DNA from: an uncultured virus (IMG/VR IMGVR_UViG_3300004686_000002)
Lineage: Duplodnaviria > Heunggongvirae > Uroviricota > Caudoviricetes
Virus record (IMG/VR): IMGVR_UViG_3300004686_000002
Location: 62,001-126,000 of that record
Length of the DNA: 64,000 bases
Reading direction: 5' to 3' (one strand)
Position 1 is the first letter of the stretch; each line of letters opens with the position of its first letter. The notes beneath the pieces were generated by a model. The model was not told the DNA's origin and searched no databases. It saw only the letters and a list, made by a program, of their open reading frames with translations. The translations under genes and the position numbers were made by a program. This document shows, in pieces, positions 1 to 64,000 of this stretch.

Positions 1-1969
1 TAGCGACCACAGGCGTAACAGTTTTTTTAAACTTGCCTGAAATGGCGTCCCATGATAGATCTGCCACAGCGCTTCCAGCAGTATACGTACCTCCTGTGCC
101 TGTTGTTGATGGTACATTCGTGCTGTCTCCTGCTATTGATATGGTTCCTACAGTTATAGGTGCGGCTGTGGGGCCAGATATAGATATATTAGAGGTATCT
201 ATAACAGTAACCGTAAATGTACCGTTCCAGGAATTATTTGAATCATAAAAACCGGTCGTCACGACTTGTTGACCTGTTGTTAGTCCGTGCGGGCTTGAGA
301 AAGTTATAGCCCCCAATGTACCTGATACCCATGTGGCCGACACTATTTTTGGTAAATCAGAATATCCTACGGTATTAAACTGAGGAGTAATATTCACTAA
401 CAAATCCCCTGTGGCTGAAAGTTCTCCTGGGTCACTCTTCAAGTCAAACGAGATAAAATTACTACTGTTATTAGGTGCTACCCCTGTGGGAGGATTAGTG
501 GTTATGTTATAAGGCTTCAGGGAGCTTACAAGCTGTGTTCTCAGTGCTGGGTTGAATTTAGCGAAGTTTATAAACAGTCTTGCTCTGTTTCTATTGGTTC
601 CTTTAAATGTTTCCCATTGTGTTGGGTCCCATCCGGCGTTAGCTGTAAATGTAGCTCCTGTTGCGGCGGGGTGTATTGTTGGCTTATTTAATATTAATGT
701 ATATGGCCCTGTTGGACCGGATGCTCCTGTTGTGGAAAATACATTAGATATATATGTACCAGTATTTAAAAAAGACGCTGTGAGTAATGACTCCTGAGAA
801 ATACCGGAAACAGAAGAAACATGCAATGCTGTGGCTCCTGTGGCACTAGCTGCAGCCGATAATGTTAATGTTACGGGGGCGTAGGTAGTTAAAATATCTG
901 AAGCCCAAGGCTGTGTACCGTCAACATTAGAATACCACCAAATCCCATAATCATCTATAGAATATATCCCATCTGGAGCATATACATCACTATATCTTTG
1001 AGTTACGCCATTTTGTAAAATTTGAACAAAGTTAGATGGTACTGGAGGCAGGTTTGCCCCTAATTGATTTGCCTCAGCTATCTCATAACTATTTAACACC
1101 GTAGAGTCTGGTCCTGATGATAAATCAGAGGGTATATAGTAGAAAAATTTTGCAACTTGCCCTGCAGGGTTTGTTGGGATGACATAACCAGGAAGATTTT
1201 GTGCTGTGGCAGCGATCCACCCAAGTCTATCTGGGTTATTAGGAGAGCCGTAAGGCGTTGGAATTGTCCAAGTATGGCTACCGGAGTCTAAAACCGGAGG
1301 ATATACAGGACGATCTAATATATTATAACGATAGTTAATAAAAAACTGTGTAAATTCATCCACAGAAGGCTGAAGTATGAACTCTGTAGGAGACAAGGCA
1401 TACCCAACATAAACAGGAATACCGTCCGGGTTTTGTGTGATCTTTCCTGGTAATTTTCTAGATAGATAGTATGGCCCAACACTGAATGGTTGAACAACGC
1501 GGTTTCCATAGTTATCTAGAGAGTACTCTATTAATCCGTTGTATGGATCATCTATAGGCACAGAAAATTCGCACATGCCCTGAATATAGCAGTCTGCGAC
1601 ATTTCCAGGATTTACATCTCTAATAATTCCAAAAACATAATTAGAAGCATTGGGCTGGAACATGCTTGTGGTATGGTCTGTAGAGAAACCCGTAGATGCC
1701 TTTGATATTCCTTCTCCACCTTCATCACTTCTAAAATATACAACCGCAAGCTGTCCTACGGTAATTGGATTTGCTCCTGTTAAATCTCCAGGGTATATAG
1801 GTTGATTAAAACTAGTTAACGCAGACTTATTTTGAAGTTCATTAAACTCATCGTATAAATGCTGGTCGCGTTGAATCAACTGCTCTAGAGGTACATTAAC
1901 TACCTGCTGAGAAACATCTTGACCGTCTTGAATTAGTTTTACCGTGGGTACCCAGGGAGTTACTGACAT
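1..1969 (-). CDS. Tail fibre/baseplate-associated structural protein, running off the left edge (not in the ORF track)
   Basis: ATG at 1969 (MSVTPWVPTVKLIQDGQDVSQQVVNVPLEQLIQRDQHL...). My hand translation stays open to base 1. T/S/G/P-rich and directly downstream of baseplate genes. Confidence 0.7.
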   Translation of the reverse strand, partial: MSVTPWVPTVKLIQDGQDVSQQVVNVPLEQLIQRDQHLYDEFNELQNKSALTSFNQPIYPGDLTGANPITVGQLAVVYFRSDEGGEGISKASTGFSTDHTTSMFQPNASNYVFGIIRDVNPGNVADCYIQGMCEFSVPIDDPYNGLIEYSLDNYGNRVVQPFSVGPYYLSRKLPGKITQNPDGIPVYVGYALSPTEFILQPSVDEFTQFFINYRYNILDRPVYPPVLDSGSHTWTIPTPYGSPNNPDRLGWIAATAQNLPGYVIPTNPAGQVAKFFYYIPSDLSSGPDSTVLNSYEIAEANQLGANLPPVPSNFVQILQNGVTQRYSDVYAPDGIYSIDDYGIWWYSNVDGTQPWASDILTTYAPVTLTLSAAASATGATALHVSSVSGISQESLLTASFLNTGTYISNVFSTTGASGPTGPYTLILNKPTIHPAATGATFTANAGWDPTQWETFKGTNRNRARLFINFAKFNPALRTQLVSSLKPYNITTNPPTGVAPNNSSNFISFDLKSDPGELSATGDLLVNITPQFNTVGYSDLPKIVSATWVSGTLGAITFSSPHGLTTGQQVVTTGFYDSNNSWNGTFTVTVIDTSNISISGPTAAPITVGTISIAGDSTNVPSTTGTGGTYTAGSAVADLSWDAISGKFKKTVTPVVA

Positions 1970-1975
1970 ATTTTT

Positions 1976-2545
1976 TTAGGTTACGAGGAATTTAATTCCC
2001 CAGGTTATTGTAAAGTTAAAAGTAGAGTCGTAGTTAACTGGGTTAAACGAAGTTCTTGAAAATACGATATCTTGCGCGCTGTTATTTGGATTAGGAGCAG
2101 AAACAAGTGCCACTTCATAGATATTGCTGCTCCCTCCTTGAAAGGCGGCTCCCCCGAACGCTGTGGAATATGTTATCAGAGTGCTGAATAAAACTGTATT
2201 GTTTGTATAGTTGGGGTCAGATAAATAACTAGGTGTGAACGTTAGCGGTTCTCTAAGATAACCAAAACCCGCAGAAGCATTAAAATTGCTGAAAGGTTGT
2301 GAATAACTCACATCTATGGTAGGAGGACTAAAAGAGGAATTATTATTATAACCTATATACATTCCCCAAATACCTCCATTAGGTACCCCGGCTAAGGCTT
2401 GGCTCATTACCGTAGCTCCTCCATAAAGTACCAAGTTAGGTTGGTCCACCACAAGTTGTGATTCTCCCGTGATAGGTGAGGATTTCCAGATCTTAACAAA
2501 CCCAGAAATAGATTTATTCAAATTGTTTTTTTCTAAAGCGCCCAT
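1976..2545 (-). CDS. Baseplate/tail-fibre attachment protein
   Basis: 189 aa; N-terminal NLVLYGG and C-terminal IYEVAL...FSRTSF...ITWGI pattern typical of fibre-collar proteins; position. Confidence 0.55.
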   Translation of the reverse strand: MGALEKNNLNKSISGFVKIWKSSPITGESQLVVDQPNLVLYGGATVMSQALAGVPNGGIWGMYIGYNNNSSFSPPTIDVSYSQPFSNFNASAGFGYLREPLTFTPSYLSDPNYTNNTVLFSTLITYSTAFGGAAFQGGSSNIYEVALVSAPNPNNSAQDIVFSRTSFNPVNYDSTFNFTITWGIKFLVT

Positions 2546-2570
2546 ATATTTTTCTTATTATACTTTAAGG

Positions 2571-4370
2571 TTAAGAAAAGTCTATCAATAACACAGTAGG
2601 AATGTCTCCATTTGTTTTTGGTGGGTTTGTTATTGGTATATTAGTGAATACTTTACCGTCAAGAGCTCTAGGGCCCGTACCACCTCTAGCTGCCGAAGAA
2701 TTGGCTAGTGTTAGATTATCTAAATTTTCGGAGTAAAACAAAGGGTTTCCATCATAGGCATGTGGGGTTTTACTTAAACAAAAAAGTCTATTTTTATAAT
2801 CTTTATAGTACGCGGGGTCACTCACACCTGTTCTTGGTCTTGTTCCGTCTGCGTTAGAGCCGTCTATACTAAATTGAAGTCCAGGAAATCCTGGGATACT
2901 GTAACGAGAATTCATGCCAGAATAAACATCTGCGGATAAATTTAAATTTACATCCAACAAAATATATAAATGAGAAGGAAGGTACTTTTGAAGTAATGGA
3001 TAATAATTAAAAAATGTAGCTACATCGTCAGGTGTATAAAAATTAAATTTAAGTAATGCGGTATTGCTTTTAATGAAATTGTTAAATATAAAATCAGCCG
3101 GAACTATAACTGCAGTATTTCCAGGATTATTAAGCCCTAGTGCCTTTAAATTACTTTGTACGTTTTCTTGTGCGTTTAAAAAAGCATTAAATTGTGCCAC
3201 ATCTGAAGCATTTCCAAGTACGGGAAAATTTATATCTCCGTTTATATCTCTGGTTACTAATTCTGGGGATGTTGAAAAAAACAGCTGATGTTTATAATTA
3301 CCTATAAAAATATGTGGAGATAGACCTATTTTTGGTGTATTAACCACCGTTTTCCACCAATGGTTATCCAGTAATTGATCATAAAACTGTACAGTATCTA
3401 CCAAGATATCTCCGGCATACACAACGCTGCCCGCTTTAAACTTTTCTAAAATTGTTTGATATATTTCAAATTTGTAAACTCTCTTATCTGTAATCACATA
3501 ATTAAACAAATTATCAGAGTATATATCTTGAATAGTTTCTTCTGCCTCAATCACAGGAGTTACCCCGTTAAATGCCGCCATTATGGACTTAATAGCGTTA
3601 ATTGTAGGGCCAGAAACAAAAAGATTAAACACCCCCTCCAGTATGGCCTTATATGCTTCAGAAGAATTTAACCTTAGGTCAAACAAAGAACCAAAATTAT
3701 TATATAATTCTTTGTTGTCAACCTGAGCATTATATCCCCAAAGAATAATCAACTGGTCATTTTGAGTCACACCGTCTTGATCTACGAAGGTGGCGGGAGT
3801 GCCGTTGGTGTTTATTAAATTTGTTTTAGGTAAACCAGGGTCTTTGAAAATATCTACGTTAAAATAAAGTACATTGGACGCATCTACGACTACATCCACA
3901 CCGTTAACATACAAATTAGAAGGAGCTATTACTCTGTCAGCAATTACTGAAAACTTTCTAAGATCAAAAGTTGGAGAAAAATTAAAAACTCCATTTGATG
4001 CGCTCTTTGACTTACCAAACAAGAATGTTTGACCTGCGTAATACGTATCATTGGCGGGCTGCGCGCCAAAAACAACAGTCTTAGGAGCAAATTCAATAGG
4101 AGTATAATTAAATTTCGATTTTTGAATTACTATTGGCTGCCATTTTACCTTATTAAAGATAGGAATTTGTTTTACTGAATATGAATTCAATATATCTATG
4201 AGAGAATAATAACTCTGTATTAATTCTTCAGCCATGGCTAAAGTATAGCCTTTTAGCGTGTCTGTTTCCTGGAATACTTGGGTCCAAAAAGAACCCAAAG
4301 ACATATAGAGATTATTACTGTTTGTATAATCGCTTGATGGATATTTTGAAGATAAAAATCCTAAATTCAT
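2571..4370 (-). CDS. Baseplate wedge protein (putative)
   Basis: 599 aa, overlaps the baseplate J-like gene by 4 nt; GPTINAIK and QKYLPSHL segments resemble wedge proteins. Confidence 0.55.
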   Translation of the reverse strand: MNLGFLSSKYPSSDYTNSNNLYMSLGSFWTQVFQETDTLKGYTLAMAEELIQSYYSLIDILNSYSVKQIPIFNKVKWQPIVIQKSKFNYTPIEFAPKTVVFGAQPANDTYYAGQTFLFGKSKSASNGVFNFSPTFDLRKFSVIADRVIAPSNLYVNGVDVVVDASNVLYFNVDIFKDPGLPKTNLINTNGTPATFVDQDGVTQNDQLIILWGYNAQVDNKELYNNFGSLFDLRLNSSEAYKAILEGVFNLFVSGPTINAIKSIMAAFNGVTPVIEAEETIQDIYSDNLFNYVITDKRVYKFEIYQTILEKFKAGSVVYAGDILVDTVQFYDQLLDNHWWKTVVNTPKIGLSPHIFIGNYKHQLFFSTSPELVTRDINGDINFPVLGNASDVAQFNAFLNAQENVQSNLKALGLNNPGNTAVIVPADFIFNNFIKSNTALLKFNFYTPDDVATFFNYYPLLQKYLPSHLYILLDVNLNLSADVYSGMNSRYSIPGFPGLQFSIDGSNADGTRPRTGVSDPAYYKDYKNRLFCLSKTPHAYDGNPLFYSENLDNLTLANSSAARGGTGPRALDGKVFTNIPITNPPKTNGDIPTVLLIDFS

Positions 4371-5983
4371 GACACCAGAGTAATTCCAATATTGTCAATT
4401 ACACCTGCACCACCAATAGAGGTGTCAAAATAATTTATAAAAAATTGTACGGTTTTTGGAGAAACCCCCAGAGGAATATTAGTTGGTATTTCTAGACTAT
4501 CGCTTCCGGTTATAGTTATTGTTGTGCCATCGTTACATAGAATCTTTCCTGTCATGCTTATAGGAAGTTCAACTCTAGATATATTATAATTATGGCAAAT
4601 TTTTACTATATTCGACGCATGTACAGATCCACCGAACGGTATCGTATTTATATATGTAAAAATATCCTGCTTCAATTGGTTTAACTTCAAGGAGTCATAT
4701 GTGTCATTGGGGTTGTTCAATACCAATGAAAGGTTTAAAGAAACAAAGCAGGGTAGGGCGGCTTTAACCAAATAATCCGCACAAGCGAGACGTTCATCAC
4801 TAGACGTGACTAAATCCTGAATATCCCCTATATGCGGTTGATAGTATGAAGAAACCACAAAATCTGCGGTGCTCCCCACAGCCAGTAATGGATTTTCATC
4901 ATATGTAAACGTTATCGTAGCTGTTTGATACTTTGTAAATCTAGCATCCTTATAGTTATTTAAAACATTATTAATGGTTGATTCAAATGTTCGATACCCA
5001 TAAGTAATGTTGGTTATAGGTAAAGTACCCCCTAGGAGCTGCGTGGAATTAGGTATTATTGAAAAAACTGTATAAAACCCCGCGCAATAAGAATTATCTA
5101 AATTAAACTGCCAGGTACTTGCAGCTATTTTTTTACCTGTAACTATAGCTGTGTATGTCTCCACTCCCACACAATTGCGTAAATAAACATCCGCCATACC
5201 AAATGTAGAAATGCCAAAAGAGTTTTGTTTAGACCTGGTCATTTCAACATCATTAGCTCCACAAACAGACAAGGTTTGAAAAGTTGGATATATATTCGAA
5301 AGTCTATTCGCTATACCTGCCGGAGATTCAAATCTCGAACTACCCAGCTTATTTTTAAATGTAGAAATTAGTTGCTGGTCGGTTTGTTCTGGAAGACCCG
5401 AGGTAAAATTACCATAAGCATTGGCGGAAACAAAGTTGGATATTACTCCAGTAATAACCGTAGAAAATACTGTACCTGAAGACACTTGAGATGCATAGCC
5501 CACCGCAGTTGCAGTTACAGGAAGAATAAAATAATATTTATTTCCCTCTGTGTATAGTTGTAACTCTCCGGCGGATATATTTGGAGTTAAAGATATTCTG
5601 TAAGCGCTGTTTACCTGATAAACTAACTGAAGAGTAGGTTGAATGAATTGAAGTGTGTTAGAGACTGTATAATTGCCAGGAGAACTAACATAAACTTGTA
5701 TATTTCCGGTAGAATAGGCTCCTTGATTTCTAATGGTATTATAGTTAGAGGCAATTAAATCTATAGTTGAAGTATATGTGCCGGTGGTGCTGGCTAGTGC
5801 CTGGCTTATGGCCTGCCCCTGAGATAGAGAGGAAATATTGTTATATTGAACATTTTGAAGAGACGCAGCCAATTTTATCACAAGTTCGCTTATTACAGAT
5901 CCTGGAGCAGTATCCGCATTAGCGAAATTTTGGCTTATAAATGTTGTTAGCCTGGTGGCTGTATCTTGCACTGATTCACTCAT
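4367..5983 (-). CDS. Baseplate J-like (P2 gpJ/T4 gp6-type) wedge protein
   Basis: APGSVISELV N-terminus, VTATAVG, GLPEQTDQQL, YINTIPFGG; follows the gp25-like gene. Confidence 0.75.
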   Translation of the reverse strand: MSESVQDTATRLTTFISQNFANADTAPGSVISELVIKLAASLQNVQYNNISSLSQGQAISQALASTTGTYTSTIDLIASNYNTIRNQGAYSTGNIQVYVSSPGNYTVSNTLQFIQPTLQLVYQVNSAYRISLTPNISAGELQLYTEGNKYYFILPVTATAVGYASQVSSGTVFSTVITGVISNFVSANAYGNFTSGLPEQTDQQLISTFKNKLGSSRFESPAGIANRLSNIYPTFQTLSVCGANDVEMTRSKQNSFGISTFGMADVYLRNCVGVETYTAIVTGKKIAASTWQFNLDNSYCAGFYTVFSIIPNSTQLLGGTLPITNITYGYRTFESTINNVLNNYKDARFTKYQTATITFTYDENPLLAVGSTADFVVSSYYQPHIGDIQDLVTSSDERLACADYLVKAALPCFVSLNLSLVLNNPNDTYDSLKLNQLKQDIFTYINTIPFGGSVHASNIVKICHNYNISRVELPISMTGKILCNDGTTITITGSDSLEIPTNIPLGVSPKTVQFFINYFDTSIGGAGVIDNIGITLVS

Positions 5984-5986
5984 AAA

Positions 5987-6466
5987 TTATATAGGTAAAG
6001 GTACCAGAAAGCTAACAACATCACCAGCTAATGTTGTTATTTGTACAGAAAAACTTACAGAACCAGGAGTCAATATAATCCCTAATAGCTTAGTACTACT
6101 TAATTGTTCGTCTGCAGGCATATCTGAATTGTTGATTTGATAATTTTTAATAATATTAACAGCAAGATAATCTGCAAGAGAAAATATCTGGCCAGCTCTT
6201 ATATTATCTACCGGCGACAAACCTTGCTGTAAAGTTTGTAAAAAAGATGTACCAAAAGAACTATAATTTTCTTGAGATCCTGCATTAGTTAATAAAATAA
6301 TCGCATATCTTTGTACCAATTTTTGAACACCTGAGCACAACTGAGAAGGATTGCCAAAAGACGGAGAAACTGCTACAGGCGTAGCAACGTTAGGTGACGG
6401 TGTGCGTAAAATACTTACGTCTACCTTTCTACCAGTATAATTTGTAGATGTTCCTGAAATAGGCAT
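5987..6466 (-). CDS. gp25/gpW-like baseplate protein
   Basis: SGVQKLVQRYAIILLTNAGS...FGTSF pattern; 159 aa; upstream of the J-like gene. Confidence 0.7.
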   Translation of the reverse strand: MPISGTSTNYTGRKVDVSILRTPSPNVATPVAVSPSFGNPSQLCSGVQKLVQRYAIILLTNAGSQENYSSFGTSFLQTLQQGLSPVDNIRAGQIFSLADYLAVNIIKNYQINNSDMPADEQLSSTKLLGIILTPGSVSFSVQITTLAGDVVSFLVPLPI

Positions 6467-6467
6467 T

Positions 6468-6881
6468 TTATACGTCTAGTTTTGTTTTAAATGTATTAAA
6501 TATAGCTATAGACTGCCAAACATTATACATAGTTCTTCCTCCCTTTTGGGACAAGTCTCCTCTATAATATTGCAGTCTTGACTGATGTCTTAGAACGAAT
6601 GATTTATTAAATGAGTATAGTTGACTTATCTCTAACTTAATAGCAGAAATTCCTTTTCTGGACTTAGCATCCTCTACTTTAAAACGCTCTGTATAATCTG
6701 AGTTTAAGTTAGTCCTATCTGTGGCCTTTTGGAGATCTTCCATTTTGAGGGTGCCTTCCCAGTTAACAGAGTCTAGAAACCATTTTCTAGCCATTCCTGG
6801 CGTGGTCATTGATAACGGGAGTTCTTTAGAAAAGAACACATTCATTAACTGAGTTAATTTTGGTAAAAGATTTGCTATCAT
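6468..6881 (-). CDS. Hypothetical protein
   Basis: 137 aa ORF packed tightly in the operon. Confidence 0.6.
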   Translation of the reverse strand: MIANLLPKLTQLMNVFFSKELPLSMTTPGMARKWFLDSVNWEGTLKMEDLQKATDRTNLNSDYTERFKVEDAKSRKGISAIKLEISQLYSFNKSFVLRHQSRLQYYRGDLSQKGGRTMYNVWQSIAIFNTFKTKLDV

Positions 6882-6882
6882 A

Positions 6883-7521
6883 TTATTTCCATCCTTCGTT
6901 AATTTTATCGCTTATCAATTTTATCCTTTGATTTGCTTGCGCTTCTGAAATATTTAATTTCTTTGCTATGTTTTTTATAGGTAAAGTAGGTCTCCCTCCG
7001 AAACCTGTCATGTGTTCAAATATTAATTTATCTTTAGGGGTTAAATCGTGATAAACAAATGCAACCCATTCATCATTAGAGCTATCCATGATTGTGGGAG
7101 TATTTAACATGTTATTAAAAGAAATTATGGATTTTTTGTTTTTAAGCAAATTATTAATTGTTTTTATATTCATTCCTGAATAGTCGGATAGCTCTTCTAC
7201 GGTGGGATTGCGCCCTAGCTCACTATCTAGTTGCTTTTCTATATTATTGAGTTTGTTTATTGCAAATTGTGTATTTTCTGGAAGTCTCACAGAGCTGCCG
7301 TATTGCGTAGAAAGTCTAGATAATTTTTTTAAGCTATTAACAAGATGTGTGCTAAATTTACCCATGCTTGGAGAATAACTTTCTGCCGCACCTCTGGCCA
7401 ATCTATGTGCCTCTATCTGTGCAGTAATAAAAGGAATATTTGTTGAATATTTTTTTGCTTCTGAATCTATGAGTTTTTTATGCTCAGTCAGCAGTTTATT
7501 TATTTCAGTGATATTTTGCAT
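6883..7521 (-). CDS. Sigma70-family RNA polymerase sigma factor
   Basis: Region 2 (GKFSTHL), VRLP, region 3 (LGRNPTVEELS), region 4 HTH (LTPKDKLIF...IKNIAKKLNISEAQANQ). Confidence 0.85.
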   Translation of the reverse strand: MQNITEINKLLTEHKKLIDSEAKKYSTNIPFITAQIEAHRLARGAAESYSPSMGKFSTHLVNSLKKLSRLSTQYGSSVRLPENTQFAINKLNNIEKQLDSELGRNPTVEELSDYSGMNIKTINNLLKNKKSIISFNNMLNTPTIMDSSNDEWVAFVYHDLTPKDKLIFEHMTGFGGRPTLPIKNIAKKLNISEAQANQRIKLISDKINEGWK

Positions 7522-7522
7522 A

Positions 7523-9226
7523 TTAAGAGGCTCCTATGTCTCCTGTAAAATTGCTTTTAAATGAATCTTCTTTACCTTGGTTGTATCCAGTAAAGGCATC
7601 CTCTTTTACTCCCACGGGTTCCGGGGGAACTCCGCCCCATCTACCACAACAAAAATTTACAATTGTTATAGCTGCCCCACCTGCTGGAGGGGTCATATCT
7701 ACTCGATGAGTTACGCTTTCTACCCAAAAGTCTAAAAATGCCCCAGAGTTATTTTCTCCAGACTTAACAAATATGGTTCCTCCTGCTCCTGGAGCCCATT
7801 TGGCGTTAAATGACATAGTTATACTTCCTTTTCTTTCTCCATATCTAGCCTGATAAAATTTAATTTGAGCGTAATTTTTTAATTTATCAGGGTTGGCTAG
7901 TTGTCCTTTGTAAATGTCCTGCTTGCTTTGCGCCCTATCTTTTTGATTTTCCTGGCTATCGTTTGAGCCGTACTCTTGCTTATCACCATAATAAGATTGA
8001 GACGGTCCGGCGTCTGCTTTGGTTTTTAAAGATTTTGCATCGCCAGCGTAATTTTCACTATCCTGCGTTAAAAATGAAAATGGATGTTCTTCTATAATTA
8101 AAACACCCGAAGCATTAGTTAATTCATTTTCATCTTTATAATACCCTATCATGTTACAATTAAGGGGCAAATCGTTTAGATTCTGTCCGGTAACTATAAC
8201 TCGGTTAGCCAATAGCACGGCAAAAACATCTTTGTATCCATTGTCATTGTAGGAATAACCTCCATAGTCCGCAGGATATGCTTTATTTATTTCTGAAGAC
8301 TGTTGTTTGGGTCCTGGTCTTGAGTGCGTTTGTGTAATAAAAGATCTTTCAGGTATAACAAATCCTCTTTCTGAGCCAAATACTATAGTTAAACCTAAAA
8401 AGCTTAAAAAGTTCAAAAAATTCTCTAAAATTACATTAGACCCTTTAAAGAAAAAATGCTTTATTACGCTCATCGCATTAGGTAGAGAAGATTTAATATC
8501 TGTAAGCACTCCTCCATCAACTGAAGAAATGTCAATAGCTTCGATTATATCTAATGCCTTAGTTATGGCTTTCTGATATCGTTCTTCGCTATATATCTGT
8601 ACTAATGCTTGCTGATTTTGAGTGTCTTGTTCTTTACCTATAAATGTACTAAAATCTGATTTTTGAATATTTAATATTGTTTTTATTAATTTAATATAAA
8701 ACTTTAATGGATTTTCAGTTGGGTCTAACCCAGACGAAAAAGCCTTATTAATCATCGCTTCATCGCTTTGATCATCGGGATTATCAGAATTTGATAAAAT
8801 TGAATAATATGGATTTTTATATATGTCCACAGAATCCGGAGTTAAACCAGGAGTCATTGTGGTTAATTCCAATAATGTTTGAGCTTTACCCTTAAGCACT
8901 GCTTGGTATCTGATATCTCCTACATTGTTGCTTGAACTAACACCGTCTAAAAATCCTTTCCAGGATAAATTGTGTGACCTACTACCGCCAACTCCTGAGG
9001 ATTCTTTTGTACTTATGTTAACATTTATAAGAGTTTGTCTTTTAAACGTGTCGGGAGATGCAAGGATTCCGCTGGTATTTCCTGATATTCTTGCCGGAGG
9101 TCCCGGTTCCGCTGGCGCAAAATCTACCGTACACACCGGGATAGCTCCAGCAGTAAAATTTAAAGTAACTCCGGTAACTGTCACACCAGGTAAGGGAGAT
9201 ACGGAGAGCTGTACGTCTGATGGCAT
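7523..9226 (-). CDS. Baseplate hub-like protein (putative)
   Basis: 567 aa; C-terminal WAPG...FWVESVTHRVD resembles the end of gp27/gpD hub proteins; position. Confidence 0.5.
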   Translation of the reverse strand: MPSDVQLSVSPLPGVTVTGVTLNFTAGAIPVCTVDFAPAEPGPPARISGNTSGILASPDTFKRQTLINVNISTKESSGVGGSRSHNLSWKGFLDGVSSSNNVGDIRYQAVLKGKAQTLLELTTMTPGLTPDSVDIYKNPYYSILSNSDNPDDQSDEAMINKAFSSGLDPTENPLKFYIKLIKTILNIQKSDFSTFIGKEQDTQNQQALVQIYSEERYQKAITKALDIIEAIDISSVDGGVLTDIKSSLPNAMSVIKHFFFKGSNVILENFLNFLSFLGLTIVFGSERGFVIPERSFITQTHSRPGPKQQSSEINKAYPADYGGYSYNDNGYKDVFAVLLANRVIVTGQNLNDLPLNCNMIGYYKDENELTNASGVLIIEEHPFSFLTQDSENYAGDAKSLKTKADAGPSQSYYGDKQEYGSNDSQENQKDRAQSKQDIYKGQLANPDKLKNYAQIKFYQARYGERKGSITMSFNAKWAPGAGGTIFVKSGENNSGAFLDFWVESVTHRVDMTPPAGGAAITIVNFCCGRWGGVPPEPVGVKEDAFTGYNQGKEDSFKSNFTGDIGAS

Positions 9227-9235
9227 TTATTTAAA

Positions 9236-10069
9236 TTATTTAATGAGTTTGTTTACCCTAGTGATATAGCAATTTAAAAGCCCAGCAAATCTATATACAG
9301 AATTAAAGTGTAAATTCCATATATTTTCGTTTGTTTTTTCATCTGTGTCTAAACCATAGTTAATCATATTATCCACCTTGCTGTTGGCTAACTCTAAAGC
9401 CTTTAATGTATCTTGAAAAGAAAAACGTAAAGGAGCCTCTGCAATAAAAGTCCACTGTTTGTTTGAAGATAGGTTAAAGTTATTAAGTGGACCAGTAATA
9501 ATGAAAGAAAGGTTTGAGCCCCCTATTTGCATCGATGTAGAAGAGGTAGGAGAGTTTTGGGATATTGTTAATGGTATGGTTAGATCTCCTGTTAAGGTTT
9601 GCCCAAATTGGTTACCATTTAAAAAAAGCTTATCTATATTTGAAAAGACTGAAATGGTATTTGTAGAGCCCAGCTGAGAAACAGTATATGAATTATAATA
9701 ATAATTATTTTTATTGTTTTTGTATTTACCTGTAACTAACAATGAGTAATTTGGATTATTACTTACAGGCGGAGAGATTTGATAAGTTCTAAAATATTCA
9801 GTTAATTTATCTAAATCATATGTAATTCTATTATCAAACGATGTTAATAGGTCAACTAGCCCTGTTGAATGTATCAACCTTAGGTAAGAATAACATAAAA
9901 ATTGCTTTTGATATGCTGTTGTTGCAGGCGGAAAAATTATATTGTAAAAATCCTGCAGGGCCTTTGGTAGTGTCACGGGAGAATAGTTTCTATCTATAAA
10001 ATAAGAAGGAGTTCCCCCATTTTTGACCCCGGGAAGATTCATTAATAAAGTGGCGTAATGATTAACCAT
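9236..10069 (-). CDS. Hypothetical tail/baseplate protein
   Basis: 277 aa ORF in the tail operon. Confidence 0.5.
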   Translation of the reverse strand: MVNHYATLLMNLPGVKNGGTPSYFIDRNYSPVTLPKALQDFYNIIFPPATTAYQKQFLCYSYLRLIHSTGLVDLLTSFDNRITYDLDKLTEYFRTYQISPPVSNNPNYSLLVTGKYKNNKNNYYYNSYTVSQLGSTNTISVFSNIDKLFLNGNQFGQTLTGDLTIPLTISQNSPTSSTSMQIGGSNLSFIITGPLNNFNLSSNKQWTFIAEAPLRFSFQDTLKALELANSKVDNMINYGLDTDEKTNENIWNLHFNSVYRFAGLLNCYITRVNKLIK

Positions 10070-10074
10070 ATGAA

Positions 10075-10518
10075 TTAAAGATGATGGTCTACTACGGAAA
10101 AAGACATTTGAAAATTGCCCATAAAGTCGGGTTCTGAAAGCATTGTTAAATTTGCATTAGTGACCACAACAGTAAAGGTTTGCCCGCCCATGGTTATTTG
10201 CTGTGTTGTGCCTCTCAATGAAGAAAAAGCTGAGAGATATTGGGAGGCTCCTGGTAAATTTTGGGAACAATCAGAAAATAAAGTTCCATTTGCCGTGATA
10301 TTTCCAACACCCTTACCAAAATGAATATACTTGATAACGTCGTCAAACGTTAAAAAATATTGTATTGTTTCTCCGAGTTGAAGAGTTACGTCGGAATATA
10401 CTGCTAAACCTGATTGTCCTATTATAGCGTCTAGTGAGGGAATCGTTAAAATAGAAGATGCCCCGCCTGTTCCGCGTTTAAAAACATCTCCGGATCCTTG
10501 GTAAAAAGTAGCAGCCAT
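10075..10518 (-). CDS. Tail-tube-like (tube initiator) protein
   Basis: 147 aa, beta-rich, immediately downstream of the tape measure gene; similar size to 17358..17798. Confidence 0.5.
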   Translation of the reverse strand: MAATFYQGSGDVFKRGTGGASSILTIPSLDAIIGQSGLAVYSDVTLQLGETIQYFLTFDDVIKYIHFGKGVGNITANGTLFSDCSQNLPGASQYLSAFSSLRGTTQQITMGGQTFTVVVTNANLTMLSEPDFMGNFQMSFSVVDHHL

Positions 10519-10529
10519 ATATTTTTATA

Positions 10530-13500
10530 TTATACTTTACCTGCCAAAGCTACAACAGCATTTGCTAATTTACTGTCATTTAATGCTTTTGTAAGATCTG
10601 CTAAATGTTTGGATGCTTCGTCTTGTGGTGAGCTTGCGCCTGAGTCATCCATATCTTTTCCACCCATGGCTTTTTCAGAAGCTTCTTCAAAGTTATTTTT
10701 AACTTCTTTTAACCCGCTAACTACACCTTTAAATTTTTCGGATTCGAGGTCTACCCCGTATTTTTTAGCTTCTTTCGAAGCTTTATTAAATAGCCCCTCA
10801 CTTTTTTCCATGTCTGTGAGGAGCTTCTTATTATCTCCACGATAATAATCTTTTATTGCGCTTATATCTTTTTGAATTTCTTGGTCTTTGTTTCCTTTTG
10901 CAGCACTGGCCAATAGTGTATCTACCCCACCTAAAATAGTTTTTCCTTCTTGTTTTTCAAAGTCTGCTCTAGCTATCGCTGCCTCTTGCCCTGTGATTGT
11001 GGCTGCGGTTATGCCGCCCGCAAGATGCCCCCCTTCTGCACCTTTCTTGGCCGTAGAATATGCCTTTTGACTAGATAATATACCTAGCTTATCCAGGGAT
11101 TCTAAAGCAGATAATTGTTTTCTTTCTGCCTCCCCGAGTTTATTTTTGTTTTTCCTCAGTGTCTCTAGTCTCCCCTTCGCGTCTCCTACATCTTTGTCCA
11201 TGAACCCGGCATCTTGAATATTCTTTAATGCCTCCTCGGTTAGTCCTGCTCCTGTAGCTGCGTTGAGTCCTTTAATCGTGTCCCTGTAGTTGTGGGAGAT
11301 ATCATCTGCTCCGGCGCTTACCACGGCCTGCTGAAGTCCTGGTTTTAATTTTTCACCCTTAGCTGTGTCCCCGAATATTCCCATTATTTGAGCTGCGGTA
11401 CCCTCGTCAAATTTACCGCCCTCTGCTAATTTTGAAATTGCTTGTGTTATTACTGGGGCATACCTGCTGGCGTATTTTTTATCCAAAGCTGTGTCCACAG
11501 CTACTTGATTTTCTCTAATTTTTTTTACGTTTTCAAAAACCTGTGGATTTGTGGCTTCGTATAAGCTAGACATGATTGTCCCGCCTACCAAGTCATCTCG
11601 CATTAGGGCAGTTGCTCCAGGCGCACCTTTGAGCTTACTACCCACAAAGTCAGAGAGACTACCCTGGGGATTCTGTTTAAGATATTCGTCATAACCACTA
11701 ACTAATTGCTTTTTAGTATAGTCTGCTAAAAAGTCAGATTTGTTTAAACTGGGGTTTTTCTTCTTCGCCTCTTCAAAAGCTTTTTCACCTCCCGCTCTAT
11801 CCACCTCAGAAACACCACTGTAGTAAGCGTTAAGTAGAAATTCCTTCTTTACGGCTTGTGTTGATAGATCTGTGGCTGTATTGAAAAACTTGCTATTTTT
11901 CTTGCCCTGCTCCATGTAATATTTGTCAGTCATATTACGCATGAGCTCGGCAGTACTCACATTCTCCATACCCTTCTGTTTCTTTATCTCTGAAATAAAT
12001 TCAGGTAATTGCTGCTGTGAAATTCCTCCCTCCTTGAACTTTTGCATAGCCGCTTGCACTGCGGCTAGCTTTTGAGGATCTCCTGCATAGGCCTGCTGCA
12101 GCGCAACAAGTCTCAGGTTTTGGTCTGAGCTACCTATTCTTTGTCTTTCTGATATTTGCTGCGCAACTATTCCTTGTGTTCCTCCCGCTTTTCTAATTTC
12201 GCTACTACTCATAGCACTAGATAATGCAGATGCTGTTTGGAATGCTTTTACGGTCATGTCTGTGGTAGCGGCGGAGCTTAAATATTTTAACCTCGGGTTA
12301 TTGTTAGCTAATTGTTTTGCCGCGTCTATAGTATCTAGCATTGCATTTATGCTAACCCCAGCAACCCTTGCGGTAGCTTTCATATCTCTCAAATATTTCT
12401 CTATATCTTGAGAGCCTGATTTAGAGGACATATCTACCGCGTCGGATCCCATCAAATTGCTTATTTTGCTGGTGAGTTCTGCTCCGGACTTATTGCCAAA
12501 CACGGATCTGGCCGCACTTAGCGTTCCCCCTGCATTTTGCATGAATTGATCAAACTTGCCTGTAAAAGTGCCCTTACTACCAAGCATACCTAACTCAGCT
12601 GACGTTTTATACGCAGAGGTAAAGTCTTCTATATTAAATCCTCTTGTGTTTTCAAAATTTATACCAGCATATCTACCTCCAGCTTTCTTATACTGCTGGT
12701 ATTGCTGAGCCATATACTCAGAGTATGTTTTGGCCTTCATCTTATTTTCAACTTCATTTAGATAGTCGATATCTATATGTTTATTCGCTGAATTAAAGCC
12801 AAGTATGCCTCCGCCGGTTGTTTTGATGTCGGATTCTTTTATACCACTAGATATAAGCTCCTGTTTTATTTTTTTCTCTATTTCTTTTTTATCTGCAGGA
12901 CTTGTTGCACTATCATACTCTGCTCTGAGGCTATTTATAGTATTTAACCTAATATCTTTAGCTTCTCTATTTTTTGTAATATTTTCCGCAACATCTGTTA
13001 ATTTTGTGCCCTTTATTTTGTTGTAGTCTAGGCCGGCTTCCTCAATAGCTGCTCTTTGCTTTTGAGCTCTTGTTAAATTTCTTACAACCTCAGGATTTAT
13101 TATACCGTTAGGATCCGTAGCTTTCTTCAATTCTTCTTCTGTGAGCTTTTTAGAATTTAAAAGAGTCTTCTTGAGGTGGTCGCTTATATTTTTAGATAAT
13201 TCTTTTTTATAGTCTGTGGTGTCTTTTTTTAGCTCATTAGCAACTAATGTGTCTACGTCGCTATCAAGGGCTTCTGCAGTTTCTCTTCTGCTCTTTCCTA
13301 TTTTTTTAGTTTTCTCGGCGGAGGCTTCGTCTTGAACTCCTATACCTGCCTGTCTAGCTAACTCAGGATCCGTTATGAGCCGGTCTGTAAACTCTTTATT
13401 TAGCTTGTTTCCTGTGGTAGTCAAATCTTCTTTTTTATAAAAGCTTTTCTCTAGAGTGCTCATCAATTTAGCTACCTCCCCAGAACTAACACCAGTCTGA

Positions 13501-13913
13501 CGACCAAAGGCACCCATTATATTAGCTCCCTGGAAGCCGGCGAAGGCTTCTTGAGACGCAGCCATAGGGTTTCCCCCGATAAGAGGAGATAAAAGGCGAG
13601 CCATGGGACTATCTGGACCTGCAAGAGTATGTCCAAGAGTATTCAATACTTCATTATTAGGATCTAAACCTGCTGCTTTAAAAAGCATATTTTGTGAAAA
13701 CTGCTGAGCCTGCAGTCCCATAAATCCCCTAGTTCGCTCTCTCTGCTGGTATACATCATAAATATCCTGATCACCTTCGGGTCTGGGGGCATAATTACCT
13801 CCAAAAGCACTGTAAGCTAATAGATTTAATACAGGATTTCCGTAGTTATTGCCTAACGGCCTATAACTACTATAATTTGGATATCCTTCAAAAGGTGTTA
13901 CATCTACAGGCAT
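10530..13913 (-). CDS. Tail tape measure protein
   Basis: 1127 aa, A/K/G/S-rich and helical; directly downstream of the frameshifted chaperone pair. Confidence 0.75.
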   Translation of the reverse strand: MPVDVTPFEGYPNYSSYRPLGNNYGNPVLNLLAYSAFGGNYAPRPEGDQDIYDVYQQRERTRGFMGLQAQQFSQNMLFKAAGLDPNNEVLNTLGHTLAGPDSPMARLLSPLIGGNPMAASQEAFAGFQGANIMGAFGRQTGVSSGEVAKLMSTLEKSFYKKEDLTTTGNKLNKEFTDRLITDPELARQAGIGVQDEASAEKTKKIGKSRRETAEALDSDVDTLVANELKKDTTDYKKELSKNISDHLKKTLLNSKKLTEEELKKATDPNGIINPEVVRNLTRAQKQRAAIEEAGLDYNKIKGTKLTDVAENITKNREAKDIRLNTINSLRAEYDSATSPADKKEIEKKIKQELISSGIKESDIKTTGGGILGFNSANKHIDIDYLNEVENKMKAKTYSEYMAQQYQQYKKAGGRYAGINFENTRGFNIEDFTSAYKTSAELGMLGSKGTFTGKFDQFMQNAGGTLSAARSVFGNKSGAELTSKISNLMGSDAVDMSSKSGSQDIEKYLRDMKATARVAGVSINAMLDTIDAAKQLANNNPRLKYLSSAATTDMTVKAFQTASALSSAMSSSEIRKAGGTQGIVAQQISERQRIGSSDQNLRLVALQQAYAGDPQKLAAVQAAMQKFKEGGISQQQLPEFISEIKKQKGMENVSTAELMRNMTDKYYMEQGKKNSKFFNTATDLSTQAVKKEFLLNAYYSGVSEVDRAGGEKAFEEAKKKNPSLNKSDFLADYTKKQLVSGYDEYLKQNPQGSLSDFVGSKLKGAPGATALMRDDLVGGTIMSSLYEATNPQVFENVKKIRENQVAVDTALDKKYASRYAPVITQAISKLAEGGKFDEGTAAQIMGIFGDTAKGEKLKPGLQQAVVSAGADDISHNYRDTIKGLNAATGAGLTEEALKNIQDAGFMDKDVGDAKGRLETLRKNKNKLGEAERKQLSALESLDKLGILSSQKAYSTAKKGAEGGHLAGGITAATITGQEAAIARADFEKQEGKTILGGVDTLLASAAKGNKDQEIQKDISAIKDYYRGDNKKLLTDMEKSEGLFNKASKEAKKYGVDLESEKFKGVVSGLKEVKNNFEEASEKAMGGKDMDDSGASSPQDEASKHLADLTKALNDSKLANAVVALAGKV

Positions 13914-13915
13914 TT

Positions 13916-14308
13916 TTATTTATCTGGAGAAGAGCCAGGCGGGGGTTGAGTTGAAATTTGCTTTTTAGCCGCCTCTAAAATACTACGCATTTCTACAAGT
14001 GTTTGCGGCGGCAGGGTTTTTTTCTCCTCAATTTTAAACTCCTTAGCCAGTTCTGGCAATTTCAATCCAATATACTTTGTGTGGGCTTCGTCTAGGCTCT
14101 TAAACAACTTTTCTGGCTTGCTGGACAATCCCGCAAAGATAGTGTAATCCTTTTGCAATCTCTCTTTAAAAAGGTCCAAATATACCTCTTCCTCTAAGTT
14201 GCGAAGAATTATTTCCTCCCTAAGTCTTGATAGGCGTTGCGGGTATTTAAAATCAAGCCAGCCACGTAAATAACCAGTAGTTAAAAACTTTACGCGCTGG
14301 CCGTCCAA
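13916..14308 (-). CDS. Tail assembly chaperone, -1 frame extension (gpT-like)
   Basis: TTG-initiated ORF beginning exactly at the -1 frame of the slippery heptamer in the upstream gene. Confidence 0.75.
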   Translation of the reverse strand: MDGQRVKFLTTGYLRGWLDFKYPQRLSRLREEIILRNLEEEVYLDLFKERLQKDYTIFAGLSSKPEKLFKSLDEAHTKYIGLKLPELAKEFKIEEKKTLPPQTLVEMRSILEAAKKQISTQPPPGSSPDK

Positions 14309-14832
14309 AAATTTTCAGTCTTTACCTCGTTTGTGAGCTTCACCACTTTTTCTTCAAAATCATTAAAGGCCGATAAAAAGGCAGAAAGTTTGAAAGTAGG
14401 CCATTTTTGCATATCATTGGCTCTTGCTCTGATATATGTAACACCCTTCTCGGTTTCTTTAAATGTATTTTTATCTATAGCTTTATACGGTTCACCATCT
14501 ATAGCTACTAAACATAAACCTAATCTATACGTAGAGATTGTGATAAAATAAGCGTCATTATTTTCGGCTATTTCATTCTCCTTATCTTTATTTATTTGGG
14601 CTATAACATCATTGTTTTCTTCAACGGTCATAGTCCTTAAAGTAATTGTCATTCTGTCGTCAAAAAGACTGATTTTTTCTTGAAATGGTTGATCCGATAG
14701 TACTGATTTAAAAAAAGCCTCTTTGTCTTCGTCTGATATAATCATGACTTTATTTTTCTGTGGGCTAGTAGGGTTTTCCAATATTGAGGAAGTTTCGACT
14801 TGTTGTGGTTGTTCGTTTTCTTGTGAGTTCAT
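14290..14832 (-). CDS. Tail assembly chaperone (gpG-like)
   Basis: 180 aa acidic protein ending ENFWTASA; lies before the tape measure gene. Confidence 0.7.
   Translation of the reverse strand: MNSQENEQPQQVETSSILENPTSPQKNKVMIISDEDKEAFFKSVLSDQPFQEKISLFDDRMTITLRTMTVEENNDVIAQINKDKENEIAENNDAYFITISTYRLGLCLVAIDGEPYKAIDKNTFKETEKGVTYIRARANDMQKWPTFKLSAFLSAFNDFEEKVVKLTNEVKTENFWTASA
14308..14314 (-). other. -1 programmed ribosomal frameshift site A-AAT-TTT
   Basis: GAA AAT TTT TGG; X-XXY-YYZ heptamer in the correct phase; the -1 frame continues TTG GAC GGC CAG (LDGQ...). Confidence 0.8.
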
Positions 14833-14835
14833 AGT

Positions 14836-17253
14836 TTATTGATAGGATTGTATTTTATATTCGTCGAGTGAAGATAATTTTAACGTAGCTGGGGTTTTTT
14901 TCGCTGTTGCTGAGCTATAACTATCTTTTTCTCCGGATTGGGACTTCTTTAGATTTTTAAATACTTCGGCGGAAAGATAAAAAGTATCATAATCATCTTT
15001 TCCAGGAAACGGTTTTGTATCATTTACATCTTTTTCTTTCCAGGGTGTCAAATTATATAGTTCCGTCAACTTTGCATCTTGTTGCGCCATCGTGGTAGGA
15101 ATAGCATCTATCTCTTTTTGAAGACCATAATAATCTTTTGAGTCTAAAAATCTAAATTTAAGATCAGTAAACTTTTTATTTTCTTGAAAGATGGAATATT
15201 TTATCGGTTCCTTTATTTGATCAAAGTCTTTATTAGTTTGTGTACTAACTGTTTTTAAATCTAATGCTCCCTTTAAAATATCCACAACGAAACTCTTCTT
15301 ATCATAAGTAACACCAATATATTCGTCCTTTTTACCAAAAACAGAACCACTATCTCCAGCAAACGCCGCGAGGCCTGCTGAAGATAGAAATAAGGCGGAG
15401 TCCTTACCGTCAGCCACAATGGTTTTCCCTTGCAGCATAATCTGACTATTTTTAGATTTTATAGAAATCAATTCGTCTCCCTGGATCAAGAAATCTTTTA
15501 CGGCCTGAAAAAGAATCCTATCTTTGGAGTAATTTAAAATTTCTGTTTCGGCATAATTATAAATACCTAACTTAGATTTAAGTACAATTCCTCCAATATC
15601 AGTGATTGCCTTTGTTGCCGGGTCTGGCGATCCAGTGGTAGGAGTTGAAGAATTAGATTCAACCACTATTCCGCTCTTATCGCTATAAAAATACTGTGAT
15701 TTTTCTGTTTTTAATCTAAAGCCTTTATCCGTAGAGGAAATATCTATATCCTCTTTTCCTGCTATACTTGTCCATCCTCCTACTTTTGCTATGAAATTAC
15801 GCAAGGGCTGTAAAACTAAATCTTTGGCTGGTTGAATATAAACATTTCCTCCCTCTAAAACAATGGCGCTATTCCAGGCATCTCTTATGGTTATTCCCCC
15901 ATTAGGCATTAAATATATGCCTGCAGTCCGTAATTTATATTCGTTTAAGTCTAATTCAGTAGATTCGTCTACATTAGTTATCTCTGATAAACTTTTCTCT
16001 TTAGCAATATCGTCATTAACATAAAAGTCTTTTTTGTGCTTTTTGAAATTTTGATAAGAGGTTTTTTCGTTAACATAAGCTAAGTAGTCTCTTATCTGTA
16101 AAAAATAAGACAAAGGATTTTCTTTGTATATATGAGAAGTATCCCAGTCAAAAGTTTCTTTTTTATCGTAATCTATGCCTGTGGCATCATCCCCTTTTTG
16201 GTCTTCGGGGGCGCTATATCTCAGGGGTACACGTATCCAATTTGTTTTTTCTATGAATACCTCTTTTAAGCTTCTTATATGTACTCCTCCGTCTGTACCT
16301 AGATGTAAATCAAATAATCCAGTATCTGGTTTTTGTGGTGTTTTTTCTGGGTCTAAACATCTAACTTCGTCATCGTCGGGTTTTACTAAAAATATATGTA
16401 AAAAGTCACCAAGTCTTCCTAAAAAGACCTTAAATCGCTCGATGGCCTTGATTCTTTCATTTTCTGTAATCTTGTAAAAATCTTCTTTATCGTCTGGAGT
16501 ATTCGAAGAAGTTTCTGAAAAAACCGGAGCTCCTGCTGCGTCGGATAAAACAGAAGGCCTGCCCAATGATTCTGCTGGTATATGGGTTGCTCCGAATTCT
16601 GCCATTAATGATTTTCCATCATGCCAAATATTATATTCTCCTAGGGCGGTATAATGCTGGAAATTGTGGCTAACTATTCTTACCAAGTCATCTAATAAGT
16701 GACATTGTACCTGAGCTAACTCTGATGCTTTTAATGTGGCTAGAGTTTGAAATAAACCCAACAAAACCCCAAATTCGTTAGAAATAACATACTCACCATC
16801 CACAACATCGGCAGGTCTTCTATTATTAGGAATAACGGGGTGTTTATCTTTGTGTCCTATTCTGTTGGCATCATCATTACTAGCGCAACCAACTCCTGCG
16901 GATACCCTACCAGGTATAAATCCAGAGCTTAAATTATTTTGTGGAATAACTCCAATAATATAGCAAGTATTAGATCCGCTGCCTGCACACAACACACGAC
17001 TGCCTGGTTGTGGTATACCGCAATCTTTAAAACCAAAGAAAGAAGCTAGGTGAGAAGATATGGCTATACCTTGAATTGTGTTTCCTCCATCAGAAAATGG
17101 GGTTATGTTATTTTCGCGCACAACAGACACCGTGTAAGTTGCTGCAGTGGATGTAACTACAACGGCAGTAAATAGCGACATCTCGCTTCCTTTAGTGTTG
17201 TGTACAGTATGTAGCTGGCGTTTAAAATCTGAAAAAAGAGTATTAAGATCCAT
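14836..17253 (-). CDS. Baseplate central spike, gp5/VgrG-like
   Basis: N-terminal OB-fold-like IPQPGSRVLC...YIIGVI; C-terminal half has short beta-strand repeats. Confidence 0.6.
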   Translation of the reverse strand: MDLNTLFSDFKRQLHTVHNTKGSEMSLFTAVVVTSTAATYTVSVVRENNITPFSDGGNTIQGIAISSHLASFFGFKDCGIPQPGSRVLCAGSGSNTCYIIGVIPQNNLSSGFIPGRVSAGVGCASNDDANRIGHKDKHPVIPNNRRPADVVDGEYVISNEFGVLLGLFQTLATLKASELAQVQCHLLDDLVRIVSHNFQHYTALGEYNIWHDGKSLMAEFGATHIPAESLGRPSVLSDAAGAPVFSETSSNTPDDKEDFYKITENERIKAIERFKVFLGRLGDFLHIFLVKPDDDEVRCLDPEKTPQKPDTGLFDLHLGTDGGVHIRSLKEVFIEKTNWIRVPLRYSAPEDQKGDDATGIDYDKKETFDWDTSHIYKENPLSYFLQIRDYLAYVNEKTSYQNFKKHKKDFYVNDDIAKEKSLSEITNVDESTELDLNEYKLRTAGIYLMPNGGITIRDAWNSAIVLEGGNVYIQPAKDLVLQPLRNFIAKVGGWTSIAGKEDIDISSTDKGFRLKTEKSQYFYSDKSGIVVESNSSTPTTGSPDPATKAITDIGGIVLKSKLGIYNYAETEILNYSKDRILFQAVKDFLIQGDELISIKSKNSQIMLQGKTIVADGKDSALFLSSAGLAAFAGDSGSVFGKKDEYIGVTYDKKSFVVDILKGALDLKTVSTQTNKDFDQIKEPIKYSIFQENKKFTDLKFRFLDSKDYYGLQKEIDAIPTTMAQQDAKLTELYNLTPWKEKDVNDTKPFPGKDDYDTFYLSAEVFKNLKKSQSGEKDSYSSATAKKTPATLKLSSLDEYKIQSYQ

Positions 17254-17296
17254 ATGTGATTAATTTAATATAGATTGCTTGTTCTATATTGCAAGA

Positions 17297-17340
17297 AATA
17301 AAAAGGCCTCACCAGAATTAACCAGTGAGGCCTTTTTATT
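17297..17340. terminator. Intrinsic terminator after the tail tube gene (possibly bidirectional)
   Basis: AATAAAAAGGCCTCAC-N12-GTGAGGCCTTTTTATT perfect inverted repeat. Confidence 0.85.
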
Positions 17341-17357
17341 ATGATTTATTATTTTTA

Positions 17358-17798
17358 TTAACCTTGAGAAAGCTCTAAGAACTCAATCGTGATATTATCT
17401 AATACTGTAAGTCCCTCTGCCTCAGCCGTGAGATTGTAGCTAGAAACAATTGCTCCCTTAGCTGTGAGGCTATAGCCACCAGCGGCGCAATTACTTCCCT
17501 TTCCTCCAGACATCGCGAAAGTTAAAGTACCCGGAGTACAGGCCGACCAACCCTCGCTACTGAATATATCTGAGGCTCCGTCTGCAATAAGTCTGGCGAT
17601 GGTTACTTGCCCCACTGGGTAAGTGGCGTAAATGATAGCGCTTTGATTTCCAATTGTTCTGCGGCGCTGAATCTGCTGCTGATACGTGATTTGTACTTGA
17701 GTAGCAGCGGCAACTACACCACCCCATGTAATTATACAATTATCTGCTGTTACTGGGGTTTTGATTGTTGTATCTTGACGTTGAAATAAATCGGCCAT
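17358..17798 (-). CDS. Tail tube protein
   Basis: 146 aa beta-rich protein downstream of the sheath, with GGGAG RBS and a terminator after it. Confidence 0.7.
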   Translation of the reverse strand: MADLFQRQDTTIKTPVTADNCIITWGGVVAAATQVQITYQQQIQRRRTIGNQSAIIYATYPVGQVTIARLIADGASDIFSSEGWSACTPGTLTFAMSGGKGSNCAAGGYSLTAKGAIVSSYNLTAEAEGLTVLDNITIEFLELSQG

Positions 17799-17825
17799 AG
17801 TAGTTTTCTCCCTTTATTGTTTATA

Positions 17826-18035
17826 TTATTTTAAATTAATTAATCCTAATTGTCTAGCTACATCGTTAAAATTTTTATCTTCTCCCTTAGTGTATCTGAT
17901 CCAAGCTTTGCCGTCTCCTATAATTCTATATATAACGTTAGGAGTTCCATCATCAGAATATATTAATAGCCCTGTAGCTTTATCTGTATCTAATAATAGA
18001 GGTTCTCTAAAATCGCCAGTAACTACAACTCTCAT
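17826..18035 (-). CDS. Hypothetical protein
   Basis: 69 aa, TAATG-coupled to the upstream ORF. Confidence 0.6.
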   Translation of the reverse strand: MRVVVTGDFREPLLLDTDKATGLLIYSDDGTPNVIYRIIGDGKAWIRYTKGEDKNFNDVARQLGLINLK

Positions 18036-18274
18036 TATATTCCTAGTAGTGATTTGGTTTTTTGTATTTGGTGTTGAATTTTCTCCTGCTCCATCAATTT
18101 AGCAATTTCTGCTATATGTGCTGGAGATTCTTCGTTTCCAGATATGTCTAATTTCTTAAATACTTCGGAGGTTCCAGGATAAGTATTTGCTCTTTTCCAA
18201 AGATGGTCTGCCTCTTCTTGAGACAGACCTATCTCTAGAGCTTGATCAAAAAATCCCTGTTTAACCAACTCCAT
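18035..18274 (-). CDS. Small putative virion protein with GF/KxA motifs
   Basis: LVKQGFFDQALEIGL, WKRA; TAATG-coupled to the sheath gene. Confidence 0.55.
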   Translation of the reverse strand: MELVKQGFFDQALEIGLSQEEADHLWKRANTYPGTSEVFKKLDISGNEESPAHIAEIAKLMEQEKIQHQIQKTKSLLGI

Positions 18275-21200
18275 TATACTACGAGTGTTAAGTTGATGTA
18301 ATTGAGTGGGTAAGGTACATGGAGCTGAAGCTTCACATCGATGCGGTCGAGATATGTAGGATCTTGCTGGATCTCAAGAATATCTGTGGCGGGTGTAAAG
18401 CTCACGAGCTGATTTCCTGCCCTGACCGTGTAGGTCTGAGTGGCGTAGAAGTTCATCTGATTGATGATTGCATCTCTGATGACCTGGATGTTTGCGGGAT
18501 TGATATTGTACGTACCGATATATGGAGAGAGCCTGGACTTAAGACCATAGCTGATGCTATCCACGTTAGTTGTGATAGAATCTTCAGAGGTGTTTAAGTT
18601 TGTGCTATCTGTGGTGAGCTGATGACGAACATAAGGAACAGCTCCAACAATTTCCTGGGTAACCAACCAGATGCCTCTTTCAGCCATCACATTAAGCTGA
18701 TCTTGAGTATATACGTTGACCACCTTGCTGAGATCGTCTGCACCGAGGATCTGCGTATTCGTTAACCCTTGGTGAGGTACAACACCCGAGCGTAATCCGG
18801 CTAAGGCTGCCGCGAGGAAATACCCATCATACTGCTGACCATTAAATCCATAAGTGTCAGGGAAAACAACACGAACTCTTCGATTCATGTAGCTGCCTCC
18901 GATATCCGCGAGGTTTTGAGCTCTCTCGTCGAGAGTGTAATTGCGGATAATCTCTATCAACACAGGAGCAACAAGAGGAGCCGGTAATTGTGTAGCAATC
19001 ACGAGAGTAGTCTGGCTCCTGACTTGGGCCACGGCGTATTCTTGATATGTTTGATTTCCTTGTGAATCCGTGGAGAAATTCATGCGGATAGAATCGCCGG
19101 GGCGAATTCCGTCGGTGATGAATGTAGCTCCAGATACCGTTAATAACGTATTTTGAGTATTTGCAGCTAATGGGTCCGCGGTAATGGTACCTACCCAAGC
19201 AGTAGGCGACGAAGGATTGGCCATGTTTGTGGCTTGATCCAGAATGGATCCGGGACCGTACAGTACAGCGGTGTGTTTGTCTTGAATGGACAACCAGGCT
19301 ACGCGCCAGAGACCCACCTGAGGGGTACTATAGGCGTTTACGTGGGAAACTACAGCTTCTTGTACAGCCTCATCAAAGGTAAGTGGTACGAATCCATAAA
19401 CCTTATCACTCTTCTGGGCCACTCCGATAGCGTAATTATACCCGGCTAAGTCATTAGATATAAGCCCGATATAGTAAACAGAAGCATCATTCGAGTTTAA
19501 CACTGCGTTATAAACACCCTGCGCGAGAGGATTGTCGGGGTGCACTGTACCTAAATACTTAGTAACGTCCGCCTCGTTATTTACAGAACCGATAGAAACA
19601 GAGTTCACTGTGGTGAGGTCTCTGTGTTCTACATAAATATTGGCCGAAGTGATTGTAAGCGGGAGAGGAACTCCGCCAAAAATGATACCAGGATCAGTTG
19701 TAACCACTCCACTGTTGATCTGAATCTCATTACCTCCCAAAGACTGCCAGTTGTGAGTACCGGTAGTTAAGTTTTTAATTGGAGGAATCTGAGTGGACGC
19801 TTGATTTAACGAGAGCGTTAAGTAGATATTTGGATTGCTGGCATTAAGAATTGCACTAGGTAAGTTGTCAGCAATTTGGATAACGTTAACAGCTCCGAGC
19901 GACGCGGCTTGTGCGGTGATGTAGTATATATCACCAGCAACTAAACCGGCAGCACCGGAAGTGGTACCAGCGGTAAACGTTGCAGCTACACCATAGTTAC
20001 CCACTGTGATGGCTGAGTTAAGCGGAACAAGTACGGCGGGGCTAGAGTCACCGTTGTCTGCTGTGATAGCCACCTGGGCGCAAGTATTTGCGTTACCGGC
20101 TCCCCCATTGAGTGAAGGATCGTAGAAGTTACCGCCGCGAATAACGGTGATTTTATACACGGTGTTATTTACACCCGTGTATGTTCCTGCGGTTGTATAG
20201 GCAGCATTCACAGTAGGAGCCTGGAAAGTTAATGACCAGCTCATGCCTACCGAGAAAGCGTTTGAAATCGAAGCGCTGTTTGGGAAAGTTAATGTGATTG
20301 TATTGCCCGCATCATCAGTATCGATCACTAATGTCCAGGTCTCTGTACCTCCGGAGCCGACGCCAGTGGCGGCAACACCAGAAACAGGCACAAAAGCTCC
20401 ATTGGAAGATACAACGTTAAATGTAGCGTTGGAAACATTAGTACCGCTGGCAACAGTCACCTTAATGGTGTCACCCATTATTCTGAGTGCCTTATGGCCG
20501 ACCCAGGTGGCTGAATATGTAGCAGCAACAGTAAAGTTGGGAGCCGATGGAGCTGTGGTTGCCCCTGCCCAGGCATAGGTTGCGCTAGATGGGTTGAGGA
20601 TATTATTGATACCGATATTAGACGGATCTTCGAAATTACCGTTGATATGGTACGTTATGCCAGAACCTGTGGTGATTCCTGGGATAGGCTCTCCAAAGAC
20701 GCGGTCAAGAACAACAGAGTGTACACTCTGGATGCCCACTATTCGGTAGGTAGTACCAGCAATAGCCGCTGTTTCACCGCTAGGAGCGGTAGCTGCGGTC
20801 ACAGTTAAAAACTGGCCAACATTCGCTTGAGTGAAAACAACGGTAGAGTCTGTGAATATGTTTGTAGCCGGATTAGCGACAGACCCTGAAGTGCTCGAAA
20901 AAACAGGAGAACCTACAGAGGCAGAAAGAGAGGAGTTCTCTCTATATGTGTCGCGAATAAGTCCAGTGATTTGGGAAGTTAAAGAATTTCCAGAGTCATC
21001 GATAATGCTGACAACGTCCCCAACCTGTACGTCACGGTTTGAAAAATATGTTGAGCGGGTATATCCATACTGGGACTGAAGAGCGGAAGAGCTGTAGTAT
21101 GAATTCTGTGGGTTCCACTTAAGTCTGTTTGGGTATTTATTGCTGGAGGGGGCAGTGACAAGGCCCACCTTTGTTTGATTGCTCTGAGGCGCTACATTAA

Positions 21201-21507
21201 ATGCTGCGAGCGGGAAATATGTAGCTACAACGTTTTCGAAAAATACCTTGGTATATGAAGAGTCAACAAAAGTGCCAGCAACCACACCAGGAACGGCGTA
21301 GAGCACCGTAGAAGCAGGCTGATATGCATTACCTAAGCTAGGTGTTGTGGGGTGAACAACTTCGGTATTCGGCTTCTCAGAGGCTACGTTATATCTAGCC
21401 AAATTGAACTGAGGACCGATAATGAAGGCCGCTAACGGATTTGTTGTATAAACAGGGATCTGGGTGAACTCCTGCTGAATTAATACTTTTGGTACGATGT
21501 ATGCCAT
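18274..21507 (-). CDS. Contractile tail sheath protein with large inserted domains
   Basis: MAYIVPKVLIQQEF start; C-terminus YFLAAALAGLRSG...HQGLTN...RHQLTT...VPYPLNYINLTL; AGGAG RBS. Confidence 0.85.
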   Translation of the reverse strand: MAYIVPKVLIQQEFTQIPVYTTNPLAAFIIGPQFNLARYNVASEKPNTEVVHPTTPSLGNAYQPASTVLYAVPGVVAGTFVDSSYTKVFFENVVATYFPLAAFNVAPQSNQTKVGLVTAPSSNKYPNRLKWNPQNSYYSSSALQSQYGYTRSTYFSNRDVQVGDVVSIIDDSGNSLTSQITGLIRDTYRENSSLSASVGSPVFSSTSGSVANPATNIFTDSTVVFTQANVGQFLTVTAATAPSGETAAIAGTTYRIVGIQSVHSVVLDRVFGEPIPGITTGSGITYHINGNFEDPSNIGINNILNPSSATYAWAGATTAPSAPNFTVAATYSATWVGHKALRIMGDTIKVTVASGTNVSNATFNVVSSNGAFVPVSGVAATGVGSGGTETWTLVIDTDDAGNTITLTFPNSASISNAFSVGMSWSLTFQAPTVNAAYTTAGTYTGVNNTVYKITVIRGGNFYDPSLNGGAGNANTCAQVAITADNGDSSPAVLVPLNSAITVGNYGVAATFTAGTTSGAAGLVAGDIYYITAQAASLGAVNVIQIADNLPSAILNASNPNIYLTLSLNQASTQIPPIKNLTTGTHNWQSLGGNEIQINSGVVTTDPGIIFGGVPLPLTITSANIYVEHRDLTTVNSVSIGSVNNEADVTKYLGTVHPDNPLAQGVYNAVLNSNDASVYYIGLISNDLAGYNYAIGVAQKSDKVYGFVPLTFDEAVQEAVVSHVNAYSTPQVGLWRVAWLSIQDKHTAVLYGPGSILDQATNMANPSSPTAWVGTITADPLAANTQNTLLTVSGATFITDGIRPGDSIRMNFSTDSQGNQTYQEYAVAQVRSQTTLVIATQLPAPLVAPVLIEIIRNYTLDERAQNLADIGGSYMNRRVRVVFPDTYGFNGQQYDGYFLAAALAGLRSGVVPHQGLTNTQILGADDLSKVVNVYTQDQLNVMAERGIWLVTQEIVGAVPYVRHQLTTDSTNLNTSEDSITTNVDSISYGLKSRLSPYIGTYNINPANIQVIRDAIINQMNFYATQTYTVRAGNQLVSFTPATDILEIQQDPTYLDRIDVKLQLHVPYPLNYINLTLVV

Positions 21508-21533
21508 ATTTTTCTCCTGGATTGTTATTTATA

Positions 21534-21562
21534 ATTTTAGATTAATCTTCTACTGCTTGCAA
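21534..21562 (-). promoter_or_regulatory. Sigma70-like promoter of the sheath gene
   Basis: TTGCAA-N17-TAAAAT. Confidence 0.65.
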
Positions 21563-21576
21563 TATTATTTTCCCAC

Positions 21577-22281
21577 TTATTGATTTAGAAGTGGAGATTC
21601 TGCACAATTTGTAAACACGGTAAAGCTCACTGTTTTCAATTTTAAATGATCTCCCGTAATTGTAAAGCCCATATCGAACGCCGTGAATAAATTTAATGTT
21701 ACGGCATAGTGTTCTTTAGATTCTAAGTACAAAGAAGGGCTAGACATAGAGTCGATTCTAAATTTTCTTAAAAAGAAATCTCTCCTTATTTCTTCTGCAT
21801 GATCTAAATAAACCCTAGATAAATACTGGGCGAACTGCTCTGCAAAACCTATATTAGTGGCCACCACTGTTACTTGTACAGGCATTTGCAATATAGCTAA
21901 TTTTTCTTTTTGTGACTCTTTTGAATTTCCGCCTATTTGCTGATTAAATGTGGGATGATCGTATCTTGCGTCCCCTCTACTTATAAAAACAGCTGGTCTT
22001 TTTTGTACCACGTCATCTCTATAATTGTATGCAATATCTAAAAATATTTCTGATTTTTTAGGGTCTCTATCAAATTTTTGAGAAAATACAAACCCCTGAC
22101 TTTGTGGGGTATTAGAGAGCATGTAATTAGCTGCCATTTCATAACAAATATTCTGCACCGTCCACGGATTTAAAACTAAATTTTTATTAGTGTACGGTTG
22201 AGGCATTTCTCTCAAAAAAGGAGAGGTGTAGCCTACCAATGGGGGGCAAACTAAATTATCTTCGTTACTCATATAGGTCAA
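21577..22281 (-). CDS. Tail terminator/neck protein (putative)
   Basis: 234 aa upstream of the sheath; VQKRPAVFISRG. Confidence 0.5.
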   Translation of the reverse strand: MTYMSNEDNLVCPPLVGYTSPFLREMPQPYTNKNLVLNPWTVQNICYEMAANYMLSNTPQSQGFVFSQKFDRDPKKSEIFLDIAYNYRDDVVQKRPAVFISRGDARYDHPTFNQQIGGNSKESQKEKLAILQMPVQVTVVATNIGFAEQFAQYLSRVYLDHAEEIRRDFFLRKFRIDSMSSPSLYLESKEHYAVTLNLFTAFDMGFTITGDHLKLKTVSFTVFTNCAESPLLNQ

Positions 22282-23074
22282 CAGGCACTTGAATTTGATA
22301 TATAGTATCAGTGGGTGGGATAAGGCGCAATGTTACTTTCTGACTAACTGGAATACCCGTGCCTGGAAAATAAGTAATACCTTTTGAAAGTACATCGTAT
22401 CTAAATCCGTCTATGTTCGTACATATCACATCTCTTACATCTAGTGAAGGATATCCAGGAAATCTTGCTATGGTATCTGCTGTTTCCTTAACGCCAAGAC
22501 CACTAGGATCCATTTGTTTATCTAGCTGGGCGGTATCTATAACGTATGTGCATGGAACTGGTGAAAAATATCCTCCAGCTATACCTATACCCAGATCTTG
22601 ATTTCTTTCGTCCGCGATGGGTACACCAGAAACAGGGTCTACGGTTGGAGTAGAAACTGCTCCGTAAGTCTTTTTCTTTAGTAGCCAGGCCTCGTGACCG
22701 GCAAAACGAGATAATAAAAATTCTTTCCTTAATATCTCACTAGCCATCGCATATCTGCGCTGCTCTGTACTCGTATGACCAAAAATAATAGAATTTGAAT
22801 AATACTGTTTATTGTCTCCTGTGACTAATAAGATTCTATAATTATAATTTAAAGACCAAGACTGCTTTTGATTAGAATTATCAACAGCAAAAAAATTATC
22901 TCCTACAGAAATTTGATATTCTATTTCACTAAAATCTAAAGCCTGACTTACTTGCAGTGTAAAATTATAAGGCAGAGGAGCATTAAAAAAAGGATCAAGT
23001 TCCCATTGAATAAAATGACCTCTGACAAAATCAGGAATCATGAAAATCTTAGAAAAAACTTCAGTGCCGTTCAT
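22265..23074 (-). CDS. Neck/head-closure protein (putative)
   Basis: 269 aa between capsid and sheath; GIGIAGGYFSP...YPSLDVRDVI. Confidence 0.5.
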   Translation of the reverse strand: MNGTEVFSKIFMIPDFVRGHFIQWELDPFFNAPLPYNFTLQVSQALDFSEIEYQISVGDNFFAVDNSNQKQSWSLNYNYRILLVTGDNKQYYSNSIIFGHTSTEQRRYAMASEILRKEFLLSRFAGHEAWLLKKKTYGAVSTPTVDPVSGVPIADERNQDLGIGIAGGYFSPVPCTYVIDTAQLDKQMDPSGLGVKETADTIARFPGYPSLDVRDVICTNIDGFRYDVLSKGITYFPGTGIPVSQKVTLRLIPPTDTIYQIQVPVDLYE

Positions 23075-23310
23075 TTGTTTTTATTGATGGGAAATACATT
23101 ACTCATAATAGCTCTAGCAATTATCCCTACCGGCGAAGTCAAATTATTTAAATAGCTAGAGTCATTTAAAATAACCATAGCTGGGTTTTTTTTAGCTGCA
23201 GCTGCGTATATTGCTCTTGTTAAAGCTCCTGGCTGTCTGCCGTTATTTATACCATCCAAAGCTTCTCCAAGCTTATTTAAGCCATCTGCAAATTTATTGT
23301 CGCCGTTCAT
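23071..23310 (-). CDS. Small hypothetical virion protein
   Basis: 79 aa, NKFADGL motif, ATGA overlap with the next gene. Confidence 0.5.
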   Translation of the reverse strand: MNGDNKFADGLNKLGEALDGINNGRQPGALTRAIYAAAAKKNPAMVILNDSSYLNNLTSPVGIIARAIMSNVFPINKNK

Positions 23311-23312
23311 AT

Positions 23313-23759
23313 TTACCCTATATCCCTGTAAATATATTCAGAGTTCTTTGTGCCGTAAACTTGAGCGATATTTTGGCTTATCCTTATGTTTTGCGCTAAC
23401 TCCTTAAACTCCGTCCATAATTGATTTCCAAGCTCTAAAAATATTTGCGCCTTGTCTTTGTCGTTAATTTGCACACCGTCAGCAGCATAACTGAATTGAT
23501 TACCTGCCTCGTTTATAGCTGCACTCCTCAATAAATAACCTGATGTACCTAACAGCAATAAACCTCTGAATGGAAACTTTTCTATTGTGTAATAAACTCC
23601 TATAGGTGGAAGCATTAAATTGAAATAATCAACTGTATTAATCATTGCTTGATTGATCATTTCCTGAGTCCAACGAATACCTAAAAGCAATGGATTTAGT
23701 TCCGCTCTGTCCATCATGAACAAACGTATTTCTTCTGGTGTGATTAGCGGGTTAGCCAT
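23313..23759 (-). CDS. Head-tail adaptor (putative)
   Basis: 148 aa helical protein, ITPEEIRLFM start, downstream of the capsid gene. Confidence 0.55.
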   Translation of the reverse strand: MANPLITPEEIRLFMMDRAELNPLLLGIRWTQEMINQAMINTVDYFNLMLPPIGVYYTIEKFPFRGLLLLGTSGYLLRSAAINEAGNQFSYAADGVQINDKDKAQIFLELGNQLWTEFKELAQNIRISQNIAQVYGTKNSEYIYRDIG

Positions 23760-23764
23760 TTGAT

Positions 23765-23998
23765 TTATTTAATTTTAGGGTTATTCAAGTTTGTGGCTGG
23801 TTTGGGCACAGATCCAGACATTGTGGTATTACCGCCTGGATTAACAGGAGCTGAAGTGATAGGAGCTCTTTTAAACGGCTGACCATTATTTATATTTGGG
23901 GTGACTAAATTGTTTTGTGGGGCGCTCATTTGAGTTCCTGCCGGAGTAGCTGTTTCAGCATACTTTAAAAAACTGTCTAGAATATCTATTGCCCTCAT
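23765..23998 (-). CDS. Small P/N/T-rich protein with KxA motif
   Basis: LDSFLKYAE followed by a low-complexity tail; has its own promoter. Confidence 0.55.
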   Translation of the reverse strand: MRAIDILDSFLKYAETATPAGTQMSAPQNNLVTPNINNGQPFKRAPITSAPVNPGGNTTMSGSVPKPATNLNNPKIK

Positions 23999-24004
23999 GG
24001 TTAC

Positions 24005-24033
24005 ATTATATCTTTATAGTTTGAGGTTGTGAA
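24005..24033 (-). promoter_or_regulatory. Sigma70-like promoter, probably leaderless
   Basis: TTCACA-N17-TATAAT-N6-ATG. Confidence 0.65.
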
Positions 24034-24036
24034 TAC

Positions 24037-24068
24037 AAAAAATTAGGGGGAGCCGAAGCTCCCCCTAA
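24037..24068 (-). terminator. Intrinsic terminator after the major capsid gene
   Basis: TTAGGGGGAGC-TTCG-GCTCCCCCTAA-TTTTTT. Confidence 0.9.
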
Positions 24069-24093
24069 CATATTTACAACTCTAAGATTAAGC

Positions 24094-25050
24094 TCAGGAG
24101 AACTGAATCTTAACAGCGCCCTTGACGTTGCCAATGGCGAGCGAGATGTTCATGTACTGGAAGTACTCGAGGAAGTAGGCTTCGTTTCTCATGAACACGG
24201 TGAGCGGCTGGAGTCTGTAGTACTTACCGAGGAACTCCTCAGAAGAGAAGAGATAGATAGTACCATCAGGAACCAAGTCACGCTTGATCGTGTAGATGGG
24301 CTTCACGCCAAGAAGAGTCTTGGAGGGAAGACCATTGATAAACGTTTCCTGGGCGAGGTCACCACCAACTTCAGAACGACCCATCTTAACGAAGTCGTCC
24401 GCAGTAACGGTGTTCATGAGCATAACGCCCTTGCTCTCTCCACCATCAGGCTGCGAGGCACCAAAGGGAACCTGGAGGCGCTTGATAACCTTGAAGGCTT
24501 CAGCCACAGACTCACGAGTGATACCGCCGGAGATGCTAACGTTCTGAGGAAGGCCGAGACCGTTCAGTGAGTTAGCTGTGTTGAGGGTACCAACAGAGCT
24601 GTTGATAGTGTTGATGAAGCTCGTGTCAATCTGCGTAGCGATATCCTTGGTGCTGAGCTCAAGCATGATAGCACGGATGTCGTAGTCGTATGTACGAAGC
24701 TTATCGATGTCCTTGCTGAACTTAGGCGAGAGGATGCGGCTGAAGTACGAAGGATAACGGGTACCCTTGAACTGGAAGGCATCAGGAACAACACCAAGCG
24801 GGACGGAAACAGCAGGGGCTGTATCAGGCTCGCGATCGTTCCACTTAACAAGGAGCTCGGGATCCTGGGCCTTATCGAGCTCATCATTGCTGAGATCGAT
24901 AGGGGTGAGGATCTTTTCAGCGAAGCTTTCTTCACGAAGCTTGTTGCGGGTGAACTGTTGAGCAGAAACAGCAGCCTGCTTCTCCTGTCCGGACTTCACC
25001 ATCTCAACGAATGTGTCGTTGAACACTTTTACATCAGCGATTTTTTCCAT
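24094..25050 (-). CDS. Major capsid protein (HK97/encapsulin-like fold inferred)
   Basis: 318 aa; LREESFAEKIL, KDIATQIDTSFI, VPDGTIYLF; strong C-ending codon bias; AGGAG RBS; follows protease, scaffold and decoration genes; strong terminator. Confidence 0.8.
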   Translation of the reverse strand: MEKIADVKVFNDTFVEMVKSGQEKQAAVSAQQFTRNKLREESFAEKILTPIDLSNDELDKAQDPELLVKWNDREPDTAPAVSVPLGVVPDAFQFKGTRYPSYFSRILSPKFSKDIDKLRTYDYDIRAIMLELSTKDIATQIDTSFINTINSSVGTLNTANSLNGLGLPQNVSISGGITRESVAEAFKVIKRLQVPFGASQPDGGESKGVMLMNTVTADDFVKMGRSEVGGDLAQETFINGLPSKTLLGVKPIYTIKRDLVPDGTIYLFSSEEFLGKYYRLQPLTVFMRNEAYFLEYFQYMNISLAIGNVKGAVKIQFS

Positions 25051-25069
25051 AATATTATATACTCCTTGA

Positions 25070-25567
25070 TTAGGCTGCGATTAATTTGATTCCGAGGAAC
25101 GCTGTGGTTGTTCCGATAGCGGAACCAGCAGCAGTGTTAGGGAGGTTGCGGATACCCTCAACAACTCCGACCTGCTTGGCGCTGGAAGAAGAAGTCGTGA
25201 TTAATCCTGATGCGTTAGCATAAACGGGTACACCAACAGCATAGTTTGAGTTGTTGATTGTGAGGGCAGCTACAGAGCTGTCTACCTCAACCACTGTGCC
25301 GCCATCGAGGAGATAAATTCCGATCGATCCGGTATTGATGGCGTCGCCATCACCAGTGTTGGGAGTTACGTTGTTGTTAAGCGTGTTTAATGAAAAGCCA
25401 ACGAGATCATTAGCGGGGGTTCCAGAAACACCTAAAAGAGCGGTGCCTGTGGAGGGATCCACGCGAACTACTTGGCCTGCGGTTACTGTCTGACTAGTTC
25501 CGAGCGTGACAACCTTGTCGGCTTGTCCCAAGCTAAGAGCTGGTCCTTTTTTGAAGTTAATAGCCAT
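25070..25567 (-). CDS. Capsid decoration protein (putative)
   Basis: 165 aa; YAVGVPVYANASGLIT...VGVVE resembles beta-tulip cement proteins; just upstream of the capsid gene. Confidence 0.65.
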   Translation of the reverse strand: MAINFKKGPALSLGQADKVVTLGTSQTVTAGQVVRVDPSTGTALLGVSGTPANDLVGFSLNTLNNNVTPNTGDGDAINTGSIGIYLLDGGTVVEVDSSVAALTINNSNYAVGVPVYANASGLITTSSSSAKQVGVVEGIRNLPNTAAGSAIGTTTAFLGIKLIAA

Positions 25568-25715
25568 AATTTTTTGATTTTGGTTTGTTGTTGTTTAATT
25601 TTGGTTTTCGCTTCTGCTACCTCATACTGGTACCGATCAGGGTATCACAAGTCGCATTGCCGAAGTTTTGTATATTTAATTATTACAAAATTTTATTACA
25701 GAGTCAAATATATTT

Positions 25716-26108
25716 TTACTCATCAAGAAGGTTATAATTTGAATCATAACCGAAAGCTTTACGCATCACAGGGTCAACGCTATCTCCTGCGGTTTTAACA
25801 GAAGCTACTTCTCCAAACGAGGAGACATCAGAAGCTTCACAAATCTTTTGAATGATCGTGGCGAGATACTTATGATCTTCTTTGGCCTTCTTAACAAAAC
25901 GACGCTTATCATATTCGTCGTTGATAAAGTCAGACTCATAAAGAGCATTAGCTGCAAGTTTGAGGGCGTGATTAAACTCTTCATCACACTGCGTGGTCTC
26001 AGAAGCGATTTTTTCGTTTACCTTGGACAGCTCTGCCTTAAGCTCACTAATTTCGGCTTGCGCTATTTTAACAAATTCTTCAATTTTGTTGAGCGTTTCC
26101 TTGTCCAT
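25716..26108 (-). CDS. Scaffold-like head protein
   Basis: 130 aa coiled coil with VKIA, EKIA, LKLA, VKTA. Confidence 0.55.
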   Translation of the reverse strand: MDKETLNKIEEFVKIAQAEISELKAELSKVNEKIASETTQCDEEFNHALKLAANALYESDFINDEYDKRRFVKKAKEDHKYLATIIQKICEASDVSSFGEVASVKTAGDSVDPVMRKAFGYDSNYNLLDE

Positions 26109-26247
26109 TGTTTTTGGTAGTTCTCTCTAGGAGGATTAAACTTTCAATATATTCTAAAACTTTTCTTTTGTCTGCGTCGGTAATTTTAGTCAAGGCTTTT
26201 AAGGCCTCTAGCTCTAAGGGGGATTGAACTCCTGTAGAGCTTTCCAT
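26080..26247 (-). CDS. Small hypothetical protein, 55 aa (below the ORF-track cutoff)
   Basis: MESSTGVQSPLELEALKALTKITDADKRKVLEYIESL...; fills the gap between two head genes. Confidence 0.45.
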   Translation of the reverse strand: MESSTGVQSPLELEALKALTKITDADKRKVLEYIESLILLERTTKNNGQGNAQQN

Positions 26248-26258
26248 TAAAGGATTAA

Positions 26259-27164
26259 TTACTTAGCGGCCTCAGACTTAAGACGCTCGAGAACGATGTT
26301 AGCAACCGTCTCAGCGAGCTTGGTCTGGAATTCGATAGACTCAGCGGCTTGCTTCTCTTGGGCTTCCTTGCTGAGAACAGTCTCGGCAAACTGAGAAAGC
26401 TCAGCGACCTTGGCCTTGAGGGCCTCGTTCTCCTTGGTGGCCTCTTCGAGAGCAGCCTGCTTTAAGATTTCTTCAAAATAAGCGGCACCAGCAGCCTCAG
26501 CCTGCTTCTCGCTATCTGCGGCAGTCTCGGTCTCGAGTTCCTGCGCAGCCTGAGCGATAAGAAGATCAAAATCTCTGCGACCAGCTTCTTTCATGAGCTC
26601 ACCATCAGCCTTTACGGTGGTGGAGGCTGTTTTAAGAAGAGCGGCGCAGAACTGGCGACCGAGTTCATAAGAAGCTACCTTGCTAGCAAGGGTCTCGACC
26701 TCTTCAGAGGCCTTCTTGACTTCAGCAGCGGGCTCGGCCTTATCGGAGCTTTCCTCCTGCTTGGCAGTGGTCTGCTCGAGCTTGTCTGCTCCCACTTCGT
26801 TCTTGTTCTCTGTCTCGTGCTTCTCCTCAACGGACTCAGGATGCGTGTCCTTGCCCGGCTCACCAACAACGGTGTCCTGAGCATCAGCATGCTTACGGAT
26901 GAGATTTAAAATTTCAGTGCCGAGAGTTTCAGCGGTCTTGGCGGTGGGCTTGGACTCGTCTTGGCTAGGAGCCTGATGATAGCTCTGAGGAAGATTTTCG
27001 GGACCCACGTTGTTTTTGTTAACGGTCTCGTGCTCTTCTTTAACGGAATGAGGATTCTGGGAGGCGGGTTCGCCAGTAACAGACTTCTGTGCTTCCTCGG
27101 CTTGCTTCTTAACCAGCGAGTGGAGCTGGGTTAATACTTCGGCGTGTTTTGTTAATTTGCCCAT
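26259..27164 (-). CDS. Prohead scaffold/core protein
   Basis: 301 aa A/E/K-rich; internal duplication (PHSVKEEHETVNKNNVG vs PESVEEKHETENKNEVG); many KxA motifs; high-expression codon bias. Confidence 0.65.
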   Translation of the reverse strand: MGKLTKHAEVLTQLHSLVKKQAEEAQKSVTGEPASQNPHSVKEEHETVNKNNVGPENLPQSYHQAPSQDESKPTAKTAETLGTEILNLIRKHADAQDTVVGEPGKDTHPESVEEKHETENKNEVGADKLEQTTAKQEESSDKAEPAAEVKKASEEVETLASKVASYELGRQFCAALLKTASTTVKADGELMKEAGRRDFDLLIAQAAQELETETAADSEKQAEAAGAAYFEEILKQAALEEATKENEALKAKVAELSQFAETVLSKEAQEKQAAESIEFQTKLAETVANIVLERLKSEAAK

Positions 27165-27191
27165 AATGTTATGTTCTCCTATTGTTTTTTT

Positions 27192-27220
27192 ATTTTAGTT
27201 TAGTTTTAGTTGTTTGTAAA
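27192..27220 (-). promoter_or_regulatory. Sigma70-like promoter
   Basis: TTTACA-N17-TAAAAT followed by an AGGAG RBS. Confidence 0.6.
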
Positions 27221-27227
27221 TAGCTAA

Positions 27228-28232
27228 TTATTCCTTACTTTCTCTACCTGCAACGATTCCCGCCCCGCCAACACTAGCAGCACCTAAGCCGATAGCTTTC
27301 TTGGGGTGTTTCTTCACAAGGTCTTTAGTATCGCTGTATACATCTTTGAGAGCAGTGGCTCCGCGTCTCAGGGTATTTGTAACAGCCGAACCCGCGGTCT
27401 CAGCTAAACCGCTCTCTTTTTCCATAGCTTCTTTTACAACCTGAAGTGCCTCGGCGTCGGATAAACCGTATTCGCGAGCACGTTCTAAAACTCCTTCATA
27501 ATAAGCGGCGGTCTTTTCTTCTTGCTTTTCTTTTTCCTTCTTGGATTTGCATTCATCGCAAGTTCCGCCACATTCACACTCTTTTTCGGCCTTCTTTTCT
27601 TCCGAATCCATAGACTTATTTTCACCCGCGGGAGAAGCCTTGTGCTCGCGGAGCTTTTTGAGGTCCTCTGCATCAATCTTACCATTATGATTTACGTCAA
27701 GCTTCTTCTGACCGCCGACGAGCTCACTTTGCTTCAGTTGATTGAATGTGGTGGTGAAAGCTGAGTCATAGAGCTCTACAGCTTCCTTCAGCCCAATACC
27801 ACGACCAACGGCTTGTGTTAAAAATCCCTCAACGTAGCTGGCGGACTTGATAAAATTAATAGCGCTCTGCTTGCCGAGCGTGGCTTCATCAGCTCCTGGA
27901 TGCGGGGCTAATTGCTCAGCAACTTCTGGGTGCTGAGAAAGCTGCTGTTCGATCCCTGCAGCAACATTAGGAATTTGTTCGGCCTCTTCAGAATGACCAG
28001 TGCCCTGCTGTTCTTGCGCGACTTCAGCAAGGAGATGTTCTAACTCTTCAGGAGAGAGTTGGGAAAGCATCTCTTCAAGTTCTTCCTCGTGAGGAATTCC
28101 ACCTTCATGATGGGGAGCAGCTTCATGCGCCTCTTCTCCGCCATGCTGAGCAAGCAATTCTTGAATTTTAGCGTCGTCCATTCCTGCGTCTTTAGCGGCC
28201 TTAACAAAGCCAATTAAAAAATTTTCGTTCAT
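27228..28232 (-). CDS. Acidic prohead core/internal protein
   Basis: 334 aa; three GF-type repeats, EF-hand-like DVNHNGKIDAED, CECGGTCDEC, C-terminal Gly-rich segment. Confidence 0.6.
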   Translation of the reverse strand: MNENFLIGFVKAAKDAGMDDAKIQELLAQHGGEEAHEAAPHHEGGIPHEEELEEMLSQLSPEELEHLLAEVAQEQQGTGHSEEAEQIPNVAAGIEQQLSQHPEVAEQLAPHPGADEATLGKQSAINFIKSASYVEGFLTQAVGRGIGLKEAVELYDSAFTTTFNQLKQSELVGGQKKLDVNHNGKIDAEDLKKLREHKASPAGENKSMDSEEKKAEKECECGGTCDECKSKKEKEKQEEKTAAYYEGVLERAREYGLSDAEALQVVKEAMEKESGLAETAGSAVTNTLRRGATALKDVYSDTKDLVKKHPKKAIGLGAASVGGAGIVAGRESKE

Positions 28233-28258
28233 ATGTTTTTCTGTAAGGATTGTTTTAT

Positions 28259-28287
28259 ATACTATCTGATATTTATTTATGTTCCAA
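28259..28287 (-). promoter_or_regulatory. Sigma70-like promoter
   Basis: TTGGAA-N17-TAGTAT. Confidence 0.55.
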
Positions 28288-28294
28288 GTTTTTT

Positions 28295-29725
28295 TTAACG
28301 ATTTTGAATGAGTGCATTTAAAATCGTTTGATCGTCTAATTTACCGCACTCATCCATATAACGCAATGCCGCTAATTTATAGCTCAAGTATTGATGAGCT
28401 AATTCGTCAGCAGCTGCATTTTTTTCAACCTCTTCAGAATGAGGCGAGGGCTTTAAATCACCAGGAATTCTCTTGATGATTGTGATGCGCATCACTCTTC
28501 CGTGTGCAGGCTGATCGAATAAAGAATGCCCGTTGAAAAGACCGCTGACAAGATCTTTTATTTCTCTTGGAATAATCCCCATTTCCTGGGGGTCAAATTT
28601 TTCATTATTAACTATCTTGTTTTCAACATCGTCATCTTTCTCCATAGCAGAAAAACCAGAAGGAAGACGCTTTTTCATCTTATCTATGATTTTGCTGTCT
28701 TTAAGATGATCTCCAAAAAGATACTTTACAAAGTCAGTGGGCGAAAAAATTATCCCGTGCTCTGCGAGTACCTTTAGTAGTTTACCTGGTTCTTGCTTAC
28801 GAAGCTCATCTATCGTTTCGTCAGAAATTCCATCAGCATGATTTATTTTTGACGCCTCATGAGCAATGTATTTTTCAGAAGAATCCTTTGGGCCCTTTGT
28901 GGCAATTCCTTCTATATGTTTCTCCATCTCGGCTAACTTACCAACAAGATGACGTTTATCACTTGCCTTTTTAGATATAAGGAAATCTTGAGCGTCAGAA
29001 GGTATTGAAAAATCTGTATATATCTTTAAATAATCTGCGGTAAGCTTAGGAGCATACTCAGAGGCTAATTTAAGAGACATACCTATTCTGTCCGCGGGTC
29101 TCCCTACAATGGATAATTCAAACCAATGGGGATTAACGTTGTCCATTCCGCACATTTCACCACGTTTGTTAAGCTCGCCTATTTGTCTAGGGATATGCTC
29201 ACAACGCCCACGATCATCTTTGGCTTCATGTCCGCACCAAGTGCAAATATCACTAGCTACTTTAGCCGCCATAGACACATTGATTTGCTGCCCCTCTGAA
29301 AGTTTTTGAATTTCTTCAGCGCACTTATCGTTGTCCAGCCCCACAATAAGCTCAATCCTTTTCATGTCAGGATTATATGCTGCGGCTTTTATATTTCCGT
29401 ATTTAGGATCGTGGGGCTTATTTTTATGGTGGCGATTTATAGCCCTTCCGTCATATTTACCATCCTTATCCTTACTGCCGGATTTAATAAATGTTCTATA
29501 ATGCTTTAAGCACTCAGCCTCTTTAAAAAGATCTCCATTTCTGTTTTGCCCTATGCCTTCATAAGCTCCCAGAGCAATAACATGCACATCTGTCTGATTG
29601 GCCGTTTTTTCAACTTTAAGTTCATCCTGAACAGCTGCTAATTTTTTTAAATCAGCAGATTCATTAACAATATTTACAGGAGGAACATCAAAGTTCCAAT
29701 CAGAAGTAGAATTAAATTTAATCAT
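28295..29725 (-). CDS. Prohead maturation protease (putative serine protease with Cys/His Zn motif)
   Basis: NRNGDLF, NRHH, VSMA, CTWCGH...CEH, FELSIVGRPAD; upstream of scaffold and capsid genes. Confidence 0.75.
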   Translation of the reverse strand: MIKFNSTSDWNFDVPPVNIVNESADLKKLAAVQDELKVEKTANQTDVHVIALGAYEGIGQNRNGDLFKEAECLKHYRTFIKSGSKDKDGKYDGRAINRHHKNKPHDPKYGNIKAAAYNPDMKRIELIVGLDNDKCAEEIQKLSEGQQINVSMAAKVASDICTWCGHEAKDDRGRCEHIPRQIGELNKRGEMCGMDNVNPHWFELSIVGRPADRIGMSLKLASEYAPKLTADYLKIYTDFSIPSDAQDFLISKKASDKRHLVGKLAEMEKHIEGIATKGPKDSSEKYIAHEASKINHADGISDETIDELRKQEPGKLLKVLAEHGIIFSPTDFVKYLFGDHLKDSKIIDKMKKRLPSGFSAMEKDDDVENKIVNNEKFDPQEMGIIPREIKDLVSGLFNGHSLFDQPAHGRVMRITIIKRIPGDLKPSPHSEEVEKNAAADELAHQYLSYKLAALRYMDECGKLDDQTILNALIQNR

Positions 29726-30921
29726 TATTTTATGCGGTTAGCCTCTTCGAATTGTCCCTTAGAGCGAAGCAGGTTCCTTTTCCACTCTTTGATTTTCTCT
29801 TTACCGTAAACTTGGTTCTGTAGACCTTTAAGTGCGGCATGTAAACCAAGACCGCCAGCAGCTATTCCACCTCCAACAACAGCACCGGGACCAAGTCTAC
29901 GGATTAATTTAGCTGCTCTGGAGCGTCCGAATTGATTCCTAACTAAGTCCTCTCCAAGTAAACCTGCCTCACCTTGCTGTTTATTCAAGGCATCCTCAAA
30001 TATGGCGTTTATAAGTGCCGGGCTTTTGTGTTCTTCGGGAAGATTGCCAATCACGGAATTAACAAAATCTCTAATAGGTTGGTGTTTTGAGGGCAATAAC
30101 TCATTTAAAAAATTGTAAACATGCTTATTCTTGTTTGCTAGTTCTGATGTGAGTACCCTCTCTCTAAGCTTATCACCAACTCCAGAAAAGATAGGGGCTT
30201 TGAGATTTTTTCCTCCATCCCTGAGCCCTTTATGAATTTCGGCGTACTCTCCCAAAATATTGTGCTCTTTTGTACCTACTAAGTTTTTTAAAAAGTTCTT
30301 TTTTTCTTCAGGAGAGGTTAATGCATTGTATTGCGCCTCATAACCTGACTTTCCTCCAGAAACCATGTCCATAAACTTAAGTCTTTTTGTTATAGGATCA
30401 TGTTCTCCGGCTCCTGCAGAGATCACATCTTCTGGATTTAACGAACCAAACATCTGCAAAACGTGAGGGTCCGTAACTCTACCCGGATGCTTTCCTTCCA
30501 TCGGGCTAAGTTTGTTAAGCATGCTCTGCGCGGGGTCAGAGCGACGGCTGTCATACGCGCTGATTAATTTTTTAAGCTGGCGGGCCTGGTTAATCCCATT
30601 TGCTGCCGGTACGCCTAAAGCGGTGGCAGTACCTAATGCTCCAGAACTAGCTAATAAATCAGAAATAGTTGCCTGCGCTGGATGTTTGTCATAAAAAGTC
30701 TCTGCCTTATTGCTTTTAAGTCCTGTGAGGTACTCAAGGCCTACCATGCCTCTACGCACATCATCTTTTAACTTGTTGATTCTTTCGGCATCAAACTTAT
30801 TCTTAGCTTCTGGAATATTCTGTAAATTTAAAAGAGGGGATACCGCCCTATATAGCTCCGAATTTCCGTCAGTAGCGGGATTATTTAATTCTTGTTGAAA
30901 ATTTGTGAGTTCGTTGGGCAT
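29725..30921 (-). CDS. Putative internal virion protein with Gly-zipper segments
   Basis: 398 aa; GPGAVVGGGIAAGGLGLHAAL. Confidence 0.55.
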   Translation of the reverse strand: MPNELTNFQQELNNPATDGNSELYRAVSPLLNLQNIPEAKNKFDAERINKLKDDVRRGMVGLEYLTGLKSNKAETFYDKHPAQATISDLLASSGALGTATALGVPAANGINQARQLKKLISAYDSRRSDPAQSMLNKLSPMEGKHPGRVTDPHVLQMFGSLNPEDVISAGAGEHDPITKRLKFMDMVSGGKSGYEAQYNALTSPEEKKNFLKNLVGTKEHNILGEYAEIHKGLRDGGKNLKAPIFSGVGDKLRERVLTSELANKNKHVYNFLNELLPSKHQPIRDFVNSVIGNLPEEHKSPALINAIFEDALNKQQGEAGLLGEDLVRNQFGRSRAAKLIRRLGPGAVVGGGIAAGGLGLHAALKGLQNQVYGKEKIKEWKRNLLRSKGQFEEANRIK

Positions 30922-30925
30922 GGTT

Positions 30926-31486
30926 TTAGCTGGCTAAAAGGGTTTTATCTGCTTGTAATGCTCTTGAGATTCTTTCTATATTCTCTGGGTCGTTCAATTT
31001 TTGAAAGCTGGAAACGTTTTGTTTTTTTGCCTCGTAGGCGGGTAAGCCTGTGAGAAGCCCCCCTGCGATAGCTCCACCCAATCCTAAAGATACCGGTAAT
31101 TTTCTACGTAGTGCATTTAAAATTGTGGATTTACCTGGGCGGTTTAAAAAACCGCCCGTTAAATGTCCTGCTGTGCCACCGAGAAGTGCTCCGGGTATGG
31201 AGTGAGAAATTCCCGACAATATCCCCTGGTTGTGGGGCTCTTGCCCAAGGCTCGCGTCTCTAGCATTTAAAATTGCTTGGTTGTAATTTGATGAAGTGAA
31301 TCCAGAAGGATCATTGTACCCAGGAGAGTAACCCGCCCTTCTGAGGGCAATTCTTATCTTGGCTAAATCTTGCTCACTTAAGTTATCTGCATAAGCAGAC
31401 TTAATAAAATCGACTATATTTTCTTCGGGAAGTCCTGAAGAATTTGCTGCCTTTATAAATCCAGAGATAAAGCTATTGGTATTCAT
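30926..31486 (-). CDS. Putative internal virion protein with Gly-zipper segments
   Basis: SFISGFIKAANSSGL, FIKSA, two Gly-rich hydrophobic segments. Confidence 0.6.
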   Translation of the reverse strand: MNTNSFISGFIKAANSSGLPEENIVDFIKSAYADNLSEQDLAKIRIALRRAGYSPGYNDPSGFTSSNYNQAILNARDASLGQEPHNQGILSGISHSIPGALLGGTAGHLTGGFLNRPGKSTILNALRRKLPVSLGLGGAIAGGLLTGLPAYEAKKQNVSSFQKLNDPENIERISRALQADKTLLAS

Positions 31487-31493
31487 TATATCC

Positions 31494-31973
31494 TTATTGG
31501 TTAATGCTGGGCTGCTGTGTTTGTTGCGGAGTTAGAAGACCCTCTACTCCAGCACCTATACCTCCACCCAGTACGCTACCACCAAGTTGTCCTAATTGAG
31601 AGGCTAGCTCACCGGCGGGGGCAACAGGATAATAATACTGGTGGCCTGCTAGTTCAGCGGGATTTACTTTTGTGGATAAAGAACGTAATACAGAGTCTAT
31701 TTTGTTCGTTGCCCAACCTGGAGGTTTTGGAATTGTGCCTAATTCTCCGGGTACTATTGCCCTAGCGGCTAACCTTTTAGCCAGTGCTCTTTCGGCCCAA
31801 GAACCTATGGCTGGAGCTAGATATTTACCTGCCAGTGTTGCACCCCTTAAACCTCCATAGAGGGTTCCAAGCAATGGCAATAAAAATGCGCCTTTCTCTA
31901 AATCATATTCAGCGCGTTTATTCATATAACCGCGAGCAAAGGCCGCCTTAATTCTAGGATCTTCTAAATTCAT
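31494..31973 (-). CDS. Putative internal virion protein with Gly-zipper segments
   Basis: AFARGYMNKRA, EKGA then LLPLLGTLYGG; GGSVLGGGIGAGV. Confidence 0.6.
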   Translation of the reverse strand: MNLEDPRIKAAFARGYMNKRAEYDLEKGAFLLPLLGTLYGGLRGATLAGKYLAPAIGSWAERALAKRLAARAIVPGELGTIPKPPGWATNKIDSVLRSLSTKVNPAELAGHQYYYPVAPAGELASQLGQLGGSVLGGGIGAGVEGLLTPQQTQQPSINQ

Positions 31974-32341
31974 AAATTAAAAAGATATTCTCCGGTAAAA
32001 TTGTCTGTGTTGCTTCTTAGTGAGCTTAATGCAGCTGTATAATTAGCAACAATCGCAGTTTGATATGCCACGGCCTTAATCTGGGTGTCAGTATTAAATG
32101 GAGCAGAGGTAGAGTCAAATGTTTGAGTGTAAGGTAAACCAGAGATAATGCCGATATACTGATTGGGTAGGGTATATTGATCCGGTGAAGTTCCGAAAGT
32201 TCCGCCTACGTTTATTGTGGGTTCGCCAAATTTAGAAATTAAGTCTAGATCGCTTTGAGATATTTTTGACTTGTCCACAGAAAATGTGAGACTCCAAACG
32301 TCGTTCTCGATAGCCCTGGTAACTTGAAGAATTAAGCTCAT
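31970..32341 (-). CDS. Hypothetical structural protein
   Basis: 123 aa, ATGA overlap with the next gene. Confidence 0.55.
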   Translation of the reverse strand: MSLILQVTRAIENDVWSLTFSVDKSKISQSDLDLISKFGEPTINVGGTFGTSPDQYTLPNQYIGIISGLPYTQTFDSTSAPFNTDTQIKAVAYQTAIVANYTAALSSLRSNTDNFTGEYLFNL

Positions 32342-32353
32342 ATGATTTATATT

Positions 32354-33784
32354 TTAAAACTTTGTGCTATCTAGATTACCACGTAAATAGTTCTCAGACA
32401 CGATTTTTCTTTTCATGAGATCCATGTCCAGTTTTGTTAACTGGTCTGCATCATGGGGAGCGATCGCCTGAGAAGCCACCGCCTGCCTTAGCATTGCACG
32501 TAAAACTTCTTTCTCTTTGGAGACTTGCGGAGAAAGCCTTAAAATCTGTTCATAGGCTCTTGCCACTTTTTGTGGATTTGCTCTGGACAATATGGGATCA
32601 GTTAATAGCAATTCCTGGAAAATAAGCTGCCTCTCCATATTTTCAAGAGTAACATTTCCAGCATTACCTACAGAAGAGCGTCTTTTATTTACATGCCCAG
32701 CCAATTCATGATGAAGGTTGTGCTCTTCTAAGGCCTTCGCACCACCCACTAAATTAGCTAAAGAAAAAAGATTAAGTCCACCGGTAAAGGCTTCCTTTTT
32801 AAGTTCAGCCTGTTTTTTAATTCTATCTAAAACAGGATCTCTCTCCTCATCCTTCTTATCTTCTGAAGTCGGCTTATTTTTTTTTTTAACTTTAACTTCA
32901 GGAGACTCTTCGCTTTGTTTTGCGAGAGTTCCATTACCCGCCACAAGCTTGCCTATCTCAGAATAATATTCTTTTTCAAAACTATAATTCTCTTCAGCTG
33001 TCTTGAGGTTTTGCTCCACCTCTCCTAAATAAGTGGCAGCCTTCATAAAAGAATCAAACATGCCTAATTCACGAGAAGGCTCAAACATTTGATATTTTGC
33101 ATCATGCACACCTCTTTCCTCTGAAATTCCTGCGGTCTTGTAGATCAAATCTAGGTAAGGTAACGCATTTTCTCCATGCTTACTAAATACCTGAGATTCA
33201 AATTCCTCAAAAGGTAATCTGTACCCGCTATCCTTACGGAAATGATCTGCCAGCTTCGAAAATTGCTGGTTGAGTGAAATCTCTGCCCCTACTTTTTCTG
33301 TTTTTTGATTATCGAGGTCTTGTTCTAAGTCCTTCAAAAGATTTGCAGCTTTCTGAAAAGCTCCGCGCATGGTCAGGCTGTAGGGCTCGTTAGAGGCCTC
33401 GGCATTAACAATTTCAAGATATGCTTGTTTATACCTTGGATTGTTTAAAGCTCTGTTGAAATTAAACACTTCTTCGTTAGTTTCAGAAGCAGGAAAATGT
33501 TCGGAAATATATTCGTTTGCCGTTTTTTCTGATGTAGAAAAAATTTCTTTAATCGTGCCTGGAATGTCCGCAATAGGAAATTGAGAAGACCTGTCGGAAG
33601 CCTTTTTGAAATGATTGTAGTGCAATGCCACATTAAGAGCCTCTCCTACTCTATGAATATAGTTTGGATTTAAATCCAAGTCAGTAGCCACCTTCTTAAG
33701 GGCTTGTGTAGGATTTACGCCAGTGTTTACTTGTTGTACCACTTCGGCTAATGCAATTTTTACGAGAGAGTTGGGTTGTTCCAT
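32354..33784 (-). CDS. Putative internal head protein, KxA-rich
   Basis: 476 aa; VKIA, KKVA, KKAS, EKTA, YKTA, LKTA, KKQA, KKEA. Confidence 0.6.
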   Translation of the reverse strand: MEQPNSLVKIALAEVVQQVNTGVNPTQALKKVATDLDLNPNYIHRVGEALNVALHYNHFKKASDRSSQFPIADIPGTIKEIFSTSEKTANEYISEHFPASETNEEVFNFNRALNNPRYKQAYLEIVNAEASNEPYSLTMRGAFQKAANLLKDLEQDLDNQKTEKVGAEISLNQQFSKLADHFRKDSGYRLPFEEFESQVFSKHGENALPYLDLIYKTAGISEERGVHDAKYQMFEPSRELGMFDSFMKAATYLGEVEQNLKTAEENYSFEKEYYSEIGKLVAGNGTLAKQSEESPEVKVKKKNKPTSEDKKDEERDPVLDRIKKQAELKKEAFTGGLNLFSLANLVGGAKALEEHNLHHELAGHVNKRRSSVGNAGNVTLENMERQLIFQELLLTDPILSRANPQKVARAYEQILRLSPQVSKEKEVLRAMLRQAVASQAIAPHDADQLTKLDMDLMKRKIVSENYLRGNLDSTKF

Positions 33785-33812
33785 AGCTTTATCCTTAATT
33801 TATAACAGGTTT

Positions 33813-34898
33813 TTAAAAAGAATTCAATTCCGTAATTGGCTTATATTCTGGAAGTGAATTTTCCTTTAACGCCAAAGTACCTATTAACTTTAACGCTTCT
33901 TGGTCTGTAGAGTCAATCATTCCTGCATCTTGGCTATTATCATTAACAATTCTAACAGTACTAGCATCCAGATTTCTAACCTTAGCTCTGTAGTAATTGA
34001 CTTCTTCTTTCTTTATATAGAATGAAGCTAAGTTATTAATAACTCCATTGAAATTAATGGCATCTTTCATATCAGTAACAGCAAAATTAAGGTTTAATAC
34101 GTTCTCTAGCATAGAATCACCCAAATAATTTTCAACCTTACGTTTTTGTTCCTCGTCAAGAGTATGATAATTTGCCTGAGCCTTTAAGCCTACCTCTCCT
34201 AACTCAGATATAAGTTTATAATATCTTTTATCTAAATCAGAAATAATGTCATTGTCAACCAGTTGGGTAAAATAAGCTGATTGCGCTGTTACCTCTCTAG
34301 GTGCCGAAGTAAAATCGAAAAATAAGTTCCTTATTGCTTCTATTTGCTTAGGATACATTTTAAATCTTTTGGCGATTTCGTGATCTGAAATATTAGCAAA
34401 AATATGATACCCTATGGCCCTAAAAATATGTTCATGCTCTGGGGACATTTTTAAGCCCACCGCAAACTGAATATAGTGATCAAATTTAATATTTGATATG
34501 TGATACAATAGCTTTTTTAAAAAAACATCAGAAATGCTGTCTACGTACTTAATGTTCCATATTGGATTTTTGCCCTCGTAAGTCCTGCAAAAAATCTTTT
34601 TATCTCCTCCCTTTTTTAATTTAGAGTTAAAAAGTTTATAAAATGTTTCTCTATTTTTCCAACTTAATTTGTTTATTACATTTTGAAAACGTGTAGGAAA
34701 AGAATAATTAACTTCTACATTATCTTTAACTCCGGGATAATTCGCATATCTTCTCAGTGCGTTAGCTCCATCCGCAGGTTTGCGACAGCACCATATAAGA
34801 TTCGCCTTTCCTGGATTTAAGTATATTTGATACCTCCAGTTGGGAAAGTTATAAAAAGAACCTATTCTATTTATTGGAATAATTCCTTTACGCTTCAT
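33813..34898 (-). CDS. Hypothetical protein with possible HTH; start probably at MKRKG (34898)
   Basis: ISDHEIAKRFKMYPKQIEAIRNLFFD; the later start removes the overlap with the upstream gene. Confidence 0.5.
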   Translation of the reverse strand: MKRKGIIPINRIGSFYNFPNWRYQIYLNPGKANLIWCCRKPADGANALRRYANYPGVKDNVEVNYSFPTRFQNVINKLSWKNRETFYKLFNSKLKKGGDKKIFCRTYEGKNPIWNIKYVDSISDVFLKKLLYHISNIKFDHYIQFAVGLKMSPEHEHIFRAIGYHIFANISDHEIAKRFKMYPKQIEAIRNLFFDFTSAPREVTAQSAYFTQLVDNDIISDLDKRYYKLISELGEVGLKAQANYHTLDEEQKRKVENYLGDSMLENVLNLNFAVTDMKDAINFNGVINNLASFYIKKEEVNYYRAKVRNLDASTVRIVNDNSQDAGMIDSTDQEALKLIGTLALKENSLPEYKPITELNSF

Positions 34899-34911
34899 GT
34901 TGTGTGGGATC

Positions 34912-35880
34912 TCAAGATGGCTGTGTTGACTGTGAATCGTTATTTCGTGAAGATAGATAGCCTGCACCTAAACCAATACCAGTACCAATTAAACTGTTTC
35001 TTAAAAGCCCTGTTCTAGCTGCACGGATAAAAGGATATGAAAGCTTTCGCCAGTTAGGGTAATTTATTCCAACAAGTCCAGGTTCTACCTGCTGTATCCT
35101 AGTACCTAATATTCTTTTTATTGCCTCTCTTGCAGGCCCTAAGAATGTTGCAGCTCCTCCGGCTCCCGCTCCCACAACACCAGCTAATGCCGGTCCAGCA
35201 TAATTGTTATTACTATTTGAACTTACTAGTGCAGATAGTTCTCCTCCGGGCAGTGCGGTAGCGTAAGGATGGTTTTGTAAAATAGCTGAAGCAGAAGACA
35301 GCTCCATATCGTTTGGCTTAGATTCACTAGAAATTATTGGTGTAGCTGCTCCTGCAGCTCCTGCCAGTAATGCATTGGTTTTTGCATCTCCCCAGGCATG
35401 CGAAACAAGTCTATTACGGTAGGCTGGATTATTTATAGCTCTATCTAAATTTCTACCTAATTGAAAGGGACTGCGTAATTCTCCCCATCTATTGATAGGT
35501 AGTCTAGGTCCCAATATTCTAGCACCTGCCCCAACTAAAAAACCTGCAGGAAGACCCACCAAACCTAACTTAAGCGCATTTTCAACTGCCTGCCTAGCTA
35601 CGTTTTTCTTATTTCCCTGCGAATGTTTTATTCTTTCAACCGCAGCAGATATTTGATTCGCTCTGGTATTAGGGTCAGGAGAGATTGTAGCTAAACTAGG
35701 AGCTAGCTCTTTTAAGTAAGGCACAGCTCCCTGCATACTTGAGGGAAGATCCTCTGCCACATCAGTAAAGCTATATTTACCAGGCTGCTGATAATAAATA
35801 TTATCCCTAAGTACTTTTAGGGCTAAATATTTTTTAAGCAGACTATCCTTTTCAGGGGATGTATTAGAATTCGAGGGCAT
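34912..35880 (-). CDS. Putative internal virion protein with several Gly-zipper segments
   Basis: LGLVGLPAGFLVGAG, LAGVVGAGAGGAATFLG, LIGTGIGLGAGYL. Confidence 0.6.
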   Translation of the reverse strand: MPSNSNTSPEKDSLLKKYLALKVLRDNIYYQQPGKYSFTDVAEDLPSSMQGAVPYLKELAPSLATISPDPNTRANQISAAVERIKHSQGNKKNVARQAVENALKLGLVGLPAGFLVGAGARILGPRLPINRWGELRSPFQLGRNLDRAINNPAYRNRLVSHAWGDAKTNALLAGAAGAATPIISSESKPNDMELSSASAILQNHPYATALPGGELSALVSSNSNNNYAGPALAGVVGAGAGGAATFLGPAREAIKRILGTRIQQVEPGLVGINYPNWRKLSYPFIRAARTGLLRNSLIGTGIGLGAGYLSSRNNDSQSTQPS

Positions 35881-38155
35881 CTTCCTTACCCATGTTGATG
35901 TTTAATTCTGGGGATTTACGCTTAAGGAAGATGACTAATTCTCCAAGATTTTTAAATACATTAGTGACCAACTCTGAGAGCTGGGGGAGGTCATTTCTTC
36001 CGTACATCTCCACAAATTTATCAGTATCCCAGTTAAGAAGGAAAATAATTCTGCCCAGTCTATCCATACCTTCTATTAACGACGGAATGTATTCTGTGAT
36101 CTTGTCGCTGACACCTACATATTTAGCCAATGTGGCCATGGTCTGAACGTCGAATATTTCTTTCTGTCCGTTCTGAGCCATCTGGGCGGCCTGGTTTACA
36201 TATTTAGGATCAATCTTGTTCTTAGGGCTGGACGGGTCCACTCCTTCAACTTCCGGCATCACCGTTAAACCTAAGGCTGTAGGATCTCCTGTGTAGCGAA
36301 TGTCTGCAGGGAGTCGACTCTCTTGACCAACTCCAACATATGTCGGCTGTCCCACCTGGTTGGTGTACGGCGCTTCCTCGTAAGGGATGGGATAATAGTC
36401 TCCTGTATAAGCAATTTTTACATGTCCTGAAATTGCCTTGGAGGGAGTGAGATTATCAATAACTTCACAAGCCTGCTTGAAGTCTAATCCAACTTCAGTA
36501 ACCATGGCAATCTTGGCCTTCATTGGATTGTCATACTTTTTCTTCGCTCCGGCAATATCGCTAAAGTACTCACTGCCGTTTGTTCTTACAGTCATCGGGA
36601 AAATATTATTCCTAGTAAGAAACGAATTTAATGCCCATACACCGCCCGGCCTATTCTCTAAATACTTTTCGTGAGCTTTGGCTCTCTCGGCTTGAGCTTT
36701 ATCTGCTTCACTTTTATCTTTATTTGAGGCATCTAAAGAAACATATGGAGCTTCAACACCACAATAACCATATTCATTCATTGGGTGGAACTTCACCTCT
36801 AAAAGCTTATAACCTGAAGGTACATATACCGTGTGCCCATGATAATCAAGCCCACCATTAGGTTTCTTGGTCATTACGAGCAATATCTCTTTGGCTTTTC
36901 TGGGATGTCTATAATAGTTTCCACGAGGAAGATTATGAACACTGCCGGGCCTATCTGTCATTCCATGATTATGATCTTGATACTCATAACCGGTCTTAGG
37001 ATCCTCGTGAATAGAAAACGGCTCTACACTAATTCTTCTGATCCCTTGCGCATCTTTAAAGTTAGCATTAATTCTAAATGGCTGAGTAGCCTGCATTTGC
37101 TCGTTAATAAGAACATAAACCGAAGTATAGCTAGGACGAGCTTCAGCGGGATCCACCATCATCTTGTGGACTAAAGAATAGTCTGCGACTTTGAGTTGAT
37201 CTTTAACAAAAACCATCTTAGTGTCTGCCACATAAGCGGTTCCTTTGTCTTCAGCATCAAGGTTGATAATTATCGCATCATCCGTGGCAAAATCTTGTTG
37301 AAGCTGCTTAGGACGAACAAGGATTAAACCGTAGTTAATATTTCCTGTTGTTGTGATATATGGATAAAAGCCAGACTCTACAGGATTTTGGAATGTCTTT
37401 ACATAATCAACAGCGCCAAACTTAGATTTTTTATCTACAGGACGTTTGTCAATTATTATAAATCCCTGAGTCATAACGTCTTTTCTTTGCTTTTCATCAA
37501 GCTTCAAGACCTCAGGTTTTTGGTCTTTCATCACCACCTTAACATCATTTCCCTCTCTATATTTGTCACCATCTTCTGTTTCTACAACAGCTTCTGCAAC
37601 TTTCTCTATAGGATAGAAGCGTAGTACAGACTCGCAAAAGTCTGCGTCCTTCTCTAAAAGCTCTGTGAATGCTCTCTTTGTTTTATTATCAGAATCCTTT
37701 ACGTAATCTATGCAAGAGGCTATGGTGTACTTACCTGTACGAGGAGGAATAGTCATCTGGCGATAGTCGCCTTGAGTCATATCCTGTAGAACCTTCTGTC
37801 TTGGTTCTTTTGCTACGGCACCCAAATTAGTGGTTTCGTCTTTTAAGAATAACTCAGCAAAGTCTTCATCCAGAGGATAAAACTGCTCGTTATTTTTAGA
37901 ATAAAGAAGATCGAGATTCTTTACTTTACCGTCCACGAAGAAAGCAGGTACATAAAGGATTTGTCCTCCATGAGAGCGAAATCCAAAAACACCAAGAGCC
38001 TTGGTGTTGTCCTCGTTCTTTTTTACGATCTCAAAGCCTATTAAAAACGGAAGAAGATTCTTCAAACTGTCCTGAAGCTTGTTATAGGCAAGCTGAAAAA
38101 ATGACTGCTCTAATGAATCGTCGCCCGCCTTTTTTGTTTTAGAAAAATTTGCCAT
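35864..38155 (-). CDS. Large hypothetical virion protein
   Basis: 763 aa next to the RNAP beta' gene; KKAG, EKVA, VKIA motifs; has its own promoter. Confidence 0.6.
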   Translation of the reverse strand: MANFSKTKKAGDDSLEQSFFQLAYNKLQDSLKNLLPFLIGFEIVKKNEDNTKALGVFGFRSHGGQILYVPAFFVDGKVKNLDLLYSKNNEQFYPLDEDFAELFLKDETTNLGAVAKEPRQKVLQDMTQGDYRQMTIPPRTGKYTIASCIDYVKDSDNKTKRAFTELLEKDADFCESVLRFYPIEKVAEAVVETEDGDKYREGNDVKVVMKDQKPEVLKLDEKQRKDVMTQGFIIIDKRPVDKKSKFGAVDYVKTFQNPVESGFYPYITTTGNINYGLILVRPKQLQQDFATDDAIIINLDAEDKGTAYVADTKMVFVKDQLKVADYSLVHKMMVDPAEARPSYTSVYVLINEQMQATQPFRINANFKDAQGIRRISVEPFSIHEDPKTGYEYQDHNHGMTDRPGSVHNLPRGNYYRHPRKAKEILLVMTKKPNGGLDYHGHTVYVPSGYKLLEVKFHPMNEYGYCGVEAPYVSLDASNKDKSEADKAQAERAKAHEKYLENRPGGVWALNSFLTRNNIFPMTVRTNGSEYFSDIAGAKKKYDNPMKAKIAMVTEVGLDFKQACEVIDNLTPSKAISGHVKIAYTGDYYPIPYEEAPYTNQVGQPTYVGVGQESRLPADIRYTGDPTALGLTVMPEVEGVDPSSPKNKIDPKYVNQAAQMAQNGQKEIFDVQTMATLAKYVGVSDKITEYIPSLIEGMDRLGRIIFLLNWDTDKFVEMYGRNDLPQLSELVTNVFKNLGELVIFLKRKSPELNINMGKEDALEF

Positions 38156-38183
38156 AATTATATAATCCCAGAATTTATAAACA

Positions 38184-38212
38184 ATATTACGTATTTTTTA
38201 ACCTACATGCAA
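38184..38212 (-). promoter_or_regulatory. Sigma70-like promoter
   Basis: TTGCAT-N17-TAATAT. Confidence 0.6.
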
Positions 38213-38229
38213 GCTTCTAAATAGCTTAA

Positions 38230-40092
38230 CTACTCTTTGAAATTTGTGTGTTCGCCAAATCCTACACCATGAGCAATGCCAGGAATAGGGCTAGGTCCTC
38301 TAATGTCAGAAGAAGCTCCTTCGTTCACGGCATTACTAAAACGCTTTGCTAGATTTGTACTATAGAGCACATGCATAAAGTCATCTACGTGCTCAGGTAC
38401 GTCTAATAGTCTAACCATGTGAGGTTCAAAATTGGGGGGATCGTCATTAACCTCAACAGATTCTATTCCATGCTCTGTTAAATTTTTAATAACCGACGAA
38501 GATATTCTTGTACCTATTGTATAATGTAAAGCAGGCTTTTCCAAATATTTACCGTAGGCTAAGTCTGATCTTAAAATTTTACTGTTAGGTCTAGGTACAT
38601 AATTCTTCTCAAGTGCGGCGTATGAAACAATTTGATCGGGTAGAAAGTCACCAAGCCCGTCATTATCATTTATTTTTACGTGATCTATGGCGGACCTGGC
38701 GATCAATTCAAAGTTTCTTCTATTTACTCCCAGGTTACCCTCATCAAAAGCCTTTTTCATTGCTTGAGCATAATAGCTTCTTCCCTCACCTATACCTTTG
38801 TATCTTACAACCTCGCTAGGATCAACTAGTCCCGAACTTAGCACATCCCCTTGTTCAACTTTATCTCCAACCTTAACATAAGGCTCTTGCCCTACACCTA
38901 TATAATACTCTGTATCATTTATTTTTATAAAATATCCACCGGCGGCAGCATGTTGAACATTTGTAACAATTCCATCTTCTTGAGCGAGTGGAGCCTTGTT
39001 TAAAAATGTCTTTGGAATATTGGCTAGCTGATTAATCATCTTGAACCCTGTGACCCCACCTAAAGATGTGGCGGCTCCTCCTCCGTGTCTCAGTTTCATC
39101 GCGTACTCGGTCAAGGGTTCGCTGACTGCGGTACCCGCCACTAAACCAATATAACTATCAGGGGCCGCCAGCCCCTTTTCTCTTCTGCCTACACATAATT
39201 GGCAAACGGCTCCAAAGTGACTGTTGTTACTTGCCTTGCAAGTCATGGGCGAGCGTATCAAAATTTTATCAATTCCATGACTTTTCAAGTCATTTAACAT
39301 CTTAGCAGTAACTTCATTATTACGCTTATACTCTCCTGCGGGTTGTGCAAGATAAGCACCAACAGAATCTTTATCTGAGGTAGGTACACTTATTCCGCTT
39401 GTGGTTCCGCAATCATGTTCTGTAACTTGTAGATTCATCAGGGCTCTGGAGAACTGCTTAGAGCTGTATCCACCCTGAGCCACACCAATCTTTTTAACAA
39501 CCTCACCAGAACGAGTACCAAAAGATGTGACTAAATATTCTGGAAGAGATAATCCTTCGGCAAAAGAGCTCTTAACGGGGATATCCATCTTAGGGTTACC
39601 TTCCGCATCCACTACAATTCCCTGAGTTGCGATAGTTGATCTATATTGTGCAGGAGATCCTCTAGACCCTGCTAAAATAATCTTAGCCAAAGACTTATTA
39701 TTCTTAAGTCCCTCATCAAGAATAGTTTTGTTGGTTTCTTCCATCAAAGAATTATATTTATCAAAAATTCTTTGATTCTTGATGTGCTCTGGGTCTTTAG
39801 AGCTTTTTACCTTTTCCTGGAACTCATCGAACTTATCATAAATTTCTTTAGTATTAACAGGAGAAACAAGATCTTTAAGAGTGATGGATGTTCCTTGCCT
39901 AGTGGCTACTTCAAATCCAAGCCTAGTAAGATCTGAAGCAATTTTACTATAATTCTCCGGCTCCTGCTTTACCAGCTCACTAAAAAGGTTAGAGATTCCC
40001 TTTTTATCGAGAATCTGCCCATCTATCATGTGGTGTAAGTGTCTAGGAGTATACTCCTTTAAAAGTATTCTCCCTACCGTGGTAACAGGCAT
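38230..40092 (-). CDS. RNA polymerase beta' subunit, C-terminal part (rpoC-like)
   Basis: TTVGRIL, GSRGS, SSFAEGLSLPEY, bridge-helix-like GTRSG...GY, DCGT/RSPMTC/CQLC Zn site, trigger loop SEPLTEYAMKLRHGGG. Confidence 0.92.
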   Translation of the reverse strand: MPVTTVGRILLKEYTPRHLHHMIDGQILDKKGISNLFSELVKQEPENYSKIASDLTRLGFEVATRQGTSITLKDLVSPVNTKEIYDKFDEFQEKVKSSKDPEHIKNQRIFDKYNSLMEETNKTILDEGLKNNKSLAKIILAGSRGSPAQYRSTIATQGIVVDAEGNPKMDIPVKSSFAEGLSLPEYLVTSFGTRSGEVVKKIGVAQGGYSSKQFSRALMNLQVTEHDCGTTSGISVPTSDKDSVGAYLAQPAGEYKRNNEVTAKMLNDLKSHGIDKILIRSPMTCKASNNSHFGAVCQLCVGRREKGLAAPDSYIGLVAGTAVSEPLTEYAMKLRHGGGAATSLGGVTGFKMINQLANIPKTFLNKAPLAQEDGIVTNVQHAAAGGYFIKINDTEYYIGVGQEPYVKVGDKVEQGDVLSSGLVDPSEVVRYKGIGEGRSYYAQAMKKAFDEGNLGVNRRNFELIARSAIDHVKINDNDGLGDFLPDQIVSYAALEKNYVPRPNSKILRSDLAYGKYLEKPALHYTIGTRISSSVIKNLTEHGIESVEVNDDPPNFEPHMVRLLDVPEHVDDFMHVLYSTNLAKRFSNAVNEGASSDIRGPSPIPGIAHGVGFGEHTNFKE

Positions 40093-40093
40093 A

Positions 40094-40420
40094 TTATTTT
40101 TTGCTGGTTATTTTATCTAACAAATCTTTTACAGGAGAGGCTACTTTTAATTTATCCTTATCTATTTGATTTAATGCCTCTAAGTCCTGAAAAGCTCCAT
40201 GCATTAATTTTCCCTCTAAATTATCATGGGCCTTATCTTGTTCTGATGTATCTAAATCTCCAGTATGCTCGTCCGTACTTTCTTCTGAGTTAATGACTCC
40301 TGCTGATTGCACTGCCTGCATATCCGCAAGTTTTTCTCGAATATAACAAGCATAGTCAAAATTTGCATCTTCTGGAGTGAAGCTGTCCAAATAATTGCTA
40401 ACTTTTTCTAAGGAGCTCAT
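40094..40420 (-). CDS. Small acidic KxA-motif protein
   Basis: LEKVS, EKLA, LKVAS. Confidence 0.55.
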   Translation of the reverse strand: MSSLEKVSNYLDSFTPEDANFDYACYIREKLADMQAVQSAGVINSEESTDEHTGDLDTSEQDKAHDNLEGKLMHGAFQDLEALNQIDKDKLKVASPVKDLLDKITSKK

Positions 40421-41013
40421 TGTTGTGGTTTTCCTGATCCCATGGGAGCTGTATAAATACCACCTTGCCCCATAGCGGATTGCTGGGCTTGCTCTTGCTG
40501 AGCCTGATCTTCTGCTTGCTGCTGCTGCTTCTGCATAGCTTCCATTTTTTTATTATGGGTGTCCGCAAGTTGTTTAACCTTAAGCAAGCTATGGGTAGCC
40601 TTGCCGCCACTCGAAAGATCTAAGAGTTCTCTGACAGAAAGTGTTACCTTTGTGTTATCGAGGCTGTTCTCCGCATTAACATTTCCTGCGGCTTGCTGAG
40701 GTTCCTGCTCGGCTTGTTCTGCCGGTTGGCCTTCCTGTGGTTGCTGAGGCTGCGCTTGTTGTTGACCTACCTGCTGGATCTGCTGGGCAAGCTGTTGCAT
40801 GGCCTGGAGCTGCTGGTCGGGCGGAAGCTGTTGAAGTTGCTGCAACGCCGGGGAAATCTGCTGCTGAAGTTCGGGAGGGAGTTGAGAGATCATACCCATA
40901 AGCTGTTGCTGAGCTTGTTGCAACTGTCCCTGATCTTGTTGCGCCTGGGGATTTGGGATGAACGCCTCTTTAACTAGGCCATCATAAGATTCTATAAGGG
41001 ATTGAATATTCAT
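40417..41013 (-). CDS. Glutamine-rich low-complexity protein
   Basis: VKEA near the N-terminus, then long Q/P/A tracts; coupled to both neighbours. Confidence 0.6.
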   Translation of the reverse strand: MNIQSLIESYDGLVKEAFIPNPQAQQDQGQLQQAQQQLMGMISQLPPELQQQISPALQQLQQLPPDQQLQAMQQLAQQIQQVGQQQAQPQQPQEGQPAEQAEQEPQQAAGNVNAENSLDNTKVTLSVRELLDLSSGGKATHSLLKVKQLADTHNKKMEAMQKQQQQAEDQAQQEQAQQSAMGQGGIYTAPMGSGKPQQ

Positions 41014-41210
41014 TTGATATACTCCAGGTCTATTATTTTATTTATTTTCTTCTTTATTTCTTTTTTTAAAGTCTTAATTTTACCCTGTTGATGGGTACCC
41101 CTTAGTTCATGCTCTCCGGAATCAAGCCTGCGGAGTTCATCTAGATAGTGTTCTAGCTCCGCCAACTTTTCTTCATCAGTTAGCTTAAACCAAATTTCTT
41201 CATCTATCAT
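41010..41210 (-). CDS. Hypothetical protein
   Basis: 66 aa charged helical ORF. Confidence 0.5.
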   Translation of the reverse strand: MIDEEIWFKLTDEEKLAELEHYLDELRRLDSGEHELRGTHQQGKIKTLKKEIKKKINKIIDLEYIK

Positions 41211-41240
41211 TGTATGTGATACTTAAAGTTTAATAAAGCT

Positions 41241-44228
41241 TTAAGATAAGTCAATATTATCTCCTATGTCTAGCTTTCCGGCCATAAAATCGGCAACTAC
41301 CTGGGCTTCGCTAGAGTAGTGCATAGGTTTATTATGTTTATTCTCGTAGCTAGCCGCAAATAATCCCACAGCCGCCTCATTTGATGGGGTATATATAGGG
41401 CTAAAAGTTCTATGATAAATTAAGTTTTTCTCAGGGAATAACTTTTCTTTAACTTCTTCTTTAGCTGCGTCTCCTGCCGGAACTTGCACATTCAATTGGT
41501 CTCCGTCAGAATCAGCACCATAACCTTTAAACACCAAGGGGTTGAGCTTTATAGAGAAGTCTTTAGGATCCGGGTTAGGCCTAAGGTAGAATCCTTGAAA
41601 GTTATATTTGGATAACTGCGGGTCTCTGGTAACAATTCCTGGGCGATCCTTGAGTTCTTCTTGTAAAGCCAAGGAGGCTAAAGGGTGTTTAGACTTAACA
41701 TAGTCTCTTGCCTTTGTGGCTGGTACTCCCTGCCTTACTAATCTCCGAATAACAAAAGGAGTGTATATATTCCACAAAATAGCCTGAGGAATTGCCGCTT
41801 CGTTCAATTGAAGATTTCCATCCGGCACAAGTACCCCTCTACCCACGAGGTCTATTGGTTTATTCACAACCTTTGCCTGGAACATTGAGCTTTTTGCACT
41901 ACCTCCTTGTGTGCCCAGTGTTGTGGCTAACAAACCTTTAAAGTTTTTTTCTTTGCTCCTGGTGCTGATTGGTTCGCCTAAACCATACACAGCTCTAACG
42001 CCCTCGTATAATTTTTTGCGAGCCTCTCCTTTTAATTCCACTGGAGTATGCTCGTCTATACCATTAAAAGATTTATTAACCAGCATCAAATCTTTATATA
42101 GCTCGTTAACATCAGCGCTCATGATTTGATTACCTTGAGCAGTAATAGGTCTATATTGGGCAGGGATAACCGGAATTTTAGAAATTAATAAATCTTTAGG
42201 ATGTAAATCCTGCCTCTTCAACATGGTTAAGAAAGACAAAACTTTAACAGCTGAGTCTCTCTCTGTTTTTCTGTTAGACTTAATGTAACCCTTCAGCTCG
42301 TTTATTTTATCGTCTAGCTTTATACCATTTAAAGCTTTCTCTAACGATCCATCAGCAAGCATCTCTTCAAACTTATTTTTAGTAACTCCTAAAAGTTTAC
42401 GAAGTGGTTCTTCACTAACAGGATTGGGGACTTTAAATGAAAGATTGATATGATTATAGTTATCTCCATAAATACCTACATTTACAGGGTCAAAAAGTCC
42501 GTTATTCTCAGCGACTAATTCACCATTTTTTAATTTGTAGGTTAGAGGTTCATGAATTTCACCGTGACTAATTTTTTCTATATCCTTATCTGTTTGGGGA
42601 AGAATATTAAACTTAGTTCCCTCTTGATTAACGTGCACACCAGAACCTTCTAGGTGAGAGATAAACTTGTTAAATATAAATGGAACTTTTGGTGGAGGTG
42701 GAGCATAACCTAATTTTATTGCATTCCAGAACTCGTCGTTTTTTGTTCCTCTAACAACGGCAACATCTTTTAAAACTTCTTTAGCGTCGTTAGAAAGTGC
42801 CACCGTGGTTGCAAGATTTCCCAAACGCTTACTCTTTTCTTCTGTGCCCGCCTTAGAGGGTTGCATATTGATATCGTAGGTAGTTCCTGACGATCTGGAC
42901 GAAATTTTATCTTCAGCTATATGATGGAGTCGAGTGTAGTAAGATGGTCCGGTGAATACTTCTATGTGTTTACCAGAAACAGGATCGTATAATTTCTCTG
43001 TGTCTTTTATGCCGTGTTTCTCTAATTCTTTTATTGTTTTTTCAACAACGCTACCATCAGAGAATGGTGTGATTTTTAGACTATGTCCTAATTTTTGAGC
43101 AACCTTGCCCATTGCCATGGTCGTGATGAGCCCCGGAGCAACACGGCTAGTAACACTCATCGAATTGAGCAATACATCTATAGGTTTACCGTCTTCTCCT
43201 TGAGGCATTTCACTATTGCTAACAATTCTAACCACCCCCTTTGCTCCGAAAGGATTAGATAGTTTGTCAGCTGTGGCCATAGGCCTACGAGTCTTTATAG
43301 TTACTGTGATTAATTTACCTGTGTTGCTAACATCCACAACTTCACCATCGTGCTCGTAAGTCCAGGTCTCTGTGATATCTGAATACGCGTTTTTTAATGC
43401 TCTGGAAAGTTTACCTAATTGAATCTCTAATGACTTTAATGTTTTAGGCTGATAGGCAAGAATCAATGGATCTCCGTGCTTTACTACACTTCCCCTTTTC
43501 ACAACACCAGAGCTATCTAATTTACCTAACTGGTCATTAAAGTATTTATTAGGAAACAGAGAAACATATTTATCTTTTTCTGTTTCTATACCTCTAGCTA
43601 TCTCCAATCTAACTGGAACAAGTTGCTCTGCTTCTAATTTTTTTGCAGCATCTTCGCTAATAACAAGTGCGTCCTCAAAGTTATACGATCTATACGGCAT
43701 CACGGCCGTTTTGAGATTCATACCCAAGGCCATATTGCCATGACTGTCTGAGTAGTTAGAGGTAGCTAATAAACTTTCAGGTTTAACAGAATCACCTACT
43801 TTAACAGTAGGTGTATGGTGCATATAACTTTCTCTACCTACTAAATAATTTTGATAAAGCGGATGTTCGTGCTCTTTACCAGAGTTGTCTTTTATAACAA
43901 TCTTGTCGTTGTCTACTGAAGTGACTTTTCCTGAAATATTGCTGCGTATACTAACAAGCTTGTGTCCAAACTGTTCAACAAAGCTCTTGTGTTCCTGACT
44001 TTCGCTAGATTGAACCAACGGGGCTTCTCTGTTAACCAGAGTCATGGCCTGCAGCGAACTCTTGTCTCCGATAAGCACACGAGCACCGGAAACGCTGCTC
44101 AGGCTAGGTATGAGATTTGTAACAGGAGAGAAGAAATCCGTGGTGCTCGGAATCTTATAATCTACTTTAGTTGATCTTGGGACTTTTTTGAGTTTTCCGT
44201 GGTCCAACACGAATTTGTACTCTTTCAT
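41241..44228 (-). CDS. RNA polymerase beta C-terminal / beta' N-terminal fusion subunit
   Basis: Beta motifs NLIPSL, YNFEDALVISE, ADKLSNPFGAKG, IDVLLNS, LHHIAEDKISSRS, KRLGN; then beta' motifs GLFDP, NHINL, IPVIPAQYRP, KPIDLVGRGV, RDPQL, GADSDGD. Confidence 0.93.
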   Translation of the reverse strand: MKEYKFVLDHGKLKKVPRSTKVDYKIPSTTDFFSPVTNLIPSLSSVSGARVLIGDKSSLQAMTLVNREAPLVQSSESQEHKSFVEQFGHKLVSIRSNISGKVTSVDNDKIVIKDNSGKEHEHPLYQNYLVGRESYMHHTPTVKVGDSVKPESLLATSNYSDSHGNMALGMNLKTAVMPYRSYNFEDALVISEDAAKKLEAEQLVPVRLEIARGIETEKDKYVSLFPNKYFNDQLGKLDSSGVVKRGSVVKHGDPLILAYQPKTLKSLEIQLGKLSRALKNAYSDITETWTYEHDGEVVDVSNTGKLITVTIKTRRPMATADKLSNPFGAKGVVRIVSNSEMPQGEDGKPIDVLLNSMSVTSRVAPGLITTMAMGKVAQKLGHSLKITPFSDGSVVEKTIKELEKHGIKDTEKLYDPVSGKHIEVFTGPSYYTRLHHIAEDKISSRSSGTTYDINMQPSKAGTEEKSKRLGNLATTVALSNDAKEVLKDVAVVRGTKNDEFWNAIKLGYAPPPPKVPFIFNKFISHLEGSGVHVNQEGTKFNILPQTDKDIEKISHGEIHEPLTYKLKNGELVAENNGLFDPVNVGIYGDNYNHINLSFKVPNPVSEEPLRKLLGVTKNKFEEMLADGSLEKALNGIKLDDKINELKGYIKSNRKTERDSAVKVLSFLTMLKRQDLHPKDLLISKIPVIPAQYRPITAQGNQIMSADVNELYKDLMLVNKSFNGIDEHTPVELKGEARKKLYEGVRAVYGLGEPISTRSKEKNFKGLLATTLGTQGGSAKSSMFQAKVVNKPIDLVGRGVLVPDGNLQLNEAAIPQAILWNIYTPFVIRRLVRQGVPATKARDYVKSKHPLASLALQEELKDRPGIVTRDPQLSKYNFQGFYLRPNPDPKDFSIKLNPLVFKGYGADSDGDQLNVQVPAGDAAKEEVKEKLFPEKNLIYHRTFSPIYTPSNEAAVGLFAASYENKHNKPMHYSSEAQVVADFMAGKLDIGDNIDLS

Positions 44229-44234
44229 CCAAAC

Positions 44235-44263
44235 ATTCTATCAACAGCCTGTTTAAAAGGCTA
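44235..44263 (-). promoter_or_regulatory. Probable leaderless promoter of the RNAP fusion gene
   Basis: TAGCCT-N17-TAGAAT (extended TGn)-N6-ATG. Confidence 0.5.
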
Positions 44264-44291
44264 CTGATTTGTTAATAGCCGCGTTATGTAG

Positions 44292-45083
44292 TTAATTCCT
44301 GAGCTCTGCCATTGCCTGCTCTAACTGGTCTAGGGTTAAACCCGCAGGAGTAGAATTGTTAGATTTAACCCATTCAACGTCCACAAGAGCATATGCCTCA
44401 TCTGTAAACTTACTAAAGAAATCCCAAGTCATTGTGTAATATTGCCCCCATGAAATAACTTTTAATCCAACATTATTATATCCGGCAGCAATAATGGCAT
44501 GCCCTCCTACTATAGTATTGTCTGCTGAAGGTTCGAGTGTCCAAACAGCGGGAGGGTTGCCTTCTGGAGGAGTAATATATTGAGGAACGTCTATACCCAT
44601 ATACAACACACCACATGCATTGATAGCAGATTTTATGGCGTCAATGTGATTAACATGAATTTCATAAAAAGCAGTCAACTTATGTCTCTCTGCGTCTCCC
44701 GACCCTACAGGTGCCCCCTCATTGAGAAGATAGGTGAGAACTTGCTGCTCATTACCACCGTTATCTGTGGCAGGATTACCTGGTATATATCCGCAAGCGC
44801 GCTCATACAGGATTTCAACTTCAGCGTCGTCTTCTGTTAATAACTGCCCTGTTGTATTATAACTCCAAACCTGTAGTGCGTGATAGAACGCCGCGCAGGT
44901 ACAGTCGCCCAGTTGGTCATTCATCATCACTCCCAGATTGCTGGGCATTCCTACGGTATAATCAACTTCTTCCGGAAAAGCGGGAATTGGTTTGCCCGCC
45001 AGCAGTGTGCGCATGAAGGGAATCTTGGGATTATGACTTCTTGGCTGCCTTCCTCCCTGAAATGTTTTTCCGGTTATGCTCAT
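44292..45083 (-). CDS. Papain-like (C1-type) cysteine peptidase
   Basis: NDQLGDCTCAA (catalytic Cys), GGHAIIAAGY (His), ISWG. Confidence 0.8.
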   Translation of the reverse strand: MSITGKTFQGGRQPRSHNPKIPFMRTLLAGKPIPAFPEEVDYTVGMPSNLGVMMNDQLGDCTCAAFYHALQVWSYNTTGQLLTEDDAEVEILYERACGYIPGNPATDNGGNEQQVLTYLLNEGAPVGSGDAERHKLTAFYEIHVNHIDAIKSAINACGVLYMGIDVPQYITPPEGNPPAVWTLEPSADNTIVGGHAIIAAGYNNVGLKVISWGQYYTMTWDFFSKFTDEAYALVDVEWVKSNNSTPAGLTLDQLEQAMAELRN

Positions 45084-45133
45084 AATATTAGATATGTTGG
45101 TTATACTAGAATATTTTAACCTTTTTAAAGAAG

Positions 45134-45445
45134 TTAGTCCACCTCTTCTGGGTTATCCACAAATCTTAATCCGCATCTCCAGAGTACATGCGCTATGTCA
45201 TCACTGATTTCATCCACGATGTCATTGTCTAATTCCCAAACAGCACAATGTATCAACTCATCCAAAAGAGTAGCCAGCATCTCCTTAGGTGATTGATCTG
45301 GATCTACAACCACAGTTTTACCTTTGGCTTCTGGGTTATCCGTGCGCCCTCTGTTCTTGGTTTCATTAATCAGATTAGGTAGCAATAGGAATTTATACCT
45401 TCTGCCTCTTACTGTGATAGAATGAATATTCTCTAGCTGTTTCAT
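45134..45445 (-). CDS. Small zincin-like protein with variant DExxH motif
   Basis: ATLLDELIHCA in place of TLLHExxH. Confidence 0.55.
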   Translation of the reverse strand: MKQLENIHSITVRGRRYKFLLLPNLINETKNRGRTDNPEAKGKTVVVDPDQSPKEMLATLLDELIHCAVWELDNDIVDEISDDIAHVLWRCGLRFVDNPEEVD

Positions 45446-45590
45446 AATGTATTTGCAGACTAGGATACTCTATAAACCCCTATATTGGAAGCGAGGATTT
45501 CAAGGGCCACCTAGTCTATTAGATAGATCCCTCTTTTTAACATCTCTCTCCTACACATTCCATCATCCAAAAGATTCCAGTACAGAGAAT

Positions 45591-45619
45591 TTGACAACCG
45601 TGCTTTCTGTGGATAATTT
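45591..45619 (+). promoter_or_regulatory. Probable leaderless promoter of the HUH gene
   Basis: TTGACA-N17-TAATTT-N6-ATG(45626). Confidence 0.55.
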
Positions 45620-45625
45620 GAGCCC

Positions 45626-46993
45626 ATGCTTTCAGAAGAAGAGTTAGCCGGACAATTGTGTGGGGTGGACATGAAACCTAACCGCCCAAGGGATAGGGTA
45701 ATTAACGAATGGTTGGCTTTAGGGGCGAACAGGTGTATGAACAAACCCCTAGACTATTCTCCCACCTCTAGAGCTGAAGTAGACCCTACAAATATGCGCT
45801 CTATAATTGCTGGTTGGGATTATCTCACTCCTGGTGAAAGTTGGAACATACTTAGAATACTAGAGAAAGAAGTTCAGGGTGAAGGTAGATCTGGTAATCA
45901 TGGAATCATTTACTATCCTGCATGGGGTATGAAGCGTAAGAACCAATTTACTCGTTGGTGCTCATTTGTTGCTCTTACTGGTGATAGCCTGTTGAGCTCT
46001 GGTTCTCTCTTAAACAGTATGCTCTCATATAAGAAAGGAGTTTGTGGTAAGAATCTCAAAAGCAAGACTCTCAACCCATATACTACTAGGAATGATAGTA
46101 CAAAGTGGTTGAATCAGCGTTCGCTCTCTATCTCTGATCTCTTCAGGTCTGGTAAACGTGCTATGACCTTTGTTATTCATGAAGATGATGTTCACATTCC
46201 AGATCACGGTGAAGAATGGATATCTAGTTTGGACGGTGACTTCAAGAAAACCAGAGGTAGGTTGATGGCATTGAAGCGCTCTGGCGTTATCTCTGACTAC
46301 TTCTACAGTCATGAGTGCAGTGCTACTTCTATCTCTAGCCGTGTGATTCATCCTCATACTCATGTGGTGTTCTGGGCGGATAAAGGTTGGTCAGAAGAGG
46401 ATATGAGATCTAAACTTAAGTTAGACAAAGCTATTTCTATGGGAATGGCTGGAGATAACAAATATATAACCTGGAAGAGCAGAACCTCTGAGTTTGAGAA
46501 CTATCTAGGATACATAACTGGTGTGTATGATTGGAGTGATAGACTGTCCACTGAGTGGAATCCTGATGATGGTGCCGAGCTGGTTAGAAATGCTCGTGAG
46601 ATGGCATACTCTGTGGCTTATTTCTTCCTACATACACACAAAACAGGGTGCGGAGGATTAGAGAAGAATCCTGACTTGCAAAAAAAGCATTCTAAAGATA
46701 AAATCGATAGAACTAAATCTTGCGCAAACCCAGAATATGAATCCAGAAGCACTGAAGTCAGGAATGTTAGAAGTATTATCTCAGGAGGGAATATCCAAAG
46801 AAGCCTCGCTGGGAATAGTGGATACAATACTCTCGAACAAAGAGACTATGGAGTTCCTGGAGAAGACTTCAGCTCTGTTGAATCAAGTGAGAGAAGAGAG
46901 TCTAGAGTTCAGAAAGGGCGTGAAAGAGGCTTTGCTAGAAGAAGGAAAGGACGAAGCATTCATAGAGGGATTCTTCAAAGAGAGCGAGGTTGA
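45626..46993 (+). CDS. HUH endonuclease, rolling-circle Rep-like (putative)
   Basis: MTFVI (motif I-like), YSHECS...IHPHTHVV (HUH), NYLGYI (catalytic Tyr candidate); last 257 nt overlap the next gene. Confidence 0.55.
   Translation: MLSEEELAGQLCGVDMKPNRPRDRVINEWLALGANRCMNKPLDYSPTSRAEVDPTNMRSIIAGWDYLTPGESWNILRILEKEVQGEGRSGNHGIIYYPAWGMKRKNQFTRWCSFVALTGDSLLSSGSLLNSMLSYKKGVCGKNLKSKTLNPYTTRNDSTKWLNQRSLSISDLFRSGKRAMTFVIHEDDVHIPDHGEEWISSLDGDFKKTRGRLMALKRSGVISDYFYSHECSATSISSRVIHPHTHVVFWADKGWSEEDMRSKLKLDKAISMGMAGDNKYITWKSRTSEFENYLGYITGVYDWSDRLSTEWNPDDGAELVRNAREMAYSVAYFFLHTHKTGCGGLEKNPDLQKKHSKDKIDRTKSCANPEYESRSTEVRNVRSIISGGNIQRSLAGNSGYNTLEQRDYGVPGEDFSSVESSERRESRVQKGRERGFARRRKGRSIHRGILQRERG
46676..46704 (+). 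promoter_or_regulatory. Sigma70-like promoter inside the 3' part of the HUH ORF
   Basis: TTGCAA-N17-TAAAAT, 32 nt before the ATG at 46737. Confidence 0.6.
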
Positions 46994-47837
46994 ACTAGAG
47001 AAGATTGCAGGAGAGTTCAACGAGAAGACCGCAGGAGGAGAAGCTTCACTCCTCAGGGGACTAGGTGGTATAGGTGAGGGCTTGGGTAGAGTTTTCAAGG
47101 GAGTAGGAGACACCTGGAGAGAAGCAGGAAAGGGTGAGGGTATGCTGCAAGGATTGAAAAATACATTTATGGGTGTCGGAGAAGAGGCAAATAAGATTCG
47201 TCCTGGCTTCAGTGCTTCAGAAGGGGCTGGAGGAGTTCCTGCATCAGAAGCAGCGCATCCAGCTGCGGAGCCTATTACACCTGCAGCAGAACCCACAACT
47301 TCCACCCCTCAAGCAACTCCACAGTCAGGAGACCCTGGATTCATGGGTCCAGGATTCTGGGCACGTAGATGGAACAAAGCAGGCAAGGGGGCCCTCTACG
47401 GCGGTGGAATAGGTGCACTGGGAGGTTTACCAGGAGCTTTAGGAGGAGCCGCGCTAGGAGGGGCTGCCGGACTATTAGGTAGAGCAGGAGTTGCTGGCGT
47501 TGGTGCCGGTGCATTAGGAGGAGGAGCTTTACTGGGTAGGTCTATCTCAGGAGATGGGGGAGACTTCAAATATGGTCAGCCGCCCTGGAACCAACACCAA
47601 ATGATTCCAGGAATTTCTAACGAGCTGGCTGGTACGGCAGGAGGCGCATTAGGTGCATTGATGCTCAGCAAAGAATTGGGGCTTCCTCTAGGCACAGTGA
47701 CTCCTTTACTTTTAGGCGGGTTTCTAGGCCATAAGTTCTTACCAGGCATGATGAACTCTGCTATGGGAGGGGGCAACCCGTTAGCTAGCTATGGTTATGG
47801 TTGGAGCAGAGACGCGATGCCTTCCTCTATCAGATAA
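46737..47837 (+). CDS. Putative internal virion protein: acidic KxA propeptide plus very Gly-rich domain
   Basis: SKEA, AFIEGFFKES, EKIA, EKTA; then GALYGGGIGALGGLPGALGGAALGGAAGLLG. Confidence 0.65.
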   Translation: MNPEALKSGMLEVLSQEGISKEASLGIVDTILSNKETMEFLEKTSALLNQVREESLEFRKGVKEALLEEGKDEAFIEGFFKESEVELEKIAGEFNEKTAGGEASLLRGLGGIGEGLGRVFKGVGDTWREAGKGEGMLQGLKNTFMGVGEEANKIRPGFSASEGAGGVPASEAAHPAAEPITPAAEPTTSTPQATPQSGDPGFMGPGFWARRWNKAGKGALYGGGIGALGGLPGALGGAALGGAAGLLGRAGVAGVGAGALGGGALLGRSISGDGGDFKYGQPPWNQHQMIPGISNELAGTAGGALGALMLSKELGLPLGTVTPLLLGGFLGHKFLPGMMNSAMGGGNPLASYGYGWSRDAMPSSIR

Positions 47838-47839
47838 AT

Positions 47840-48640
47840 ATGGATTTAGACCTCACGGCTTTTAGCTTGGGCTTTAATGACCTCCTCAACGAGAAGAAGG
47901 GAGATTTCAATAGCTATGTAGACCACCTGGCTAACGAGAATATACTTCCATCTTTCTCAGGGCAGAAGAACTGGAAATATGTGGTTACTCCTGAAGGGTT
48001 GAGGCTATCTGATGGTAACCATGTTTACGGCTTTGGATTGAGTGAGTTCGGAGGAGAACTCAAACCTGTTGAAAAACTCAAAGATATAAATATATTAGAC
48101 TTTGAGAAAGACAAACTGCACGGAGGCACGGCCCAAATCCACAGAAGTAGCCCGCACAGCATCTATATGACCCTAGCCACAGGCAGAGAAAATCCTACAT
48201 TTGTGTTAGAGCACAGTGAAGGCAGAAACTGGAAATATCTGCCATCTAAAAAGATGATGAAGAGGTTAGAGGCTATTAAAAATCAAGAATCGCAAGTCAT
48301 TCCTAAAGTTGATCCAGAAGCACTCTTGAGAGGAGGAGAAGAAGAAATTAAAACTGCAGAATTCAACGGACTTCTAGGCTCTCCTGAAAATGCGGCTCAT
48401 CTCATGTTCGGAGGAATCAACAATGTGAGAGGAGCTATGGGCGCAATGGCTTCACACCCTCTACTCACCATAGGTGGAACAATTCTTGGAGGGTTGCTCT
48501 TGAATCATCTTAGAAAGAAACTTAGCCCTGAATATAATCAGCAAATGCAGGCAAACCCAGGGCAAGAGTTCAATAGATCTGTTGGACTTCCATTGCTCGC
48601 TGGTGGAGCTCTTGTGGGGTTAGGAGGGGCTTTAAAATGA
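47840..48640 (+). CDS. Putative internal virion protein with two hydrophobic segments
   Basis: Likely start MDLDLTAFSLGF at 47840; IKTA; LLTIGGTILGGLLL; LLAGGALVGLGG. Confidence 0.6.
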   Translation: MDLDLTAFSLGFNDLLNEKKGDFNSYVDHLANENILPSFSGQKNWKYVVTPEGLRLSDGNHVYGFGLSEFGGELKPVEKLKDINILDFEKDKLHGGTAQIHRSSPHSIYMTLATGRENPTFVLEHSEGRNWKYLPSKKMMKRLEAIKNQESQVIPKVDPEALLRGGEEEIKTAEFNGLLGSPENAAHLMFGGINNVRGAMGAMASHPLLTIGGTILGGLLLNHLRKKLSPEYNQQMQANPGQEFNRSVGLPLLAGGALVGLGGALK

Positions 48641-49020
48641 ACGAAGCTATCTCAACAGGCATGGAAGGGTTGGAGCTAGGAGGTGCGCTGGATTTCTCTA
48701 GTTTGATAGGTCCAGGAGAAACAATGCTTCCTGCGGATCTTGCAAAATATATAAAAGCAGACCATGCTCTTTCTCAGGATCAAAAGACCCACATATTGAG
48801 AATGCTCAACTCACCAGATGTAGCCAGTCATTTGCTCGCCGGAACAGCAGGGGCAGCCTTGGCTCTGGCTGTGGCTAGGTGGAAAAAGATGAGCGGCACT
48901 AGCCAGGTACTTATGAGCTTGGCAGGTTTTGGATTAGGAAATATAATATTAAACAAATTGATGGGTCCCTCGAAATTTACACGTTGGGACCCTGATACAG
49001 GAACAGTCACAGTACTATGA
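48637..49020 (+). CDS. Small protein with two hydrophobic segments
   Basis: LLAGTAGAALALAV; LMSLAGFGLGNIIL. Confidence 0.6.
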   Translation: MNEAISTGMEGLELGGALDFSSLIGPGETMLPADLAKYIKADHALSQDQKTHILRMLNSPDVASHLLAGTAGAALALAVARWKKMSGTSQVLMSLAGFGLGNIILNKLMGPSKFTRWDPDTGTVTVL

Positions 49021-49388
49021 ACTTAACATCTTACGCAAAAACAATAAAAGAAGTATTAGCCGATGATCTTCAGAAGATCGGAAGCTCGTTGGAGGAATTC
49101 GAGCATGCCCTGGCTAATATCAATACGGCAGAAGGAGCCATGAAGGTTGCGTCTGATCTTAATGTAATGAATGACTTTCTCATTCGTCCTGCTGCAGGTA
49201 TTGCAGGAGGTCTTCCTCATTGGGCCATGAACACAAGCGCCGCAGCAGGAGCTGCTGGCGGCATGGCTTTTGACGAGATGGAAAATAATGTTTCAGAATT
49301 AAATCAAGCCCTAGCCAGAGAGAGGCAGAAGGTACATATGATTAGAAATTTAACCCACAAACTAAAACAAGAACATGGCCTACACTAA
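49017..49388 (+). CDS. Putative internal virion protein
   Basis: MKVAS followed by an A/G-rich segment and a coiled coil. Confidence 0.6.
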   Translation: MNLTSYAKTIKEVLADDLQKIGSSLEEFEHALANINTAEGAMKVASDLNVMNDFLIRPAAGIAGGLPHWAMNTSAAAGAAGGMAFDEMENNVSELNQALARERQKVHMIRNLTHKLKQEHGLH

Positions 49389-49743
49389 CACAGAAAAAGC
49401 AACAGAACATTTTGACTTTGGAACAGCTAGTCCTGACTTCAGGCCTCAGCCCAAGCGCAGCATCCAGAGAGAATTAAAAGGAGAGATCCTAGATCAGCAA
49501 AAAACAGTAGATGCCTTTGAGCAGGCCAAGGGCTGGGCTAAAAAGCCAAAGATGGATCTCTCTATATATGAGTTTCACAACATCGTATTAGACCCAGAAA
49601 AGCAGCATGATGGTGAAATGCTGTCCAGGCTCTTGAACGACGAGAAATATGTGATCAGCTACTACAAGGATAATTGGACTCCTCAAGGAAGTTATAGAGT
49701 CTTTGTGATTTACGGAAAAAAGAAGGAAACCTCTAATGAATAA
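49375..49743 (+). CDS. Hypothetical protein
   Basis: 122 aa, overlaps both neighbours. Confidence 0.6.
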   Translation: MAYTNTEKATEHFDFGTASPDFRPQPKRSIQRELKGEILDQQKTVDAFEQAKGWAKKPKMDLSIYEFHNIVLDPEKQHDGEMLSRLLNDEKYVISYYKDNWTPQGSYRVFVIYGKKKETSNE

Positions 49744-50470
49744 TAACAACCAAACAAAAATACCTCTATCTCCAGAAGAGGCTTATCTTGCTTCTAAGCT
49801 TTTTGGCAGAAGCTTGTTCAGTGCTATACAACTTGCAAAAGAACAGGAAGAGGCCACCCGCAGAATGGAAGGTCTTGGTGGAGGAGACACCTTGAGAATT
49901 CCTATTCCTGTAAATACTTTGCACAAAACCAGTGAAGAGGGCGAGGCTTCTCCTGGGTTGATAGGAAGAGCAATCAGATTCAACAGAAACCCAATTCGCT
50001 CTGTGTTTGGTGGTGAGGCAGGCTTTCACGAAGCCAGGAGAGAATACTTTCAGCAACAGAAGATGCAGATACAGCGTGAACTTCAGGATGCGCAAAAAGA
50101 ATATCTCCAAACACTTCAAAAGATTAAGCAGGGTGAATTAGAAACCCCTAACGTGGATGCATTCTGCAATGGATTGGCTGCAGAAGCGACCATCAGTGAA
50201 ATTCTTCCTAAAACTGCAGGTAATACTGCAGAAGATGTAGAAATAAGCGATCACAGCCTAAAGAGACTTCTTGGTAAAGGCCTAGGTATCTTGAAAAAGC
50301 CTGTTGACCCTGTTATTGATTTAGGTGCCACAGGATTAATAGGTACAGGCGCAGGTAGTGCTTATCTTACTTATGTTATTAAGAAGAAGCTTAGAGAGAA
50401 AAATCACGCTGAGGATTATATCTCTAACATTCCTACCAGAGTAGAATTAGAACCTTACAACATAGGATGA
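49736..50470 (+). CDS. Putative internal virion protein
   Basis: HKTS, IKQG, AFCNGL, PKTA; LGATGLIGTGAGSAYLTYVI. Confidence 0.6.
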   Translation: MNNNNQTKIPLSPEEAYLASKLFGRSLFSAIQLAKEQEEATRRMEGLGGGDTLRIPIPVNTLHKTSEEGEASPGLIGRAIRFNRNPIRSVFGGEAGFHEARREYFQQQKMQIQRELQDAQKEYLQTLQKIKQGELETPNVDAFCNGLAAEATISEILPKTAGNTAEDVEISDHSLKRLLGKGLGILKKPVDPVIDLGATGLIGTGAGSAYLTYVIKKKLREKNHAEDYISNIPTRVELEPYNIG

Positions 50471-50955
50471 AAATAGACTGGAGCGAATTTGAAAGAGGAT
50501 TTTCCGATATGGAAAAAGAGGGAGGTTTTTTAACCAACCTCTTAACCTCCCGTGTGAGTAAAATATTAGATAATATTGCACCCAGACCTAATCCAGGAAT
50601 AGCTCCACTGCTTCCACAAATGCAGGGAAAGTTGAATTTAAACTTAGGCCCTGAAAAAACCATTTTTAATACTCCAGCTAACGAAGTGCACAGCATAGGC
50701 TCTCCTGTTAAAGGGCAAGAAAAGTTAGCAGGACTCATAGATCCTCATGTGCTTAGAAGTGTATTAACAGCAAAAGCCGTTAAAGGTGCGGTAAATACCA
50801 TTGCGGGTCCAGACGCACCAGAAACTTCTGAGGTACCTGAAAAAAAGGTTATTTTAGAAACTAAATATCCTGAAATGAAAAAACTTCTTGAAGATGAGAA
50901 GACTAAAGCATATCTTGAATCCTTACTCACAGAGGATTTGAACAATGCAAGCTAA
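50467..50955 (+). CDS. Putative internal virion protein
   Basis: EFERGFSDMEKEG, EKLAG. Confidence 0.6.
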   Translation: MKIDWSEFERGFSDMEKEGGFLTNLLTSRVSKILDNIAPRPNPGIAPLLPQMQGKLNLNLGPEKTIFNTPANEVHSIGSPVKGQEKLAGLIDPHVLRSVLTAKAVKGAVNTIAGPDAPETSEVPEKKVILETKYPEMKKLLEDEKTKAYLESLLTEDLNNAS

Positions 50956-51157
50956 ACAAATCTATATTCCGTCTTTAAAAATAAAAGGAACATACCTAGA
51001 AGAAATCGGCGGAGAAAAAGAAAAAGTGACCTACCCTGGTAAGCCTATAGAGGTAGAGTTAACAGCAGAAGATTTCTTATCAGAAGAAGATTATCACAGT
51101 GCCTGGATAATAATAACAAGAGCAGTGCAAAAAAAGCTTTCAAATGGAGTTTCCTAA
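50945..51157 (+). CDS. Hypothetical protein
   Basis: 70 aa, overlaps both neighbours. Confidence 0.5.
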   Translation: MQAKQIYIPSLKIKGTYLEEIGGEKEKVTYPGKPIEVELTAEDFLSEEDYHSAWIIITRAVQKKLSNGVS

Positions 51158-51797
51158 AAATACCAGAGATTTTTTTGATCCGCATGCACTGAATAAGCTT
51201 ATTCAGAAACATGTGCTAGAAGGTTTTAAGTCTAAGTTAGGGCAGATAGAAACAAACGACCACAAGTTAGAGGTAGAGAACATAGAGATACACCCAAAGC
51301 CATTCTCTATAGAGGACCAGAAAAAGGCTATCTTAGAAAAGCGTGATCTTACTTACCCAATAAAGGGAGATGTGCACTTGGTGGATAAACGCACAGGTCA
51401 GCGGGTAGAATCCAAACATATTACCATTGCGAATATTCCTTTTGTCACAGACAGGAATACGGTTGTGTATAACGGCAGTGAGTATGAGCCTATTCATCAG
51501 CAGAGATTGCTTCCTGGGGTTTACTCCAGGATTCGCCAAAGCGGAGAAGCAGAAGCTCACATCAATCCGGCCCCTAGAACAGGAATGGGCGGAAGAATAT
51601 TATTTTATCCAGACAAACAACTTTTTGTTTTGATGCTTCAGAACACGCAAATAAAGCTTTATGGTGTGATGAGAGATCTCGGCGTGTCTGATAGCCAAAT
51701 GCAAGCCGCCTGGGGAAATGAGATTTATTTAGCCAATAAGAAAATGTACACAGGCGACGAAATAGACAAGTTGTACAATAAAATATTTTTAAGTTAA
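51144..51797 (+). CDS. RNA polymerase beta subunit, N-terminal fragment (rpoB-like)
   Basis: RDLTYPIKG...IANIPFVTDRNTVVYNGSEY...QQRLLPGVY matches the beta N-terminal pattern IPxMTxxGTFxINGxERVxVxQLxRSPGVY. Confidence 0.85.
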   Translation: MEFPKNTRDFFDPHALNKLIQKHVLEGFKSKLGQIETNDHKLEVENIEIHPKPFSIEDQKKAILEKRDLTYPIKGDVHLVDKRTGQRVESKHITIANIPFVTDRNTVVYNGSEYEPIHQQRLLPGVYSRIRQSGEAEAHINPAPRTGMGGRILFYPDKQLFVLMLQNTQIKLYGVMRDLGVSDSQMQAAWGNEIYLANKKMYTGDEIDKLYNKIFLS

Positions 51798-51851
51798 AAT
51801 TTGCAACCCTACCGTGTCAGAGGTATATATTAAGAGGAGGTGAACACACAC

Positions 51852-52073
51852 ATGAATAAAAACGCATACGAAATCAGATTAGACATTCTTATGGACGCTC
51901 ACAGGTATTGTACTGAATTATTTCAGCACAAAGCCTCTGCGTTTATGGCGGCAGCTGAGAAAGACAATAAGGTTGTTTCACCAGAAGCAATTGAAAAGCT
52001 ATATCCATCAAAAAAGGAAATCATCAGCACTGCAGAAATGTTTTATGAGTTTGTGGGAGGCAGCCACAAATAA
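51852..52073 (+). CDS. Small phage hypothetical protein
   Basis: KNAYEIRLDIL...YPS...FYEFV; GGAGGTG RBS fits the ATG at 51852; TTGCAA-N17-TATATA at 51801-51829. Confidence 0.65.
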   Translation: MNKNAYEIRLDILMDAHRYCTELFQHKASAFMAAAEKDNKVVSPEAIEKLYPSKKEIISTAEMFYEFVGGSHK

Positions 52074-52106
52074 AATATTGCATACTAACAAACAATAAGT
52101 AATAAT

Positions 52107-52190
52107 AACTATCAGCAATGGAGAAACCTTATGTTTCTCTGGATTAGTAATCCTAGTCTGTTGCAAGGGCATAATCCATTGTTGATAGTT
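52107..52190 (+). ncRNA. Candidate structured 5' leader RNA
   Basis: 16-bp closing stem AACTATCAGCAATGGA/TCCATTGTTGATAGTT (one G-U pair) enclosing smaller hairpins. Confidence 0.5.
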
Positions 52191-52219
52191 CAACCAAAAA
52201 CAAACAACAATTAAAAATT

Positions 52220-52735
52220 ATGGCTACCACATATTCAGTTCGTAAAAACGCTTCTGGCGTTACAGCCGACAATCAGATCGGTGGACTCATCACTTCTCGC
52301 TACGAGAAGGCTAGCATGGCCTTCGGCACTATTCCTGCCGGAAGCTACAATTGCGGCGACACCATCAGCTTTGATGATGTTGACAGCCGTTATATCGTTG
52401 AGGCTCACGTCACGGCCCACCTCGGTGGCGGTGTGATCGCTCTTGATGTTGTTCCTGGAACGGATCTCACCGCAGGTCCTCTCGCGCTCAACATTGGTAC
52501 AGGAGCCACGGGCGCTGGTACAGGCGGAACGGGAACTTATTCCAACAACAACCCTGGTCCTTTGCTCAGCTATGTAATTTATTACATCCGCGGTAACGGC
52601 ACCCAAGGTTCAGCCGGATCCACGAATCCTAACGTTGGTGGTTCTGCTGGTGATCTCCTTCAGGTCACCGTGTCCGCTAGTGCAATTGTTACCAAGGATT
52701 CTGTTTCTAACACAGAAACAGGCCCTACTGTCTAA
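52220..52735 (+). CDS. Highly expressed structural protein (decoration/fibre-like)
   Basis: 171 aa G/T/S-rich; codon bias like the capsid gene; own promoter and terminator. Confidence 0.6.
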   Translation: MATTYSVRKNASGVTADNQIGGLITSRYEKASMAFGTIPAGSYNCGDTISFDDVDSRYIVEAHVTAHLGGGVIALDVVPGTDLTAGPLALNIGTGATGAGTGGTGTYSNNNPGPLLSYVIYYIRGNGTQGSAGSTNPNVGGSAGDLLQVTVSASAIVTKDSVSNTETGPTV

Positions 52736-52759
52736 TCTTTAGACCAGTTAAAAAAGAAT

Positions 52760-52793
52760 GGGGGTGTGGAGAAATCCACACCCTTATTTTTTT
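52760..52793 (+). terminator. Intrinsic terminator
   Basis: GGGTGTGGA-GAAA-TCCACACCC-TTATTTTTTT. Confidence 0.88.
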
Positions 52794-52869
52794 ATAAAAA
52801 GCACTTGCGCGTAGCTAGAGATCGTATATATTAATTCTCGTCAGTAACACTTAAACAAATAATAAACAC

Positions 52870-53016
52870 ATGGAAGAATCAAAAGAATCCCAAGTATTTC
52901 GTCTTGTTCAAGAGCTTGAACAAACCAGGAAAAATAAAAAAGCCGAGATGCAGGCTTATAACGAAGACATCAAAAGAATCAACGCCGAGATAAAAGAATT
53001 ATTAACCAAGGAATAA
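52870..53016 (+). CDS. 48 aa coiled-coil protein (below the ORF-track cutoff)
   Basis: MEESKESQVFRLVQELEQTRKNKKAEMQAYNEDIKRINAEIKELLTKE; promoter-like TTGCGC-N16-TATATT upstream. Confidence 0.6.
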   Translation: MEESKESQVFRLVQELEQTRKNKKAEMQAYNEDIKRINAEIKELLTKE

Positions 53017-53017
53017 T

Positions 53018-53299
53018 ATGAGCGCACAAGATGAACAAAGAGGCACAGTAGAACTTCCCGCAGTGGTAAGTACAGAAACAGACAAGCATATCTCTATGCT
53101 CCTGATAGAGGACGGTCTAGCTCAAGTTGAAGATCAGCTCAATGGGCTAGAATCAGGAATTGCCGAAGTCACAGAAGCAAATAAGCAGCTAACAGAAAGA
53201 ATGAATATGCTACAAAGCCGAAAGATCGCAGCTACGGCCCAAAAAAACCTATTATTCGAATTGCAGAAAAAGATTACTGAGTTGTCGGCTGCTCAGTAA
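53018..53299 (+). CDS. Coiled-coil hypothetical protein
   Basis: 93 aa. Confidence 0.6.
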   Translation: MSAQDEQRGTVELPAVVSTETDKHISMLLIEDGLAQVEDQLNGLESGIAEVTEANKQLTERMNMLQSRKIAATAQKNLLFELQKKITELSAAQ

Positions 53300-53307
53300 A
53301 TAACTAT

Positions 53308-53661
53308 ATGTCAGAGGCTCCTAATAATTTTATTATATTGTTAGGAGCCTCTGCATGGTTGGCTTATATTCTATTGGTTTGGTTTAGAACAAATGCGTTT
53401 GCCGAGTATATAAATCTTTTCAAGCTTTCTAAATATTTTAAAGTAGGCAAATATTATGAATTGGTAGAAAACGGCTATCCGGATGGATACGTTCAATTTT
53501 TAAAGGAATATTATCACGACTCTTTCCTGGTTCGTTTAGTTACATGTCCTATTTGTTTTGGATTTTGGTTAGGTTTAGATATTGCTTTGGTATTTAATAT
53601 TAACTTTTTAGTTATACCTATAGGCTTGTTTTTATATGGCTGTTTAAATAGAATTATTTGA
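53308..53661 (+). CDS. DUF1360-like membrane protein
   Basis: LVTCPICFGFWLG flanked by hydrophobic helices. Confidence 0.6.
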   Translation: MSEAPNNFIILLGASAWLAYILLVWFRTNAFAEYINLFKLSKYFKVGKYYELVENGYPDGYVQFLKEYYHDSFLVRLVTCPICFGFWLGLDIALVFNINFLVIPIGLFLYGCLNRII

Positions 53662-53662
53662 T

Positions 53663-55240
53663 ATGGCCGGATTAGAAATAAATACATCTAGTGTAATACT
53701 AGGCTCACCAGATACTTTAGGAGTTCCTCAATACACGGCGCAATATCAGCCAGGATATTTTAGTATTTCTAATGAGTCTGTTGTAGTTACTCAGTTAGCA
53801 TTAACAAATGCATTAGACTTAGTTGTAAACAGCCCAAGTTTATTAAGTGTTGGTCAGATTGTAGAGGCTTATGGCATTCAGCCCAATACAACAATAACTC
53901 AGATCTATGGAAATACCATAACTCTTAGCGCGCATCTCACACATAATATTTCTAGTGGCACTAGTCTTATATTGGGCACAATAACCCCGCCAGATAACTG
54001 CGCATTACCCGCACTTAGCGCTCCTCTATTAGACTTAGGCAGCCCTATCACACCTATGGATAGGGCCTGCAGTTTTGCATTTCCAAACGTAAATCTTGTA
54101 ACGCCTGTTTATAACGCTCCGAATATTGCTGCTCTCGCCTGTCAAACAGTTCAGGTAAAAGGAAACATAGTGCAGACTGGGGCAGCAGACGGGCAAATAA
54201 CTGTTACTAGCTCTGGCAACGCCCCTGATTGCGGTATTTTATTGGGAGGAAATATTCACGTTACTGCGTGTGAAAATTTTAAAATTGATTCTAATGTAAA
54301 GCTCACAGGCAGTGCGCAAGGAAGTTTAACATTCGGAAGTGTTTCTAGCGCTCCTGACTGCGGAGCCCAGCTTACAGGGAATATATTCGTTCCTCAGGCT
54401 TGCGAGGTTATTTTTGTCGAAAAAGGAAATATTAATTTTCCCCCTAATATGGCGGGATCTGCGTTTAATATTTACAACAAACAGTCACTCACGGCAACAA
54501 CAGGGCCTACAGGCGGAGGCGGTGGTCCTCCATGCACAATAAGCTATGATTTAGACCTTCATGTTAATGCCTGTGAAGCAATTAAAATAAATCCTATATT
54601 CAACCCTCCCTCGGCTTTCTCGGGATCCACTTTCCTGGTTAAACCAAAAGCCATAACAGGTCCAACGAGCTCCACAGGCCCAACAGCTTCTATATCTTCT
54701 GCTAGTTACGCTCAACAACAAGAAGAAAATTGTTCGGTGGATTTAAAACTGGATCTTGTGACTAACTTTTGTGAAGCTTACAAAGTATTTGGAACAGTTA
54801 CCACATCAGGGATGGCACAAGGAAACGTAAAACTGTCCTCCTCTGGGAATAAAGGGCAATGCCAGCTTATATTAGATGGTAATATAGAGGTACCAGAAAT
54901 TCTATTTGATAGCGACGTACAGACTCACGGGTTACCTTGGAGTGTTGATGTTCTGCGAGTACCAAGCGCGGCAGGTGCTACGCATACTCCTCCTCACTAT
55001 CAACTAAAAGCAGACTTTAAGCTAGGAGATAAGTTGTCATCTGTTCTTAGTGGCTGTTGGTTACCTATATCTGTTTGCGTTCTCGGAGTAACAAGGGATA
55101 TTTATGTTTGGGTGGTTGGATACCGCGGAGATAAACGATGCCCAGGCCCCACTTGCTGCTTACTGCCATCTAATCCAAACGACGGTCGTAGTCCTATCGA
55201 AATATATAGTGGCTGGTATAACGGGTATGCTCCTGCGTAA
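53663..55240 (+). CDS. Cys-repeat fibre/appendage-like protein
   Basis: 525 aa; repeated C-x(10-14)-[AF]CE units; T/G/S-rich. Confidence 0.55.
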   Translation: MAGLEINTSSVILGSPDTLGVPQYTAQYQPGYFSISNESVVVTQLALTNALDLVVNSPSLLSVGQIVEAYGIQPNTTITQIYGNTITLSAHLTHNISSGTSLILGTITPPDNCALPALSAPLLDLGSPITPMDRACSFAFPNVNLVTPVYNAPNIAALACQTVQVKGNIVQTGAADGQITVTSSGNAPDCGILLGGNIHVTACENFKIDSNVKLTGSAQGSLTFGSVSSAPDCGAQLTGNIFVPQACEVIFVEKGNINFPPNMAGSAFNIYNKQSLTATTGPTGGGGGPPCTISYDLDLHVNACEAIKINPIFNPPSAFSGSTFLVKPKAITGPTSSTGPTASISSASYAQQQEENCSVDLKLDLVTNFCEAYKVFGTVTTSGMAQGNVKLSSSGNKGQCQLILDGNIEVPEILFDSDVQTHGLPWSVDVLRVPSAAGATHTPPHYQLKADFKLGDKLSSVLSGCWLPISVCVLGVTRDIYVWVVGYRGDKRCPGPTCCLLPSNPNDGRSPIEIYSGWYNGYAPA

Positions 55241-55244
55241 ATTT

Positions 55245-55937
55245 TCAGCTTTCTGGAACCTCAACAACAGAGTTCAAGAAAGTCTGATGATCTATCCAAA
55301 TTTTTTTACCAGAAGAGTCCTCTACTAATCTATAGAGCTTACCGTCTTCTCCTTTTCTGCAGTTTTTAACAAAAAAGTTTACCACGCCTATTGTTTCGGC
55401 TTCTACTGTTTGAATAGGGTCCATTAGTCCAAACTGACTCTCATTAACACTTCTGGAGCTATCAGGAATGCTCTCTGTGCTTCCTATGCCGCCCTCACCC
55501 ATCTTGCTGACTTTGTGGGCAAGCATATATTGCTCCATAGGATTTACACCCTCGATGTTTTGGCTCAGGGCGTTACCCACAAAAACACTCTTTATTTGAG
55601 GAGTAAAAAAGCCGCTATGCAGCCAGGATAGATTTCTTTTTTGTCTGAGCTTCATCTTTGCTTTCATTTGTATCTTACCCGCATCGTGCTCTATGTGCTC
55701 TTTGACATAATCCTCCGCACCTAAAAATTTTGAATACGCCAGGTTATCTCTATCATCGGGATGTACTTCTCTGCTATAAACCTTTAAAAGCTTACTCGTT
55801 GTCTGCAGTAATACCGCGGGATTTATGTGGTTAACAGACATACCAAGGGTTTTCCCCATAACACCCACGTCTAGTCGAATGTTTCCAAAGTATTCTTTTA
55901 TTTTTTGTGCCTTCTCGGCCTTAGTCATCGTATTCAT
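55245..55937 (-). CDS. RNA polymerase beta subunit, middle (fork) fragment (rpoB-like)
   Basis: DDRDNL, LSQ...NPMEQ...HKVSKMGEGGI, RSVNESQFGLMDPIQTVEAETIGVV correspond to DDIDHL...NPL...GPGGL...RDVHxSHYGRxCPIETPEGxNIGL. Confidence 0.9.
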   Translation of the reverse strand: MNTMTKAEKAQKIKEYFGNIRLDVGVMGKTLGMSVNHINPAVLLQTTSKLLKVYSREVHPDDRDNLAYSKFLGAEDYVKEHIEHDAGKIQMKAKMKLRQKRNLSWLHSGFFTPQIKSVFVGNALSQNIEGVNPMEQYMLAHKVSKMGEGGIGSTESIPDSSRSVNESQFGLMDPIQTVEAETIGVVNFFVKNCRKGEDGKLYRLVEDSSGKKIWIDHQTFLNSVVEVPES

Positions 55938-56052
55938 CTGAATTATTATATCTTGTAAATTAAAACCTACAATCAGAATTGCTAAGTAAAGATATTCTTT
56001 GACGAACGTAAAATATGTATTAATATATTATTAGTGTGCTAAATAAAACTAT

Positions 56053-56241
56053 ATGAATTTTGAATTCAACTACGACCCTGAGTCAGAGGAGATATCTATC
56101 ACTTATGACAATTCGATAACCCTCAGGGCATACCAACAAAACGGTAAAATAATTTTTGTTAACTTTGATAGAGTAGACGACCCGGACATAGAAGACCTTT
56201 TAAAAAACGTTTGCAAAAACACATACAGTCTGCTTACTTAG
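56053..56241 (+). CDS. Hypothetical protein
   Basis: 62 aa, downstream of TTGACG-N16-TAATAT. Confidence 0.55.
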   Translation: MNFEFNYDPESEEISITYDNSITLRAYQQNGKIIFVNFDRVDDPDIEDLLKNVCKNTYSLLT

Positions 56242-56245
56242 TCTA

Positions 56246-56689
56246 ATGGCTAAAAGCACTAACACACAGAATAGATTATCTTGGGATGAGTATGGTATGC
56301 TTCTCGCATACGCGGCAGCCCTCAGATCAGAAGATCCATACAAAAAGGTAGGAGCAGCTGCCCTGCGCAATGATTATAGTGTTGCAGGTACTGGTTATAA
56401 TGGAGTACCGAAAGGGGTGGATATTTCCTGGGAAGATAGAGAAGAGCGCAGAAAATATGTGTGTCACGCAGAATTGAATTGTTTAAGATACACAAAGCCT
56501 TCAGAAGTACATACTATCTACACCACACTGTCCCCTTGCTCAGACTGTATTAAAACAATAGGAGCATTCGGTATTAAAAGAATTTTCTTCTCAGAAATTT
56601 ACGACAGAGATAAATCTTGCTTTGAAATTGCTGATGTATTTGGTATAGCTATACAACACTTTCCATTTAACCCACAAATAATTTTTTAA
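56246..56689 (+). CDS. dCMP deaminase
   Basis: RSEDP..KVGA, GYNG, HAELN, PCSDC. Confidence 0.92.
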   Translation: MAKSTNTQNRLSWDEYGMLLAYAAALRSEDPYKKVGAAALRNDYSVAGTGYNGVPKGVDISWEDREERRKYVCHAELNCLRYTKPSEVHTIYTTLSPCSDCIKTIGAFGIKRIFFSEIYDRDKSCFEIADVFGIAIQHFPFNPQIIF

Positions 56690-56706
56690 ATCTTGTTGAC
56701 AATACT

Positions 56707-56877
56707 ATGAAGCCGAAAGATAGTGATGATGAGTTTTATAACCCCTCTCACAAAAAAGAAAATGATGGGGGGAATAAAAAAAGTGAGTTTGTTAAAAAAA
56801 TAAGAAAATATCAAAAATCTATAGAACCTGACGAATATGACGAATACTACGAACACAGAGACGACACAAGAGACTGA
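56707..56877 (+). CDS. 56 aa charged protein (below the ORF-track cutoff)
   Basis: MKPKDSDDEFYNPSHKK...YEHRDDTRD. Confidence 0.4.
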   Translation: MKPKDSDDEFYNPSHKKENDGGNKKSEFVKKIRKYQKSIEPDEYDEYYEHRDDTRD

Positions 56878-57064
56878 TACTTGTAAAAATTGCAAGTACT
56901 GGTTTAAAGTTCAAAATGAAGCAGCTGAGACAGAAGGTGCTTTAATTTTTGGAAGGTGCAAAAGAAATCCTCCCCTTTTTGTACAAAAGGATGATACTAC
57001 TTATACAGGATTCCCCATGATTGTGGACCACGAATGGTGCGGAGAATTTATCCCTAAGCAATAA
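56837..57064 (+). CDS. Small four-Cys metal-binding protein
   Basis: CKNCKYW...GRCKRNPP...WCGEF. Confidence 0.6.
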   Translation: MTNTTNTETTQETDTCKNCKYWFKVQNEAAETEGALIFGRCKRNPPLFVQKDDTTYTGFPMIVDHEWCGEFIPKQ

Positions 57065-57072
57065 ACACATAT

Positions 57073-57618
57073 ATGAAGAAACCAACAAATAACAAACCTA
57101 GAGTAAAAGCAAAAAACCAAAAGCTGGTATCTCGTGCAGTGAAAGAAGCGGGATTCAAAAATATTAAAGAGGCCAAGGAAGTGATGGCAAAGCAGAAAGA
57201 GCAGATTTCTGCTGATACCGCGGTAGAGCAAGCAAATCTGGAATTGATCATTCCCGAAGGAGCGAACTATCAATTTATCAAGAATGAAGTCGAAAACCTC
57301 AAGAATGAAGGAGCTCCTTTTGCGTATATCACAGAGCGTGTTAAGTATCTTGTTTGGAAGACCAGAGCCTCAGAGATTGAAGCAGAAAAGAACAAAACCC
57401 AAAAATGCATTTGCGGACGTAATCAATGCCGCGAGGGGCAAGAAAATAATTATATTGAACACGTTGGAAGTCCCAATGAAATCACAAAGGCAACCACCGG
57501 AAGAATTCCAATTAATATTGGAGATGCCTTTATCATTTCTAATCAGGAAGTAGACCAAAATCTTATTCAGGAGTTTAAGGAGATCTTTGGCCCTATCTTT
57601 AAAGTCCTGAAAGTTTGA
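57073..57618 (+). CDS. Hypothetical protein
   Basis: 181 aa, basic N-terminus, CICGRNQC. Confidence 0.6.
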   Translation: MKKPTNNKPRVKAKNQKLVSRAVKEAGFKNIKEAKEVMAKQKEQISADTAVEQANLELIIPEGANYQFIKNEVENLKNEGAPFAYITERVKYLVWKTRASEIEAEKNKTQKCICGRNQCREGQENNYIEHVGSPNEITKATTGRIPINIGDAFIISNQEVDQNLIQEFKEIFGPIFKVLKV

Positions 57619-57633
57619 ATAAACAGTCACGAT

Positions 57634-57714
57634 ATGTCAGAACTGTTTGCATTTGGGCTAGCAGGATTCCTGATAGTCATGTGCTACAAAGTCTGGAAAA
57701 TATTCGATAAATAA
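57634..57714 (+). CDS. 26 aa single-pass membrane peptide (putative)
   Basis: MSELFAFGLAGFLIVMCYKVWKIFDK, just before a terminator. Confidence 0.4.
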   Translation: MSELFAFGLAGFLIVMCYKVWKIFDK

Positions 57715-57737
57715 AATTCGGGGTTGGTGGTTAGAAG

Positions 57738-57779
57738 TTATAGGTCGGGGCAATCGTAGCCCCGGCCTATAATTTTTTT
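57738..57779 (+). terminator. Intrinsic terminator
   Basis: TTATAGGTCGGGGC-N7-GCCCCGGCCTATAA-TTTTTTT. Confidence 0.85.
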
Positions 57780-57837
57780 GTTTAATAATGAACTAAAAGC
57801 TTTTAAACTTTAATGAACCCCTAACCATAGATAATTA

Positions 57838-58851
57838 ATGTTTATTTTTATAGTAACCCTGTCCGCCCTTTTTATTGCTGGCTGTGCAGCCTTCTTTTCC
57901 ATTAAAGGAATAACTCTTCTTTTTGCTGGCAGTGCACTATCTGTGGGTGTAATGGCCTCGTCCTTAGAGATAGGCAAACTTGTTGCCGCGAGTTTTCTAC
58001 ATAGGCAATGGAGCAAGATCTCTCTATCTCTAAAAATATATCTTTGCTTGGCTGTGAGTATACTGATGATGATTACATCTCTGGGAATATTTGGTTTTTT
58101 AACCAGGGCCTATGAGGAGCATAGAGGTGTGGCCGTTGGTTACGAAAATGAGCTAAAGGGCTACGATGTTCAGGTAAAAATATTGCAAGACGAGCTTTCT
58201 GCCGGGCAGATCAGAATAGAAAGCTTAAACGCCCTTAGAAAGGACCAGGAGGCCCGTGTAACTGCTGCAGGTAAATACAAGGCCCCTAGAGAGCAGGCAT
58301 ATAAAGCCATAGCAGATGCAGATAAAGAAATAGCAGAAAAAGAAACCAAGACTTCTGAATTACGCAAAAAGATAGGAGAGCTAGAAATTAAAAAAACAGA
58401 AACATCTTCTGCAATAAATACAAAGACAGATGTTGGCACCTTTACATTTGTAGCAAAGGCGTTGAATACTGATGTAGATACAGCGGTAAAATGGTTTATT
58501 CTCTCACTGGTTTTTGTGTTTGATCCACTGGCGGTTTCTCTAATTTTGGCCCTTAATCAATTGGTAGAAGAAAGGGAGAAAATCAAAAAAAGTGAAAATG
58601 TTTGCTACAGAGAGCCTATAGAGAGAGAGGTAGAAAAAAGTGAAGATCTAAATGAAGATGTTGTTATGGAAGAAATCCATACAGCTCCAGTAGAACCTGA
58701 AGCTACTCAGTCTCCAAAAGTTGAAGAGCCAGCTCTCCAACCCGTCGTGAGTCCAGAAGTTTCAGAAATCCCGGAAACCATTCAATTAAATGAACACACA
58801 CCGCAGAAAATACTTGTAGGAAAAAATAATTCGATTATAACTATTAAATAA
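57838..58851 (+). CDS. Membrane protein with long coiled coil
   Basis: Three N-terminal hydrophobic helices (LEIGKLV, ITSLGIFGFL), a coiled coil, then FVFDPLAV helix. Confidence 0.7.
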   Translation: MFIFIVTLSALFIAGCAAFFSIKGITLLFAGSALSVGVMASSLEIGKLVAASFLHRQWSKISLSLKIYLCLAVSILMMITSLGIFGFLTRAYEEHRGVAVGYENELKGYDVQVKILQDELSAGQIRIESLNALRKDQEARVTAAGKYKAPREQAYKAIADADKEIAEKETKTSELRKKIGELEIKKTETSSAINTKTDVGTFTFVAKALNTDVDTAVKWFILSLVFVFDPLAVSLILALNQLVEEREKIKKSENVCYREPIEREVEKSEDLNEDVVMEEIHTAPVEPEATQSPKVEEPALQPVVSPEVSEIPETIQLNEHTPQKILVGKNNSIITIK

Positions 58852-58852
58852 C

Positions 58853-58936
58853 GCCTGAGTCCCTTAGTGGCCAATAGGATCGGTTTTGTAAACCGACGCG
58901 CAAGCTTCGTGAGTTCGAATCTCACCTCAGGCTCCA
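58853..58936 (+). tRNA. tRNA-Thr(UGU) with long variable arm
   Basis: Acceptor GCCTGAG/CTCAGGC, anticodon arm TCGGT-TTTGTAA-ACCGA, T arm GTGAG-TTCGAAT-CTCAC, encoded CCA. Confidence 0.85.
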
Positions 58937-58945
58937 ATTTTTAAT

Positions 58946-59716
58946 ATGCGACTATTCGATTGCTTTCTATATAACGGGGAAGAAAAAATGTTAACCTTTA
59001 GGTTGCATGAGTTAAACGAAGTAGTGGATTACTTTGTAATTGTAGAGGCAGACACTGGGTTTTCTGGAAGCAAAAAGCCAATTAGGTTCAATATAGATAA
59101 CTTTAAGTCTTTTGAAGAAAAAATAATTTATAGGCCTTACACGTTCCCTCCTACCTCTAACGCCTGGGAAAATGAAGCAAAGCAGCGAACATATTTAGCT
59201 AGCGGTTTAAATCAATTAACACCAAATAAAGCAGACTTGGTAATGCTGTCTGATGTTGATGAAATACCTGACACAACAGTATTAAAGCAGATTAAATCTT
59301 CAGGCATGGTAGGAGCTTTGGCCTTTTATCATAATTTTTATTATTATAATTATAAATGTAGAAATATTAATAAATGGGCAGGTACAGTCATAACCAGCAT
59401 AAATACCTTCAATACCCATTTTAATAATAACTTTGAGATTGTTAGAAATAGCAGATGGTCTATATCTAAAATAGGACAACCTGGAGATTACAAGTCAGGA
59501 GGTTGGCATTTCTCGTATTTTGGAGATGAGAATTATATAATAGATAAAATAAAGAACTTCTCACATCAGGAATACAACAACTCTAAATATACAGATCCAG
59601 AAACAATTAAAAAGTTAATCAAAGAAGGAAAAGATTTATTTTTTAGAGACGAGCAGAAATACGAGTTTATTGAGAACGGCGATTATTTGCCGAAAAATAT
59701 AAGCTTGCTGGATTAA
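58946..59716 (+). CDS. Glycosyltransferase family 17-like
   Basis: FDCFLYNGE...RLHEL...VDYFVIVEA, WENEAKQR, LSDVDEIP, GGWHFSY. Confidence 0.88.
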   Translation: MRLFDCFLYNGEEKMLTFRLHELNEVVDYFVIVEADTGFSGSKKPIRFNIDNFKSFEEKIIYRPYTFPPTSNAWENEAKQRTYLASGLNQLTPNKADLVMLSDVDEIPDTTVLKQIKSSGMVGALAFYHNFYYYNYKCRNINKWAGTVITSINTFNTHFNNNFEIVRNSRWSISKIGQPGDYKSGGWHFSYFGDENYIIDKIKNFSHQEYNNSKYTDPETIKKLIKEGKDLFFRDEQKYEFIENGDYLPKNISLLD

Positions 59717-59733
59717 TTTTTAACTGCAGAAAT

Positions 59734-61113
59734 ATGATTACTGTTTTTTATCATATGTTTTGCGTGAATAATGCAATTGATTTGTTTAATCAAACTTTAA
59801 AAAAAATTAAAAGCAGTGGCTTATACGACGAACTAGATCAAATTTACTTAAGTTTAAACGGCCCCAATACAGAGCTATATCGCCAGGCTTTAAACATACA
59901 TGATTCAAAAATTAACGTAATAGAATTCAATTATAACTATCACGGAGAGTTTAATACTTTAAATTTTATATCAGACTTCTGTAAATTTAACGAAGGCAAA
60001 ATTCTATATCTACACAGTAAGGGAGTTACACACCCCTTGCATAATCCTGTTAATCACTGGAGAGAGTATATGGAATACTTTGTCATAGAAAATTTTAAAG
60101 ATTGTTTAGATGGTTTGCAAAAAAACGACACCGTTGGAGTTAATTTACAAGAAGATCCAAAAAAGCACTACTCTGGAAATATGTGGTGGGCAAACGCCAG
60201 CCACATTAGAAAATTACCCAAAATAGAAAATTATCGTGACAGGCTCTATTGTGAGTTTTGGTTGCTTGATACTTCTTTTAACACACCATTAAATTTATAC
60301 TCCTCAAATAAAAATCACTATATAGATATTTTTCCTAGAGACGAATATTTAGGAAAGCTTAAAAAAAACAATATCTTAAACCGTAAAGTATTTTCACACA
60401 CCGGATATATAGGTGACATAATTGCTTTTCTGCCCATTTTTAAAAATTTAGAAGGAACCACCATACAAATAAAAGATGGTCCTTCGGGGTTTGAACCGAT
60501 GGCTGGCAATAAATATGACTCTATAAAGCCATTGCTAGAGTCTCAAGATATTGAAGTTTATTTCGGTGAGAATGAGCTAGCTGTAGACTATGATGTACAT
60601 CCATGGAGAGAATGCTACCAGCCAGGAATTACTTTAATAGATGCGCAAGCCAGATACTTAAACGTAGTCTGTAGAGCATCAGGTAAATTTATAGTTAATG
60701 AGCCTTGGTTAAATGTACCAAAAGATCCAAATACAAAAGGTAGAGTGATATTCAATAGAACTACTAGGTATAGAAATGATAATTTTAAATGGGTTGAGGT
60801 ATTTAATTATTTTGGAGATAAGGCATTATTCGTTGGCACAGAAGCAGAGCACTCTGAATTTTGTGAAGCTTATGGCAATATAGAATATTATATAACAAAA
60901 GATTGCTATCATGTAGCCAGGGCAATAGCGGGAGCAGACTTTTTTGTAGGAAATCAATCTAGTGCTTGTTGGATTGCTATGGGGTTATTTAAACCTTTAC
61001 TGCAAGAAGTTTTCGAAGAACACCCTAATAGCCAAATAAATTACCCAGGAGCATATTATCCTGCTAACGGTAAAATTGATTTTAATATATTAGATAACTA
61101 TAATTTAAATTAA
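59734..61113 (+). CDS. Two-domain putative glycosyltransferase
   Basis: N-domain LYLHSKGVT...WREYM...HYSGNMWWA; C-domain HTGYIGDII...ADFFVGNQSS (GT9/GT-B-like). Confidence 0.65.
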   Translation: MITVFYHMFCVNNAIDLFNQTLKKIKSSGLYDELDQIYLSLNGPNTELYRQALNIHDSKINVIEFNYNYHGEFNTLNFISDFCKFNEGKILYLHSKGVTHPLHNPVNHWREYMEYFVIENFKDCLDGLQKNDTVGVNLQEDPKKHYSGNMWWANASHIRKLPKIENYRDRLYCEFWLLDTSFNTPLNLYSSNKNHYIDIFPRDEYLGKLKKNNILNRKVFSHTGYIGDIIAFLPIFKNLEGTTIQIKDGPSGFEPMAGNKYDSIKPLLESQDIEVYFGENELAVDYDVHPWRECYQPGITLIDAQARYLNVVCRASGKFIVNEPWLNVPKDPNTKGRVIFNRTTRYRNDNFKWVEVFNYFGDKALFVGTEAEHSEFCEAYGNIEYYITKDCYHVARAIAGADFFVGNQSSACWIAMGLFKPLLQEVFEEHPNSQINYPGAYYPANGKIDFNILDNYNLN

Positions 61114-61169
61114 TAGAATATTGCCTTAAATATAACAGCCTTGTTTATATATGCCTATGTTTAGTATAA

Positions 61170-61841
61170 TTGGTAATGAACAATCCGGGCGAAATCACTT
61201 GGAATAGTTGGAAATTGTTTTGCGCCATAACAGGCAGAGAGAAGCTTTGGGGTGCAAAAATAGGGAGATTACTCACCCAAGAAGGAGTTCTTCCTACAGG
61301 GTTAGTTTTAGATGTAGGAACGGGTACCGGCGAGTTTTTAGACTCGCTCAAGAACTATACTCATAATGTAATAGGTATTGATATAGAAGATTACAGAGTA
61401 TTAAAAACATTTAAATTTCAGAAAGTAGGTGTAGAGAAATATAAAGGCATAGCCCCTAATGTAGTTATATATAAACAAGTTTTTCATTTAATCTCTTCTC
61501 CTTTCCACATAGCTGAAAAATATCCGAAAGCTACCATAGTGATTATGCAGATGCCTTTTGAGGAAATTCACGGCTCTGCAAATCCTTTAGAAGACACTAA
61601 TCAAAATAGAATAAAATTTAACAGATTAGGCTATGCTACAGAGATATACACAATAACTCTAAGATTTAAATTACCAGAAGAAAAATACAAGGAGTTTATT
61701 CTTTCTGGATATATGTCCAACCTATCAAAGATGGATTTATCTCAAAGATTAGAAGTTTGGGAAGCCCTGAAAAACGACTATAAAGGAATATACAGAGATA
61801 AGTTGGAGATACTCATAGCCTATCCTCAAAGCGAGTTGTAA
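61170..61841 (+). CDS. Class I SAM-dependent methyltransferase
   Basis: VLDVGTGTGEF...IGID. Confidence 0.8.
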   Translation: MVMNNPGEITWNSWKLFCAITGREKLWGAKIGRLLTQEGVLPTGLVLDVGTGTGEFLDSLKNYTHNVIGIDIEDYRVLKTFKFQKVGVEKYKGIAPNVVIYKQVFHLISSPFHIAEKYPKATIVIMQMPFEEIHGSANPLEDTNQNRIKFNRLGYATEIYTITLRFKLPEEKYKEFILSGYMSNLSKMDLSQRLEVWEALKNDYKGIYRDKLEILIAYPQSEL

Positions 61842-61847
61842 CGGCTA

Positions 61848-62060
61848 TTATGTAAGTTTCTCAAGGTCTTTAACGTCTCTTTCCGCTCTAAGTTTAAGCT
61901 CGTTCAGTTCTTTTTTATAGCTCTCGATTAAAGCTTTATTTTTTTTACTAAACGGACGTTTTGCGGTATCAGACAATACTTTAACTTTATTTTTTAAGTC
62001 CTCTAGCCTGGAATATATCCAGTCTAAATCCTCTTCTATTAATTTCATCTTGTCGCTCAT
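61848..62060 (-). CDS. Coiled-coil hypothetical protein
   Basis: 70 aa. Confidence 0.55.
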   Translation of the reverse strand: MSDKMKLIEEDLDWIYSRLEDLKNKVKVLSDTAKRPFSKKNKALIESYKKELNELKLRAERDVKDLEKLT

Positions 62061-62062
62061 AC

Positions 62063-62473
62063 TTAAATCCAGGAAGCATATGTCATTCCTTTTGGTTTAG
62101 GTTCTAGTCGATAGTCTATAAATAACTCATCACCCACAGTTATATTCTTTTGAGCCACCACCAATCTCTCCTCTAGCTTCCATAAGCAGTTAGGATTTCG
62201 ACTATGATTTATATATGAAAACTTACTCCAGCTATCGCTAGTTATGCAGTTTTCGCTGTCTATCATAACATATAGATTTTTACGCTTTTTATCTTCGCAA
62301 AGATCGGAGTACTTGAGGTGATACCAGCTAGCTGGAAACAGATTATAGTTTACAATAATCTCACCTATCTCAAAGTCTTTCGCCGCGAATAAGCCGTAGC
62401 CTTCTGTGAATGACGCTTTTACTTTTGTGTTTGGAGCATCATCGTTATTTATAATTATGTCTAATTTTAACAT
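62063..62473 (-). CDS. SET-domain protein-lysine methyltransferase
   Basis: GYGLFA, YINHSRNPN, GDELFIDY. Confidence 0.9.
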   Translation of the reverse strand: MLKLDIIINNDDAPNTKVKASFTEGYGLFAAKDFEIGEIIVNYNLFPASWYHLKYSDLCEDKKRKNLYVMIDSENCITSDSWSKFSYINHSRNPNCLWKLEERLVVAQKNITVGDELFIDYRLEPKPKGMTYASWI

Positions 62474-62475
62474 GA

Positions 62476-63090
62476 TTAAAGCGTGGGTTGATTAGATAAT
62501 ATTTTAGCCAATACCGTCATCTTATGCTCACCGTTGCCGGGCACATGCACCACAGCTGAAGAAGCGCAGAAGTCAGATTCGTAAGCATTGAAAAGTGACT
62601 TTGGTGCAACACCTATCCTGTTTTGCAAATCCATAAAATTTTCTTTTTCTAGTTTCATAAACGCTGCTTGCTCCCACCAGCAGTGATCTATAAATTCTCT
62701 TTGCTCCCACATTGCATCTAGCAATATTTTATTTTCATTACAATTACGCCAAAGCATAACCCCACAATTAAATCCGTTATCATCTCTAGATAAAACTATA
62801 TCTTTATTTTCATGAATAAAATCTAATATTGATTTTTTAAAATTGTAAAAAACCGCATCTGCATCAATCCACATAACCCATTCACAAGGCAGTTCAAAAG
62901 CTTTTTTAATGCTTTTTATTTTATACCAAGAGGGGGGCCTTTCCAAATTTTCTAAAATTTCTGTTTGAAATATTAAGTTGTGCTGTTCAGCATATCTTTT
63001 ATTTCTTTCAAAAGTGAAATTCGACACCCACTGAAAATTTTTGGTGGTTAAGCTGCAAACTATTAACTTTATTTTTTCTTCAGTAGTCAT
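62476..63090 (-). CDS. Glycosyltransferase family 34 (GMA12/MNN10-like)
   Basis: RPPSWYKI, WVMWIDADA, FNCGVML, WEQAA, VHVPG. Confidence 0.85.
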   Translation of the reverse strand: MTTEEKIKLIVCSLTTKNFQWVSNFTFERNKRYAEQHNLIFQTEILENLERPPSWYKIKSIKKAFELPCEWVMWIDADAVFYNFKKSILDFIHENKDIVLSRDDNGFNCGVMLWRNCNENKILLDAMWEQREFIDHCWWEQAAFMKLEKENFMDLQNRIGVAPKSLFNAYESDFCASSAVVHVPGNGEHKMTVLAKILSNQPTL

Positions 63091-63112
63091 TCTATAAATT
63101 AATAGCTTGCGA

Positions 63113-63367
63113 CTAAAATGGGGGCTGATCTTTACCTGTTATTTTCCAGTAGAGATAAGGAATGAATGTTCTATAGTATAAGGATTCCAACCTAGTTCTA
63201 GCTCTATTGTACCAGCGGTTTTGTTTTTCAAGAAAGCGCTCATCATCTATATGCCATTTGATTATAGCGCTGAGCGCTTTCTTCGGGTCTTTATCTAGTT
63301 CTTCTGTATAGAGCCAGAGAACCTCCAGCTCATCTACAATTGCTTCTTTCCATTTATTCTTCGCCAT
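63113..63367 (-). CDS. Hypothetical protein
   Basis: 84 aa. Confidence 0.55.
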   Translation of the reverse strand: MAKNKWKEAIVDELEVLWLYTEELDKDPKKALSAIIKWHIDDERFLEKQNRWYNRARTRLESLYYRTFIPYLYWKITGKDQPPF

Positions 63368-63371
63368 AATC

Positions 63372-64000
63372 TTATGCCTCGCAGCTCTTGCAGCTCATAA
63401 TAGACCTGGCAAGTTTCTGGCTAGGGTTAGAACTACGCTGATAATAGAATGTCTTGATTCCCTGCTCCCAGCCAAAGATAAGAAGCTCATTAACTTCTTT
63501 AGGCTTGGCGGACAGAGGAATCATAAGATTTAAGCTCTGACCTTGATCTATATACTTCTGCCTATTTGCAGCCTGAATAACAATTTCTCGTTGGCTGATT
63601 TCTTCGAAGGTCTTGAATACATCTTTCTCGTGGTCTGTTAAGAAATCAAGGTTCTGCACACTTCCACCGTCCACAAGAATCTTCTTCCAGGTTTCTTCTG
63701 TGTCTTCGCCCTTTTCCTTGAGAAGCTTTTTAAGATAAGGATTTTTATATGTAAATTTACCTTTGGCCAGATCCTTCACATAGAAGTTACTAACCATAGG
63801 CTCTACGCTCTGAGAAACCTGCCCAAGGATAAAGGAGCTGGAGGTGGTGGGAGCAACCGCAAGAGTTGTACTATTCCTGCGACCATAACCCTCTAACAGC
63901 TCTGGCTCACCGAATAATTTGGCCAACTCCTGGGTTGCTTCGTCCGCTTCCCTCCGAATAGCTTTCCAAATAGTATTATTGTGTAGCTTAGCCTCCATAG
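63372..64000 (-). CDS. nrdA: Ribonucleotide reductase class I alpha subunit, C-terminal part (start outside the window)
   Basis: RRNSTTLAVAPTTSSS, RQKYIDQGQSLN, GIKTFYY, C-terminal CKSCEA. Confidence 0.93.
   Translation of the reverse strand, partial: MEAKLHNNTIWKAIRREADEATQELAKLFGEPELLEGYGRRNSTTLAVAPTTSSSFILGQVSQSVEPMVSNFYVKDLAKGKFTYKNPYLKKLLKEKGEDTEETWKKILVDGGSVQNLDFLTDHEKDVFKTFEEISQREIVIQAANRQKYIDQGQSLNLMIPLSAKPKEVNELLIFGWEQGIKTFYYQRSSNPSQKLARSIMSCKSCEA

Follow-up and report, generated by a model that had tools for sequence, protein, structure and literature searches.

A bacterial-type RNA polymerase encoded in four scattered genes of an uncultured freshwater phage

Results

Four genes jointly span the beta and beta-prime subunits

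The genome of an uncultured freshwater phage (∼180 kb) encodes a bacterial-type RNA polymerase in four scattered genes. Within the window (the whole 64,000-nucleotide stretch of this genome that we analyzed), four open reading frames (ORFs), dispersed over 18 kb and on both strands, jointly span beta and beta-prime. As a whole, the evidence is best explained, with high probability, if the phage has a single multisubunit RNA polymerase, a re-partitioned enzyme of the bacterial type, and these genes encode its core. An earlier sequence-only reading had proposed that the four chains cover the beta and beta-prime cores; all four ORFs are present where it had placed them, and the proposal was borne out by matches to bacterial subunits. 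Besides these matches, the pieces match consecutive segments of Gp206 and Gp216 of the Salmonella phage Arash. A profile search found one Rpb2_6 locus and one Rpb1_2 locus per genome in all five genomes.

The largest chain (995 aa; 41241..44228, minus strand) consists of the C-terminal half of beta fused to the N-terminal part of beta-prime, as judged from Pfam, phmmer against the PDB, an AF2 model, and VIA-align. Residues 1 to ∼541-555 correspond to beta up to its last residues and include the flap and a double-psi barrel (DPBB) with K322 and K330. From residue ∼545-550 the chain continues for ∼450 aa as beta-prime without its zinc-binding domain, with the clamp helices, the lid, and a second DPBB carrying D906, D908, and D910. 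Pfam placed RNA_pol_Rpb2_6 at residues 96-459 (E, 3e-54; 185 bits), Rpb1_1 at 655-725, and Rpb1_2 at 856-928 (E, 7e-12), and the PDB matches were led by Thermus thermophilus beta (E, 6e-42), with beta-prime matches at ∼1e-31. The AF2 model (pLDDT, 87.1; pTM, 0.77) superposed from residue 1 to 541/555 onto residues 507..1118 of the 1,119 in T. thermophilus beta (Z, 33-38; rmsd, 3.3-4.0; ∼500 residues aligned). Domain matches, alignment, and superposition thus agree that the chain passes straight from beta-C into beta-prime-N and that both barrels lie on one polypeptide, as had been read from the letters. There were 1,468 library matches to this chain at E ≤ 1e-30, cellular beta and beta-prime included, and the best 150 of them all belonged to the phage family.

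The catalytic residues were reported as intact, and for both barrels they are. The beta motif ADKLSNPFGAKG and the beta-prime motif GADSDGD can be read directly in the translation, and all 40 aligned family members share K322, K330, D906, D908, and D910, as well as D321, G328, and G909.

The beta-prime-C gene (620 aa; 38230..40092, minus strand) encodes the bridge helix and, with the sequence AMKLRH, the trigger loop, as well as the second zinc site. Pfam assigned Rpb1_5 (E, 9.6e-15) and the terminal part of Rpb1_3, and further matches were to positions 549-1065 of the 1,147 in NCBIfam rpoC (E, 1.2e-57) and to Arash Gp216 (E, 8e-64); no model matched its last ∼125 residues. Its residue 4 aligns with Escherichia coli beta-prime residue 572, and its residue 26 aligns with cyanobacterial beta-prime residues 6-13. 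C228, C285, C297, C300, and H336 are invariant in all 27 aligned sequences. The trigger-loop Met and His had both been called intact; this stands for the His (H336), but the Met is only the majority residue (<90%). Between this gene and the fusion gene lie two small ORFs of 108 and 198 aa (40094..41013, minus strand), which had no match in Pfam, PHROG, or NCBIfam. By tblastn, the former was found at the same place in 8/8 related loci and the latter in 7/8, so their position is conserved; a part in the enzyme would be conjectural.

The remainder of beta is encoded by two further genes. Beta-N (217 aa; 51144..51797, plus strand) had no Pfam match and was assigned from its matches to Arash Gp206 residues 12-210 (E, 3e-25), NCBIfam rpoB (E, 3e-8), and the N termini of bacterial beta in the PDB (Staphylococcus aureus beta residues 76-225; E, 2.9e-7). 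Compared with a relative with 88% identity (L005), it has a dN of 0.10, with synonymous sites saturated. Beta-middle (230 aa; 55245..55937, minus strand) takes in what is left of the beta1 region, together with the fork (Rpb2 domain 3). It matches Pfam Rpb2_3 (27.7 bits; cutoff, 21), Arash Gp206 residues 240-469 (E, 4e-22), and bacterial beta at approximately E. coli residues 426-587. A Pfam search, which the sequence-only reading had suggested as a check, thus recovered RNA polymerase Rpb1/Rpb2 domains in three of the four chains.

Compared with a whole beta, there are two extra cuts, one at the reduced lobe (approximately E. coli beta residue 373) and one between the fork and the remaining beta (approximately residues 621-636). 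Beta-middle ends at approximately E. coli beta residue 621 in the alignment, and its end and the start of the 995-aa chain lie a few residues apart on Arash Gp206, i.e., no residues were lost at the cuts. The beta-N/beta-middle junction at the reduced lobe is a site of inserted accessory domains in relatives, and some relatives carry an intein-type insert a few tens of residues before the other beta cut. The intein load of the family, together with its inserted SET and 2H-phosphoesterase domains, suggests further biology.

Alpha, omega, and other missing parts

The sequence-only reading recognized neither alpha nor omega, and the profile search agrees: at E ≤ 1, PF01000, PF01193, and PF01192 each matched none of the five related genomes, whereas all 14 control genomes gave a match, although a divergent or unrelated assembly subunit could escape these three Pfam profiles. 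The N-terminal zinc-binding domain of beta-prime (four Cys) is deleted in the alignment with Salmonella beta-prime, as it is in Arash and the Vibrio phage D69, and the 995-aa chain contains no cysteine at all. Compared with Arash and D69, this chain also lacks the segment matching beta-prime residues 125-172. Most of the beta lobe is gone. The motifs do stay close to bacterial rpoB/rpoC, as had been claimed, but the enzyme is a trimmed one.

How a core of this kind would assemble is a matter of two readings. The phage chains could form a hybrid enzyme on the alpha dimer of the host, perhaps with omega, so that the phage supplies the catalytic part and sigma. This is unlikely, although it has points in its favor: alpha and omega are missing from all five genomes even though all cellular enzymes have them, and the sequences are much nearer to bacterial enzymes than those of the phiKZ type appear to be, with no phiKZ or AR9 subunit among the best 60 PDB matches of either large chain. 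Against a hybrid, a virion-packed enzyme would need to bring host alpha along, and a conserved fit to host alpha is harder to maintain across hosts as different as Salmonella, Vibrio, and unknown freshwater bacteria. Further, the phiKZ- and AR9-type enzymes function without alpha, according to the parts of a review that treat them (PMC7598289). If the enzyme is instead independent of host alpha, the covalent link between beta and beta-prime may assume part of the assembly role of the alpha dimer.

A small sigma factor and its probable use

The window also encodes a small sigma-70-family factor (212 aa; 6883..7521, minus strand) with regions 2 and 3 and probably region 4 (Pfam Sigma70_r3; E, 7.7e-11). 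Residues 10-137 align with E. coli sigma70 residues 381-509 (E, 2e-7), and the protein is the ortholog of Arash Gp10 (E, 3e-12). We found 291 sigma homologs of 210-212 aa, and each of the five genomes has a single Sigma70_r3 match over the cutoff.

In a model of the complex, sigma residues 26-43 lie on residues 708-739, the clamp helices of beta-prime, with a score of 0.76 (best control, 0.00), a mark reached by 116 of 157 solved complexes and by 2 of 215 mismatched pairs. Three runs shared at least 41% of contacts, and the partner pLDDT was at least 71. The modeled interface is the canonical contact of sigma region 2 with the clamp helices. Solved structures of sigma on beta-prime are textbook material, and the model may therefore have passed because of this likeness only. 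It is likely that the 212-aa sigma is the initiation factor of this polymerase.

Sigma might alternatively work with the host polymerase, a role that has been suggested for the sigma factors of phages lacking a polymerase of their own, with the phage core initiating in some other way. Sections of two reviews describe sigma homologs as typical of jumbo phages without a polymerase and known phage multisubunit enzymes as lacking sigma (PMC7598289, PMC13282480). We nevertheless regard it as distinctly unlikely, given that sigma and core occur together in 5/5 genomes and were both reported in Arash particles in the pertinent part of that phage's description (PMC10585845). Moreover, the phage core keeps its clamp helices, Arash and D69 keep a flap-tip-like helix, and the model puts sigma region 2 on the phage clamp helices (0.76 versus 0.00 for the best control), with the reservation about likeness to solved holoenzymes given above. 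On the side against the main reading, no shared promoter motif was found, and matches to sigma-70-type promoters (41 versus 41.1 expected) and to terminators (18 versus 15.5 expected) were at chance level. There was no RNA run among the sequencing runs listed as holding the sequence.

On the preferred reading, in which sigma serves the phage core, the four chains, 2,062 residues in total, would reassemble into a single core with its active center between the two barrels of the 995-aa chain, and the 620-aa chain would contribute the bridge helix and trigger loop. Initiation would most likely proceed via the phage's own 212-aa sigma, docked on the beta flap and on the clamp helices that beta-prime has retained. 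With a single polymerase set in the genome, the same enzyme would also transcribe later genes.

Packaging of the core and sigma in the virion is plausible by analogy with Arash. In the mass spectrometry portion of the Arash study, Gp206 (3516 spectra), Gp216 (1210 spectra), and the sigma Gp10 (467 spectra) were among the most abundant proteins in the particles, with carry-over or copurification of abundant enzymes named by the authors as an alternative (PMC10585845). The sequence-only reading had also called the polymerase probably virion packaged, but it argued from a position among internal-protein genes; the genes adjoining beta-prime-C do match the Arash structural proteins Gp218 and Gp222, yet the basis of the claim is orthology to Gp206, Gp216, and Gp10. 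If packaged, core and sigma would probably begin transcription after injection.

Relatives and the origin of the fusion

The four-gene enzyme is a further-split version of a large and barely studied phage family, and it is a well-supported member of that family rather than a one-off. Arash Gp206 (1,525 aa), Gp216 (606 aa), and Gp10 (OQ632216.1) and their counterparts in the Vibrio phages D69, D148, and D181 belong to the same enzyme family (26-32% identity). In Arash and D69, as here, beta runs at its end into the start of beta-prime, a cut follows the beta-prime barrel, the zinc-binding domain is gone, and the lobe is reduced; they likewise have an orthologous small sigma, one polymerase set per genome, and polymerase genes that adjoin head genes. 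They differ in that beta and beta-prime-N form one gene (Gp206 in Arash, 0261 in D69) and the core has two genes, whereas here beta is in three genes and the core has four. The Arash and D69 proteins are already deposited and annotated, the former only as "subunit beta" and the latter as "hypothetical," and in passages of the Arash paper that deal with its RNA polymerase, the fusion goes unmentioned (PMC10585845). We found no description of the four-gene architecture in the literature searched.

In the usual form of the family, a single gene of ∼1,450-1,530 aa encodes all of beta together with beta-prime-N, and beta-prime-C is apart, as in Arash and D69. Whole beta was found in 118 of 146 family representatives (P0125-P0270), and none of the 146 carried the beta-prime-C part on the same chain. 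The fusion and the beta-prime cut are thus common to a very large phage family. The variant described here, in which whole beta is not on one chain, recurs as well: the same 995-aa form occurs in >120 protein clusters, and the beta-N and beta-middle parts are missing from all 120 of the listed proteins with 53-92% identity.

According to the sequence-only reading, the enzyme goes back to an rpoBC fusion of bacteria that was split again. The further cuts in beta did occur, within the phage lineage (see below), but the bacterial source is unsupported as stated, since no specific link to Helicobacter- or Wolbachia-type fusions was found, judged by NCBIfam model scores. Capture of such a fusion gene by a phage, followed by re-splitting, is in our view improbable. 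It is true that the best single NCBIfam match of the 995-aa chain is the fused beta/beta-prime model NF007172 (E, 2.4e-61; three stretches) and that the end of beta leads directly into the start of beta-prime, with both barrels on one chain, as in bacterial fused RpoBC (NF007172, NF011417). However, the NF007172 score of 206.9 bits compares with a cutoff of 5372 and is below those for rpoB (182.5) and rpoC (147.2) together, and the NF011417 score is 169 against a cutoff of 4632. The bacterial fusions also contain the whole of both subunits (∼2,840-2,890 model positions) and act alongside alpha and omega, while the phage chain holds half of each subunit. The best PDB relatives are from Thermus, clostridia, cyanobacteria, and plastids at 23-28% identity, with no affinity to a single phylum. 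Finally, bacterial rpoB and rpoC are adjacent, as seen in L019, so a fusion within the phage lineage would have been equally easy.

Order of the cuts

A FastTree phylogeny was rooted with two bacterial outgroup rows (beta plus beta-prime); 34 phage rows with <70% fill were dropped from it, and it does not resolve several of the deep forks. In this tree, grades of whole-beta forms enclose the four-gene clade, which has a support of 100. All 20 tree rows of this clade lack beta-N and beta-middle. This nesting indicates that the extra beta cuts are derived and were made inside the phage lineage. One relative (L022) has a three-gene intermediate form, with beta-N and beta-middle in one 789-aa ORF and the fusion ORF 3.4 kb off. 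In the scheme we propose, the ancestral form of the family would have had two genes, with the end of beta joined to the start of beta-prime and beta-prime cut just after the catalytic barrel. In the four-gene clade, beta would then have been cut twice more, after which the two N-terminal pieces would have moved 7-11 kb, one of them to the other strand.

The reverse order, in which the split state is ancient and the whole-beta genes of relatives are later fusions, is very improbable. For phiKZ-type enzymes, the relevant portion of one publication holds that phage multipiece polymerases predate the cellular ones (PMC7824862), and one whole-beta protein (P0171) is placed within a cluster that lacks beta's N-terminal portions. 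Yet under the bacterial root all basal branches have whole beta, the four-gene clade is single and nested, and bacterial beta is contiguous as well. Pieces dispersed over both strands are also reached more easily by fission and rearrangement than by the opposite route.

Conservation and soundness of the architecture

In 5/5 relatives (55-100% identity), each of the four genes has its own frame, with relative order and strands unchanged; beta-N is 218-227 aa there, beta-middle is 232-270 aa, and beta-prime-C is again a separate gene. Local gene order was kept in 8/8 related loci. The sequence-only reading had itself raised the possibility that the split points are assembly artifacts; this, or decay into pseudogenes, has a negligible probability, for although one relative (G005) has a TAA within its beta-prime-C match, the layout is identical in five of five independent genomes, contigs from two other sequencing runs (X2 and X3) span the ends of all the ORFs with 0 differences and without joints, the catalytic residues do not vary, and both large genes (995 and 620 aa) are under purifying selection (dN/dS, ∼0.02).

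Discussion

The phage enzyme can be set against three other kinds of divided or bacterial-like polymerases. The phiKZ- and AR9-type phages have a split beta and beta-prime, no alpha or omega, a beta-prime cut near the cyanobacterial site, and one virion-packed form, according to the sections of a review on these enzymes (PMC7598289). The enzyme described here shares with them the distribution over several polypeptides, the lack of alpha and omega, and a beta-prime cut after the catalytic barrel. Theirs, however, are highly divergent enzymes in two sets (virion and nonvirion), with neither a sigma nor a beta/beta-prime fusion. The present phage has a single set, with a true sigma-70-family factor, a covalent beta/beta-prime join, and a sequence of the bacterial type (E down to 6e-42 against beta in the PDB). 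The distinction from the phiKZ/AR9 type drawn in the sequence-only reading therefore holds.

Cyanobacteria and plastids (gamma/RpoC1 and RpoC2) also cut beta-prime after the barrel, and the 995-aa chain aligns with gamma to residue ∼550 of 619. The phage cut lies ∼20-25 residues (phage numbering) upstream of theirs, the cyanobacterial beta is separate and whole, and no large trigger-loop insertion is evident in the phage. The mReC phages are likewise uncultured tailed phages with bacterial-like beta and beta-prime. They are defined, in the portion of their description that sets this out, by beta and beta-prime matches that are separate and no shorter than 800 aa, with NADxDGD (PMC7481178, Weinheimer & Aylward 2020), and "fused" and "fusion" appear in that paper only about crAss-like phages (PMC7481178). 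In the phage studied here the motif is GADSDGD, and the beta-prime pieces (∼450 aa, fused, and 620 aa) do not reach 800 aa.

To our knowledge, cellular multisubunit RNA polymerases are all built on an alpha-type platform, with beta and beta-prime separate, and the phage exceptions we know of (phiKZ and AR9) are very divergent and lack sigma. The Arash-type family, which is large and almost unstudied, has kept a bacterial-like sequence and a true sigma while its subunit borders were redrawn and it lost alpha and omega, the zinc-binding domain, and the greater part of the lobe. We tentatively suggest, while holding the full combination to be somewhat less than an even prospect, that it is a sigma-dependent bacterial-type RNA polymerase in which the covalent join of beta to beta-prime at the clamp makes an alpha dimer unnecessary, that it is virion packed with its own sigma, and that it drives the entire phage program independently of the host enzyme. 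If this is true, the enzyme would amount to a multisubunit polymerase that is minimal, portable, and sigma programmable, and the four-gene clade would be a natural experiment in which the core still assembles with beta cut at two further sites. Arash is in culture, and its relatives range from two- through three- to four-gene forms. The purpose of the alpha platform and of the subunit borders can thus be put to a tractable test in this family.

The four polymerase genes

The source record is viral, 131,625 bp long, and estimated to be 67% complete, and the window is part of it. The sequence-only reading had described a multisubunit RNA polymerase cut into four genes, and all four ORFs were present at the places it named, with the motifs it quoted found in the translations. 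These are beta-N (51144..51797, plus strand; 217 aa), beta-middle (55245..55937, minus strand; 230 aa), a 995-aa chain in which beta-C is joined to beta'-N (41241..44228, minus strand), and beta'-C (38230..40092, minus strand; 620 aa). Three of the four matched Pfam polymerase domain models. The 995-aa product matched Rpb2_6 (aa 96 to 459; E = 3e-54) followed by Rpb1_1 and Rpb1_2, the 620-aa product matched Rpb1_5 and the end of Rpb1_3, and the 230-aa product matched Rpb2_3 (27.7 bits against a cutoff of 21). The Pfam search returned no match for the 217-aa product, which instead matched NCBIfam rpoB and the N termini of bacterial beta subunits in the PDB (E = 2.9e-7). The best PDB sequence relatives of the large chains were bacterial (T. 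thermophilus beta, E = 6e-42; beta', E = 1.6e-37), and no phiKZ or AR9 chain was found among the 60 best PDB sequence matches.

Conservation of the layout

A 182-kb record carries the 995-aa gene in a copy with 100% identity. In all five related genomes (55 to 100% identity), one of them complete with terminal repeats, the four genes occur as separate frames that agree in size, relative order, and strand. The local order (103-aa ORF, fusion gene, 198-aa ORF, 108-aa ORF, beta'-C, and a 763-aa structural gene) was found in 8 of 8 related loci, with the 198-aa ORF undetected in one of them. The beta N-terminal parts were lacking from all 120 listed homologs at 53 to 92% identity. Assembly artefacts had been named as a possible source of the split points; every gene end was crossed by contigs of two other freshwater runs, with no differences, indels, or joints. 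The ratio dN/dS was ∼0.02 for the two large genes, for which dS was saturated, and beta-N had a dN of 0.10, also with saturated dS. Catalytic columns were invariant in 40 of 40 aligned sequences. In a 97%-complete relative, the beta'-C match (G005:C1:159880-161733) contains one in-frame TAA, which may be a sequencing error or mark a broken copy. Directly upstream of the fusion gene in the window lies a 263-aa ORF (44292-45083, minus strand; phrog_19005, function unknown); this phage has probably gained it by a recent insertion, because it is missing at that site from all eight related loci.

Breakpoints in beta and beta'

Cut positions were set by alignment with the Salmonella and S. aureus proteins and with Gp206, the fused beta and beta'-N of Salmonella phage Arash. 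In these alignments, beta-N spans beta to about E. coli residue 373, beta-middle spans about residues 375 to 621, and the 995-aa chain begins at about residues 630 to 636. The lobe (E. coli ∼225 to 445) is mostly gone throughout the phage family. An AlphaFold2 model of the 995-aa chain was confident (pLDDT, 87.1; pTM, 0.77), and its residues 1 to 541/555 superposed on T. thermophilus beta 507 to 1118 of 1119, that is, from the C-terminal half to the end (VIA-align; Z, 33 to 38; rmsd, 3.3 to 4.0; ∼500 residues). Beta' starts immediately after beta, with residues ∼545 to 560 of the chain aligning with Salmonella beta' 27 to 40. The VIA-align list was filled by beta chains, and the second half of the chain is assigned to beta' by sequence alignment. 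The beta' zinc-binding domain (∼58 to 100) is deleted in the window chain, Arash, and Vibrio phage D69, and the 995-aa chain contains no cysteine; the clamp helices and lid are kept in it, and a flap-tip-like helix is kept in Arash and D69. In E. coli beta' numbering, the 620-aa chain begins at about residues 569 to 572, and its residue 26 aligns with cyanobacterial beta' residues 6 to 13, so the beta' cut lies near the cyanobacterial cut and not at the same site. The second zinc site (C228, C285, C297, and C300) and the trigger-loop His were invariant in 27 of 27 aligned sequences.

Relatives and direction of change

Among cultured phages, the closest to this one are Salmonella phage Arash and three Vibrio phages, D69, D148, and D181. 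Arash Gp206 (1,525 aa) holds, in order, beta-N (aa 12 to 210), beta-middle (240 to 469), and the equivalent of the 995-aa chain (∼483 to 1516), and Gp216 is the equivalent of beta'-C; D69 has the same two genes. Trans-splicing by split inteins was rejected, as the window pieces align end to end with Gp206 and carry no additional intein halves. Among 1.84 billion representatives scanned, 1,468 matched at E ≤ 1e-30, a count that takes in cellular beta and beta', and the 150 best listed all belonged to this phage polymerase family. Across 146 protein representatives (P0125 to P0270), beta-N, beta-middle, and beta-C/beta'-N occurred in a single chain in 118, while 9 lacked beta-N only and 19 lacked both beta-N and beta-middle (truncated gene calls are possible). 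None of the 146 carried beta'-C.

We built a FastTree phylogeny from 132 rows across 983 HMM match columns, using two bacterial rows as the root and leaving out 34 phage rows of <70% fill. Arash and D69 were placed near the base, and the four-gene clade, in which none of the 20 rows has the N parts (support, 100), was nested inside grades of whole-beta forms; thus, the additional cuts in beta are derived. A second small cluster likewise lacked the N parts, and the beta-middle/beta-C cut may have had one origin or two, both of which fit the tree. One genome piece from that cluster (L022) is a three-gene intermediate, with beta-N and beta-middle in one 789-aa ORF separated by an insert of ∼335 aa and the fusion gene 3.4 kb downstream.

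Relatives carry insertions at the beta-N/beta-middle junction: in P0132 and P0154, this site contains SET, DUF5661, and 2H-phosphoesterase domains. At least 24 of the 146 representatives have large inserts some tens of residues ahead of the beta-middle/beta-C cut (that of P0141 with LAGLIDADG), so these inserts are near the cut and not at it. Other relatives (P0494 and P0502) have a 2H-phosphoesterase-type domain in beta'-C, and in the window a SET-domain gene encoding 136 aa stands alone (62063-62473, minus strand), ∼6 kb from beta-middle. Inteins with LAGLIDADG or Hint are frequent in the polymerase genes of the family (P0016, P0100, P0130, P0142, P0143, P0154, and P0473 to P0493); several adjoin the catalytic loop of the beta' barrel and others lie in beta'-C, with products of up to 2,900 aa. 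P0190 (1,818 aa) is another fusion variant, in which beta-C/beta'-N is followed by ∼800 more residues with an AAA_18 match.

The sequence-only reading had derived the enzyme from a bacterial rpoBC fusion that was split again. The four-gene observation itself is confirmed, and this origin is only partly supported: the tree bears out further splitting within phages, but bacterial fused RpoBC models matched far under their cutoffs, with no gain over the separate rpoB and rpoC models. According to passages of PMC7598289 and PMC7824862, phiKZ/AR9-type polymerases are likewise split, likewise lack alpha and omega, and have beta' cut near the cyanobacterial site, but they form two sets, without a sigma homolog and without the beta/beta' join. 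The mReC phages are defined, in a passage of PMC7481178, by separate long beta and beta' with NADxDGD. Passages of a 2026 jumbo-phage review (PMC13282480) mention neither Arash nor a fused form, and the four-gene fused architecture is absent from passages of PMC7481178, PMC7824862, PMC7598289, PMC13282480, and PMC12153180. A search of the main texts of openly accessible articles found no printed description of it.

Genome surroundings, possible packaging, and expression

Passages of the Arash study report Gp206 as the most-detected protein in particles (3,516 spectra), with 1,210 spectra for Gp216 and 467 for the small sigma Gp10, and its authors note that carry-over of proteins is possible (PMC10585845). 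The genes after beta'-C in the window are orthologs of the Arash structural proteins Gp218 and Gp222. By analogy, we infer that the window polymerase may be packaged in the virion.

Over 38000-57000, sigma-70-type promoters (41 found; 41.1 expected) and terminators (18 found; 15.5 expected) were at chance level, k-mers counted across 24 intergenic regions yielded A/T-rich words only and no common motif, and none of the sequencing runs listed with this sequence was an RNA run. The lack of a Shine-Dalgarno-like purine run ahead of inspected start codons (e.g., 51144, 55937, 44228, and 40092), together with the presence of the phage sequence in freshwater metagenome runs, hints that the host makes little use of Shine-Dalgarno sites. 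Two long plus-strand ORFs (45626-46993 and 46737-47837) overlap by 257 bases, which could reflect a wrong start or a programmed frameshift. A nucleotide/DNA-modification-type cluster (56246-63090) includes a dCMP deaminase, a family 17 glycosyltransferase, a methyltransferase-like ORF, and a GT34-like transferase, and a gene at 63372-63998 (minus strand) may be split or continue in another frame past the window end.

Sigma factor and a single enzyme

The window sigma (6883-7521) aligns with sigma70 regions 2 and 3, is an ortholog of Arash Gp10, and has 291 homologs of 210 to 212 aa. A complex model of beta'-N (aa 540 to 995) with this sigma scored 0.76 against 0.00 for the best control; 116 of 157 solved complexes attained that mark, as did 2 of 215 mismatched pairs. 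Runs agreed in at least 41% of contacts, partner pLDDT was at least 71, and sigma residues 26 to 43 were placed on clamp helices 708 to 739. The model supports sigma binding to beta'-N, as a likeness rather than proof because holoenzymes have already been solved. A tblastn search of the 131-kb record (67% complete) found no match to the Arash second sigma (Gp196), portal, or helicase (Gp217).

As the sequence-only reading had noted for the window, alpha and omega were not recognizable: a profile search of five genomes gave no matches. Small ORFs near the polymerase genes were considered as additional subunits, and searches of Pfam, PHROG, and NCBIfam matched none of them. In the Atlas, the 103-aa ORF groups with hypothetical proteins in clusters made up of viruses only; the 198-aa ORF, which with the 108-aa ORF occupies 40094..41013 (minus strand), gave no usable Atlas match and a poor model (pTM, 0.23).

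Each of the five genomes has one Rpb2_6 locus, one Rpb1_2 locus, and one small sigma-70-family protein. This polymerase family is large and unstudied, and with one polymerase set per genome, a single enzyme must serve all phage transcription not done by the host.
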